A DNA stretch of 49,273 nt from Methanobacteriota archaeon (GTDB lineage: Archaea; Thermoplasmatota; Poseidoniia; Poseidoniales; Poseidoniaceae). The position numbers were made by a program, and so were the translations under genes. Shown piece after piece: positions 1-49,273 of the stretch; within the stretch, counting starts at the first letter, position 1, and every line of letters starts with the position of its first letter. The stretch lies in the NCBI GenBank assembly GCA_004195515.1, contig PSPR01000005.1, positions 1 to 49,273 on the forward strand, read 5' to 3'. The notes below the pieces were generated by a model, which was given only the letters and a program-made list of their open reading frames with translations, made no database searches and was not told the origin of the DNA.

Positions 1-2
1 AC

Positions 3-149
3 CCCCATAATGAAGCAGGCCTAGGAGCATGCAAATCCATTGTTGAGAGATGGGGTGGCATGGCGATTGAGGGATATGTTGGCATCGAATGTAATGGCCG
101 TACTGTACCCCATGTCCTTCATTTGGTTCAACTCGGCCGGGGCGATTGA
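3..149 (+). CDS. 3' end of a CDS truncated by the window edge (function unknown)
   Basis: Open frame PHNEAGLGACKSIVERWGG...LVQLGRGD* ending at TGA 147-149, directly abutting the next ATG at 150. Confidence 0.6.
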   Translation, partial: PHNEAGLGACKSIVERWGGMAIEGYVGIECNGRTVPHVLHLVQLGRGD

Positions 150-905
150 ATGCAGCCGGTTTGGCTAAGTGTAGACAGTGATGATCTACGTCATATACCC
201 TCAAGCCAAGGTCATCCAACCCGAAGTAAGGGTGTTGGGCATCAAGGGACTTCAGACCAAATGAAAAAAGCCATGCTCTCTTTTAGAAAATGGCTCGATT
301 CGACCCAAGTTAGTTTGACGGTTTTTGTGATAGCAGACCAATTGGATGACGAAATTTTTTCAAAATGGCTCAAAGATTTGCTCGACTCTCACCCCCAGAT
401 CACCGTCGGTTGCCACGGACTGACCCATCGTTGTTGGTCGGCTTTTCCTCCTGACGAGCAAGGATTGCTTGCAGCATTGGTCGAGGCTGATGTCCAACTT
501 CACCAATTTGCTGGTGACCAATGGCGGCCGTGGTTTAGAGCACCGGCCGGATATATCGCGCCTTGGATGGCTCCAGTAATAGCCAAAGCAGGATTTGAAT
601 TAGATTCCTCGGTTAACCCCTCGTGGTTGACCAGAAAAAAAGCCGGGCCATGGAAGGATTGGAACGCGGTGAAAAAAGCCCTCAAGGATTCCGGTTTGGT
701 CTCAATGCCTTGGTTAACAAAATTTGGGTTGCCAACATGTGGCCCGGCTTTATCGATTTTCCCGCTCTCGCTAATCGCAAAATCAGCCTGGAAAAAACTT
801 GGGCCAGCCGTAATGCCAGATGAGGCAGTTGCGACCGTATATTGGCATATTTTGGACCATGGGCGCAACAAAGGCACTTGGAAACCGCCGCTTAACTTCG
901 GGTGA
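150..905 (+). CDS. Polysaccharide deacetylase (NodB/CE4-like) family protein
   Basis: LSVDSDD (TFDD-like), HGLTH metal-binding motif, FRAPAG motif, DSS motif. Confidence 0.75.
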   Translation: MQPVWLSVDSDDLRHIPSSQGHPTRSKGVGHQGTSDQMKKAMLSFRKWLDSTQVSLTVFVIADQLDDEIFSKWLKDLLDSHPQITVGCHGLTHRCWSAFPPDEQGLLAALVEADVQLHQFAGDQWRPWFRAPAGYIAPWMAPVIAKAGFELDSSVNPSWLTRKKAGPWKDWNAVKKALKDSGLVSMPWLTKFGLPTCGPALSIFPLSLIAKSAWKKLGPAVMPDEAVATVYWHILDHGRNKGTWKPPLNFG

Positions 906-2292
906 AAACTCTCCATTGGCCGCCGCCGTTGAAAATATCGGCCTTCCCGCTATTTTCTAAGGTCCAACCATCAGGACTTTCGGTTATTTCAGGGGCTAGA
1001 ACTATCCAGTCAATATGGTTTAATTCCATATTTAGTTGGTTTTGCCAATCTGCTTCATCGCTTCTCCAATGACCGGTAATATTCATTTTTGCAGCGTCTA
1101 GTGGTTGATGGAATGTGTAAAGATAATGCATGCCTAAAGTGCCATCCGAAACGAAAAGAAAGTGTTCGCCCATTTCTAAATCCATTTCTTCAGCCGCTTC
1201 ATCGGTCCAATATGATTGACCGTGTAAACCAGCGATTAGAGAGAATGGTAATATTAGTAGAATGCCAATAATTGCCCTTTTTTGATTCCAATCAATTTTG
1301 GGATCGATCCACTTGACAATTAGATAGGCCGGGAATAGTATAATGGTAATATATCGGCCATTATTTCCCATTATAGCCATGTGCCACGGCCATTCTGAAT
1401 TCCATAGAATCGATTCGTAAGCCCACAAAACCGCGACATACATTGTGATAAAACCAGCCATTGAACCGACCATCAAAGCTAATTCACCGACTCTTCGATC
1501 GTTAATATCTGCCATTTTTACCCATGTGGTTTTTGCAATTGGCCATAGCACCATCGCAAATAATCCATAGATAATGATCACATCAACAAAGGCAAATGGC
1601 ACCGAATACAAGAATCTAATCGGCTCATCGATTATCACTTTTGGTGTGCCAATACCCAATACCCCCATCACCAATACCATTGAAATCCCACCAGCAAAAC
1701 CGCCGACCAGCATTCTTTTTGGCCGGAAAAATCTATCGGGAATATATGCACTTCCGGCCATAATTAATGCTAATACCATTAATATTGGATGAAGCGAATA
1801 CCCTTTTACCGCGATAATTCCAGTAAAAGCAACAAATGCAACTAGTTTCCATGCGATATTGGATTTTTGTCCTGAGGCCATGATAAACGCCATTGCAACA
1901 ATGGCGAACAAAATCATGATTATTGGCTCTTGATATCCCCGACCAATAGCAAAAATCAATGCTGGATTTATGGCGATTAGTGCGGCGATTTTTAAATCAT
2001 ATCTGGCGGTTAATCCAATAAATAATAAAAAGAAAATCAACCCTGTAAGCGTACTAAAACCACTAGTGAAACCAGTAACTACCTTTGCATCATCAGGCTC
2101 AGATGCGGTAGGGTCAGACAATCGGGTATCACCCCAATCAAGAGCATATCCACCTTCGACTTCGATATAAGCCGCTCTTACATGGGAATCAAGACCAGCA
2201 TCGCTCACGATAGTAGAGCTGATTGAAAGAAGGATTCCTAAAGCCAAAACCGAATACCAAAAACGGTTAGGCTCGTCTTTAAACCACTTCAT
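892..2292 (-). CDS. Multi-pass membrane protein, possibly GT-C-like glycosyltransferase
   Basis: About 10-11 hydrophobic segments, 'NPALIF' and 'GRY' loop motifs, soluble C-terminus; start set at MKWFK (2292). Confidence 0.5.
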   Translation of the reverse strand: MKWFKDEPNRFWYSVLALGILLSISSTIVSDAGLDSHVRAAYIEVEGGYALDWGDTRLSDPTASEPDDAKVVTGFTSGFSTLTGLIFFLLFIGLTARYDLKIAALIAINPALIFAIGRGYQEPIIMILFAIVAMAFIMASGQKSNIAWKLVAFVAFTGIIAVKGYSLHPILMVLALIMAGSAYIPDRFFRPKRMLVGGFAGGISMVLVMGVLGIGTPKVIIDEPIRFLYSVPFAFVDVIIIYGLFAMVLWPIAKTTWVKMADINDRRVGELALMVGSMAGFITMYVAVLWAYESILWNSEWPWHMAIMGNNGRYITIILFPAYLIVKWIDPKIDWNQKRAIIGILLILPFSLIAGLHGQSYWTDEAAEEMDLEMGEHFLFVSDGTLGMHYLYTFHQPLDAAKMNITGHWRSDEADWQNQLNMELNHIDWIVLAPEITESPDGWTLENSGKADIFNGGGQWRVFTRS

Positions 2293-2346
2293 CAACCTCG
2301 CCCAAACCACCGTCTGCTTCAATCCTTTTGTCTGCATCGGCCAAAC

Positions 2347-3363
2347 ATGACCGGGGCTTTAGATGGGATTAAGATAGTGGATTTGTCACGAATTCTGGCT
2401 GGACCATACTGCACTCAGATGCTTTGTGACCTCGGGGCTACAGTTGTGAAAGTTGAAGCTCCTTGGGGAGATGATACCAGAGGCTGGGGACCGCCATTTT
2501 TGGACGATGGTACCGCGGCGTACCATCTTTCTTGCAATAGTGGTAAGGAAATTATCAATGTAAATTTGAAATCCGACCCCGGGGTCATACATGCTCTTTT
2601 GGAAGATGCAGATGTAGTTGTTGAGAACTTCAGACCAGGTCAATTGGAACGAATTATTGGTCCACTTTCAGATCACCTAATCGTTTGCTCGATAACCGGC
2701 TTTGGCCAAACTGGGCCGCGGTCCCAAGAACCGGGCTACGATCTCGCATTGCAAGCGATGAGCGGCATTATGTCGGTAACCGGTCAAGAGGGAGCCAGCC
2801 CGGTAAAGGTAGGGGTGGCGTGGATTGATATCATCACTGGACTATACGCGGGTAATGCGATTCTTGCAGCACTTTTCGAGCGTGAAAGGAATGGGAAAAC
2901 CCAACGTCTTGATATTTCATTATGGGATTGTGCTATCGCCTCGTTAGCAAATCAAGGGCAAAATTTCCTAATTTCGGGTCAAAACCCTGGCCTGATGGGT
3001 TCAAGCCATCCAAATCTTGTGCCTTACCAAGCATTCGAAGCATCCGATGGTTGGATAATTATCGCCATCGGTTCGGACGGGCAATGGAATAAATTCTGTA
3101 AAAAAATGAATGTAGAATTAAATTGGATTACAAATCAAGAAAGGGTAGTCAACCGAACCGAAGTTGTAAGATTCGTTCAAAACTTGGTTCAAAATAAAAC
3201 CAAACAAGAAATTCAAATTCTTTTAGAAGGAATCCCAACCTCTCCAATCAACAGTATTTCAGAGGCTTTAACCGATCCTCAATCGGTCGCAAGAGGAGTT
3301 ATAACTCAGTTTGAGGGCAATCCAATCTTAGCAAGCCCTCTAAGATTCATGACTTCAGAATGA
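2347..3363 (+). CDS. CoA-transferase family III (CaiB/BaiF)
   Basis: DLSRILAGPYCTQ, GDDTR, ENFRPG, SITGFGQTGP, GYD motifs. Confidence 0.93.
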   Translation: MTGALDGIKIVDLSRILAGPYCTQMLCDLGATVVKVEAPWGDDTRGWGPPFLDDGTAAYHLSCNSGKEIINVNLKSDPGVIHALLEDADVVVENFRPGQLERIIGPLSDHLIVCSITGFGQTGPRSQEPGYDLALQAMSGIMSVTGQEGASPVKVGVAWIDIITGLYAGNAILAALFERERNGKTQRLDISLWDCAIASLANQGQNFLISGQNPGLMGSSHPNLVPYQAFEASDGWIIIAIGSDGQWNKFCKKMNVELNWITNQERVVNRTEVVRFVQNLVQNKTKQEIQILLEGIPTSPINSISEALTDPQSVARGVITQFEGNPILASPLRFMTSE

Positions 3364-4383
3364 AAATAATGAAGTTTGACCACCGGTTCTAACCAAACCA
3401 GCCTCTTCCAAAGAATCCATCGCATTGTCGAAGCGTTTTTGGCTGAATTGACGTTCATCGATCAAGAATTTTTTCAAACCTTCAACATCGACTTCTCCTT
3501 GAACCAAATCTTTATCGGGAATTTCGACAACTGGGTGATTAGCAAATACCTCTCGAATCTCATCCAATCTTTCAGGGATTTCTTTGTCCTTTTGGGCGCA
3601 AATCTCCTCGATTGTGCCATGAGCTTTAATTAATTTCAATCCGGTTTTTGGACCAATGCCTTTGATTCCCGGATGAAAATCGGTCCCAATCATAATTGCT
3701 AAATCGATTAACTGCGACATTGTCAATTCGTTATCATTCAATAGTTGAGCCAAATCAATTTGTTGTGCATGAACTATTCGGCCCATACGGCGCGAACCAC
3801 CAGTAGTAAAATTTCGAATTACGACCGGAGCTCCATAGAGCAACGCATCCCAATCCTGGGTTGCGACAACGTCCAATTGTCCATTTGCAGCCATCACCGC
3901 AGCCTGTGCTTCGCCTTCTGCTTGTGCTCGAAATGCCGGAATCCCCATCAAATGGAGCATCTCCATGGTTTCCTCAACCATTTCTGGAGTATATTTGACA
4001 CAGCGCTGAGCCATTTTTTGTGCGGTAGCAAAATCGCCAGCGTCCAGCGCTGCTTTCCATTCGATTTCGGCTTTTTCGCGGCGAGCCCTACGGGCAGCCA
4101 TCTCATCTTTCTTCAATTCAGGATGCTTGCCATCAAAAATGAAAACCGGCTTTACACCTTTCGATAACATGGTGGTCGCACGTGATAAAAATCCCATTAA
4201 ATGTGCTACCACTTTACCATTATCCGCTCGAAGGGGCCCACCGTCACCGGTCGGAGAGCGATCTCGGATGGTTGTTAAAAATTGAAATGCTAACAAGAAG
4301 GAATCGACTCCTACCCTTTTGCCTTTCATAGCAGCCATGGTTGTATTCTCGGGTGAAGTGAGATCGCGCAGGTTGCAGCCCAT
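3355..4383 (-). CDS. fen: Flap endonuclease 1
   Basis: QFLTTIRD, PVFIFDG, EGEAQAA, QDWDALLYG, GTDFHPGIKGIGPKTG; C-terminal PIP box QTSLFSF. Confidence 0.96.
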   Translation of the reverse strand: MGCNLRDLTSPENTTMAAMKGKRVGVDSFLLAFQFLTTIRDRSPTGDGGPLRADNGKVVAHLMGFLSRATTMLSKGVKPVFIFDGKHPELKKDEMAARRARREKAEIEWKAALDAGDFATAQKMAQRCVKYTPEMVEETMEMLHLMGIPAFRAQAEGEAQAAVMAANGQLDVVATQDWDALLYGAPVVIRNFTTGGSRRMGRIVHAQQIDLAQLLNDNELTMSQLIDLAIMIGTDFHPGIKGIGPKTGLKLIKAHGTIEEICAQKDKEIPERLDEIREVFANHPVVEIPDKDLVQGEVDVEGLKKFLIDERQFSQKRFDNAMDSLEEAGLVRTGGQTSLFSF

Positions 4384-4483
4384 AATGCGACCCCGGGGTC
4401 GCGTTTCCATCAATGTTTGGTCCTAACTTACAATAGTGAGAGAATGAAAAGGATTGAATCTATACCACCCCCCCGGGCTGAAT

Positions 4484-5500
4484 ATGGCGGTGATATCCTT
4501 GCGCGGCTGGCACCCAGCAATCGCCAGAGCAGAAGCGGAAGCGATGTTTGATCAAGCCTTGATTACTCGCGGCGATTCTCGTCGTTTGCTTATCGCTGAG
4601 GGCGATTGTGATTGGGAAAAAGCCGAAATCATGTCCGGGACAGAATGTGTACTGACCGATGGAGGAATCTGCGATTGGACCAGCCTCGATGATTTATTGT
4701 CTCAAATAAAGGTCGAGAAGACCGAGAATATGGCGGTGGTTTGCTGGCGTCACGAAGGTAAACTTCCAATTGGAACCAAAGAGATAGAAAGGGCTGTTGG
4801 TGGAAAATTCCATCGTGAAAATTCAACGTTTAATCTTCAAAATCCAAGCAAACGCTTCGGCGTAGTACTCGATGCCTCAGCGGGGATGGTCGCCTGGGGC
4901 TGGATGGTCGGGCAAGGTCCAGGAAAGCATGGCTGGTCATCGATGAGAGCCAATAATAGGCCATTTTTCAGGCCGGTCAGCCTCGAGCCGCGCTTAGCGA
5001 GAGCAGCGGTAAATATCGCTGCTGGGACCAACGAAGGATTGGTCGTAGACCCCATGTGTGGAACCGGCGGAATCCTGATAGAATCTGGATGGGCAAAACG
5101 AAAAACCCTCGGGGTTGATTTTGATCCTGAAATGGTGATTGGAACCAAAGCAAATCTCGAATGGGCAGGGGTTGAGGCGGTTGTTGAAAGAGGCGATTCG
5201 ACCAGATATGAATTTCCAGCCGATATTTGTGCGGTAGTAGTTGACCCTCCTTACGGACGAAATTCCCAGCCTTCCGAAAGTAAATTATTGGTAAAAACCT
5301 TGGAAAATTTGCGGGTGCGTTGTGGTGATTTCAAATTGGTTCTGATAATACCATGCTCCCCAGAACTTGCAAATCTAGATGAAGAAATAAAACCCGAATT
5401 AGAATTGTTCGGTTTTGAAATAATTGCAGCTTTCGGTATTCCAGTACACAAGTCACTAGCAAGAAAAATGATCATTGCAACAACTTTGCCTCTAGATTAA
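4484..5500 (+). CDS. tRNA (guanine-N2)-methyltransferase, Trm11/TrmG10-like
   Basis: RPFFRPVSLEPRLARA, DPMCGTGGILIE, DPPYGR, VHKSLAR motifs. Confidence 0.85.
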   Translation: MAVISLRGWHPAIARAEAEAMFDQALITRGDSRRLLIAEGDCDWEKAEIMSGTECVLTDGGICDWTSLDDLLSQIKVEKTENMAVVCWRHEGKLPIGTKEIERAVGGKFHRENSTFNLQNPSKRFGVVLDASAGMVAWGWMVGQGPGKHGWSSMRANNRPFFRPVSLEPRLARAAVNIAAGTNEGLVVDPMCGTGGILIESGWAKRKTLGVDFDPEMVIGTKANLEWAGVEAVVERGDSTRYEFPADICAVVVDPPYGRNSQPSESKLLVKTLENLRVRCGDFKLVLIIPCSPELANLDEEIKPELELFGFEIIAAFGIPVHKSLARKMIIATTLPLD

Positions 5501-5873
5501 GCAAACTCAACGCGTCTTCTTCGGTCGGTTCATCAAATTCTGAAGTATGGGGGCATATATCATCTAATATTGCATTATTTTCATCGTTTAATACGATTGG
5601 AAAGGTCCTGCAACCCTTTGGTCTTGAATCATATACTGAGCAAACACCTGGCGCGTATTTCTCTTTGGAATTCGTCGCTAAGAAAACACAAGCTAATGTA
5701 GACTCATTATTCAGCAATCTTCGAATTCCCTCCTCATCCTTTGAACAAAACTGATCTTCTTTCATTCCGGTCCTCCGCTCCAGCCGGCTGGCCTCGGCCG
5801 CGGTCAATGGCATCGTGGTTTCCCGGCAGCAAATGCTGCAGCCTTCGCGAACACACGGCAGGGACTTGCTCAT
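5472..5873 (-). CDS. YkgJ-family zinc/iron-chelating cysteine cluster protein
   Basis: CxxxCxxCC, CVFL, CSVYDSRPKGCRTFP; GGTGA RBS before MSKSLP (longer ORF call runs into the tRNA). Confidence 0.85.
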   Translation of the reverse strand: MSKSLPCVREGCSICCRETTMPLTAAEASRLERRTGMKEDQFCSKDEEGIRRLLNNESTLACVFLATNSKEKYAPGVCSVYDSRPKGCRTFPIVLNDENNAILDDICPHTSEFDEPTEEDALSLLNLEAKLLQ

Positions 5874-5949
5874 ATCACCGCCTAATCGATTTGGCATTTC
5901 AATAAGCAGGGGGGTTTGATTCAAAAAGGATAGGCTTTTGGCCCGGATA

Positions 5950-6023
5950 GGGCAATTAGGGTAGCCTGGATATCCTGACGGGCTTCGAACCCGTCGACGC
6001 GGGTTCGAATCCTGCATTGCCCA
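5950..6023 (+). tRNA. tRNA-Arg (anticodon TCG)
   Basis: Acceptor GGGCAAT/ATTGCCC, anticodon stem ACGGG-CT TCG AA-CCCGT, T-loop GGTTCGAATCC. Confidence 0.95.
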
Positions 6024-6206
6024 CCTCGTACTGCAGGGTATTGTACACGGTGGTCAACTAGCCGAGAACTTCCCTCGCTGCGCTCAGTCCAGTTCTCAGG
6101 CTGCATTGCCCGCCTTGTACTGCAGAGTTTTGTACACGGCGGTCAACTGGCCGAGAACTTCCCTCGCTGCGCTCAGTCCAGTTCTCTGGCTGCATTGCCC
6201 GCCTTG
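6012..6206 (+). repeat. tRNA-Arg-linked 89-bp tandem repeat (2 full units plus a partial)
   Basis: Units start at 6012, 6101 and 6190, each with the tRNA 3' end CTGCATTGCCC; two hairpins per unit. Confidence 0.92.
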
Positions 6207-6208
6207 AA

Positions 6209-7207
6209 TTAACGAGTAAAGATAGTAACTTTCTCATCGCCCCATTTTTCTTCTTTCTTCTCGTCAAAATTCGAAAGGTCAAATGATGCAATATATGGCT
6301 CCTTATGAGTTATAGATGACCTGATAAGAATGAACTCATCGATCAAATTTTGTTCGATGAATTTGTTGATGGTTTTCGGCCCACCTTCTACCAATAGTCG
6401 TTGAATTTCTAAATCTCCAAGTAGATCTAACATCGATTCGATTCCGTTAAAATCATCGGTTAAATGACGGGTCGCTCCACCATCTATGAGCACCTTTGCA
6501 TCTTTCGGAATTCGGTTATTAGGATCGATGATTACCCTTAATGGCTGACGTTTGGAATCGACTAACCTGATAGTTAGCGCAGGATTATCTCGGATTACGG
6601 TTTCAGCACCGACCAAAATTGCACAGCAATCCTTTCTCAAATGATGGACTTTGGTCAGACATTGTTCCGAGGTAAATCTCCCCGCGTCTCCGGCTCTATC
6701 ATCGACAGAATAATTTGCATCGACTGCAACCTTGACTGTAACCCATGGTCGACGATTATTACACCAATGCAGGAATTCACGCATTTGGATGCTCGCTTCA
6801 TCAGCCATCAAGCCGATTCTGACCTTGATCCCAGCCTGTTCTAAGACTTTGATTCCGTTACCCCTAACGAGTGGGTTAGGATCTTCACATGCGATGATAA
6901 CCTCGCCAATTCCTGCCCAAAGCAATGCTTCTGTGCACGGCGGAGTTCTTCCAAAGTGATTACAAGGCTCAAGGGTAACATATGCGGTTGCACCATTGGT
7001 ATTATGGCCGTTTTGTTCGGCATCATGAATTGCCATTTGCTCTGCATGTAGCCCACCGATATGGTCGTGCCAGCCTTCTGCGATGACTTCGCCGTCCTTG
7101 ACCAGAACACAACCAACAAGTGGATTTGGACTGACCTTTCCTCGACCGCGCTCAGCGACTTCTATGGCTCGGGCCATATGTTTGAGGTCGGCGACACTCC
7201 AGTCCAT
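6209..7207 (-). CDS. ribD: Bifunctional riboflavin biosynthesis deaminase/reductase
   Basis: PNPLVGCV, HAEQ, TLEPCNHFGRTPPC, ILVGAETV, VEGG motifs. Confidence 0.95.
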   Translation of the reverse strand: MDWSVADLKHMARAIEVAERGRGKVSPNPLVGCVLVKDGEVIAEGWHDHIGGLHAEQMAIHDAEQNGHNTNGATAYVTLEPCNHFGRTPPCTEALLWAGIGEVIIACEDPNPLVRGNGIKVLEQAGIKVRIGLMADEASIQMREFLHWCNNRRPWVTVKVAVDANYSVDDRAGDAGRFTSEQCLTKVHHLRKDCCAILVGAETVIRDNPALTIRLVDSKRQPLRVIIDPNNRIPKDAKVLIDGGATRHLTDDFNGIESMLDLLGDLEIQRLLVEGGPKTINKFIEQNLIDEFILIRSSITHKEPYIASFDLSNFDEKKEEKWGDEKVTIFTR

Positions 7208-7295
7208 CGAGAGAGTGGAAGTGGCAATAGGTCATGACTCCATCGGCGTTTATCGATAGATGGTTTGATTGCCTTGTTTAGTTCTGGACCTACTC

Positions 7296-8324
7296 ATGGA
7301 CCACTTACATTGTATCGTTAACCCGGCCAGCCGGGACCATACATGCGGTAAGCGCTGGCCGAAAGTGGTAGAAAAACTACAAGCCCGTGGATTTGAAGTT
7401 ACAACCCATATGACCGAAAGGGTCGGTCATGCTAGCGAAATTGCATGGAAATTGCGTCAAGATGGTATCGATGGATTAGTCGTCGCCGTGGGCGGCGACG
7501 GCACGGTACACGAAGTCGCCTCAGGACTTCGTGGCGGAGATGTTCCTATGGGGATTTTACCATTCGGTTCTGGAAATGATTACGCTATAACTCAAGGGAT
7601 TCCAAGAAAAAATATCGACGGGGCAATTGAAATTCTCGCCTCCGGCGTGAATCGCCGCTGCGCGGCGTGGCGCCTCGAAGGCTTCCCAGCGGAATCAGCC
7701 CCTGGCTATTCCGCTCCAACCCAAAACCACTGGGATGGCAAACCATCTTCGAAAGACAAGATAGTTAGATGGGTGTTTCTAGAGTCCGACGCTGGAATAA
7801 CCAGTTCGATTTCTCGTGCAAAATTACATCGCGCAAAATGGATCAAAGGCAATAAAAAATATACTTATCTCGGCGTCACAACAATCCCATTTTGGAAACG
7901 ACGCAAAATCTGGTTAAAATTGGATGATAACGCTGGAAAAATCACCGATTTCACCATGTTTGCTGCAACCACGGGTGAAACTTTTGGTGGTGGGTACAAA
8001 GTTTGCCCAGGCGTCACTCCTGTCGATGAAAACGGCTCTTTGGTATTCGGACCACGTTTTTCTAGAATCGCAATGCTCTCTTTGATGGGACCGATGAAAA
8101 AAGGCAAACATATCGGAAAATGGGGAATAACTCAAGTTCAAGCAAACCGAATCGAGATCAAACCAGTAAGCAAAGACGGTTCGGTTAGTGAAACCCCAAT
8201 CGACCCGATCACTTGGGTTCAGACCGATGGCGAACCGGTGATTACCGCCCCAGCGTTACTGGAATGGAAAACCGAGCAATTACTTGTTCGAGGTGCTGCA
8301 GATGTACCTTGGGCTTCACAATGA
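7296..8324 (+). CDS. Diacylglycerol/lipid kinase family protein (YegS/DgkB-like)
   Basis: IVNPAS, GGDGTVHEV, PFGSGNDYA, FGGG, QTDGE. Confidence 0.9.
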   Translation: MDHLHCIVNPASRDHTCGKRWPKVVEKLQARGFEVTTHMTERVGHASEIAWKLRQDGIDGLVVAVGGDGTVHEVASGLRGGDVPMGILPFGSGNDYAITQGIPRKNIDGAIEILASGVNRRCAAWRLEGFPAESAPGYSAPTQNHWDGKPSSKDKIVRWVFLESDAGITSSISRAKLHRAKWIKGNKKYTYLGVTTIPFWKRRKIWLKLDDNAGKITDFTMFAATTGETFGGGYKVCPGVTPVDENGSLVFGPRFSRIAMLSLMGPMKKGKHIGKWGITQVQANRIEIKPVSKDGSVSETPIDPITWVQTDGEPVITAPALLEWKTEQLLVRGAADVPWASQ

Positions 8325-9764
8325 GAAATCATCGAAGTCATCATCTGCAACCGAACTTCGCCTAACGGGTTCAGGGGTTTTTTGCGGCGGCTGTTGTTCT
8401 TCGGTAACAGCTCTTTTCTTTACAGAACGCCGTTTAACCGGTTTAGCTGCCTCGGTAGGACTTGCTGCCCTAGATGGTTGAGTTGCTATCGATGAACTCC
8501 TCATCGCTGAAGAAAAGTGTCCTTTCTTATCAGAAACAGACTCAGGTTGAGAATAAGTCTGGCCTCTTGATGGCCCAGAAGGGGCCGATGAAACCGGATT
8601 AACCGATGAAACCGAATTAACCGGTGAATGAGATACAACAGGTTCTACCGGTTCAATTTGAGAATCCACCATGTCGGCAGCAGACTCGGTGATGGTTACT
8701 CCACCACCCGAAAACTCGCCTGGGCCGCCGATTGAATGCCCGGAGGATAATACCGAATCAAGACTAAACCCTGCAAGTCGTTCTGAAGGTTCTTCATTGA
8801 TAACCTCTCTCTTAGGCGTCGCTTTTGGTTTGGCTCTAGTCTCAGAACTGGAACTGATGTTTTCCGCACGGTCCTTTTTGAGATCCTTTTTCATCTGAAC
8901 CGCTTTCTCAAAGCCTTCTCTTCCCAATAATGTCTTGGCGGTTGAAGTCGCACCTTGACGCATCAACATTGTCGATACGATGTACAAACCGAAACCGCCA
9001 CCGCCTGCTGCGATCATGAAGAAGAAGAGGAAAGTCCAGCCGCCAAATATATCGGTATCGCCCATAGACCATTCATCCTCATCGTCACCTTCCATTGTTA
9101 CAACGCCGGTTTCGGTGGTAATTTTGGTGATGACCATCGCATGTCCTTGACCGAGGACAACACAGCTATCATCGACTTCAATCGAACCTCGTGTGACGTT
9201 CAGGACATAGCCGTCGATGGTGATTGCTTGGTGCCAATCTTCGAGAATATTGAGATTATCGGCGATATTTTCCGAGCCAGGGATGATTCCAATGACTGCC
9301 CAATCGGCTTCAAATTCTGAAATTTTATTGCCGACTTTTTCTTGAGGGGTCAAGGGGCTAATCCACGGTTTTAAATCGACTCTTCCACCCTTACCTTCTT
9401 CGACATTTTTCGCCTCATTAAAACTCATTTTGTGAATGATGACCGATGCACCGATGGCTTGTTCGTGGTCAACCGCATCATCGGTATGACTTTCGTAGAT
9501 AATAGAGGTTAGCAATTGGCCGGTCACAGAAATTTTATTTCGGTCACAAATTGATTCTGAGTCAACCGAATAATCGATCAAATTAATGGTCTCATCATAT
9601 GCAACAGTACCGATTCCAGAATGGATTTTGGCATCTTTGCCAACGAATTCAACATGGATTTCTCCGGTTCCTTTGCCCCAGTCTGGGGTTGGTGCAGAAA
9701 GACATCCTGCCAAAATAAACATGGCGCAAAGCAGCAAAGCGAGTCGTACCCGAGTACCGGCCAT
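8316..9764 (-). CDS. Hypothetical membrane (lipo)protein with disordered C-terminal tail
   Basis: LAGC lipobox-like signal, central TM segment, Ser/Pro-rich tail. Confidence 0.7.
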   Translation of the reverse strand: MAGTRVRLALLLCAMFILAGCLSAPTPDWGKGTGEIHVEFVGKDAKIHSGIGTVAYDETINLIDYSVDSESICDRNKISVTGQLLTSIIYESHTDDAVDHEQAIGASVIIHKMSFNEAKNVEEGKGGRVDLKPWISPLTPQEKVGNKISEFEADWAVIGIIPGSENIADNLNILEDWHQAITIDGYVLNVTRGSIEVDDSCVVLGQGHAMVITKITTETGVVTMEGDDEDEWSMGDTDIFGGWTFLFFFMIAAGGGGFGLYIVSTMLMRQGATSTAKTLLGREGFEKAVQMKKDLKKDRAENISSSSETRAKPKATPKREVINEEPSERLAGFSLDSVLSSGHSIGGPGEFSGGGVTITESAADMVDSQIEPVEPVVSHSPVNSVSSVNPVSSAPSGPSRGQTYSQPESVSDKKGHFSSAMRSSSIATQPSRAASPTEAAKPVKRRSVKKRAVTEEQQPPQKTPEPVRRSSVADDDFDDFSL

Positions 9765-9842
9765 GAGGTACCTACGGTACCTAGGACTTTGTGAACCCTT
9801 GGGTTTGTTTGGCTTTGTATTAGGTAAAATGTGTTGGGGGAT

Positions 9843-9993
9843 TGGTGTGCGCGGAGAGAGATTCTCATCAATTAGTTATGTTGGGATTAGATTCTAATTG
9901 ATGACTACGCCGATAACGGTTGTACTGAATAAAAATGTACAGTTCTCGACTAGTTCGAATCTCTCTCACCGCTTGTTCTGAATAATATTGAAG
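9843..9993 (-). repeat. tRNA-Ser 3' trailer element (antisense copy of tRNA end, shared core, sense copy)
   Basis: 9952-9972 is an inverted copy (20/21) of tRNA 9995-10015; 9849-9864 is a direct partial copy; core homologous to the tRNA-Leu trailer. Confidence 0.88.
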
Positions 9994-10075
9994 CGCGGAG
10001 AGAGAGATTCGAACTCCCGTGTCAAGCGACACCGGCTTTCAAGGCCGGCGCAATACCAAACTTTGCGATCTCCGC
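9994..10075 (-). tRNA. tRNA-Ser (anticodon TGA)
   Basis: Acceptor GCGGAGA/TCTCCGC, anticodon stem CCGGC-CT TGA AA-GCCGG, long variable arm, GTTCGAAT T-loop, discriminator G. Confidence 0.95.
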
Positions 10076-10119
10076 TTATAGCCGGTCCAGATGCCTTTTG
10101 CTCAAGACCTTTACCTCTC

Positions 10120-11461
10120 TCATTCTTCTTTTGAAGTTGCAATAATCGCTAAACCAAGCGCGCTCGCAATCAATCCAAAGGTGAATCCTGGAACACTATG
10201 ATCATCTGTATCTTTAGGATGATCGTGAGATGCCATCACGGTCTCAATATCGTGGGCAAATTCGGCCTCGTTCCACTGGTAACCGCTCCAAGATACGATT
10301 GGTTTCCATTCATTATCTAGGATGAAGGTAAGAACTGAATGCGCTACAGAACATCGTATTTGGGATTGGTATATCGCTATCATCGGTGCTATTTGGAGCC
10401 CAAGCAATGTGCATTTGTTCGGTTAACAAATCCATTCCGCTTTGGCTCTCTTCCCAAGTCATACTGGTATCGTTCCAGAAGTGTAATTGCCACCACCATG
10501 AAAGATCCGCAGGTGCTGAAACATTATTTATCGAAGTCAAATAATGGCCAAAATCACTATCTGGAGTTTCAACTTCATCGAGTGCAGCGATGGTTTGGTG
10601 CCAAGCATTGATCTCAGAAATAACCGCGGTCGAAGAATTACCATCTAGTTGAACGATTGTCATACTTTCATTATTCAAGCCAGGAATTGGAATCATACTA
10701 TCATTGGTAGAATTTGGCGCGAAGGCTAGTCGCCCCACCTCGATACTATCGATGCCAACAGACACTTCTTCCCAAATGGAAGTTGAATCATTCCAAGAAT
10801 GTAATTGCCACCACCAAGAATAATCAGAAGGTGTAGAATCATTATTGATGCTCGATACGAAATGTCCATATTGAGATTCGCTGGCATTAAAGGTCCAATC
10901 CTCTTGGTGAGCAGAGGCAACAAATTGCTGCCAACCCATTGGCATTACTTCGCTTTCAAACGAGGTATTATTAGGCATTACTACCGTAACAGTATCGGAA
11001 TGATCCATGTCTCTGTCGATTGTAATCTCAACATCTTGAGTTTGGATGAAGAAGGCATCCCAAACCGGTTGAAGTTGTGCAGTTGTACCAGTTAGATGCG
11101 GCCAAGAAACATTGTGCTTCTCCATATAGGATTTGAAAACTTCAGGTGTGTCGATTGCTGGGTCGACGGTAATCGAAATGAATTCAACCTCTTCGGTTGA
11201 GACCATATTTTGTACCGATCTAAGTTTTTGAGTGATTGCAGGGCAAGCATCTTCACAGGTGGTAAAAATGAATGCGATCACCGTAGCTTCGGCTAAATTA
11301 CTCTGTAAAGAGTGAGGATTACCATCTTGGTCGGTCAATGTGAAATCTTCAATTTCAGGCCGAGATAATTGCAAACCAGTATACGAATTTCCACCTGCAC
11401 TAGATAGAGGCATGGTTGAAATCATCAATAAGCCAATCAGGCACAATGCAATCTTTCCCAT
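10120..11461 (-). CDS. SCO1/SenC copper chaperone with two inserted DUF4430-like repeats and PGF-CTERM-like anchor; +1 frameshift near 10345-10365
   Basis: FTLTDQDG, FIFTTCEDACP, SITVDP, LTG in ORF 10313-11482; conserved VAHS..TFILD and VPGF-TM tail lie in the adjacent frame (ORF 10120-10407). Confidence 0.8.
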
Positions 11462-11512
11462 AGATGATGGCCTTAGCCACATCTACTTCAATTGATAGGT
11501 TTACCATTCAAA

Positions 11513-11896
11513 TTAATTTGTAACGTAAGAGTAATCCCAGTCCGGAGTACACCAATTCGGCAAATCCATGATGCTGGCAGGATTGGATAATCCAATACCC
11601 CAAAGCATCAAGGCTGCGAATAGAAGTGGAAATATCGCGGTTCGGGTATAGATGATAGGGTCTCCTTTCAAATGCATGAAGAATCCCGCGATTCCGTAAA
11701 TCTTGATGATTCCAATCCCGATTAGAATTGCCCAAACGAGATTGACGCTCAATCCGGTAACATAAACTGCAGCTACCTCAAAAAACGTAAAAAACATCAG
11801 AATAAGGAAGTTTACAAAATAAACATCCTTACCCATCTTATCTGCTAATTTCTGGAATAATCCCGCAACTGGTCCTGTATATTTGTGTTCACTCAT
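11513..11896 (-). CDS. coxD: Cytochrome c oxidase subunit IV (prokaryotic)
   Basis: Three TM helices, K..I...FFMHLK motif, GAGGTGA RBS, operon position. Confidence 0.85.
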   Translation of the reverse strand: MSEHKYTGPVAGLFQKLADKMGKDVYFVNFLILMFFTFFEVAAVYVTGLSVNLVWAILIGIGIIKIYGIAGFFMHLKGDPIIYTRTAIFPLLFAALMLWGIGLSNPASIMDLPNWCTPDWDYSYVTN

Positions 11897-11906
11897 CTCA
11901 ATCACC

Positions 11907-13254
11907 TCAGTACAAATAGAATGCTGGGAAGATGGCAACCCAAGCCAAATCCACAAAGTGCCAATACAAACCGAAATACTCGATTCCATGGCCGTTCTTT
12001 TCATCGTAGCCGACGGTATCAGCCTTGAATATCATGAATAACATTACTAGTAATCCAATGAATACGTGCAGACCGTGGGCGCCGGTAGCGATAAAGAAGA
12101 TCGAACCTGCTTGAGTTCCGATATCGAATCCTTCCGCAACCAGATGGCTCCACTCGATAATCTTCAAAATGATGAAGAGAGAACCGAGAAGCACGGTTGC
12201 GATCAGATAGTTTCGCACCGCTTTTTGCCGAGTCGGTAATAATCTGCGGACCCATTTTGTTTCCGATGGTTTCCAATCAACATCTTTAGCGGTCTTCAGC
12301 GCTAAGACAATTGTATAGGAAGATATGATTAGAGCAAATGTATTGACCGCTCCAGGCAATAGTGTCATTATATCGTGTCGAAGTAGGTCAGATGCAGTTG
12401 TGGTATCGACTGTTTTACAGCGTCCAGCATCAACTGCCCATTGAGTACACCAACCGGTTCTCATCCGCAGATATGCCGAGAAGAATGATGCGAAAACCAT
12501 AACTTCAGAAATTAGGAATACCCACATACCAGCCTTTCTGATATGTTGTCCTCCGAATGGTTTTCCAAGTGCTACTTGCTCCTTTGCACCGATCAGGTCT
12601 TCTCTCCACCAATTGCCGATTCCAATAATTAAAATTATGAATCCAGCACATGAAATTGCGAAGCCAACGTAATCTGCAGCTATGTCGATTCCAAGCATTG
12701 CTTTTGTAGTCTTCACAAATCCTTGGAAGCCCATCATAAAGAATAACAAACCAGTTGCCATCAATATCGGCGAAGCCGATCCATGATGATCACCATAACC
12801 ATCTCCATTGTCGTCATGTCCGTGGTCTTCAGGGCGGATACTATTGAAGAATCCAGCGATGATGTAAAACGCTCCGTAGATGAACGTCATAACCATGATC
12901 GTCTTACCTGCAACGGTCCAAGTCAGGTATGAAAGATGGGCTTGTTCCTTATTATGCTCAGCGACTTCATACTTTTCAGTCGCTTCTTCGAGACTCTTTT
13001 CTGCTTGATGATAATCTTCAGCAAAGACACCGGTATTTTGTCGCTAGATGGAATTCGTCTTTTGCATCGACGTAATCGGCGTGGGCTTGTTCGTAAGGTT
13101 TGATGGTTTCGTCCCAGAAGCCGTGCATCACGGTTCCTAGACCAACTGTAAGAATTGTGAACGCAGCTAGGCCAATTCCGATAACCACCGCTCCGATAAT
13201 GACGGTCTTCATCCAGACCTCGTTCTTGACATCATGTAATCCGTGTCCACTCAT
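11907..13254 (-). CDS. coxC: Cytochrome c oxidase subunit III with N-terminal extension; +1 frameshift at about 13036-13039
   Basis: GMWVFLISEVMVF, TGAHGLHV, LYWHFVD; ATGA-coupled start at 13254 whose frame joins the 11907-12896 frame if one base is removed from the A4 run. Confidence 0.88.
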
Positions 13255-15557
13255 TGGCTCACATCCTCTGAATCGTTTTCTCCAATCGACCATAATTTCT
13301 TACTGATTCTATCGAGAATACCTGGTTCGTGCTCGTCGTCTTCGTTCGCATCCAACTGTGTTGGGATGACCGCAAAGGAAGGGGTCGGTGGCGGGCTGCT
13401 AGTAGCCCATTCGAGCGACCATCCACCCCATGGGTCCTTGCCGACTTTTTCTCCATTCTTGGACGAATAAATTAGGTTCCAAAGAAGAATTAATTGTGAT
13501 AGTCCAAAGATAAGTGCAAATATTGAAATTGACATATTTAATTCCGCAAACCCTGAATCTGCCGCATAGGTGTGGGTTCTGCGAGGCATACCCATTATTC
13601 CAACAGCATGCATTGGCCAGAACGCACCATTAAAAGATGTGAATGCGATTAAGAAGTGCCAAAGACCCATGGTTTCATTCAACTTGCGACCCATCGCCTT
13701 CGGGTACCAATAATAAATTCCAGAGAATAAACCGAATACAGTACCGCCGATGAATACGTAATGGAAGTGAGCGACGACGAAGTAACCATCGTGGAATTGA
13801 GTATCCAAACCTGCTACCGGGAAGAACATTCCAGATAGGCCACCTAGGGTAAATGTGATCAAGAATCCTAAGGACCACAAGGTGTGGGTTTTGAAGATTA
13901 GAGAACCGCCCCATAAGGTTGCAAGCCAGTTGAATATTTTCACACCGGTCGGTATTGCAACACCCATTGTGGTCAGCATGAAGATCGAACGCCAGTATGG
14001 ATCCATTCCGCTGGTTAACATGTGATGTCCCCAAACGATGAATCCGACAAGTCCGATTCCTACCATTGCGTAAACCATTGACTTGTAGCCAAAGATAGAG
14101 CGGCGAGCGCTGGTTGCCAGTACTTCTGAAACGATTCCAAACGAAGGAACTACGACAACGTAAACCTCAGGATGTCCGAAGAACCAGAACAGGTGCTGGA
14201 ATAGGAGCGGGTCGCCACCACTAGTGAAGAACACGGTTCCTATCGTGCTGTCGAATAGTAGGAATAATACACCGATTACGAAAGCGGGTAGGCTGACATA
14301 GAGCATGAATACACTGATGAGAACAGACCAAGTGAACAAGGGCATCTTCATCCAGGTAACTCCATGTGCGCGCATAGTGAATGTTGTAGTGACGAAGTTA
14401 ACACCGCTCAGAGTTGATGATGCGCCCAAAAGGGCGATTCCAGATATGAATGCAATAGTTCCTGAATTCGGACCTTGAGCGGTCCCTAAACCTGCTAGAG
14501 TGGAATAAGGTGGGTACATGACCCAGGTGATATCGGCGGATTCCCCGGACCAAACTCCAGCGAATATCAATGGTGCTGCTGCGACCAATAGCCAGAAACC
14601 AAGCGCATTGATCCTGGGGAATGCTAGATCTTGAGCGCCGATTTGCAAAGGCAAAATGTAATTCATAAATCCTGCAATCATCGGCATTGCTGCTAAGAAA
14701 ATCATTGTGGTTCCGTGTAATGTGAAGAATGAATTGTATTCATCCATTGTTAGGAATGTGTTTTCGGGTAAAGCCAATTGAATTCTGAACAATAATGCTA
14801 GAAGTCCACCGACCAAGAAGAAGAAGAAACCAAACAAAAAGTACAGCATTCCAATTTCTTTGTGGTCGTGAGTGGTTAACCATGGCTTTAGGTATGACCA
14901 AAAGTTTCCAATTGAGAATGTATCGGGATTACGAGTGTAGAATACCCACATAACCGCGACCAAAATCAATCCGACAGCTAAACCAATAACTGTCATGAAG
15001 ATGACAAGAGCACTAGCAGAAGGCGCCTTTGCGGAAGCATTTGGACCAGCGACATCGATTGATTTAGTTGCATAGCCGTCATTTGCATTTCCATCGCCGC
15101 CATTTACAGCATTGCCATGAATTAGGATTGTTGAAATCGCAGTATCGTCAGAGGGAGCGGTATAAACGAATGTCCAAGTATCGAAATTATTCAACTCCTC
15201 GGTATGGGTTAGGCCGCCGGACATTTCCTTTGCTGAATTACCTTGAGCATCTTCAACGTGAGCAAGAGTTCCACCTCCGGTGATGAGTATTCTGAATCCA
15301 GCAACATTACCGTTATCATCGGTCGCACGGACCAATGTGGGGTTGGTTACCGTTACATTGAATGTATATTCAGCGCCAGCTTCGAATACTTCAGGAAGTC
15401 CATCGACTGTGATTTTAGTATTAGAGGATTGGTCGTGACAATAACAGCCTTTGTCAGCATCGGAGCCGATTCCAGTTGGAAGAGCATTCATCTGAGGAAC
15501 AGCAAATAGTGCAAGCATCAATAATGCTAGAACTGCAATAGATCGAGTATGTTTCAT
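13251..15557 (-). CDS. coxA: Cytochrome c oxidase subunit I (type A1) with fused N-terminal extracellular domain
   Basis: TLHGTTMIF, FWFFGHPEVY, WGHHM, VVAHFHYV, GMPRR; about 210 extra N-terminal residues. Confidence 0.96.
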   Translation of the reverse strand: MKHTRSIAVLALLMLALFAVPQMNALPTGIGSDADKGCYCHDQSSNTKITVDGLPEVFEAGAEYTFNVTVTNPTLVRATDDNGNVAGFRILITGGGTLAHVEDAQGNSAKEMSGGLTHTEELNNFDTWTFVYTAPSDDTAISTILIHGNAVNGGDGNANDGYATKSIDVAGPNASAKAPSASALVIFMTVIGLAVGLILVAVMWVFYTRNPDTFSIGNFWSYLKPWLTTHDHKEIGMLYFLFGFFFFLVGGLLALLFRIQLALPENTFLTMDEYNSFFTLHGTTMIFLAAMPMIAGFMNYILPLQIGAQDLAFPRINALGFWLLVAAAPLIFAGVWSGESADITWVMYPPYSTLAGLGTAQGPNSGTIAFISGIALLGASSTLSGVNFVTTTFTMRAHGVTWMKMPLFTWSVLISVFMLYVSLPAFVIGVLFLLFDSTIGTVFFTSGGDPLLFQHLFWFFGHPEVYVVVVPSFGIVSEVLATSARRSIFGYKSMVYAMVGIGLVGFIVWGHHMLTSGMDPYWRSIFMLTTMGVAIPTGVKIFNWLATLWGGSLIFKTHTLWSLGFLITFTLGGLSGMFFPVAGLDTQFHDGYFVVAHFHYVFIGGTVFGLFSGIYYWYPKAMGRKLNETMGLWHFLIAFTSFNGAFWPMHAVGIMGMPRRTHTYAADSGFAELNMSISIFALIFGLSQLILLWNLIYSSKNGEKVGKDPWGGWSLEWATSSPPPTPSFAVIPTQLDANEDDEHEPGILDRISKKLWSIGENDSEDVSQ

Positions 15558-15562
15558 TTAAC

Positions 15563-16519
15563 TCAAGCCTCCTTCATTTTATTATCGAAAACAACACCAA
15601 AATCGATATCGTCACAAGAAGTTCCTTCCCTTGCAACCACTTTCACAGTTCCAGTCATTACCGAGTGATATTCTCCACAATATTCAGCACAGCGCACAGG
15701 GAATGTTCCTGCCTCATTCGGCTGGACATACAACCAAGTCCCAGTATCTAACCCCGGTACTGCATCTTCTTTATTGCCCCATTCCTGGAGCCAGAATGCG
15801 TGTTGTACACCTTGGTAAACGCCGTTCTTATCGCCGTATTTATCGGAGTGGATGTTGAACATTACATTTTCATCACAAGGTATGAAGAAATGCTTGGTCA
15901 TCAATTGGCCTTCTGGGATATGAGCCCATGTGTGAATGGTATTGCCATCAGCATCTGTAATTGTTACAGAAGAATTCGTTACATCATTGAACAAAGAATC
16001 ATTGGTAATAGTGCCATCGATTAATTCTAGCGACCAACTATTTGTTCCTTGAATCACATTAGCAGTATAGTTTCCATCGGCCATTATTCTGAGATCATCG
16101 CCCCAAGAAACATCGAAGGTAGAACTTGGATCCTCCCAAGTCAAACCATCTCGGTAACGGTATTCCCATTCCCATTGAACACCGTTTACCTCGACGGTAA
16201 AGGTCTCGTCAGGGTCTGGAATTGCTCCCCAGATGATATTCATCGAACCGAATGCGATGTAGGTTACCCAAATGATCAGCAGGGTTGGTCCTGCAAACCA
16301 AGCGAGTTCGAGTTTGAGGTTGTGGCGTTCGGTTGGAAAGGTTCCAACCTTGAGTTCTTCTTTACCAGCAGGTTCGATTCCGTCACGGAATCGAAGAATG
16401 GCGATAAACATCCAAGTAAAGGTAAAAACTCCGACTAAAATCGACCAGAACATGAACTTGTCATACAAGACATCGAACAAAGAGTTCTCATCCGGCCATA
16501 ACTCCCGTGAAGCGCCCAT
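15563..16519 (-). CDS. coxB: Cytochrome c oxidase subunit II (CuA)
   Basis: Two TM helices, GVQWEW, HAFW, CAEYCGEYHSVM CuA motif; about 80-aa insert in the cupredoxin domain. Confidence 0.93.
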   Translation of the reverse strand: MGASRELWPDENSLFDVLYDKFMFWSILVGVFTFTWMFIAILRFRDGIEPAGKEELKVGTFPTERHNLKLELAWFAGPTLLIIWVTYIAFGSMNIIWGAIPDPDETFTVEVNGVQWEWEYRYRDGLTWEDPSSTFDVSWGDDLRIMADGNYTANVIQGTNSWSLELIDGTITNDSLFNDVTNSSVTITDADGNTIHTWAHIPEGQLMTKHFFIPCDENVMFNIHSDKYGDKNGVYQGVQHAFWLQEWGNKEDAVPGLDTGTWLYVQPNEAGTFPVRCAEYCGEYHSVMTGTVKVVAREGTSCDDIDFGVVFDNKMKEA

Positions 16520-16630
16520 GCTTCAAGCGCATAGACGACCGTATTAAGCGATTGTGGAAAGGTATGGTTCTCCCTACGGGAGATTTAGCCATCAAGAGGA
16601 TTCTTGGGCTTTGACTAAGTGGCTCAACCC

Positions 16631-16942
16631 ATGAGCGTTTCAGCCTGTGTTCAAACCACTCTTGACGGAGCGGTTTTGATCGAGATCGAAGTCCAACCTG
16701 GAGCTTCGCGTCAAGGCGTGGTTGGCTTCAATCGGTGGCGTGGCCGATTACAGGTCGCAGTCAAAGCCGAAGCCGAAAAAGGCAAAGCGAATAATGCGGT
16801 TTGTTCGGTCTTATCAACAATTTTCAAAAAACAAGTCGAGGTGGTAGCCGGTCATACTTCGCGACAGAAAAAAGTCTCGGTGAATGGAATGACTGCAAAT
16901 GAAATAATTACAGTTTTGGAGGGTTTGGTTGAACCGGATTGA
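16631..16942 (+). CDS. DUF167/UPF0235 (YggU-like) protein
   Basis: VQPGAS, GKANNA, GHTSRQK motifs. Confidence 0.88.
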   Translation: MSVSACVQTTLDGAVLIEIEVQPGASRQGVVGFNRWRGRLQVAVKAEAEKGKANNAVCSVLSTIFKKQVEVVAGHTSRQKKVSVNGMTANEIITVLEGLVEPD

Positions 16943-17366
16943 GCGATTTAATCTGGTAGCTCGAGCTCTCATCGAAGCACGAGCGAGCAACCTTGAGGGT
17001 TCACCGGTATTGGTCGAAGGACAAAAAGATGTAATCGCTTTGGAAGCTTTGGGTTTCAAAGGACCAATAGAAATTTTAAATCGCGGTTGGCCAGTCGACC
17101 GAGTTGCGGTTTGGATAGTTGAAAATTATTCGGTGCCCACAATTGTCTTGATGGATTGGGACCGGACCGGTGGTCGGCTTCAAAGAAAATTAGCCGATGC
17201 TTTCGAAAGTTTGGATTACAAAATATTGACTGATTTTAGAAAGACCCTTTCAAAGGCGATGCGGCCGGAAACATTGTGCTTAGAAGATTTGAAAGCGTTT
17301 GCCGATGAGTTGTTGGAATTGATAGAACTCATCGATCCTCAGGCAAACGCACGCCCATCTCCTTGA
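16929..17366 (+). CDS. Small Toprim-domain protein (RNase M5/primase-like)
   Basis: VLVEGQKD and MDWDRTG (DxD) motifs. Confidence 0.85.
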   Translation: MNRIERFNLVARALIEARASNLEGSPVLVEGQKDVIALEALGFKGPIEILNRGWPVDRVAVWIVENYSVPTIVLMDWDRTGGRLQRKLADAFESLDYKILTDFRKTLSKAMRPETLCLEDLKAFADELLELIELIDPQANARPSP

Positions 17367-17784
17367 CCGTATTTAATACGACGTGAGTATAGGACCTTGT
17401 TATCCCATCAAGGGTAAAAACAGTCTTTGTCAAATCGTCTAGGTCGGCTCTATCCTGAACTCTTGCCAAAACCATCGAATCCCAATCTCCGGTTACATCG
17501 TACACACTGAAAACCCGCGGGTCCGCGGCAATTTTTTGCTGGACTTTGATCATCTCACCTTTGGCAATTCTCAAACCAGCCATCACCGTCATGCTCCAAC
17601 CGACCGCTTCAGCATTCAATAATGGAACATAACCAGTAATGATATTTTCAGCCTCTAATCGGCGCAATCGATTGGTGATAGTTCCTTGAGCGACTCCGAC
17701 CTTTGCCGCCAGTTGACGCTGAGATAATCGAGCATCTTCGCAAAGTGCGCTGATGATAGCGCGGTCGGTCGAATCAAGGCTCAT
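17329..17784 (-). CDS. Lrp/AsnC family transcriptional regulator
   Basis: LDSTDRAII..L..DAR, HTH, VTGDWD; GGTGA RBS. Confidence 0.92.
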   Translation of the reverse strand: MSLDSTDRAIISALCEDARLSQRQLAAKVGVAQGTITNRLRRLEAENIITGYVPLLNAEAVGWSMTVMAGLRIAKGEMIKVQQKIAADPRVFSVYDVTGDWDSMVLARVQDRADLDDLTKTVFTLDGITRSYTHVVLNTVKEMGVRLPEDR

Positions 17785-17810
17785 ATCACCAAGGATGCTC
17801 AAGCGGCTCT

Positions 17811-18953
17811 TCAACCATTCGACTTTTGCTCGGGCAGATTTAGGTCTAAAACCCAATCTCCTAGATCAGAAACACTTACCGCTAAACGCATATGAAAGTC
17901 CCCTTCTCCCCGAACCTTCATTTTGCCAGTAAGATCTTGGCCACCTGCTACCTTTCCTTTGGGTACACGCGAATTGGTTTTCCAGCCGTTTTCGAGGGTC
18001 ATATCACCTATTTCTAAATCGAATCCAGCGGTTAAATTATACTCTAATTCATTGAGACCAACCCACGCCCCTTCGAGTGTTGGTAAACCCTTTTCGCGTT
18101 TTAATTCAGCTTGAATGATGAAAATTATACAAATCACTAATAGAGATAAAATCAATGCTGGAGTAAGCACTTCTCCCTTTTGAGAAGATTGCCACGAAGT
18201 AGGTAAATTGGCTCTTTGAATCGATAAAACCCGGTTATTTGAATCGTTTTCGAAACTGCCGACCATCACCAATAACATCTCGTATTCATTCGAGTGGGTC
18301 GCACCTCCAAGTTCTATTCCTGCACCTTCAAGGTGGTCTCTTGTGATGGTTGTATTCCACTTATTGAGGGTATTATTGGTAAAATAAAACGACGAAGAAG
18401 GTGCCCAATCTCGCAATAAATTATTCACACTTTGTCCTTGGTTTCCTTCAGCTTGAGTTTCGATAATGAAAACGTGCAATTGGGTCGCGCCAGATAGTTG
18501 TTGTGGATTTGTCCAATCGCCTTCGATCGAAATCAATTCGACTTCACTCGAGCCAATCAATTCAATACTGAAATCAATTTCGACCTCGTTCTGATTAATA
18601 TTACCGGTAAAGTTATCAAAATCGTCAAGGGAAACCCAGAATCCATCGACGGTCATCGCCGGGAAAACGCTGATGTTGTGGAACATCGCTCTAGATTGAG
18701 CATCATCGCTTGGCCAACCGCTCTTTTCATCACTTGAATTTGTTCTCCAATGGATTAGGGTAATGTCTCCGTCCGCTTCCATTTTTTCTAAAATCGAAAC
18801 ATATTGATCATCGTTTTCGCCATGAAACCATTCCACCAATATTGGCGCTGAATCGGCTGATTTATGCTCGGAATAAGCATATTGATTGAGGTCTCCAATG
18901 GCGGAGGCCAAAGGTAACATCAATAGTAAAACAAAAATTGCAAAGACTCTCAT
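17811..18953 (-). CDS. Hypothetical exported membrane protein (degenerate thioredoxin/Omp28-like N-terminal domain possible)
   Basis: Signal peptide, 'FPAMTVDG' motif, internal TM; ATGA-coupled to the upstream gene. Confidence 0.55.
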   Translation of the reverse strand: MRVFAIFVLLLMLPLASAIGDLNQYAYSEHKSADSAPILVEWFHGENDDQYVSILEKMEADGDITLIHWRTNSSDEKSGWPSDDAQSRAMFHNISVFPAMTVDGFWVSLDDFDNFTGNINQNEVEIDFSIELIGSSEVELISIEGDWTNPQQLSGATQLHVFIIETQAEGNQGQSVNNLLRDWAPSSSFYFTNNTLNKWNTTITRDHLEGAGIELGGATHSNEYEMLLVMVGSFENDSNNRVLSIQRANLPTSWQSSQKGEVLTPALILSLLVICIIFIIQAELKREKGLPTLEGAWVGLNELEYNLTAGFDLEIGDMTLENGWKTNSRVPKGKVAGGQDLTGKMKVRGEGDFHMRLAVSVSDLGDWVLDLNLPEQKSNG

Positions 18954-20644
18954 TCCTCTTCCTCGCACTCTTCGATACCAATCTTCATTTTAAGAATGTC
19001 ACGGGCATAATCGTCCATCATGAACGACACTCTGGCTGCAACCCATACCGGACAAAGATATTGTCCGCATCTTAGGATTGAAGAACCTCTTTCAATTTTT
19101 ACTGGAAAATCTTCGATGGTTGGTACTTCGCCATTTAACATCGAGATAATGATATCCAATTCGACATCGATCAAACCGTTCTTGAGGTGAGGGCGTAACA
19201 ATTCCAATGCTTCTTGGCGTGGCCGCCAGATTCCTTTATTGTCGACGAATGTCGGTTGGCCAACATGGATTACTCTTAGGGGGTGGAATGCATCACCAGG
19301 CCAAAAATCACCTTTTGAGTTCTGAACCTTTGGTGTGTATAACCGATCTTTTGCCATCTTGGCGGAGAGATTTACTCGCTTCCCTCGTTGCCACCAAGAG
19401 AAATCATCAGAATTGAGTCCCCATTGTTTACAAATGGTATCTATTGTTTCTTGTTGTGCTGGAATCGATGTGTGACGATTTGGTTTTTGTTTATCCATCA
19501 CTCTTGGTTCTCGCATCAATTCGCGTTTGAGAATCATAGATTTACAAACCCCTTCAGGGGTTCGCTCGGCTACATGTTCCAATAAGGCGATGTAGAATCC
19601 ACCGGTATCATTGTCGTGTTGATGAACTCTAATTGTATAATCCAATGGCGGAGACTCTTCTTCTCTCTGACTGGGGTTGAGCATATTTTCAGATAACCCT
19701 GGGAGTTTTGGTAACTCCCCGGTCCATTCGACCACATTGACATCTTGGTCAAGAATCGGCCAATCATCGATTCCACGATGGACCTTCAATCCAGGCAGTA
19801 ACCTATCGGCTTCGATATTTACTAATCTTAACCATGGTGCGCGCCTGAGAATTTCACAAATAGCAGCTTCGTTTTCAGTCGGGTCAAGCGAGCAGGTTGA
19901 ATAGACCATTCTGCCGCCTGGTACCAATAATTGGGCGGCGCGATAAGCGATATCGGTTTGCAATCGAAATAGTGAGCGCCCCTCTTTAGGTGACCATTTC
20001 CACCATAATTCCTTATTTTTTCGAGTCGTTGCTGTGCCGGTACATGGGGCGTCCACCACGATTCCATCAACGCCGGGCGTAGCGATTCGGCCAAAGTGTC
20101 GACCATCGTGTTGAGTGATCAGCATATTTGTCAAACCGAGTCGGCCACGGTTTGTTACCAACATATTGAGACGTCCCGAAGACGGTTCGTTTGCTAAGAC
20201 CAGGCCGTTGGGAACGGCCTCGGCCAATTGGGTAGCTTTCGACCCCGGGGCTGCACATGTGTCCAAGATCATTTGGTCAGGTTTTGGTTCAAGTATGACC
20301 GGGGGTATCATCGAGACCGCTTCTTGACGGGTAACACGCCCAGTCTCATGGAGTGAAATCATTAATTTCTTGGTTTGGTCATCCGGCATATCCCCTTTGG
20401 AAAATGGCATGACCCAAGCTTCGGTATCAGGCATCCAATCGATCGGTTTTCCGCCGACACTACGCAGTTTTTCTCGGGTCCAATCAGCGTCGTGTCGGCC
20501 GGGTGTTAGCCGCATAGTAACCGGAAGTGGAGAGGCTGCGACCTCAAGCCATTCTTCGACATTTATTCCAAGGCTTGCTGCTAATTTGGCCAGTGGTTTA
20601 GTTGCCAAATCTTCGAGCAATTCCTCGTCAGCAGCCCGGACCAT
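18950..20644 (-). CDS. RsmB/NOP2/NSUN-family RNA m5C methyltransferase
   Basis: RQEAVSMIP, DTCAAPGSK, DAPCTG, YSTCS..ENE, GFYIA. Confidence 0.92.
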   Translation of the reverse strand: MVRAADEELLEDLATKPLAKLAASLGINVEEWLEVAASPLPVTMRLTPGRHDADWTREKLRSVGGKPIDWMPDTEAWVMPFSKGDMPDDQTKKLMISLHETGRVTRQEAVSMIPPVILEPKPDQMILDTCAAPGSKATQLAEAVPNGLVLANEPSSGRLNMLVTNRGRLGLTNMLITQHDGRHFGRIATPGVDGIVVDAPCTGTATTRKNKELWWKWSPKEGRSLFRLQTDIAYRAAQLLVPGGRMVYSTCSLDPTENEAAICEILRRAPWLRLVNIEADRLLPGLKVHRGIDDWPILDQDVNVVEWTGELPKLPGLSENMLNPSQREEESPPLDYTIRVHQHDNDTGGFYIALLEHVAERTPEGVCKSMILKRELMREPRVMDKQKPNRHTSIPAQQETIDTICKQWGLNSDDFSWWQRGKRVNLSAKMAKDRLYTPKVQNSKGDFWPGDAFHPLRVIHVGQPTFVDNKGIWRPRQEALELLRPHLKNGLIDVELDIIISMLNGEVPTIEDFPVKIERGSSILRCGQYLCPVWVAARVSFMMDDYARDILKMKIGIEECEEEE

Positions 20645-20716
20645 GACCCCGGGGTCAGGTTTCTCACTCTTGAGTGCTTGTGCAGGTCTTATGGCTGTGA
20701 AGCAAGTGGCCAAATC

Positions 20717-21589
20717 ATGGCGGAGATGTTGGTCACCATGGCATTCATTTCCGCTCTTGCGATGATTGTTGCAGGTTTGCAAGATAAGTTCTTAAAAATT
20801 GGTTGGTTGACTTTATTATTATTGGTAATAATAGGCTTCACACTTCCTGTGAATGCCTTCGCATATGATGGCGGTTTGGCTCTAATAATTTCGGTCGGCG
20901 CAATGTTGAGTTGCGCTTCTTACAAAATGGAAAATAAGGAATCGGTCTTGATGGCAGGGATATTGATTTCGGTTTCTTTGTTGACGATGTTTCCAAGTGA
21001 AGCATATTCAGAAGATTTGCTCAAAAAGAACATGACTCCTACAATTCTTTACTTGATAGTAGGCTTTTTGGTCACTAGTAGATTTGATCGATTCAAATTA
21101 GGAGGAGCCTTGGCTGCTTCAATCATTGTAGGATTTACACCGGCGATGATTTGTGCAATTTCTATTTCGATTATATCGACGATGAAAATATTGGATTCAA
21201 AAATCAATCTCGGCACAGGGACCGGCCGCTCGGTGGGGTTGGGGATTACAATTTTGATAGGCATCATTGTTATTTTCATCAGCACCTGGGTTCAAGCGGG
21301 CGCAATTCCACGAATCGGCGAAGGTTCTGGTGCGGTTGCGGTTAGCCTTTGGATGTTGGTCGTAATCGTTAGTTTGGGCCTGATCGGAATGCTTGCGCCA
21401 TTGGTTGGGTTCGACGCTCACCCCCGCCCAGAGGCGTGGGGATGGAGGATGGGATTGGCAATTTCACCGATCATTCTTACCATGGTAACCGATTTGGCGG
21501 TATTCACTTTGGTAGGAATTTCTATCGCAATTTTGATTTCGATGACAGGCCCCTTGGTTCTAGAAAAGAAGGTCGAAAAAACCGCTTAA
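20717..21589 (+). CDS. Hypothetical multi-pass membrane protein
   Basis: About 9-10 TM segments; GFDAHPRPEAWGW loop. Confidence 0.65.
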   Translation: MAEMLVTMAFISALAMIVAGLQDKFLKIGWLTLLLLVIIGFTLPVNAFAYDGGLALIISVGAMLSCASYKMENKESVLMAGILISVSLLTMFPSEAYSEDLLKKNMTPTILYLIVGFLVTSRFDRFKLGGALAASIIVGFTPAMICAISISIISTMKILDSKINLGTGTGRSVGLGITILIGIIVIFISTWVQAGAIPRIGEGSGAVAVSLWMLVVIVSLGLIGMLAPLVGFDAHPRPEAWGWRMGLAISPIILTMVTDLAVFTLVGISIAILISMTGPLVLEKKVEKTA

Positions 21590-21598
21590 GACCCGGGA

Positions 21599-22039
21599 AT
21601 GCCCCCCAACGCTTATCTATGGTTGAAAGCGGATTGGTATTTGGAGAATTCCGATTCTCCAACAGGGATGGGGATCCTAATGGGAAGAGCATTTAGAGAC
21701 GGCATAAGCCAAGATAGCAAGCTGAGCATGAGACCAAAACTTAGGTCTTGGAAGCCATTAGCCGATTTACAAGGTCTATCAGGCCGAACAAAATCAATCG
21801 GTGACGGCATGGGACCGTTGGTCGATGTACCGGCTATGGTTAGAATTGAAAACGAGCAATGGGTATTCGAGCGAATCGATCAAGAAACCCTGATGCATCT
21901 AACTCATCGACTGATAATTCACGAAGATTCTGGCACCAGAACCTTAGGCGCAACCTTGGATTTAAACACCGCAATGCAAGTTGCACAAGGCATTGCTCGA
22001 AATGAGGGTTCAGTGGTTCTTATCGAGCCACTACGCTAA
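21599..22039 (+). CDS. Hypothetical protein
   Basis: 146-aa ORF co-oriented with and adjacent to the upstream gene. Confidence 0.6.
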   Translation: MPPNAYLWLKADWYLENSDSPTGMGILMGRAFRDGISQDSKLSMRPKLRSWKPLADLQGLSGRTKSIGDGMGPLVDVPAMVRIENEQWVFERIDQETLMHLTHRLIIHEDSGTRTLGATLDLNTAMQVAQGIARNEGSVVLIEPLR

Positions 22040-22048
22040 GATTTGTTC

Positions 22049-22231
22049 TCAGAACATGTTTGCAATCCACGAGATTACATTGTGGTTGAGCAGATAAAAG
22101 AATGCTGAGATTCCAATACAAGCGATGTAGATTTGAAGAGGAGTAATTTTCCAAGCATCCTCGGATTCCTCGTCGAAATATCGAATTAGACCAGCTGCTT
22201 GCTGGATTCCGCTGCCATCCTTTTTGGCCAT
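22049..22231 (-). CDS. secG: Preprotein translocase subunit Sec61beta
   Basis: AGLIRYFDEE..KITP followed by a single TM. Confidence 0.9.
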   Translation of the reverse strand: MAKKDGSGIQQAAGLIRYFDEESEDAWKITPLQIYIACIGISAFFYLLNHNVISWIANMF

Positions 22232-22283
22232 GAGACTCATCCCGCCCACACGCCTTCCCTTTATCAACGCGACGCGCGGCCAT

Positions 22284-23006
22284 TCATTCCTCTTCTACGG
22301 TCAAATCCACCAAAGGAATTTCTTCTTCTTCTACCATGAGGACACTTGCACCATAGTCGACGTCTTCAACTTCGATATCGATCGAGTTGGCTTCCATCCG
22401 GGCTAAAGCCCGTAGGACCGCAGGCGCATTATCATCCGCTAGAGCATTGCGAGCATGGATGAGTTCCTCAGAATCACCTAGTGAATTCTTGGTTTTTTCA
22501 ATCATTTCTTCGAGGTCGTTTCGAGCATGAGATATATGCGATAGCCAATTGATTTCATTTTCTTTTACAGTAGTGAATTTCCGGTTAAACCTACTTGCAA
22601 AAGATAACTCCCAAGGCTTGTGAGCCAATGATGCCGTTAGATCAAAAATAATTCTCGCCCGCGATTCGAGCGGTCCTTGAAGGGTGATGATATTGACATA
22701 ACACTTAGTGATCAGTCCAAATCCCCAATACGGCATCGATTCGACCTTGACCGACAGATCGCCTGCTACCGCATTGAAAATCCAACGTTGCTCATCGAAG
22801 CGTGGCGATTGTTCAACCTTGGGTGTACTGATGCCAGAGATGACTTTGAGCAGAGTCGTAGCAACATCACCTACCCATACAGATGTTGTATTTGCAGGAT
22901 GATTTTTCAGGCGCAAATTTCCTTCTAAATCGTGACCATGACTGGGCCCGGCTTTGCGAACTTGGGCGAAAAGGATTGATTCTAGTGGGTCTAGTAATCC
23001 TTCCAT
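22284..23006 (-). CDS. Hypothetical protein with acidic C-terminus
   Basis: 240-aa ORF filling the gap between genes. Confidence 0.65.
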   Translation of the reverse strand: MEGLLDPLESILFAQVRKAGPSHGHDLEGNLRLKNHPANTTSVWVGDVATTLLKVISGISTPKVEQSPRFDEQRWIFNAVAGDLSVKVESMPYWGFGLITKCYVNIITLQGPLESRARIIFDLTASLAHKPWELSFASRFNRKFTTVKENEINWLSHISHARNDLEEMIEKTKNSLGDSEELIHARNALADDNAPAVLRALARMEANSIDIEVEDVDYGASVLMVEEEEIPLVDLTVEEE

Positions 23007-23101
23007 AACTCAATGCGATGGAGGGGATGACCATGAAATGTGCGTAGAATTGGCCAAAGGGTTCATGAGCGATGAGGGTTACAGCGATTTGTGATGAAGA
23101 C

Positions 23102-23488
23102 ATGGCTGCCAAGTCTAAGAAGAACCCACTCGCAAATTTGATGACCTTACCGGGCATCGGCAAAGGCAAAGCTCAGAAATTATACAATGCCGGAATAAAA
23201 AGTGCATCTAGTGTGGCTAAAGCTAGTGTGAAAAGGTTGGAATCCGCAGGGTTATCAGCAAGGTTGATTGCAAAAATCAAACCTACAAAACCAACTGAAA
23301 AGGCCGCTCCAAAAAAGAAGGCAACTCCAAAGAAGAAGGCAACTCCAAAGAAGAAAGCTGCACCTAAAAAGAAGAATCCATCAAAGGCAAAATCGAAGCC
23401 TAAACCAGCCGTTGCTGGTAGAAAAGGTTCAGATCTAAAAGTGCCTTCGCTAAAAGAGATGCTAAAACGCATTAATGCTAACCGCTAA
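23102..23488 (+). CDS. Helix-hairpin-helix protein with histone-H1-like Lys/Ala/Pro repeats
   Basis: LPGIGKGKAQKL HhH; PKKKAT/PKKKAA tandem repeats (18-bp DNA unit). Confidence 0.75.
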   Translation: MAAKSKKNPLANLMTLPGIGKGKAQKLYNAGIKSASSVAKASVKRLESAGLSARLIAKIKPTKPTEKAAPKKKATPKKKATPKKKAAPKKKNPSKAKSKPKPAVAGRKGSDLKVPSLKEMLKRINANR

Positions 23489-23496
23489 GGTCATTA

Positions 23497-24510
23497 TTAT
23501 TGCTCATTCTCTTGAGAGAATAGAGAACTTTGCGCTCGCTTGTACACCTCTCTTAAGGTCTGGTCACTTATTTCCAAATAGACCCGAGTCGTCGCAATAC
23601 TCGCATGACCGAGCAATCTTTGAATAGTTACCAAATCCGCTCCTCTCTCCAAAAGTCCAGTAGCAAAATTATGACGTAATACGTGCGGGGTGACCCTGCT
23701 ACGTGGGATTTCAGCGTCATCAGCAAGTCGATTCATCATTCTTTGAACAGTTCTTGTTTGCAAACTTGTGCCTTTTGTCGTAACTAGTAATTGATCGTTG
23801 TTTGGATTTCTCAAGTCTCGTAAAGGCAACCATTCTTGAATTCGTTGGACTGTTTCTTGTGTAAAAAGAATTAGGCGATCTTTGTCTCCTTTTCCACCCA
23901 CTACCATCGCCGAGCGGTCGTTCAAATCTATATCTGTTAATTGAAGAGAACACAATTCACTAACTCGCATGCCGGTCTCTAGCAATATTGTTACCACTAG
24001 ATTTGCGACCGGGTCTTCACTTTGTCCAGCGACCATTCTTACCATTGATAATTCTCTTCGGGTGAGTGTGCGTGGTAATTTTTTCCCGCTGCGTGGGCGG
24101 GTCAAATGATCCGGCCATTTTTGCCCTAGCCAATTTATCAGATGGTTTGCAGCAGCATATCTGGCTTTGATAGTCGAAGCCGATTTATCGCCCAATGATT
24201 GAACCCACATATCTAGTCGGCCATTGAGTGGCTCAATTCGATCAAGCAATTTTTCAACCGTTATTTTTTGAAATTCTACTTCGCTAAGAATCGCTTCACC
24301 AGGCAGCGGAGTTTCGATGAATAATCTCAAGGAAATAATATAGGATTTTTGAGTGTTAATCGATTTGCTTTCGCTCGCCATTTGTGTCCGGTAAGTGCTC
24401 AGCCAAGGCAAATGTGCTCGATGAACCAATCGCGGTGGAAGTTCGGGACCATCGATGTATAAGCGTCGCTGAATAGCGCTATGCTTAGCCTGAAAGGTCC
24501 CTCTTCTCAT
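23497..24510 (-). CDS. xerA: Tyrosine recombinase, XerA-like
   Basis: KKLPR, TGMRVSE, GKGDKDR, TPHVLRHNFAT, LLGHAS..TTRVY; stand-alone in a housekeeping context; ATG after GGTGA. Confidence 0.85.
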   Translation of the reverse strand: MRRGTFQAKHSAIQRRLYIDGPELPPRLVHRAHLPWLSTYRTQMASESKSINTQKSYIISLRLFIETPLPGEAILSEVEFQKITVEKLLDRIEPLNGRLDMWVQSLGDKSASTIKARYAAANHLINWLGQKWPDHLTRPRSGKKLPRTLTRRELSMVRMVAGQSEDPVANLVVTILLETGMRVSELCSLQLTDIDLNDRSAMVVGGKGDKDRLILFTQETVQRIQEWLPLRDLRNPNNDQLLVTTKGTSLQTRTVQRMMNRLADDAEIPRSRVTPHVLRHNFATGLLERGADLVTIQRLLGHASIATTRVYLEISDQTLREVYKRAQSSLFSQENEQ

Positions 24511-24620
24511 CAGCGTCACCGCCTAAGCCCGCGTCAGCGAGCCGTGCATCCCGTGTCCCGAAGGACAATTGGCCCATTTGAGGCACCGTGCTAATGAAGA
24601 TAGCGCGCGAAAGCCCAATC

Positions 24621-25799
24621 TCAAGACTCGATTGGAGGGTGTTCTTGGTCGGCCACTGGCAAATTGAGAGCTTTCTTCAAATTGATGCGTAATTGAGAAA
24701 GGTCACCGTAACAAATCAGGGTATCAGGGAACCTCAATTGGAGGTCAGGCTCGGGATTCCAAATCAAATCACCAGCCCGTGATAATGCGAAAACAGGCAT
24801 CTCGCCTTTGAATAAGCTGGAAATCGGCTTGCCAATAAATTTAGGATGATTTCTTAAGTGAATCGATAAAACGCCTTGTCCGGGAACGGCGCGTAATAAC
24901 TGGTCGACATTTATCTGTGAAAAATCGGATTCTCCAATGATATAATCGATAATTTCTCCAGCAACATTTACCCCACTTGCTTTCTCGATACCCTCAAGTC
25001 CAGGCGAGGAATTTACTTCCAAAACCAATGGTCCATCATTGCCTTCGAGCAGATCAACCCCTGCGACATTTAGTCCTAAAACTCGAGCCGCTCGGCAAGC
25101 AACCACGGCATATTCCGGCGATAATTCAACATGTTCAACAGTGCCATTGAGATGGAAATTTGAGCGAAATTCTCGACCGCGAGCCTTTCTACGCATGCTT
25201 GCGACCACCTTGTCACCGACGACGAACGCTCTTACATCTTTGCCGTGACTCTCGGCGATGTATTCTTGGATCAGCACAGCTTTTCCGGTCATCAATAAAC
25301 CTTGGACCAAATTTTTGGTCTCATGAATAGTATGGCGTAAAAAGACTCCTTGCCCTTGGGTTCCTTGGGTTACTTTCACTACCGCTGGAAGTCCACCGAC
25401 CGCTTCAATCGCTCGTTCGATATCTTTCATATCGCGCACGTACGCGGTCGCAGGAGTCGGAATTTTATTACGCGCCAAGATTTGTCCAGCATGTAATTTA
25501 TCACGCGACTGAAGGATACCTTGGCTTGAATTTGCAGTCCAAACCTCCATTTGCTCAAGATGGCGAAGCACAGCAACTCCATGTTTTGTTATCGAGTGAC
25601 CGATTCGTGGGATAACCGCTTCAAAATTAAATTGCATTCCTTTATGCAAAATTCCGATATCTTGGTCTGCAACAAATAATGAAAATTGCATTGGGTCGAG
25701 CACTTCGACATCGATGTTTCGAGCCCTCGCTTCTTCGACCAAACGACGGGTGCTATACAAGCGCGGGCCGCGCGAGAGAACAGCCAATCTTGTCGCCAT
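24621..25799 (-). CDS. rimK: RimK-family ATP-grasp glutamate ligase with C-terminal TrkA-C-like domain
   Basis: LYSTRRL, IPRIG, SRDKL, GTQGQGV, QEYI, FRSNFH, EVNSSPGLEGIE; extra C-terminal domain of about 90 aa. Confidence 0.88.
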   Translation of the reverse strand: MATRLAVLSRGPRLYSTRRLVEEARARNIDVEVLDPMQFSLFVADQDIGILHKGMQFNFEAVIPRIGHSITKHGVAVLRHLEQMEVWTANSSQGILQSRDKLHAGQILARNKIPTPATAYVRDMKDIERAIEAVGGLPAVVKVTQGTQGQGVFLRHTIHETKNLVQGLLMTGKAVLIQEYIAESHGKDVRAFVVGDKVVASMRRKARGREFRSNFHLNGTVEHVELSPEYAVVACRAARVLGLNVAGVDLLEGNDGPLVLEVNSSPGLEGIEKASGVNVAGEIIDYIIGESDFSQINVDQLLRAVPGQGVLSIHLRNHPKFIGKPISSLFKGEMPVFALSRAGDLIWNPEPDLQLRFPDTLICYGDLSQLRINLKKALNLPVADQEHPPIES

Positions 25800-25886
25800 G
25801 AATTTGGGCGCGTCATCACCCTTCTTGAGACCTTTGGGCCTCGCTTCAATAGTTTAATTCAAGACATAAGTAGGAATGGCCATGCC

Positions 25887-26885
25887 ATGGGCGAGGAAAT
25901 CGATGCTGAACAAGCCGTTGAAGAAGAGGATGACAGCCCGGTCGAAATTACCATCGAACAAAGGTTAGAATTTCTTCGAAAGGCTCGCTGGAATGTATTC
26001 ATGTATCTAGGGATTGCAATCTTGATGTTTGCATTTGCGATGTTCCCATTTTCACACGAGATGGAAATGGATTCGAGGGTTTCAGATTATCCAACCGGTT
26101 ATATTTGGGGTGTAGTACTTCCCGGAGAAGATTTCACCGATGTCCCAGTTGAAGTCTCAATCGATGTAGCCAATATTCCAGCAGATACCAATAGTATCGA
26201 GGTAACGGTTATCAAGGCGAATAATTGTGCTGTACCAGAGGTTGCAATTGGACAAAATGATGCCCGAACCGGGTATGAAAGTCATTCCAATCAGATTTGG
26301 ATTATCGATGATGTTTCGGTTGGAAGCACTTATGAGCATACTTTCAAAATAGATCCTGGGCTTTATTGTGTCGAGATATTTATCGATTCAGATGAATCGG
26401 TCGGATATGACGTCACCATCGATGTATCTACATATCCAAACCAATTCATTGCGGGAGCACTTGGAACATTTTGTCTAGCCTTGTCATTATTCGCCTTTAT
26501 CGGAGCGCAAAAACACGGTAAATTTGTTAAAAATCTAATCGCACCTGAAAAGGAATTATCGATTGAGGATAAAGTGTTGGCAGAAACCAGTTCCACCCGG
26601 CTCGCTGTAGGTCCGAGTGGTCCTCCGAACGCCGATGGACCCGGTGGACCACCTACCGAGGCAGGTCCAAGCGGTCCGCCTTCTGCAGGTCCAAGCGGTC
26701 CGCCTTCCGCGGGTCCAAGCGGCCCTCCAAAATCTTCACCCGTTGAGGAACCAGCAAAGGTTGCAGATGTTTACGAAGATCAGGGTGAAGGATATTATTT
26801 CAGAAAATTCCCAGATGGGACATATGACCAAACCGTCTACGTTGTAGAAGAGGGTCAATATATTCCGTATCGAGCACCAGAATAG
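25887..26885 (+). CDS. Hypothetical two-TM membrane protein with Gly/Pro-rich tail
   Basis: Two TM segments flanking a beta-rich domain; AGPSGPPS repeats. Confidence 0.7.
   Translation: MGEEIDAEQAVEEEDDSPVEITIEQRLEFLRKARWNVFMYLGIAILMFAFAMFPFSHEMEMDSRVSDYPTGYIWGVVLPGEDFTDVPVEVSIDVANIPADTNSIEVTVIKANNCAVPEVAIGQNDARTGYESHSNQIWIIDDVSVGSTYEHTFKIDPGLYCVEIFIDSDESVGYDVTIDVSTYPNQFIAGALGTFCLALSLFAFIGAQKHGKFVKNLIAPEKELSIEDKVLAETSSTRLAVGPSGPPNADGPGGPPTEAGPSGPPSAGPSGPPSAGPSGPPKSSPVEEPAKVADVYEDQGEGYYFRKFPDGTYDQTVYVVEEGQYIPYRAPE
26661..26729 (+). repeat. 24-bp coding tandem repeat (AGPSGPPS x3)
   Basis: GCAGGTCCAAGCGGTCCGCCTTCT-like units at 26661, 26685 and 26709. Confidence 0.85.
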
Positions 26886-26950
26886 AAAAATACGGTTAAT
26901 GTTGTCGCATTTAGCCCCATCCTTGAAAGAGGGTGAATGGCCCGTCAATA

Positions 26951-28960
26951 ATGAAGGGTGAGCATTTGGTTGACGAACTGTCCTCGAATACCGTGGTCCA
27001 ATTGAAGGTCATGTGTAAGGAGCACGGCTTATCAACGGCTGGAAAAAAGGCCGAAATCATCTCTCGTCTCGATGAATTTCTTAACGAAGAGTCCCTTTCG
27101 ATGGACGATGAAGCCGACGCGGTTCCATTGCCGGAAATAGAAGAGGAAGAAATTTTAATCGCTGAATTTCTTGAAGCTGATCTAATAGAGGAAGAACTGC
27201 CACACAAAATCGCATCGATTTCAAGTCCTAACACCTTGATGGACCAAATTAAACAACCGAAGGTGGCCGCTGTGCTCATCACACTATTACTTGCAACCGG
27301 AGGATGGTATTGGTATGTTAGCAACCAACTCGAGCCCTTTACTGCTGATGATTTACGCTATGGCGACTCGATAGAATATAGTATTCTCAATGGCGACCTC
27401 GATGTTACCGACGGTTTCATCGATTTGGTAATGGATAATCTCGATTCCGAAGATGATGTTTGTCGCCTACATTTACAATTTGAAGGTGAAGGCTCCTCTT
27501 CGGTTACCGAAGGTGGTTCTAATGAATTGGAATTTGAATTTGATAATGATTTATTGGGAGCGGTTAGAGCAAAGGGTTCTATGGGATTGGATTGGTTAAC
27601 AGTTGAGAAAAAATTGACTCATAATTTCGATAAAATGACAATCTCTAGACATCTTTCTAACACGCTTACCGATTGTAGTTCATTCGCAGAGGGGGCTGAT
27701 GCACAAATGAGTTTACAGACAACAACTTGGACTGAGATTTCAGAACAAGAAATCATCGCAACAAAAGCCGATTGGAGCCTCAATGTGAAAAATGATAATT
27801 ATCAAGGTTCAACCATGTCGTTCGGAGTTGGTGGATTATTGGGCTCGCTTGAATCAGCAGCACCAGGGGTATTGATGGTATTTTCACCGGTTGAAATCCG
27901 AGAGGTAATCGGAACTTCCTTGATAGAAACAGGGGTTACCGGAACATCGATGGGCTGGGAATGGCGGGTGATTGGACCGGATATGGCAGGTGATGAACCA
28001 GCGTGGAAAATCGCCTTAGAGCACAAAGAAATCCGAGATAATTGTTTAGGTCATGCTCGGGTAACTATGTGGGTAGTTGCCGATTCTCCTTGGGCTATTT
28101 CTCAAAATGTCGATGTCAAAATTACCGGCAAAGATGGCGACCGCTCTTCTTGTGGCGCCGCGACTCAAATCCTTGGTGACATGATTCTACCCAAAGGCAC
28201 CCTCACTCTAAAATTGGATATTTTCAAGCATGATATCAACAGGGGAACCAAACTTCTCGACATGGGGGTTGGATACGATTCTTTACCGAGTGCTGGCCAT
28301 CATACCCCTACCTCGAAGCAATTGCAGGATTGGGGTGATAATGAATTGCATTTACCAGACCAATCATCTTTGCGTCAATATCCACTAGAGGTTGCAGCCT
28401 CTTGTATTCCATTCCTTTCTGAGGCGGTAGCTGCAAGAGCTGCATTGGATGATGATGGTTATATTTGGCGTGCGATTGATAATAGAAGTTCGACCAAGAC
28501 AACATGGAATATTTCATGGGTAAATTCTGATCCAAATTCAGGCTGGGTAAAACTTGATATTTCAGGTTCTCCAAGTTCTGAAAATTGTACTTACATCGGC
28601 CATGGCAGCCATAATAATAACGGCGCACATAATAGAAATGAAATTCCTCCAGCACTTAACATTTCGATGATGGAAGACGATCTTACAGATCGAGCTCGAT
28701 TCCCAGTTCTTTCGGGTAGTGATGGCTTTTTCACCAGTACGGGTCAATATCAACCCGAGACCCGGATTGGGCATTTGGTAGTCACTCCAAATGGCGATTA
28801 TTCCGATTGGATCAACCGCTTTAAGACCGGCGATACCGGTGCGACAACCTTGGACTTGTCACGTAATTGGAATTCGGACGGCTGGTCGAATACTCTCACA
28901 TTGGCGATGGATGCTACCAGCGGTCAAGTTATCGGTTGGAACCTTTACCAATCAAAATGA
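26951..28960 (+). CDS. SAP-domain single-pass membrane protein with large extracellular region
   Basis: TVVQLKVMCKEHGLSTAGKKAEIISRL (SAP), acidic linker, TM, about 540-aa external domain. Confidence 0.8.
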   Translation: MKGEHLVDELSSNTVVQLKVMCKEHGLSTAGKKAEIISRLDEFLNEESLSMDDEADAVPLPEIEEEEILIAEFLEADLIEEELPHKIASISSPNTLMDQIKQPKVAAVLITLLLATGGWYWYVSNQLEPFTADDLRYGDSIEYSILNGDLDVTDGFIDLVMDNLDSEDDVCRLHLQFEGEGSSSVTEGGSNELEFEFDNDLLGAVRAKGSMGLDWLTVEKKLTHNFDKMTISRHLSNTLTDCSSFAEGADAQMSLQTTTWTEISEQEIIATKADWSLNVKNDNYQGSTMSFGVGGLLGSLESAAPGVLMVFSPVEIREVIGTSLIETGVTGTSMGWEWRVIGPDMAGDEPAWKIALEHKEIRDNCLGHARVTMWVVADSPWAISQNVDVKITGKDGDRSSCGAATQILGDMILPKGTLTLKLDIFKHDINRGTKLLDMGVGYDSLPSAGHHTPTSKQLQDWGDNELHLPDQSSLRQYPLEVAASCIPFLSEAVAARAALDDDGYIWRAIDNRSSTKTTWNISWVNSDPNSGWVKLDISGSPSSENCTYIGHGSHNNNGAHNRNEIPPALNISMMEDDLTDRARFPVLSGSDGFFTSTGQYQPETRIGHLVVTPNGDYSDWINRFKTGDTGATTLDLSRNWNSDGWSNTLTLAMDATSGQVIGWNLYQSK

Positions 28961-28973
28961 GATTGGTGATAAG

Positions 28974-29303
28974 ATGAGTGGAAGAAACCTCGACGATCTC
29001 ATTGAGCAGAATGAAACCGATCTTGGTTTCCTTAGCGCTTATGGTGGTGGTGAAACCCCAGAAGCGATCCTCGAGCACATCCAAAATATTTCCAATGAGC
29101 ATTTCGAATTAAAAATAACAGCAGAAGGCGTAATGGTGAAGATGGTTGCAAAAAATTTACCTTTGGTAGCATCGGATTTGCAAAGAAGAGGCTTCCTAAA
29201 TGCAAAATTGAACAAGAAAATAGTGGAGGTTACCATCTGTGATTGGGGCCCGGACCAGCGCCGCTTCATCGAGCGTTTGGTCGAATTCATTGACGGCGAA
29301 TAA
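28974..29303 (+). CDS. Hypothetical protein
   Basis: GGTGA RBS before MSGRNL. Confidence 0.6.
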   Translation: MSGRNLDDLIEQNETDLGFLSAYGGGETPEAILEHIQNISNEHFELKITAEGVMVKMVAKNLPLVASDLQRRGFLNAKLNKKIVEVTICDWGPDQRRFIERLVEFIDGE

Positions 29304-29862
29304 TCGCTGCAGTCGTAATCACGCTAAGGGTGATGAGCCCTGTGATCGCTGGAAGTGAATCATTGTTTTGAGTAGTTTTAACTGGAATAACACAACCATC
29401 TCCTCCCCATTCATTTTCGAAAAACCAACAATCGGACCAAGTTTTGTAAAATCCGCTTGGCGGGAAAGACTCCTTGGTGTTATTATCATCGGTATAGTTG
29501 GCCTTGACTCGCCAGTTCACATAGGTGTGGTCATCGATCGTGGTGACATTTCCCATGAATGACCGGTTATCAATAGTACTTAGTGGCTGGTTTTCCGGTG
29601 GTAAACATACGCCTTCGTTATTACAGATTTGTGTAGTGAGGGTGAAGGAAGTATTGTTTTCAAAAGCCGCCTGACCTAATGTAAAATTGATTTCCCAAAT
29701 TTCAAAATCAGTTGTGACTCCAGTATGGCTAATTTCAGAAAATATTGTTTCTTCAAGCACCGGGTCAACATTGACTCCTCCTTCAGATTTAGCGCTGACC
29801 ATTGGCAATAAAAGCAGCATCAAAGCAATGAAAAAAACCGATTTCAAAGTTCCATCTCCCAT
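29287..29862 (-). CDS. Exported protein with C-terminal TM anchor (archaeosortase-type tail possible)
   Basis: Signal peptide; LPA-hydrophobic-RRQ C-terminus. Confidence 0.65.
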   Translation of the reverse strand: MGDGTLKSVFFIALMLLLLPMVSAKSEGGVNVDPVLEETIFSEISHTGVTTDFEIWEINFTLGQAAFENNTSFTLTTQICNNEGVCLPPENQPLSTIDNRSFMGNVTTIDDHTYVNWRVKANYTDDNNTKESFPPSGFYKTWSDCWFFENEWGGDGCVIPVKTTQNNDSLPAITGLITLSVITTAAIIRRQ

Positions 29863-30353
29863 AGTTCATCCCCGACCCAATGTATATTCTTGAGGCCCTT
29901 GCCTTTGGTATCATTTACGAGGGCAGTCCCGTCTTTTACCGCCCAACCGATGGCAATCGGCCGCTTGTGGTCCTTATCGCGCACCCAAACCAGATCACCG
30001 GCATCGATGTTTTCATCGGCTCCGTGAATCCCAGCGACCATACAATCGGCGCCGTTCATCAAGAATGGTATCGCGCCGTGATCGATCTCGACATAGCGCT
30101 GCTCACAAGGATAGGAAAGAAAGCCTCGCAACGTCAGAAATACAACCCGATTCCCATCAGAATCATTCAATTCAACCGCTAAAGGAACCCTATTGACCAA
30201 GACCATTTTCCAAGGCCCATAATTTGCCATTTCAAGGAAAGCACCTTCGACCGCAAGGTCGATTCCTAGGTTCGTCTCGAGGTCTTTGAGTAAAGGAGCG
30301 ATGTTTTTTCGCCGAACCGGTCGGCGTTTTTTGATCTGCCAATCCCTTGCCAT
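29844..30353 (-). CDS. PUA-domain RNA-binding protein (MCT-1/Tma20-like)
   Basis: DHGAIPFLMNGADCMVAGI, GKG..NIHWVGDELW. Confidence 0.88.
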   Translation of the reverse strand: MARDWQIKKRRPVRRKNIAPLLKDLETNLGIDLAVEGAFLEMANYGPWKMVLVNRVPLAVELNDSDGNRVVFLTLRGFLSYPCEQRYVEIDHGAIPFLMNGADCMVAGIHGADENIDAGDLVWVRDKDHKRPIAIGWAVKDGTALVNDTKGKGLKNIHWVGDELWEMEL

Positions 30354-30421
30354 AAATTGCTCGAGCCGCTCCGTATTGATGACCCTTCGTATTGATGAGG
30401 TATGTCGTGTTGGCAATTATC

Positions 30422-30991
30422 ATGGACGTTTGGTGTGCGATACGAACCTATCCAAAACACGCGGCTGAATTGGGTAATTCAACCCCTCAAGAACCGGTTT
30501 TTTTCCTAAAATCTTCTTCTTCAGTAGTGCCGTTTGGTCAAATCGATTGCCAGAATGGCGACATTCATCACGAATTAGAATTGGTCGTTCGAATTGGAGA
30601 GGATCTCAAACCAGATGCGATGGCTGTCGGTTTAGATCTGACCAAAAGAACCACCCAAGACTATCTCAAAACTGGTGGCTTGCCTTGGGCTGCTGCGAAA
30701 TCTTTCCGTGGTGCATCGGTGATTGGCGATTGGGTCGACTTTTCAGATAATGTCGCATACGATCTACAAATAAATGGTGAAATAAAACAAAAGGCCACTC
30801 TGAATCAAATGTCTTGGTCCATCAGCCAGTTAGTGGGTAAATTATCCGAATGGGCTCCACTTCAGGTTGGAGATGTTTTGTTTACCGGCACACCTGCCGG
30901 AGTTGGACCTTTGAATAGAGGAGATACGATTCAGGTTAGATTATCACAAGGAAATAAGGTCTTGAGCATACATTCTGCTGACTGTATCTAA
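30422..30991 (+). CDS. Fumarylacetoacetate hydrolase family protein
   Basis: PVFFLK, HHELEL, GLDLT, W..AKSF, GDVLFTGTPAGVG. Confidence 0.92.
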   Translation: MDVWCAIRTYPKHAAELGNSTPQEPVFFLKSSSSVVPFGQIDCQNGDIHHELELVVRIGEDLKPDAMAVGLDLTKRTTQDYLKTGGLPWAAAKSFRGASVIGDWVDFSDNVAYDLQINGEIKQKATLNQMSWSISQLVGKLSEWAPLQVGDVLFTGTPAGVGPLNRGDTIQVRLSQGNKVLSIHSADCI

Positions 30992-31046
30992 GGCGCGCCC
31001 TTCAAATATGAACGGCCGGTCGCCCAAATCGCTGGAGACATCTAAG

Positions 31047-31421
31047 ATGGCACAATGGCATGGAATATCTCGTCGCAAATCTACTGGTGGACGTCGCGTC
31101 CAAGCGCGCAGCAAGCGCAGTACTGAAATCTCCTCTGAGAAGCAATTTGCTCTCATCGGTGAACCAAAGCGAAAAATCTACTCGACTACTGGGGGAAATA
31201 CCCTTGTTCGTGTCTTGTCCGATAACCGTTGCTCGGTTAACTCAAAAGATGGAAAGACCGTCAACGCAACCATGACCAACGTTATTCAAAACGAAGCAAA
31301 TCCAAACTACATTCGTCGAAATATTTTGACCAAAGGCGCTGTTGTCGATACCGACAAAGGCCAAGTCAGAATCACCTCTCGTCCTGGACATGATGGTGTA
31401 ATCAACGGCGTTCTTCTTTGA
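31047..31421 (+). CDS. rps8e: 30S ribosomal protein S8e
   Basis: SRRKSTGGR, RRNILTKGA, TSRPGHDGVING. Confidence 0.96.
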   Translation: MAQWHGISRRKSTGGRRVQARSKRSTEISSEKQFALIGEPKRKIYSTTGGNTLVRVLSDNRCSVNSKDGKTVNATMTNVIQNEANPNYIRRNILTKGAVVDTDKGQVRITSRPGHDGVINGVLL

Positions 31422-31461
31422 AGCAACGACTTCAAAGCAGACCACCCACTGAGGGTTAAAC

Positions 31462-31914
31462 ATGGACCACAACCCAGACCGTATCGCAGTCTGGCCGGGT
31501 TACTTTGATGCAAAGGTTTCCCGACGTAGCGGTCGTCGTGTTCCTCGTGACTCTTCGGTTCTAAAACCAGATCTCGAAGGTTTGTTCATCGCTTCGCGGG
31601 CGCTTGGACTTAGGAAGATCAAACGTGAAGAGAAAACCTCTCACCCAACTCGCCCTCATTCAAAGGAAGGCCGCTTATGGGTTTCCAAAAAAGGTGCAGC
31701 CGATTCGGTTGGTGCATCTTCAAAAGAAGAAATTTTACAATTGATCGGTGGCCAATGGCGGCAAATGCAAAAGGATTTACGAGCTGACGAAAAAGAAGCC
31801 GAAAAGCGCGGACCTCAGACTGGAGACCGAAGAGCTAGGGCTCAACGCAAGGGTGGAAATAAAGCAAGAGCCGTCCAAGCAAGGGCTCAGCGAAGCCAAA
31901 AACGACGCCGTTGA
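31462..31914 (+). CDS. srp19: Signal recognition particle 19 kDa protein with basic C-terminal extension
   Basis: VWPGYFD..SRRSGRRVP motif. Confidence 0.88.
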   Translation: MDHNPDRIAVWPGYFDAKVSRRSGRRVPRDSSVLKPDLEGLFIASRALGLRKIKREEKTSHPTRPHSKEGRLWVSKKGAADSVGASSKEEILQLIGGQWRQMQKDLRADEKEAEKRGPQTGDRRARAQRKGGNKARAVQARAQRSQKRRR

Positions 31915-31915
31915 A

Positions 31916-32938
31916 TCAGAGATTCGGCACGGCATGAACCCAACCGAAGATATCCTCTTCAACCTCGTTCTGAATATTGGTCAAAGAATCGTATAATTTC
32001 TGGGTCAACACTCCTGGCTCAGAGCCATACTTTGCACATGTCTCACCCAGAGTGATGCTTCCGATCGGGCTGATTACCGCTGCGGTCCCACAGCAGAATG
32101 CCTCTTGTGCGCTCATGGCTAATTCGTGACTAACCTTGGTTTCAACAACTTCAACCCCCATGTGGCGCGCTAATTGAATAATGGAATCTCGGGTGATTCC
32201 TGGTAAAATTGTTCCAGTGAGTTCAGGGGTGTAAAGAACTCCGTCCTTGAGACAGAAGAAATTTGCAGCTCCGACCTCTTCGACGTAGTGGTGTTCTTCA
32301 GCATCGAGATAAATCACTTCAGCAAACCCGCGATCTTTGGCCTTGAATGATGGCATCATTCCCGGGGCGTAATTCCCGATTGCCTTCACCCCTCCCGAGC
32401 CACCGGGTGCGGCTCGATGATGTTCATCGCTGATCAATAGGTCAATGCATTTCATTCCGCCTTTGAAATATGGACCGACCGGGGTACAGTAAACCATGAA
32501 GGTATATTCAGGAGCAGGTGCAACTCCTAAAATCGGACCACTACCGTTGAGAAGTGGTCGAACATAGAGAGCGCCCTTGCCCATAGGGGGGATCCACCGC
32601 GAATTTTCTTGGACGACCTGTTCGATCGCATCGATGAAGATTGATTCGGGTACCGGCGGCATCTTGAGCCGGTCAGCACCTCTTTGCATTCTACGAGCGT
32701 TTTCTTCTGGTCGAAACAGTACAACTCGGCCAGCTTCGGTTCGGTAAGCCTTCATTCCCTCGAATAATCCTTGGCCGTAATTTAAGACTCCAGCCGCCGG
32801 AGAAATCGAAATATTTCCGTAGGGCAACATGTCTCCAGGCTGCCAATGAGCCTTGATTCCTGTTTTTGAGATATACATTTTGTCAGTCTCGGTTAGAGAG
32901 AAGGTCAAACTGTCCCAATCGATTGCAGGATTGCTCAT
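31916..32938 (-). CDS. ilvE: Branched-chain amino acid aminotransferase
   Basis: LNYGQGLFEGMKAY, LYVRP, KAIGNYA, EEVGAANFF, ILPGITR, GTAAVISP. Confidence 0.95.
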   Translation of the reverse strand: MSNPAIDWDSLTFSLTETDKMYISKTGIKAHWQPGDMLPYGNISISPAAGVLNYGQGLFEGMKAYRTEAGRVVLFRPEENARRMQRGADRLKMPPVPESIFIDAIEQVVQENSRWIPPMGKGALYVRPLLNGSGPILGVAPAPEYTFMVYCTPVGPYFKGGMKCIDLLISDEHHRAAPGGSGGVKAIGNYAPGMMPSFKAKDRGFAEVIYLDAEEHHYVEEVGAANFFCLKDGVLYTPELTGTILPGITRDSIIQLARHMGVEVVETKVSHELAMSAQEAFCCGTAAVISPIGSITLGETCAKYGSEPGVLTQKLYDSLTNIQNEVEEDIFGWVHAVPNL

Positions 32939-33038
32939 GTGTCAAGACCAGAGCCCGCCTGTATTCAAGGATTCTGTGTATATTGGTTTGAGAGGGAATT
33001 TAGATAAGTTGTTGATGTGGTGGTTACTAGCGGTGAAT

Positions 33039-35510
33039 ATGGAATGGTCGGGCGATGTTGGAATCATCACCGGCCGTTATGTATCACTCGAGAATTCGAC
33101 CATACTTGAATTATGGGCTCGGGCCAAGACCGGAGAATCGGTGCTATTGAGAATCGAGGGATTGGATCCTTGGTTTGAGGTGACACCAACCGGGCGATGG
33201 ACTGACCAACGGGAGGTTTCAACCGATTCCCTTCTCGATTTTGATGAGATCGAAAAAGTGACTGGCCCTGAAATGAAATTAACCGATTTAGGTCTGAAAC
33301 CGGTTTGGAAAATATTTGTTAAACAACCGTTTATGGTTCCCAAAATTCGCAAGGACTTAGCCGGCAGGTGGACCATTTTATCCGGAGACATACCTTATGT
33401 CAACCGGTTTTTCTTGGATGGAGATTTTGGCATGCACGTAACGGTGAAGGGCGAGGTTTCTCCAACCGAGCATCCAGTCGATATATGTTTAAAAATCGAA
33501 ATGGGCGATGTCGAACATTGTGATCCTTTCCCAACTCCTTTCAGAGTATTTTCATTCGATCTCGAAACCAGTATTGCTCACAATACTATTCTGTGTGCAG
33601 CGGTTGTAATCGAAGATATGGCTGATGAATCGAGGACTCACCACACCTTTGTCGGTGAGGAAGAGGAAATTTTACTCGGATTAACCGACTTGATTCGGAA
33701 GCGAGATCCAGATATTATCACCGGCTATAATATCGATAACTTCGATATGCCAAGAATAGTCGACCGGGCAAATTTAATCGCTGGGCGCGACAAGTTGTTA
33801 AAATCTGAATTGATGGGTTGGGGCCGAGTATCCATAGACGAGCAATCTCGGCGTCGGGATACACAATATCCAGTCCGCGGCACCTCGAGGGCGTGGAACC
33901 TCGGCGGTAGGTGTGTAATGGATACTTGGTGGCAAGCACGTCAAGCTTTGAAACCCCAACGAGAAACCTTGAAATTTGTTTCGAACTTGTTATTCCCCGA
34001 CGAAGAGGACAAACAAAAACTCGATATCGATGCCTCAAAAATGGATGAAGAATGGGCTCGGCGACCAGATGAGGTTTTGGAATATTGTCTAAAGGATGCG
34101 GAATTGCCATTAGATATCATGAAGAAGATCCAAGCATTCAGGCGAAAAGAAGCGATTGCGGCTGTGGCAAAGGTAACATTGGACACCAGTGCAAACGGTT
34201 CGACCAGTCAATTGATCGACTCCTTGGTGATCCGTCTTGCCGACCGAACCGGCATCGCGGTTCCACTCACCGGATCGGCCGACCGAAAAGAAGGGCAAAT
34301 CACCGGCGGATATGTTCACGACGTTGAGGCGGGTTTGCATCCTTGGGTCGCGATATTGGATTTCAAATCGATGTATCCTTCGATAATGATCGGCAAAAAC
34401 ATTTGTTTCACCACCCGCATCGATGCTGGGAGTACCGACCAACCAGCTGAAGGCGAAGAAATTCACACATCTCCGACCGGTGCAACATTCAGAAATTCAA
34501 CTGCTCGAAGAGGCATGGTGCCGAAATTACTTGAAGAATTGATGGCGATGAGAGACCAACATAAAGTCGGAATGAATGCTGCTACCAACCCCGCCGCCAA
34601 ATCATATCATGACCAAATGCAATACGCGGTAAAGATCTTGATGAACTCGTTTTATGGAGTTTTCGCGAGTGGGTTTTATCGCTTTACTCACAAGGATTTG
34701 GGTTCATCAATCACCGCTTGGGCCCGCCATAATATCAAATCTATCATCCAAAAATTGGATGCAGAAGGCCATAAGGTCGTGTATTCGGATACCGACTCTA
34801 TCTTTGTTACTGCACCGGTAGGGAAAGAGGAGAACCCACGCCAAGTAATGATTGATTTCGGTCATAAAACCGCTGAGCGATTCAGTGAAGAGAGTGCTGA
34901 ATTAGAATTCGAAAAAGGGCTTTCAGTCTTTTTTTCCCATGGTGCAAAAAAACGCTACGTCGGCCAAGTGGTTTGGCCGGTCGAAGAAATGTTAGTGCGT
35001 GGATATGAAACCCAAAGAACCGATTCGTTCAGGTTTTTGACCGATGGCATGAAATTGATGTTCAAATATGTTTTAGGTGATGATTCCGAATCGGCAATCG
35101 CTTTAGCAATCGATACGATTCGGGCAGCAAAAGAAGGTAAAGCCGATGTCAGGGATTTGATCATGAGCAAATCCTGCAAAGGAAAATGGGACAAAACCAC
35201 CTCGAGTTGGGATTTCACCAAGGATTATGCCAACCCGGACAGCATGGTTCAGGTGCGGGCTGCAAAAGCCATAATCGGCAAAGGTCTCCCGTTTACTCCT
35301 GGTATGAAAATCGCTTATGTGGTGACGAATGCCCGAATTCGTCCGATGCAAATCGAACCTTGGTTTGAACAAGAGCCGGTAAAAAATTACGATGGCCAAT
35401 TCTATGCTGACAGATTGGCAACAGCATTTGGCAGGGTCACCGAAGCATTCGGTTGGACCGGTAAGGAATTATTGTCCGGCAATCGCCAAACATCTCTATT
35501 CTCGTTCTAA
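33039..35510 (+). CDS. polB: Family B DNA polymerase
   Basis: Exo FDLET, GYNIDNFD, YCLKD; pol DFKSMYPS, KILMNSFYG, YSDTDS, KKRY; PIP box QTSLFSF. Confidence 0.96.
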   Translation: MEWSGDVGIITGRYVSLENSTILELWARAKTGESVLLRIEGLDPWFEVTPTGRWTDQREVSTDSLLDFDEIEKVTGPEMKLTDLGLKPVWKIFVKQPFMVPKIRKDLAGRWTILSGDIPYVNRFFLDGDFGMHVTVKGEVSPTEHPVDICLKIEMGDVEHCDPFPTPFRVFSFDLETSIAHNTILCAAVVIEDMADESRTHHTFVGEEEEILLGLTDLIRKRDPDIITGYNIDNFDMPRIVDRANLIAGRDKLLKSELMGWGRVSIDEQSRRRDTQYPVRGTSRAWNLGGRCVMDTWWQARQALKPQRETLKFVSNLLFPDEEDKQKLDIDASKMDEEWARRPDEVLEYCLKDAELPLDIMKKIQAFRRKEAIAAVAKVTLDTSANGSTSQLIDSLVIRLADRTGIAVPLTGSADRKEGQITGGYVHDVEAGLHPWVAILDFKSMYPSIMIGKNICFTTRIDAGSTDQPAEGEEIHTSPTGATFRNSTARRGMVPKLLEELMAMRDQHKVGMNAATNPAAKSYHDQMQYAVKILMNSFYGVFASGFYRFTHKDLGSSITAWARHNIKSIIQKLDAEGHKVVYSDTDSIFVTAPVGKEENPRQVMIDFGHKTAERFSEESAELEFEKGLSVFFSHGAKKRYVGQVVWPVEEMLVRGYETQRTDSFRFLTDGMKLMFKYVLGDDSESAIALAIDTIRAAKEGKADVRDLIMSKSCKGKWDKTTSSWDFTKDYANPDSMVQVRAAKAIIGKGLPFTPGMKIAYVVTNARIRPMQIEPWFEQEPVKNYDGQFYADRLATAFGRVTEAFGWTGKELLSGNRQTSLFSF

Positions 35511-35564
35511 TCGGAGCACTTTGAAGCCAAGGGTTGAATTGTAAGCGCTATACTCGCCCAATCA

Positions 35565-36728
35565 ATGAAGCCTATATTTTTGGTATTCTTACTTCTCGCC
35601 GTCCCCCTTTCTGGTTGTTTGGGTGGCTCAGATTCCAGCGATATGCCAGTTGAAGCGGTATTTTCCTTTTCACCCGATGAAAATATTCGAGCCAATGCGG
35701 CCATCGAGTTCGATGCATCGCCCTCTTTACCTCAAGATGGGTCGCTTTCCTACAAGTGGGATTTCCAAAATGATGGCTCGGTCGACGAGACCGGCCGCGA
35801 GGTCGATTGGTCTTATCCGGAATCAGGGAATTATACGATTAAACTAACCGTCACCGATGGTACAAATTCCCACTCCCAAACTCGCAGCCTTACGGTAATT
35901 GCTGCAGATGCAGTGATTCCAGAAGCGGACGCAGGATCTTATTCTCCGAGTTCTGATTGTGATGGTGAAGACCCTTCAACCGGCAATTATTATGTATTTT
36001 ACATCTGTGAAATGGCTAAGGAATTATCGAGTAAAAGAATCGATGCAACCATGAATATTCAATTGGATGCATCGGCATCATCGGCTGGAGCAGATGATGA
36101 ATATATTTCAGATTGGAATTGGGATACCGATTTACAAACCGATAGCGATGGCGACGGCGATTCGGAAAACGATGCTGATCTAACCGGCGAAACGCCAGAG
36201 TGGAAAGATGTCGCTCCAGGTGAATACAAAATTTCTCTGACGGTAATCAACGGCCAAGGCTTAACCGATTCCGACGATGTAGTAGTCAACGTCAATTACG
36301 TTGGAGTTTGGTCGGATTTTGAAATAGGGGGCTCGAGTGCAAATAATCCGGTCGATATGGATTTCACATTCTCTGTTACTCAAAACTCAGATTCCGGGAA
36401 TACGATTCGCCGAGCGGTCGGCGAATTAGTTTATCCAAATACCGATTCTGACTGTGTTGTCGGTGCCGAATCTTGCCGTCCGAAACTCGATTTATTCGGT
36501 TTCAATGACAGCGATGAAGAGGCAGGAAATACCTCTGAGACACCTTTGGACCAGCGCCAAGCAGGAGATTGTTCTTCGAGCAATGATTGTGTATGGTTAC
36601 AATTTACCGGTTCTTACCATTTTGAAAATTCTCAGTGGAAAGATGGTGATTGGACCATGACTTTACGCAATGAGAAATGGAATGATTTAGAAATTGAATC
36701 GTTAACAATTCGGTTGATCTACAAGTGA
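35565..36728 (+). CDS. PKD-domain lipoprotein
   Basis: LSGC lipobox; FDAS...YKWDF...G.YTIKLTVTD PKD repeats; DSDGDGD Ca-binding loop. Confidence 0.85.
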   Translation: MKPIFLVFLLLAVPLSGCLGGSDSSDMPVEAVFSFSPDENIRANAAIEFDASPSLPQDGSLSYKWDFQNDGSVDETGREVDWSYPESGNYTIKLTVTDGTNSHSQTRSLTVIAADAVIPEADAGSYSPSSDCDGEDPSTGNYYVFYICEMAKELSSKRIDATMNIQLDASASSAGADDEYISDWNWDTDLQTDSDGDGDSENDADLTGETPEWKDVAPGEYKISLTVINGQGLTDSDDVVVNVNYVGVWSDFEIGGSSANNPVDMDFTFSVTQNSDSGNTIRRAVGELVYPNTDSDCVVGAESCRPKLDLFGFNDSDEEAGNTSETPLDQRQAGDCSSSNDCVWLQFTGSYHFENSQWKDGDWTMTLRNEKWNDLEIESLTIRLIYK

Positions 36729-37066
36729 AACCCAAGTTCAGCAGCTCGCTTAGCATCGATTTCAACCTCGGCCTCGAGTACCACTTGACCGAGTGCTTTT
36801 CCTTGTGAATCAAGTCTTTTTGAAACGGTCCCACCACCTTGAAGAACATTGTGAATCAAACAATTTATCGCCCCTACTCCTGGGACTTCAAAAACTTTGA
36901 ATGGGCCTTCAGTCCAGCCCTCAAACCACTGTTCCAGCACTTTTGGTGTTACCGCATCGCTCAGTAATTCCATCCACTCAGGCCGATGGGCTATCAAGGC
37001 GATATTCACCATATCTCCTTTGTCACCGGACCGTCCATGAGCAAGTTTCCCCAATGCGACTTTCAT
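36719..37066 (-). CDS. AtuA-related small protein
   Basis: AHGRSGDKGD, GGG..S.RLDSQGK; ATGA-coupled to atuA-like gene. Confidence 0.85.
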   Translation of the reverse strand: MKVALGKLAHGRSGDKGDMVNIALIAHRPEWMELLSDAVTPKVLEQWFEGWTEGPFKVFEVPGVGAINCLIHNVLQGGGTVSKRLDSQGKALGQVVLEAEVEIDAKRAAELGFHL

Positions 37067-38652
37067 GGTTTCACCACCTTTGATTCATCCAATCGATCGA
37101 GCATTCTAGATGCAAGTTTTGACCAATATGGATGGTTGTCGAATTTGCTGATCATCTCCAATCGAGCAAGGACCTTATCTTCCAACCAAGGCATCCTCTC
37201 CTCCAAATCATGGCGCCATGTTTGATGGTGCTCGATTCGAACCTGTGGTTCGACCAAAACTCGTCTTATCGAGGTCGGGAAAAATCGTAAAACCTCTCTC
37301 GGCCTTGGCCTGGCCCCATAACCCGCAACTCCAGCAGGTCCAGTAAGGACCAATGGCGCAATCGACCGGGCAAAATGGGTTAATTGAGCTCTCTGAGGAG
37401 AAGATATTGTCCATCTAACCATCACCTCGCTTGGAGAAATATCCTTTCTAAGCCCGGGGGGTGTTAAGGCTTGAGAGCCGAGGAATTCGGTCTCGATTTG
37501 AATATCCGAAAGATGGTTTAACCTACCCCGCATGGTATTGTCGAGCATTTCAGCCTTTTCTTGGGCATTTGGTCCGGGGACCATCAACGAACCAGAAGAC
37601 ATCCAACCATCTCGGTGGCAAGCACTTACCTTCAAACTCGCCGGAGGTGACCTTCCACGTGCACCTTCCACCCTCACATGGTCGAGCTTTGTTTCGACCA
37701 ATGTCGCTTGACTGAGATCCAATGTCACATCCGGTGTATGGTAAGAGGTCGGGTCCCCGATCTCATAGAGCATTTGTTCGGCAACTGTGCGCCGCGTGAT
37801 TCTACCACCTTCACCTGGGGCTCTGGTGATGACGCAGGTGCCATCGGATTCTATGATCGCTAGAGGGTATGTCAATTCGGCTAATTGGGGGATTTCTTTC
37901 CAATCGCTTGAGTTGCCCCCACTGACTTGCGCACCGCATTCGATAAGATGACCTGCCAATGTCCAACCGGCCAATACATCGTACGGGTTCTTGATATTCG
38001 GCGGCGCCCAATCCGCCAAAGGCGCATTGAGTTCGAGTTCGCTACCATTGGCAGCCCAGCCACAGGAGTGGGCCATGGATCCAACTATGAGGCTAGCATC
38101 TGCGACCCTGCCGGTGATCACTATGTCGGCTCCTTGCTCGAGAGCCCTTGCAATTCCTGAAGCCCCTAAATATGCATTTGCAGAAACAATGGTTTCTTCA
38201 TGATCTAATAGTGAGCCTAATTTGTGATCGAACATGTGGATAAATGGCTCGCCGGTGCCGGCTAAAGCCGATAATTTTGACCCGATGCAATCGCCACTGA
38301 TTGTAGCGACCTTACAATCGGTCCAGCCGATTGCACTTGCAGCCTTCAGCACTCTACTTACACAAGCATCGGTATTTGCTCCGCCCGCATTGGTGACCAA
38401 CTTGACTTTTTTCTCCTTTAGTAATTCCATACCGCCAGCCCTTAACCAAACTTCGAGATCGGTTGCCCAACCCGCGCTCGGATTGCGGTCGAGTTGTTTG
38501 TGCATAATCGACATAGTCACCTCTGAGAGGTAGTCCATCGTCAAATAATCCAACTCGGTTGTTTTGAGCATTTCGAGAGGTGCGAGGGTAATATCTCCCC
38601 AAAATCCGCCGGCTCCGCCGATTCTTACTCCGTTGTCTGGACGCCCCATCAA
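37063..38652 (-). CDS. Acyclic terpene utilization AtuA family (DUF1446)
   Basis: GFWGD, DYLSEVTM, NAGG, ANAYLGA, ITGRVAD, GHLIECG, EQMLYEI. Confidence 0.9.
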   Translation of the reverse strand: MMGRPDNGVRIGGAGGFWGDITLAPLEMLKTTELDYLTMDYLSEVTMSIMHKQLDRNPSAGWATDLEVWLRAGGMELLKEKKVKLVTNAGGANTDACVSRVLKAASAIGWTDCKVATISGDCIGSKLSALAGTGEPFIHMFDHKLGSLLDHEETIVSANAYLGASGIARALEQGADIVITGRVADASLIVGSMAHSCGWAANGSELELNAPLADWAPPNIKNPYDVLAGWTLAGHLIECGAQVSGGNSSDWKEIPQLAELTYPLAIIESDGTCVITRAPGEGGRITRRTVAEQMLYEIGDPTSYHTPDVTLDLSQATLVETKLDHVRVEGARGRSPPASLKVSACHRDGWMSSGSLMVPGPNAQEKAEMLDNTMRGRLNHLSDIQIETEFLGSQALTPPGLRKDISPSEVMVRWTISSPQRAQLTHFARSIAPLVLTGPAGVAGYGARPRPREVLRFFPTSIRRVLVEPQVRIEHHQTWRHDLEERMPWLEDKVLARLEMISKFDNHPYWSKLASRMLDRLDESKVVKP

Positions 38653-38798
38653 TTACTAATTCGCCCGGCCCCCACATATGTCTTTCGGATGGCATTATCG
38701 GCGGACTAAACGGCTTTTTTGAACCTAACTTGCAGTATTTACGCGACGCGGTATTGAAATAGGGGAGGATTGTCGCCGGGCCTGAAGGAGAGTTTGCC

Positions 38799-40097
38799 AT
38801 GGGTTCACAATGGGAAGACAAGACAAAGCCACACCGAAATATCGTCTTTATTGGACACGTTGACCACGGAAAGTCGACTACTGTTGGTCGCCTTCTTTTG
38901 GACAGCGGTCATATTGAAGGTCACGTTGTCGAAAAGAATGAAAAGTTAGCAGCAGAAGCTGGTAAGGCTGGTTTCGGTCTTGCGTACGTCATGGACGGCC
39001 TAAAAGAAGAGCGAGAGCGCGGTATCACAATCGACGTCGCACACAAAGAGTTCTACACACCAAAGTACTACTGGACCATCATCGATGCTCCAGGACACCG
39101 TGATTTCGTCAAGAATATGATCACTGGTGCTTCTCAAGCGGATACCGCAGTTCTACTGTGCGCTGCTAACGACGGTGTTAACGCCCAGACCAAAGAGCAC
39201 GCTTTCCTAGCAAAGGTGCTTGGTGTTGCTGAGCTTATCGTCCACGTCAACAAGATGGACATCTCCGGTGTCGATTGGTCAGAAGACAAGTACACCGAAG
39301 CATGCTCCCAAGTTACTCAACTACTGAAGATGGCAGGATTCGGAGGCCAACTAGACCGAATCCCAATGATTCCAGCATCCAGTCTTAACGGCGATAACGT
39401 CTTTGAGAAGTCCGACAAGACTCCATGGTACAATGGACCAACGTTATTCGATGCTATCGATGCAGCAACAATGCCAAACAAGCCAGTCGATAAGCCACTT
39501 CGCCTACCAATTCAAGATGTCTATAAGATCTCTGGAATCGGCACAGTCCCAGTCGGAAAGATTGAGACCGGAACTCTGAACGTTGGAAAGACAGTAGTCT
39601 TCAACCCGTCCCAGAAGTCCGCTGAGGTCAAGAGCATCGAGATGCACCACACAATGGTACCTAAGGCAGAGCCAGGGGACAACGTTGGTTTCAACGTCCG
39701 TGGTCTAGCCGCAGTCGACATCCGCCGAGGTGACGTTGCAGGTTATACCGACACCGCACCAACCTTTGTCCGTCACGACGAACACTTCGTTGGACAAATT
39801 CAGCTCATGGATATTCCAAAGGCTGTATCCATCGGATACACCCCGGTATTCCACTGCCACACCGCTCAGGTCGCAGTTCGTTTCCACGAACTTCTAGAGA
39901 AGACCAACAAGGCAGGAAAGGAAGCTAACCCTTCGTTCCTAAAGACCGGTGATGCATGTTTAATCCGCTTCGCACCTACCAAGCCAATGGCTATCGAACC
40001 AATGGACAAATTCCCAGAATTGTCTCGCTTCGCTATCCGCGACATGGGTAAGACCGTCGCAGCAGGCGTTTGCCTGAAGATCGAGAAAAAGGCTTGA
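38799..40097 (+). CDS. tuf: Translation elongation factor EF-1alpha
   Basis: GHVDHGKST, ERERGITID, DAPGHRDF, NKMD, RFAIRDMG. Confidence 0.98.
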   Translation: MGSQWEDKTKPHRNIVFIGHVDHGKSTTVGRLLLDSGHIEGHVVEKNEKLAAEAGKAGFGLAYVMDGLKEERERGITIDVAHKEFYTPKYYWTIIDAPGHRDFVKNMITGASQADTAVLLCAANDGVNAQTKEHAFLAKVLGVAELIVHVNKMDISGVDWSEDKYTEACSQVTQLLKMAGFGGQLDRIPMIPASSLNGDNVFEKSDKTPWYNGPTLFDAIDAATMPNKPVDKPLRLPIQDVYKISGIGTVPVGKIETGTLNVGKTVVFNPSQKSAEVKSIEMHHTMVPKAEPGDNVGFNVRGLAAVDIRRGDVAGYTDTAPTFVRHDEHFVGQIQLMDIPKAVSIGYTPVFHCHTAQVAVRFHELLEKTNKAGKEANPSFLKTGDACLIRFAPTKPMAIEPMDKFPELSRFAIRDMGKTVAAGVCLKIEKKA

Positions 40098-40140
40098 GCA
40101 CCAACCGGATTACGATCCAAAAGGAATAGAGGTGAATATC

Positions 40141-40470
40141 ATGGCAGCAGTGACCATCATCAAGCTAACAGGCGAGAACCATCGTGACATCGACGCAGTC
40201 GCATCCCAAATCAAAATGATTTGTGATAATGGCGGCATCAGTCTACGAGGCCCGATCCCACTACCAACCCGTCGTCTTGTGGTACCAGTCCGCAAGGCTC
40301 CAGATGGCGAAGGCAGTGAAACTTACGATCACTGGGAAATGCGTATCCACAAGCGATTGCTTGAGATGGACATTACCAGCGGAAAGGACGAGAGTGCTCT
40401 GCGACAAGTCGCACGCATTCCAATCCCTGATACTGTAAGCATTGAACTTTCAATGCGCTCGGTACAATAG
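40141..40470 (+). CDS. rpsJ: 30S ribosomal protein S10
   Basis: GPIPLPTRRL, DGEGSET, WEMRIHKRL; follows EF-1alpha. Confidence 0.97.
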   Translation: MAAVTIIKLTGENHRDIDAVASQIKMICDNGGISLRGPIPLPTRRLVVPVRKAPDGEGSETYDHWEMRIHKRLLEMDITSGKDESALRQVARIPIPDTVSIELSMRSVQ

Positions 40471-40495
40471 ATTCTATTTCACAATTGAATCGGTT

Positions 40496-41494
40496 TCACA
40501 ATGTGGCTTTCTCAGCCACACCTGCATCGACTAACCAGTCGGCAGTTCCTTGATCAAGGAAATGAATATCACCTGCTTCAAGTGATATTTCCCCGTCAAT
40601 AGTCATTATTGGTTCGTCCATAGATTGTAATACTCTGATTCTGATCATCGAATCTTCTTCAAATTGAGGTTCTTTTTCGATTTCACCTTGGGTTGGTGAA
40701 CCGGCCTCTGCCGCAGCCCAAGCGTTGAAATCGATACTTTCCTTCTTTTTTGCAGGAGCGAGTTCAGTTGCAGCTGCATGGGTTTGACCAATCACACTAG
40801 GTTCTGCAATCTTTACTAGTGTCGGTTCCATTCCCTCCAATTCTGGATACGCATCTTGCATTGCAAGAATATCCTCCTCATCTGTTTCAATCTCTTGTAA
40901 CGGCGATGAGTCATCTTCCAATGCGATCGTGGGCGGACCTTGGCCGGTTAAACCGCCAGGTTGCTCAATAAATGTGTCGAGTTGCATTGTACCTGCTGCT
41001 AATGGAGATTGAGCGGCTGTACCCTCGGATGCCAAGCCATGTTGCATTCCATTCCAATTAACCGATAATTTGAATCGATCAATATTTTGGACCACGCTCG
41101 AATAAAATTCTCTTTCTGCCGGGTCGTGGCGGCCCCAATCGAGTGCGGGCAAATCTTGCTTGTGGTTTTGAATACCACCCTCGGAGCGTAAACTCACGCT
41201 CGAAGCGTGCTGTTGAAACGAAACCAATCTTTTTCTAGCCAACTCAGAAGAGGTTCGGCGGATATTGGCTTGACGCTTCTGTAAATTTTGCAATCGCAAG
41301 TCCGGGCCTCGAGTTCGATAGATTTCATGAATTTGCATTTCGATTGTATCGAGGAGTTGGCCGACCTTTTCCCAAAAGTCGCGCCGAGGCAAAACTATTG
41401 GCACATGTCTGCCGGTTTGTTGACGCAGTGTGGCGAAAAGTTGCTCTTCAACCTCTCGGGCTTGAACGTCATCCAATAGCGGCCGCTCTACCAT
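40496..41494 (-). CDS. GINS complex subunit (Gins15/51-like) with long acidic linker
   Basis: Helical N-terminal domain; C-terminal IRIRVL...DGEISLEAGDIHFL...A..LV..G.AE matches the GINS B-domain pattern. Confidence 0.65.
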   Translation of the reverse strand: MVERPLLDDVQAREVEEQLFATLRQQTGRHVPIVLPRRDFWEKVGQLLDTIEMQIHEIYRTRGPDLRLQNLQKRQANIRRTSSELARKRLVSFQQHASSVSLRSEGGIQNHKQDLPALDWGRHDPAEREFYSSVVQNIDRFKLSVNWNGMQHGLASEGTAAQSPLAAGTMQLDTFIEQPGGLTGQGPPTIALEDDSSPLQEIETDEEDILAMQDAYPELEGMEPTLVKIAEPSVIGQTHAAATELAPAKKKESIDFNAWAAAEAGSPTQGEIEKEPQFEEDSMIRIRVLQSMDEPIMTIDGEISLEAGDIHFLDQGTADWLVDAGVAEKATL

Positions 41495-41579
41495 GGTTCG
41501 GCTGCTGTAGTTGCCCATCTATCAACCCTTCAGCCGGTCTACTTGAACCAAGTAGTGCAACAATTCAAACCCATAGACC

Positions 41580-44500
41580 TTGGGTCCACCGGTGGTGGAC
41601 CCATTGAGACAAGCACTCATCCTCGCGATTTTGCTCTTGGCCACACCGTGGGCATCAGCAGATTTCGCAGTTTGGGAAGGGCCGGAAACCTCGCCGGATG
41701 ATGCAAGCCTCTCACCATCAACTTCAACTTATGATGGCTTTAGAATTCCATCCAATGCAACGATTACCGGTGCGACATTTGAAGTCGCACCAGAATGGGT
41801 GGAGGCAGAGGATAACGGCACATATTGGGCAAAAGATTCACCGGGAGGGTTTTCGGCCGGTACATCGAATGGCACCTCTTATCTTTCCCACGGTGGCGAT
41901 CTCACTCTTGAAGCTCAATCGATATATGGGAGGATGACCGATTTTGAATCACAATCCCCACAATTTAGTTCGTGGTCGGTTCACGGTGATTTGATTTGGA
42001 TTCCAGTCAATCTTAGTGTTGAGACCTTTGGCCCGACCAATGCGAGTTCAGGTCATTATGCTGCAGGCACAAATGGTTCGGTCCCGCCTGATACTCGATC
42101 AAAATTGCGTTCTCAATTCTGGAACCCTCCAGCGGTCATCCGCAACATGTCGGTTTCTTTCGACCGCTGGTTCTTACTCAACCCATATGATTTAGCAACT
42201 TTTGAAGCCTCCTTTGATTCTGGCCAATCCTGGACTGAACTGGATAACTGGTCAGGCCAAGAAGAAAACTGGACTAGAGAAGAATACCCCTTAGACGCTT
42301 ATTCTGTTAGCTCACAAATCGGCTTTAGGTTCACGATTTCGACAGCGCAAAACTCAACCACAACCGAAGGTCTATTCATCGATAATTTCGAATTTTCAAA
42401 TCAGGGTGAGCCGATCAGCGCCTGGTTCCACGGTAATGCAAGTGGAGAATATTCTGCGAACGCTGACGGCTCGTTAATCATTCCACTAGACCTTGGTGGC
42501 CTAAATGGCCCAATCGAATTCGTATACTGGTCGTGGTGGGATATCGAAGCCGATTATAACGATAATTTAGTGATGATGATCTCGGTTGATAATGGTTCAA
42601 CTTGGACGATAATGTCGCCACTACCCGGCGTGCCTGGACTAGGAGTTCCAAGCGGGAGCGGGACCCTTACCCAACAATCCTATGACTGGGTCGAGATCAT
42701 GCATCCACTACCTTCGAATGTGATAGGCCATAGCAATGCTAGCCAAACACTCCTCAAGCTTAGGGTAACTACCGACGGCATCAAAAATAACGGCGGAAGT
42801 GCAATCGAAGGCTGGGAAGGAATCATCGTCGACGATTTAGCATTGAGGATGCCGGGTGGCGATATTGCTCTCAATAATTTCACCGATGTTAGCACTCAAT
42901 ATCTTGAAAATGTAAGTGGTTATCCAAACGATTGGCAACATATAACCTGGGAAGGACATAATGGGCCATGGTCGACAACAGAATCATTTGAATCGAACCA
43001 AATGCTCCCTGCAGGTTGGAGAATAGATCACAAGCGCGGTAATACTCCTTGGGAGGCTGGTGCGATCAATAATTCCAATAATCGAGGACCTTATTCTTCT
43101 GGGTGGCCGAGTGGACAAAATGGAGTTGGGATAAATCTCGATGGAAATTATGCTCATAGCACCCTTACCCATTTGATCTCTCCAAATTATCACTTACCGA
43201 TTGGAGCGACCGCTCGCCTCTCATTCCAACATTGGATTTGCACCGAGGCCGCGTGGGATGGTGGTGCGGTTTTCACCTCGATTGACGATGGGATTTCATG
43301 GCAATATTTTGGTGAAAACCAAAGTGGATTCTATGAAAGAATCAGCCAAGTAAATTCAAATTCACCGCTATTTGGACATGAGATATTCGATGGTTCAACC
43401 GTGGTCAATGGTTGTGGTAATAACAACAGTGCCCATACTTTTTCAAGTAACTCCGCTGATATTTCATTCCTAGCAGGAAATGATGTAAGGATTAGATTTA
43501 CCTTTTTCTCAGATGCATATGTGAGCGAGTCCGGTTGGTACATCGATGATGCAGGGATTGAGATCGACCGATTTGTCTCTAATGGGACTTGGCTTTCTCC
43601 AATAATAGATGTTGATGAGGCTGGGTGGGCGCGCCTTGCTTCATTATTCCACACCCCGAATGAAACCGGCATCAGTATAGATATTTTAGACCAATACGGG
43701 GCTGAGATTCCAGATAAACAGAATCTGAGTTTGCCATTCACGATTGGAATTGGGGCGTGGGAACATACCAAATTACAATTTAGAGTGAATATGTGGAGCC
43801 AAAATGAAAGCATTACTCCCCGAATAGAAATTCTGCATCATGGCATTACTGAATATATCAACCAGTATCATCCGCTAATAATAGAATCTGAGTCGGAAAA
43901 TCCAGAATTAATTATCGGAGCTAATGGCAGTGTAAATTTGGTGAACACAAGTGGTGGTAGCACTTTCTTTGAGTTCCCAATAATTCCATGGCGGCCGTTT
44001 GAATCAGCACGAATTTCGTGCGATGGAGAGATGGATTTAGAATTATGGAATCTGTATAAATATCTCGAAGGAGGCGGCCAATCCCAAGGAGGGCAGCCAC
44101 AACAACAACAAGTCTCTGCAGGTTGTAATGTTGGCGAAATAAATTTTAACGAAGTAGTGGGGGTTAGCATAATCAATCCGAGGTTGAATGATGGGTGGTT
44201 CAATTGGCTGAAGTTCGAACCAGTAACCCTAAGGGCACCAAAAAATGTTTCAATAAATTTTGGAAATAACAATCATTCAGAATTCATTATTCCAAATTTA
44301 TATGCCCATACAACTCAAATTACTAAATTAATAACCGATGGAGAAGAAACTAATTTCTCCGATCCCAGAGGATTTGAGGTAGATTATAATTCTAGTTTCA
44401 GTTTCTCGACCACAGTATTGGACGACCACGATATATCCAATCAATATCATTGGGTTACAAATCAGTCAAGTTGTGCAATGATCGTTTCCCCTTACGAAGG

Positions 44501-47500
44501 ATGCATTTCCGGGTCCATTACCGAGAAATATCAAGAAGAAATTAACGGGACACTATATCGTTGGATGAATATCACCTGGTCGCAAACCAATCTTACCCCC
44601 GGGACTCTAAAATTGATCGCAATCTCTGCAGTTGCAGATCAACCTTTCGAATTCGCTCTCGCACCTTCTGCTTTAACACCATTAATGGTTGACCAAGGCG
44701 ACGGGACATCAATCCTCCCTGTCAACATAACCGTGCTGCGCGGCGGGGTAATTTTCGATGGAATAATCGACTATGAAGTTTCAATTTTCGATAAATGGCA
44801 AAGTATGCCCGAACAAACGCTTTATCCGGGAAATTCTGTCCAAGCTAAGTCCAATCACTCGATATTAAACGGGACCTCTCCACTCGAATCTGTTGAATTA
44901 ATCATCTCCTCTTCAAGAAATGCTTCCGATGCTTTAGCATCGTTTGCAGTAGACAATCTCGACATCGGCGGTCGCTTCATTCAGCATAGCGGTGGCGGTT
45001 TGATTTCAATCAATGCAAGTTTGAGCTCTTGGGATGGTGAAAACGCGACCTGGGGTTTGAACTCCCATTGGCTACTCGATGATTATCCGCGCTTATACTG
45101 GCTGGTTAGCGCCAAGAATGAACTTGGAATCACATTGGGCCCAGCGGTAGGCATGACCGGTTCTGGCGGTTATGCTGCGAGCACAAACGATCTAGAAATT
45201 GTCGGTTTTAGCGCTTCGACCAGCAATTATGATTTGGGGGATTTCGCAGATCCACTTTGGCCGTTCCACCTCCAAGGTGGAACCAACATTACAGTCGATG
45301 GACAGGTTAGATTCTCTGGTTTACAAGGGATCGTGCCATTACCTGAAGATGTAGAGATCGAATTGGAAATATTCGATGAAAATCAATCCTATCAAACCTT
45401 GAGTGTTGTCTTGGATTCAGATGGTACCTTCTCAACCTCGTTTTTCAGCCCGGGTGCACAACTCAATAGTGGCGATACATTCACCGTCATTCCTTCGTTG
45501 AATAGAGTAGGGCCTCAAGGGATTGTCACAGCTGTAGATGTAACTGCAGATTATCAAAAAATCACCTATCTCTTGGATAGTGTGAACGCCGAAGTTATTT
45601 CTTTACACGTGGTCGCTCCAGGCGGAATTCAGCCCGCTGATGGCCATGTATGGTTCCATGGCCAAGACTTACCTCTTAGATTGGGAATTTCAGATGATAA
45701 TGGCTTACCTGCAACTATGGTAATGCATTATAGCCGCTCGGGTCGAGATTGGGAAGAGATGACTTTCACGACCCCGATCGGTTTATCTTCCGCCGAGATA
45801 GATCTACCGCTCATCGATGAATATTCCATTCCGCTTAATTCACAATTGAACGGCTATCTAGATGTTTATTTTACCGGCACTGATTTAGCAGGGAATCCGA
45901 TGATAGGTGGCGGCAATGAATCAATTCCATTAGCGAGAGTCCTCATTCAGGACCGTTACTCAACCTATGCCGAAGGCGAAGATTTAGGCTTGGATTTAGT
46001 CGATGGATATCTGTTGCCAGGAAATACTCATAAATTCGAATTTTCAATTACCGATAATAATGGAATCGAATCTCTAGATCTGATCAAATTCGGTTTACAA
46101 CAAGAAGGTTGTACAATCCAATGGTATCCATGGAGTGGAGAAGTTATCAACGATGTTTCATGTTTTATCAGACCTCCTCGAATCAACTATACCCAAGTTG
46201 GGGAATCAGGTCTTTATTTCGTCAATATTCAATTTGAATTGAGGTGGGACCTCGAGGAGGATTTACCATCTTCAACTCTGACTCCTTGGTTACATATCTA
46301 TGATGAAAACGCTAGAACCGGAGCCGGATATAACTCGATGACTCCGTTAAATTGGCAATTCCATTCAGGTGTCGATTTCGTCATTGAATCGGCAGAGGAT
46401 TTGATTGCACCAAAAGGAGAATTAATCGACGATATTATCTATGTCCATGACCAAGATTTGGTTGATTTTGAGTTGATTGCATACCATGCAGGTACCGATA
46501 TTCCTGCACACAATTTACCATTCAACACCAATGCATTACTTCGAATGGATGGCAATACAAATCATACCGATTTGGAAAATAGCATGAATTCGGACGGAAC
46601 TTCGACCATTAGGGTAATGGTCGATCAATCATATCTTGGAAAACAGATCTATGTGCTGGTTAGTTTATCTGAACTAAGGGGACATAACTTAAGCAGCGAT
46701 TCGGCCACTATCGTCATCGATGATAGTGAACCTACTCTGAGTATTACCGATGGCTATTTGGTCGAAATAAGAACCGATTCATTGGCTGATATCCCGGTCG
46801 AGTTAACCGTTTATGATTTGGAATCATCAAGCAACTCTGAAGTGAATATGTATTGGCAATTTATTCGCTCTGGCAGAATCATTTCTGGAACTGAAGGTAG
46901 CGCCTCGGTCCCTGCGCTGTTCAGCGATTCTCAGTCTACGATTCATTCAACAAATATCGATATGAGCGCAGCATCTCCATTCCTCGAGAAAGGTGATTCA
47001 ATTCTCGTTTGGTTCGAAGGAGAGGATTCATCGGGCCGAACGATTATCGGTGAAGGGGCTAGTCAATCCAGCCCAATTATGCCATTTTTGCGATGGATTG
47101 CATATGAGCCTGAATTAGGCGAGATCATTACTACGCCTTATCGGCCAGAACTCGGCGATATGATCCAAATCCATCTGACAATTTTCAACCCAGGATTTGA
47201 ATCGGGACATTCATATTTGACCCTAAGAGATGGGACTGGTAAAATGCTTGACAAGGTCAACCTCTCGGTGGGTATCGGACAAAGGGTCCCTTATTCATTC
47301 GAGATCGAAGCTTGGACTGTGGGTGACCTTGGCTTAACGGTTCAAATCGATGAACAATCACCCGTCCCGGTACCATTGGCTCAAGTTGTTGAGCCGATAG
47401 ACGAGAACGCAGCATCACAATCAACAATGGTCTCACTCGGCTTTTTCAGCATTGCAATCGCCGGCTTTGCTCTCTTCCTTTCCTACCACAATAAGCGTAG

Positions 47501-47531
47501 CGACCGGCTTGTTGACGATGAGGAAGAATGA
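41580..47531 (+). CDS. Giant (about 1980 aa) cell-surface glycoprotein, membrane anchored
   Basis: Signal peptide (start probably GTG 41592/41595), three jelly-roll repeats (S.D.G.SW...FRF...G..IDD), many NxS/T sequons, CARDB-like end, C-terminal TM. Confidence 0.85.
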   Translation: MGPPVVDPLRQALILAILLLATPWASADFAVWEGPETSPDDASLSPSTSTYDGFRIPSNATITGATFEVAPEWVEAEDNGTYWAKDSPGGFSAGTSNGTSYLSHGGDLTLEAQSIYGRMTDFESQSPQFSSWSVHGDLIWIPVNLSVETFGPTNASSGHYAAGTNGSVPPDTRSKLRSQFWNPPAVIRNMSVSFDRWFLLNPYDLATFEASFDSGQSWTELDNWSGQEENWTREEYPLDAYSVSSQIGFRFTISTAQNSTTTEGLFIDNFEFSNQGEPISAWFHGNASGEYSANADGSLIIPLDLGGLNGPIEFVYWSWWDIEADYNDNLVMMISVDNGSTWTIMSPLPGVPGLGVPSGSGTLTQQSYDWVEIMHPLPSNVIGHSNASQTLLKLRVTTDGIKNNGGSAIEGWEGIIVDDLALRMPGGDIALNNFTDVSTQYLENVSGYPNDWQHITWEGHNGPWSTTESFESNQMLPAGWRIDHKRGNTPWEAGAINNSNNRGPYSSGWPSGQNGVGINLDGNYAHSTLTHLISPNYHLPIGATARLSFQHWICTEAAWDGGAVFTSIDDGISWQYFGENQSGFYERISQVNSNSPLFGHEIFDGSTVVNGCGNNNSAHTFSSNSADISFLAGNDVRIRFTFFSDAYVSESGWYIDDAGIEIDRFVSNGTWLSPIIDVDEAGWARLASLFHTPNETGISIDILDQYGAEIPDKQNLSLPFTIGIGAWEHTKLQFRVNMWSQNESITPRIEILHHGITEYINQYHPLIIESESENPELIIGANGSVNLVNTSGGSTFFEFPIIPWRPFESARISCDGEMDLELWNLYKYLEGGGQSQGGQPQQQQVSAGCNVGEINFNEVVGVSIINPRLNDGWFNWLKFEPVTLRAPKNVSINFGNNNHSEFIIPNLYAHTTQITKLITDGEETNFSDPRGFEVDYNSSFSFSTTVLDDHDISNQYHWVTNQSSCAMIVSPYEGCISGSITEKYQEEINGTLYRWMNITWSQTNLTPGTLKLIAISAVADQPFEFALAPSALTPLMVDQGDGTSILPVNITVLRGGVIFDGIIDYEVSIFDKWQSMPEQTLYPGNSVQAKSNHSILNGTSPLESVELIISSSRNASDALASFAVDNLDIGGRFIQHSGGGLISINASLSSWDGENATWGLNSHWLLDDYPRLYWLVSAKNELGITLGPAVGMTGSGGYAASTNDLEIVGFSASTSNYDLGDFADPLWPFHLQGGTNITVDGQVRFSGLQGIVPLPEDVEIELEIFDENQSYQTLSVVLDSDGTFSTSFFSPGAQLNSGDTFTVIPSLNRVGPQGIVTAVDVTADYQKITYLLDSVNAEVISLHVVAPGGIQPADGHVWFHGQDLPLRLGISDDNGLPATMVMHYSRSGRDWEEMTFTTPIGLSSAEIDLPLIDEYSIPLNSQLNGYLDVYFTGTDLAGNPMIGGGNESIPLARVLIQDRYSTYAEGEDLGLDLVDGYLLPGNTHKFEFSITDNNGIESLDLIKFGLQQEGCTIQWYPWSGEVINDVSCFIRPPRINYTQVGESGLYFVNIQFELRWDLEEDLPSSTLTPWLHIYDENARTGAGYNSMTPLNWQFHSGVDFVIESAEDLIAPKGELIDDIIYVHDQDLVDFELIAYHAGTDIPAHNLPFNTNALLRMDGNTNHTDLENSMNSDGTSTIRVMVDQSYLGKQIYVLVSLSELRGHNLSSDSATIVIDDSEPTLSITDGYLVEIRTDSLADIPVELTVYDLESSSNSEVNMYWQFIRSGRIISGTEGSASVPALFSDSQSTIHSTNIDMSAASPFLEKGDSILVWFEGEDSSGRTIIGEGASQSSPIMPFLRWIAYEPELGEIITTPYRPELGDMIQIHLTIFNPGFESGHSYLTLRDGTGKMLDKVNLSVGIGQRVPYSFEIEAWTVGDLGLTVQIDEQSPVPVPLAQVVEPIDENAASQSTMVSLGFFSIAIAGFALFLSYHNKRSDRLVDDEEE

Positions 47532-47560
47532 TGAGCAATGGGTATGAGCCGGGGTGTAGA

Positions 47561-47645
47561 GCCGGAGTACCCGAGTGGTCAAAGGGGGCGCACTCAAGAT
47601 GCGCTGCGAAATGCTTCGTAGGTTCAAATCCTACCTCCGGCACCA
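47561..47645 (+). tRNA. tRNA-Leu (anticodon CAA), CCA encoded
   Basis: Acceptor GCCGGAG/CTCCGGC, GCGCA-CT CAA GA-TGCGC, variable arm, GGTTCAAATCC. Confidence 0.96.
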
Positions 47646-47890
47646 ATATTATTCATAACGAAGAGGTAGGATTTGTACCGGGGCTAGTTGCAGTACGGCC
47701 GTTCTTGCCGTGGTTCAAAATCTACCGGAGGCACCAATTTTGTTCAAATCGAGGAGGTAGGATTTGAACTAGGCAAGAACTGTACAGCAAACTGCAGTAC
47801 GGCCGTTCTTGCCGTGGTTCAAAATCTACCGGAGGCACCAATTTTGTTCAAATCGAGGAGGTAGGATTTGTACCGAGGCTAGCGAAGCAA
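47646..47890 (+). repeat. tRNA-Leu 3' trailer array of hairpin elements
   Basis: Identical 78-bp repeats at 47689-47766 and 47793-47870; three antisense and two sense copies of the tRNA 3' end. Confidence 0.92.
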
Positions 47891-47977
47891 CAGACCGACT
47901 GCATACCCTTCAAACAGATGATTTAGGTCGGATGGGGTAATCGGATAGACCCATTCAACACATCGGATTGGATTGGT

Positions 47978-48487
47978 CTATGCTTCCAACAGGGAGACAT
48001 TTACCCCCGTCTCAATATTTCCTTCTTGAAGAACGCGCGCATACCAACCACGCAGTCCTCTGCTTCTCCGCAACAATTCCTTGATGTTTTTTTTTCCAAT
48101 GGCGGGCAATTGAGATAGGGTCCTGCACGGTTCGCAAATCCTGCTAACTTGTAGAATGACTTCACTACCAACATTCAAAATCATATCAGGTTTGAGGTGA
48201 TTGAAATCGATATCCTTCAACAATATATTCTCTCCAAGATCGCCTGGCTGAAGAGAAAAACCTAGTGCATTCAATTCATCCAATTCAGCTGTTGTGAGCA
48301 ATAAAATTGCCATATCAGGGTCACCTTTCTTCTTCTTGAACCGATATAGATTAGAATCGCCAGGAATACCTATTTTTGTCAATTTGGCGAAATTTACACT
48401 TTGTTTGGGAAGTGAAAATCCAGCAGGTAATCCTTCCATAGGGCCTGAAAAGATACCCTCAACAACGCCCACAATGTGCTCCATCAT
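47978..48487 (-). CDS. MOSC-domain protein (YiiM-like)
   Basis: GIPGD, GDLGENI, LQVS..CEPC, RGWYARVL.EG. Confidence 0.88.
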   Translation of the reverse strand: MMEHIVGVVEGIFSGPMEGLPAGFSLPKQSVNFAKLTKIGIPGDSNLYRFKKKKGDPDMAILLLTTAELDELNALGFSLQPGDLGENILLKDIDFNHLKPDMILNVGSEVILQVSRICEPCRTLSQLPAIGKKNIKELLRRSRGLRGWYARVLQEGNIETGVNVSLLEA

Positions 48488-48520
48488 GAAGGGGGTTGAG
48501 TCTTATTACTTCAAATCTTA

Positions 48521-48593
48521 TTGCATGGGTATTGGATGGGTTCAAGTCCAATCATGGACTACATTTCCACCCATAATTTCAATGCTCATGCAA
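48521..48593 (+). other. Long three-segment stem-loop in an intergenic region
   Basis: 14-bp outer stem (two G-U pairs), ATGGGT/ACCCAT, AGTCCA/TGGACT. Confidence 0.55.
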
Positions 48594-48606
48594 GTGAGGC
48601 AAAGAC

Positions 48607-49095
48607 ATGTGGGGTGTTCTTACCGTAATTCTACTCTTCCTGCTGTTATCCTTCGAAGTTTGGCGTTCCTTCACCTCAGGTATGTTGAGAGGAGCGATTG
48701 AATTCGCAAAACTTCCAGCGAAAATGGAAAGTGACATGTTTGACGGTGAAACTAAAACATTCGTTCTCGAAAGGAATGGTAAAGAAAAAGCCGTTAAAAT
48801 AAAAACGGTAAACGATGCATGGGACTCTATTATCTCACCACGAGAGTCCTCCGGCAGCCTTTATTTTGGCCTAAAGCAAGAAAACAGCCTTCACCTTGAT
48901 TTTTCGTCATGGAGCAGCGGGGGAGTTGGGATGATGACATTAATTGAGAAGGATGGAAATAAAATCATTAAGGGAGATGAATATAATCTTGAAGAAAAGG
49001 GGCTAGTACCTGCCATTTACACATTGGTAGATCTTATAGAACGAATGAGTTCTATTTCGTCAGTTTGGGATGAGGTTTCTTCGGACAAGAAATGA
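48607..49095 (+). CDS. Hypothetical protein with N-terminal TM
   Basis: 162-aa ORF with hydrophobic N-terminus. Confidence 0.65.
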   Translation: MWGVLTVILLFLLLSFEVWRSFTSGMLRGAIEFAKLPAKMESDMFDGETKTFVLERNGKEKAVKIKTVNDAWDSIISPRESSGSLYFGLKQENSLHLDFSSWSSGGVGMMTLIEKDGNKIIKGDEYNLEEKGLVPAIYTLVDLIERMSSISSVWDEVSSDKK

Positions 49096-49273
49096 ATTTC
49101 AAACCCCAAACGAGGGCCCATTTGATTGAATGGGCGAACAAAGGGTCGGTTGGAAGGATCAACTAACCAACTCGGATAGGTTGGAATGATATGTCGGTTG
49201 TCTGCATGAGCCCCTACTTGAGTTGTATTATCTTCTAACGAAGGCATCACTTTTTCTCTTGTATTCTCTCTTC

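Follow-up and report, generated by a model that had tools for sequence, protein, structure and literature searches.

Hairpin cassettes carrying copies of the adjoining tRNA 3' end behind tRNA genes of a Poseidoniaceae archaeon

Why should a tRNA gene be followed by copies of its own 3' end, in both orientations, and how did they arise? The question is raised by a stretch of 49,273 nucleotides (positions 1 to 49,273, forward strand, of contig PSPR01000005.1, assembly GCA_004195515.1; hereafter the window) in which three tRNA genes, tRNA-Arg(tcg), tRNA-Ser(tga) and tRNA-Leu(caa), were identified with ARAGORN. An earlier reading of the sequence had proposed that each is followed by an element combining copies of its own 3' end with a common core. 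Own-end copies were found at all three genes, but the family extends over the genome and is not a matter of three loci; conserved modules are likewise present, as two loop modules (A and B) instead of one core.

Units behind the tRNA genes of the window

Each of the three tRNAs (3/3) is followed by 1 to 2.5 units of 89-144 nt. Reading on from the tRNA end (S), a turn leads to an antisense copy (A) of that end, which is followed by the cassette, made up of one or two hairpins whose loops are conserved, and by a new sense copy (S). The loop of hairpin A starts with TGTACA and that of hairpin B is 22 nt long (TTCCCTCGCTNCGCTCAGTCCA). The DNA after the new sense copy was taken to be the old trailer, the trailers being too diverged for alignment.

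The tRNA-Arg(tcg) gene lies on the plus strand (5950-6025), and its last ~14 nt (6012-6025) form the first sense copy (S0) of an array on the same strand. Unit 1 consists of a 23-nt spacer serving as turn (6026-6048), an antisense arm (6049-6058) that complements the adjoining upstream tRNA end, with GGTGG opposite CCACC, hairpin B (6064-6097; 6-bp stem 6064-6069/6092-6097, 22-nt loop 6070-6091) and sense copy S1 (6101-6114), in which the discriminator is G as against A in the tRNA itself. Unit 2 (6115-6203) repeats this order with a spacer (6115-6137), an antisense arm containing GGCGG, which matches S1 (6138-6147), hairpin B (6153-6186; loop 6159-6180) and sense copy S2 (6190-6203). The 15-mer predicted for these units, with its 14/15 match to the Ser locus, and the GTACTGCAG-N5-TGTACA motif were both recovered; what had been called an inverted core is, more precisely, the Arg spacer, which is homologous to the hairpin A loop of the Leu and Ser loci in the opposite orientation.

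Arrays of this kind enlarge through tandem duplication, and the Arg array is a tandem repeat (6012-6206) with a period of 89, 2.2 copies and 93% matches. Unitigs from an independent metagenome run tiled it with zero mismatches (6012-6090, 6082-6179 and 6157-6500), so the array is not an assembly artefact. A joint going back 178 nt was seen in run X3 and could represent a longer array or a graph cycle.

The tRNA-Ser(tga) gene and its unit are on the minus strand. The gene (9993-10075) is followed by an AT-rich spacer (9973-9992) that, as predicted, is common to the Leu locus, and by an antisense arm (9953-9972) covering the acceptor 3' strand, T-stem and T-loop and ending in GAAC; this arm is predicted to pair with the 3' end of its own tRNA. 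Then come hairpin A (9911-9949; stem 9942-9949/9911-9917, loop 9918-9941 starting TGTACA), a third hairpin with a 9-bp stem that is particular to this locus (9867-9902) and sense copy S1 (9849-9864).

The tRNA-Leu(caa) gene (47561-47645, plus strand) is followed on the same strand by two units and part of a third. Unit 1 (47646-47736) comprises a spacer (47646-47662), an antisense arm (47663-47679), a truncated hairpin A (47680-47711) and sense copy S1 (47712-47736), which shows a 6-nt inversion relative to the tRNA. Unit 2 (47737-47840) comprises a spacer (47737-47753), an antisense arm (47754-47769), hairpin A (stem 47773-47780/47805-47812, loop 47781-47804) and sense copy S2 (47816-47840), and partial unit 3 (47841-47874) a spacer (47841-47857) and an antisense arm (47858-47874). 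The ungapped alignment of the Ser core (9903-9956, minus strand) with the Leu core (47766-47819) was reproduced at 38/54 positions, against a mean of 13.5 (sd 3.2) for all 54-mers of the window and 28 at the next best unrelated place.

Distribution, folding and loop orientation

Spread within the genome was measured with a 13-nt cognate probe for each tRNA (T-stem 3' strand, acceptor 3' strand and discriminator), applied to the 31 tRNAs with at least 200 nt of downstream sequence. A sense copy matching at 11/13 or better, and better than the probe of every other tRNA, was found behind 15/31 tRNAs, an antisense copy (at least 10/13, same requirement) behind 7/31, and one or the other behind 18/31. 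Non-cognate probes reached 11/13 in only 0.44% of 2046 comparisons, so the copies are cognate rather than due to chance. Being ungapped, the test overlooks any arm with an indel, the Arg antisense arm among them. Matches to loop B (8/8) and to class A (6/6) in this genome all lie behind a tRNA and on its strand, so that the family is strictly linked to tRNA genes here. The insertion point at every affected tRNA is the end of the acceptor stem. Arm sequences vary from locus to locus, mirroring the neighbouring tRNA, and the original view of one family with constant cassettes and locally tailored arms stands. Some contigs of the assembly end inside elements.

The elements are insertions, and they have colonised most tRNA genes of one lineage. 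In five genomes of the same genus the tRNA-Arg(tcg) gene is followed directly by a short trailer and the site is empty; in the closest relative (G204) the element is present. The same probe test gave cognate copies at 0/28 tRNAs in a congener (G104) compared with 18/31 here. G204 and the present genome (G000) have the same arms behind tRNA-Gln(ttg), but between them only G204 carries a two-hairpin cassette of ~86 nt, with a 5-nt direct repeat at its borders. When up to 2 mismatches were allowed, a search for the 22-nt loop was positive in 9/201 Poseidoniales genomes (0/9 of the others in the genus, 1/99 in the same family and 7/99 in another family); with up to 1 mismatch, it was found in 2/401 Thermoplasmatota genomes, both Poseidoniales. 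The arms in other loop-bearing genomes are likewise tailored, each to its own tRNA. Copies of the core are present behind further tRNAs and in part of the relatives, and independent assemblies support its sequence.

Folding was assessed in 25 distinct archaeal instances of hairpin B. Closing pairs 1-4 were paired in 25, 25, 22 and 24 of the 25, with several pair types, and 85% of cells were paired as against 29-43% when the partner was slid. Loop positions 8 and 14 also covary (G:C 20, C:G 2, A:T 2, one mismatch). Covariation is seen both in the stems and in a mini-hairpin inside the 22-nt loop, which shows that the elements fold as single strands. Folding z-scores were -5.5, -3.3 and -4.2 for the Ser and Leu units; the Arg unit alone folded weakly (-1.4 and -0.3). 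The loops flip: on the tRNA strand, loop B was read forward 12 times and in reverse 7 times, which makes a strand-specific RNA, transcribed together with the tRNA, less likely. Counts of G·T versus A·C on that strand (4 versus 2) favoured neither reading. Inspected by eye, the consensus of the loop fitted no K-turn, hammerhead or HDV-like reading.

Bacterial copies of the loop and searches for a mobilising enzyme

In several bacterial phyla, the same 22-nt loop caps palindromic repeats that lie between genes and have no link to tRNAs. A scan of genome contigs gave at least 123 exact matches in at least 120 loci; among the matches listed, the only locus within 500 nt of a called tRNA was the archaeal one. 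The largest clusters of neighbour genes at these loci encoded ABC ATPases and short-chain dehydrogenases, the only relevant cluster was that of IS1182-type transposases, and transposase homologues or fragments were present at 8 of the at least 120 loci. Genes between paired loop copies were ordinary. In Bacillales the loop lies inside the left-end hairpin module of an IS1182-type element. At locus L079, the loop-bearing hairpin is ~100 nt upstream of an IS1182-type transposase, and the IS copy is flanked on both sides by a terminator-like hairpin, the two copies being 20/22 identical. The Staphylococcus aureus version of the Bacillales module (Rfam RF02577, tsr24) has no such loop, and the bacterial module scored 30.2 bits against tsr24, below the threshold of 50. 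The module was present in 4 plasmid records, none usefully annotated, and in 0 records of a phage collection. What archaea and bacteria share is the 22-nt loop only, arms, ends and inverted repeats being different, and the link of the archaeal loop to IS1182 is accordingly thin. The presence of the loop in repeats of such distant bacteria points to an undescribed kind of mobile DNA.

Enzymes were sought by profile searches in assemblies that are 54-86% complete (85% for G000). No match to Y1_Tnp (PF01797), TnpB (PF07282), IS110, rve, DDE_Tnp_1 (PF01609) or RVT_1 was found in G000. Y1_Tnp was likewise missing from all five of the other loop-positive Poseidoniales assemblies searched (G105, G117, G133, G204 and G120), and DUF772 (PF05598) was found in 0/5 genomes (G000, G105, G117, G133 and G204). 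The recombinases of G000 were one Xer-like tyrosine recombinase, ~13 kb or more from any window tRNA, and one serine recombinase, frameshifted, N-terminally truncated and at a contig end. No integrase adjoined any tRNA of G000, none besides the Xer-like recombinase was intact, and, as first stated, no enzyme gene was found next to the elements. This weakens the case for a mobile element but does not refute it, because IS copies are often lost from MAGs. An origin by reverse transcription of mature tRNA was rejected: the antisense arms match the genomic bases past the discriminator and carry no complement of the CCA tail, unless CCA is genome-encoded, and no RVT_1 gene was found.

When the window was scanned against Rfam at the gathering thresholds, tRNA alone passed, and permissive scans of 7 loci, the Sporosarcina module and the Arg array gave no family; an alignment to the small SRP model (E = 0.1 on 301 nt) was judged a chance match. 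No description of the elements was found in the published literature, supplementary files being outside the coverage. Searches for the loop as a literal string returned unrelated papers only, and the nearest match for tRNA-linked repeats was the tRNA-linked STRs of Entamoeba.

Origin of the elements and its implications

The reading that we prefer, at a probability of about 0.55, is that the elements are non-autonomous, gene-less hairpin cassettes, a form of selfish DNA inserted exactly at the 3' ends of tRNA genes. The cassettes would be recognised as folded single-stranded DNA and would land at the base of a hairpin-like target, in a tRNA gene the end of the acceptor stem. Such landing would resemble the published behaviour of the IS1182 family, the left end of whose Bacillales members contains the same 22-nt loop: IS1272/TnSha1 is reported to target DNA hairpins, such as the base of terminator hairpins, without primary-sequence specificity (Furi et al., 2016, PMC4923244). 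The duplicated tRNA end would then be a long target duplication, and the antisense arm may stem from fold-back copying of the flank, with template switching or processing of a hairpin-capped end as candidates. The mobilising enzyme would be supplied in trans and encoded outside this assembly. No documented transposition chemistry accounts for the antisense arm. Also against this reading, no element was seen to move, to excise or to exist in free form. Of the three candidates in the original prediction, whose interpretation is partly supported, a non-autonomous element fits the evidence better than att-site relics or a regulator of tRNA 3' processing. That prediction had not foreseen the two orientations of each loop, the bacterial repeats with the 22-nt loop away from tRNAs, or the link to IS1182.

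A functional RNA, transcribed with the tRNA or just after it, is unlikely. It could act as a trailer structure sequestering the tRNA end, or as a mimic of the acceptor/T-arm minihelix serving as decoy or as processing or regulatory substrate. The elements invariably follow the tRNA on the same strand, pairing is possible between the antisense arm and the 3' end of its own tRNA, the stems covary, and the antisense/sense helix of class-B units (~12 bp, over T-stem and acceptor strands) has the length of a tRNA minihelix. However, 28/28 congener tRNAs and the orthologous Arg site of each of five relatives lack the elements, which makes an essential role unlikely; the conserved loops occur both ways round relative to the tRNA, and the same loop occurs away from tRNAs in bacteria. 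Several tRNAs are, moreover, directly followed by runs of 5-6 T, which in archaea would stop transcription before the element. Quite unlikely, too, are att relics, left where integrase-borne elements had serially entered tRNA 3' ends and later been deleted, with attL/attR and element ends remaining as in CIMEs or accretion arrays. The direct tRNA-end copies do look like attL/attR and bound the insert, and the discriminator G of the downstream Arg copies is expected if an incoming element replaced the tRNA end; tRNA-adjacent integrating elements are reported for Poseidoniales (bioRxiv 10.1101/2025.08.03.668216). Against this, no second copy of any tRNA end was found at kb scale on the same contig, the lone Xer-like recombinase adjoins no tRNA, integration leaves the antisense copies unexplained, units follow 18 or more different tRNAs in this genome but 0/28 in the congener, and IMG/VR contained no exact match to the loop, which in bacteria lies in repeats far from tRNAs.

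Least probable, and very unlikely in our view, is an origin without any mobile element, by repeated fold-back template switching at tRNA genes (micro duplication/inverted triplication/duplication) in a replication- or repair-defective lineage. The order sense-antisense-sense is the product expected of two switches; behind tRNA-Gly(tcc), 9 nt are followed by a 3-nt turn and then by their exact inverse; the stem formed by tRNA end and antisense copy reaches 5-8 nt into the trailer at Ala(ggc), Cys and Pro(tgg); and one Leu sense copy carries a 6-nt inversion, as the loops also flip. Yet cassette loops that are near-identical across tRNA loci, Poseidoniales families, archaea and bacteria cannot be created by local copying, and template switching is not the whole story, though it may have shaped the arms. 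A doubtful but broader proposal is that the loops, and in particular the 22-nt one containing a GNA mini-hairpin, are a heritable, horizontally travelling unit that builds its own stem by inverted copying of the flank. In an archaeon without terminator hairpins, each tRNA tail would thereby become a tailored hairpin plus a spare tail, by a new, target-templated insertion chemistry operating in bacteria and archaea through host replication/repair enzymes alone or an unrecognised hairpin-specific enzyme.

The units share several traits with known systems. Among these are IS1182-family insertion sequences and their ORF-less left-end modules (IS1272/TnSha1; RF02577 tsr24): in Bacillales the 22-nt loop sits in the left-end hairpin module of such an element, and the L079 IS copy lies between duplicated hairpins as the archaeal units lie between duplicated tRNA ends; by analogy, the end of the acceptor stem may be read as a hairpin base. 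Unlike them, the archaeal assemblies searched contained no such transposase, and the portions of the IS1182 literature consulted report no member with an antisense copy of its target. REP/REPIN-RAYT systems and IS200/IS605 PATEs are also short, gene-less, hairpin-forming and spread over the genome, and are recognised as folded strands, as the archaeal units may be; but no Y1 HUH transposase was found in G000 or the five loop-positive genomes, and the archaeal units are strictly at tRNA 3' ends rather than dispersed, with arms that vary and mirror the neighbour. Direct repeats of a tRNA 3' end downstream of an intact tRNA gene are also left by tRNA-targeting integrative elements and CIMEs, and occur at E. 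coli tyrT; in contrast to CIMEs and att remnants, the archaeal units are 89-144 nt long, include an antisense copy, lack an integrase and have hit most tRNAs here and none in the congener. Integron attC and the attP of CTXphi are folded single-strand recombination sites, and a hairpin whose stem restores the duplex of the target would suit such a reaction well, the sole tyrosine recombinase of G000 being Xer-like; the archaeal targets, however, vary in sequence between tRNAs, and neither attC-like nor dif-like boxes were identified.

If the preferred reading holds, some conserved factor should recognise the 22-nt loop, which has hardly changed between Planctomycetota, Bacillales and marine group II archaea, and finding that factor could reveal a hairpin-specific enzyme. 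The reading would also bear on tRNA 3' processing, on breaks in MAG assembly and on whether tRNA-end repeats should be taken for prophage scars, and the self-copying arms would suggest a naturally retargetable insertion system. Structure-targeting mobile DNA would extend to archaea, with tRNA genes replacing terminator hairpins as landing sites, and the 3' flank of most tRNA genes would have been remodelled within the divergence of a single genus.

tRNA genes of the window and the units behind them

Three tRNA genes were called in the window with ARAGORN: tRNA-Arg(tcg) at 5950-6025 (+), tRNA-Ser(tga) at 9993-10075 (-) and tRNA-Leu(caa) at 47561-47645 (+). The genes around them are ordinary housekeeping genes (CoA-transferase, XPG/FEN-1 nuclease, methyltransferase, RibD, lipid kinase, SCO1 and COX3), and the FEN-1 gene is consistent with a genome of Poseidoniales (marine group II archaea). 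The original prediction had described related cores behind the Ser and Leu genes, and this similarity was confirmed: 38 of 54 positions agree in an ungapped alignment, against a window background of 13.5 ± 3.2 and a score of 28 at the next best unrelated place in the window. The AT-rich spacer said to be common to the Ser and Leu loci was found on reading the 3' flanks, as were the 15-mer of the Arg units that matches Ser at 14 of 15 positions and the motif GTACTGCAG-N5-TGTACA in the Arg units.

Every unit (a hairpin insertion of 89-144 nt) is read in the same order: the tRNA end (S), a turn, an antisense copy of that end (the A arm), one or two hairpins with conserved loops, and a new S. Hairpin A has a stem of 7-8 bp ending GAAC/GTTC and a loop that starts TGTACA, and is present in the window at Ser and Leu. 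Hairpin B, present at Arg, has a short variable stem enclosing a 22-nt loop, TTCCCTCGCTNCGCTCAGTCCA (loop B), and the turn of the Arg unit is the loop of hairpin A with its orientation reversed. The Arg 3' flank is a tandem repeat with a period of 89 nt and 2.2 copies. It reads CCCACC at the tRNA end and CCCGCC in both later copies; the antisense arms read GGTGG and then GGCGG, each matching the copy immediately upstream. Since the antisense arms contain genomic bases past the discriminator and no complement of CCA, they copy DNA or a precursor and not the mature tRNA. In an independent metagenome run, mismatch-free unitigs cover 6012-6090, 6082-6179 and 6157-6500, which excludes an assembly artefact as the source of the Arg array. 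The DNA runs that contain this stretch indicate vent plumes and marine water as places where the lineage occurs.

Cognate copies in the assembly and in its relatives

The assembly that holds the window, G000, comprises 1.92 Mb in 81 contigs, is 85% complete and has 34 tRNAs called with ARAGORN. With a 13-nt probe taken from each tRNA end, a cognate sense copy was found at 15 of the 31 testable tRNAs, a cognate antisense copy at 7 and either at 18. Of 2046 comparisons with non-cognate probes, 0.44% reached the sense threshold, and direct reading of the flanks with indels permitted yielded a few additional affected loci. Throughout the genome, every good match to the loop-B or the class-A (TGTACA-loop) motif is found 43-256 nt downstream of a tRNA and on its strand (8/8 for loop B, C75 included, and 6/6 for class A). 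At least one tRNA of this genome, probably containing an intron, was missed by ARAGORN. Its 3' end, recognisable by T-arm, acceptor strand and CCA, lies at ~1890-2090 of contig C75, and the unit behind it has a sense copy and a loop B that has diverged (5 mismatches).

Two tandem units of ~65 nt each on contig C37, downstream of tRNA-Val(tac) (6276-6349, -), contain a degenerate stretch that resembles loop B and an incomplete copy of the tRNA end; they were unscored by the cognate test. Several contigs start or end at a tRNA gene or within an element (C68:3-86, C10 and C55 of G000; C130, C162 and C52 of G204). Because the elements break short-read assemblies, counts of tRNAs and elements from metagenome-assembled genomes are lower bounds.

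Empty tRNA-Arg(tcg) sites, with a short trailer directly after the tRNA, were found in five genomes of the same genus (G104, G108, G202, G208 and G220). In one of these, G104 (10 contigs), the same 13-nt-probe test gave cognate copies at 0 of 28 tRNAs, a result that both controls for the test and speaks for wholesale colonisation of one lineage. The closest relative, G204 (76-86% identity), carries the element at Arg, Phe and Gln. At its Gln(ttg) gene, hairpins A and B form a cassette of ~86 nt with a 5-nt direct repeat as boundary; the flanking arms also exist in G000 without the cassette, so cassettes and arms can come and go separately.

Conserved loops in archaea and bacteria

Among 201 Poseidoniales genomes, loop B was found with at most 2 mismatches in 9: 0 of 9 others of the same genus, 1 of 99 of the same family and 7 of 99 of the other large family. 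When at most 1 mismatch is allowed, 2 of 401 Thermoplasmatota genomes carry it, and both belong to Poseidoniales. In the other Poseidoniales genomes it also lies behind tRNA genes, with arms tailored to those tRNAs; there it usually comes after hairpin A and is itself oppositely oriented. An ARAGORN tRNA lies within 600 nt upstream of 19 of the 25 distinct archaeal instances; of the remaining 6, at least two are at contig ends (L142 and L008) and one (L011) follows an uncalled tRNA-like gene. The arms of one orphan unit (L007, contig C8 of G117, near locus position 1500), which has no tRNA called within 1.5 kb, match tRNA-Leu(tag), a gene that G117 has on contig C26; movement of a copy, duplication of the locus or faulty binning could each account for this.

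In hairpin B, closing pairs 1-4 can form in 25, 25, 22 and 24 of these 25 instances, and as many as four pair types are seen at one position. Over six pairs, 85% of cells are paired, compared with 29-43% when the partner is slid. Positions 8 and 14 of loop B covary (G:C in 20, C:G in 2, A:T in 2 and one mismatch; n = 25, leaving out C75 and C44, with at least 4 mismatches, and a GC-rich match at L003), which defines a two-pair mini-hairpin within the loop, its complement reading GCGNAGC. The excluded C75 row later proved to be a real family member. For folding of single-stranded DNA, z-scores were -5.5, -3.3 and -4.2 in the Ser and Leu units, and the Arg unit folds weakly (-1.4 and -0.3).

A search of one genome per prokaryotic species for the exact loop pattern gave at least 120 loci. 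The matches listed include Kuenenia and other Planctomycetota, Treponema and other Spirochaetia, Bacillales genera, one Patescibacteria genome, one Parabacteroides and one Thalassarchaeaceae archaeon; among the 123 instances listed, only the archaeal one has a called tRNA within 500 nt. The bacterial loop sits atop lineage-specific palindromic repeats. To our knowledge, intrinsic-terminator hairpins are absent in archaea, which would explain why the loop is linked to tRNAs in the archaeon and not in bacteria. Its variable middle base takes all four values among the 123 instances listed (T 46, C 43, A 20 and G 14), as would fit the middle base of a triloop. At two loci of a Planctomycetota genome (L053 and L081), unrelated sequence splits copies of the palindromic repeat that bears the loop, each time at the same internal point, which suggests that a second element inserts into such repeats.

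At a Bacillales locus (L079), an IS1182-type transposase of 451 aa, with the domains DUF772, DDE_Tnp_1 and DDE_Tnp_1_6, is encoded ~100 nt downstream of a loop-bearing hairpin. This IS copy is flanked by two copies of a terminator-like hairpin that are identical at 20 of 22 positions, and homologues or fragments of the transposase are present in 8 of the 120 loci among the matches listed. The Rfam family tsr24 (RF02577) aligns to the Bacillales module and has 2 positions where Sporosarcina has 25, so the loop is an optional apex insert even there. According to Furi et al. (2016; PMC4923244), IS1272 and TnSha1, of the IS1182 family, insert at DNA hairpins without primary-sequence specificity, and a review cited in that paper describes palindromes as targets of some family members.

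Mobilising enzymes and origin of the units

No matches to Y1_Tnp, TnpB, IS110, rve, DDE_Tnp_1 or RVT_1 were found in G000 (85% complete). Y1_Tnp was absent from five other loop-positive assemblies (G105, G117, G133, G204 and G120), and DUF772 from G000, G105, G117, G133 and G204; these negatives come from incomplete genomes, where repeats assemble poorly. The only tyrosine recombinase of the assembly lies in the window at ~23563-24018 (-), in a 341-aa open frame (Phage_integrase domain, E = 5e-39); it is Xer-like and presumably the archaeal Xer homologue. A large serine recombinase, split by a frameshift and missing its N-terminal catalytic part, lies at a contig end (C13:34815-35051 of G000; locus L195, 1450-1948) and may mark the border of a mobile element that failed to assemble.

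Three other explanations each account for part of these observations, and each fails on particular points. One takes the copies as integrase scars behind tRNAs; no tRNA end recurs at kilobase distance within its contig, so no large integrated element is involved. Another is a functional trailer RNA or minihelix decoy. On the tRNA strand, 12 instances of loop B are forward and 7 reverse, and hairpin A is likewise found in both orientations. DNA hairpins are known to flip loops that are enclosed by short inverted repeats, and such flipping is difficult to square with a strand-specific RNA function that depends on the tRNA transcript. The third is pure template switching.

We favour cassettes that would be recognised as folded single strands and land at the base of a hairpin-like target. 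In a tRNA gene folded as a single strand, the hairpin base would be the end of the acceptor stem, the exact start of every unit, and the duplicated tRNA end would represent a long, variable target duplication. The antisense arm is unaccounted for by any documented chemistry; it may come from fold-back copying, in which either template switching or the processing of a hairpin-capped end would be at work. Fold-back copying fits the palindromic turn at Gly(tcc) (9 nt, a 3-nt loop and the exact inverse of the 9 nt), the tRNA-end/antisense stems, which at Ala(ggc), Cys and Pro(tgg) take in 5-8 nt of the trailer, and a 6-nt inversion in one Leu copy. Arrays would then lengthen by slippage between sense copies.

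No family matched these elements in Rfam scans, and no paper describing them was found in the literature searched. An insertion family that is structured and gene-less has colonised most tRNA genes of one lineage at their 3' ends; it carries copies of each tRNA target and has one loop in common with hairpin-associated mobile DNA of bacteria.
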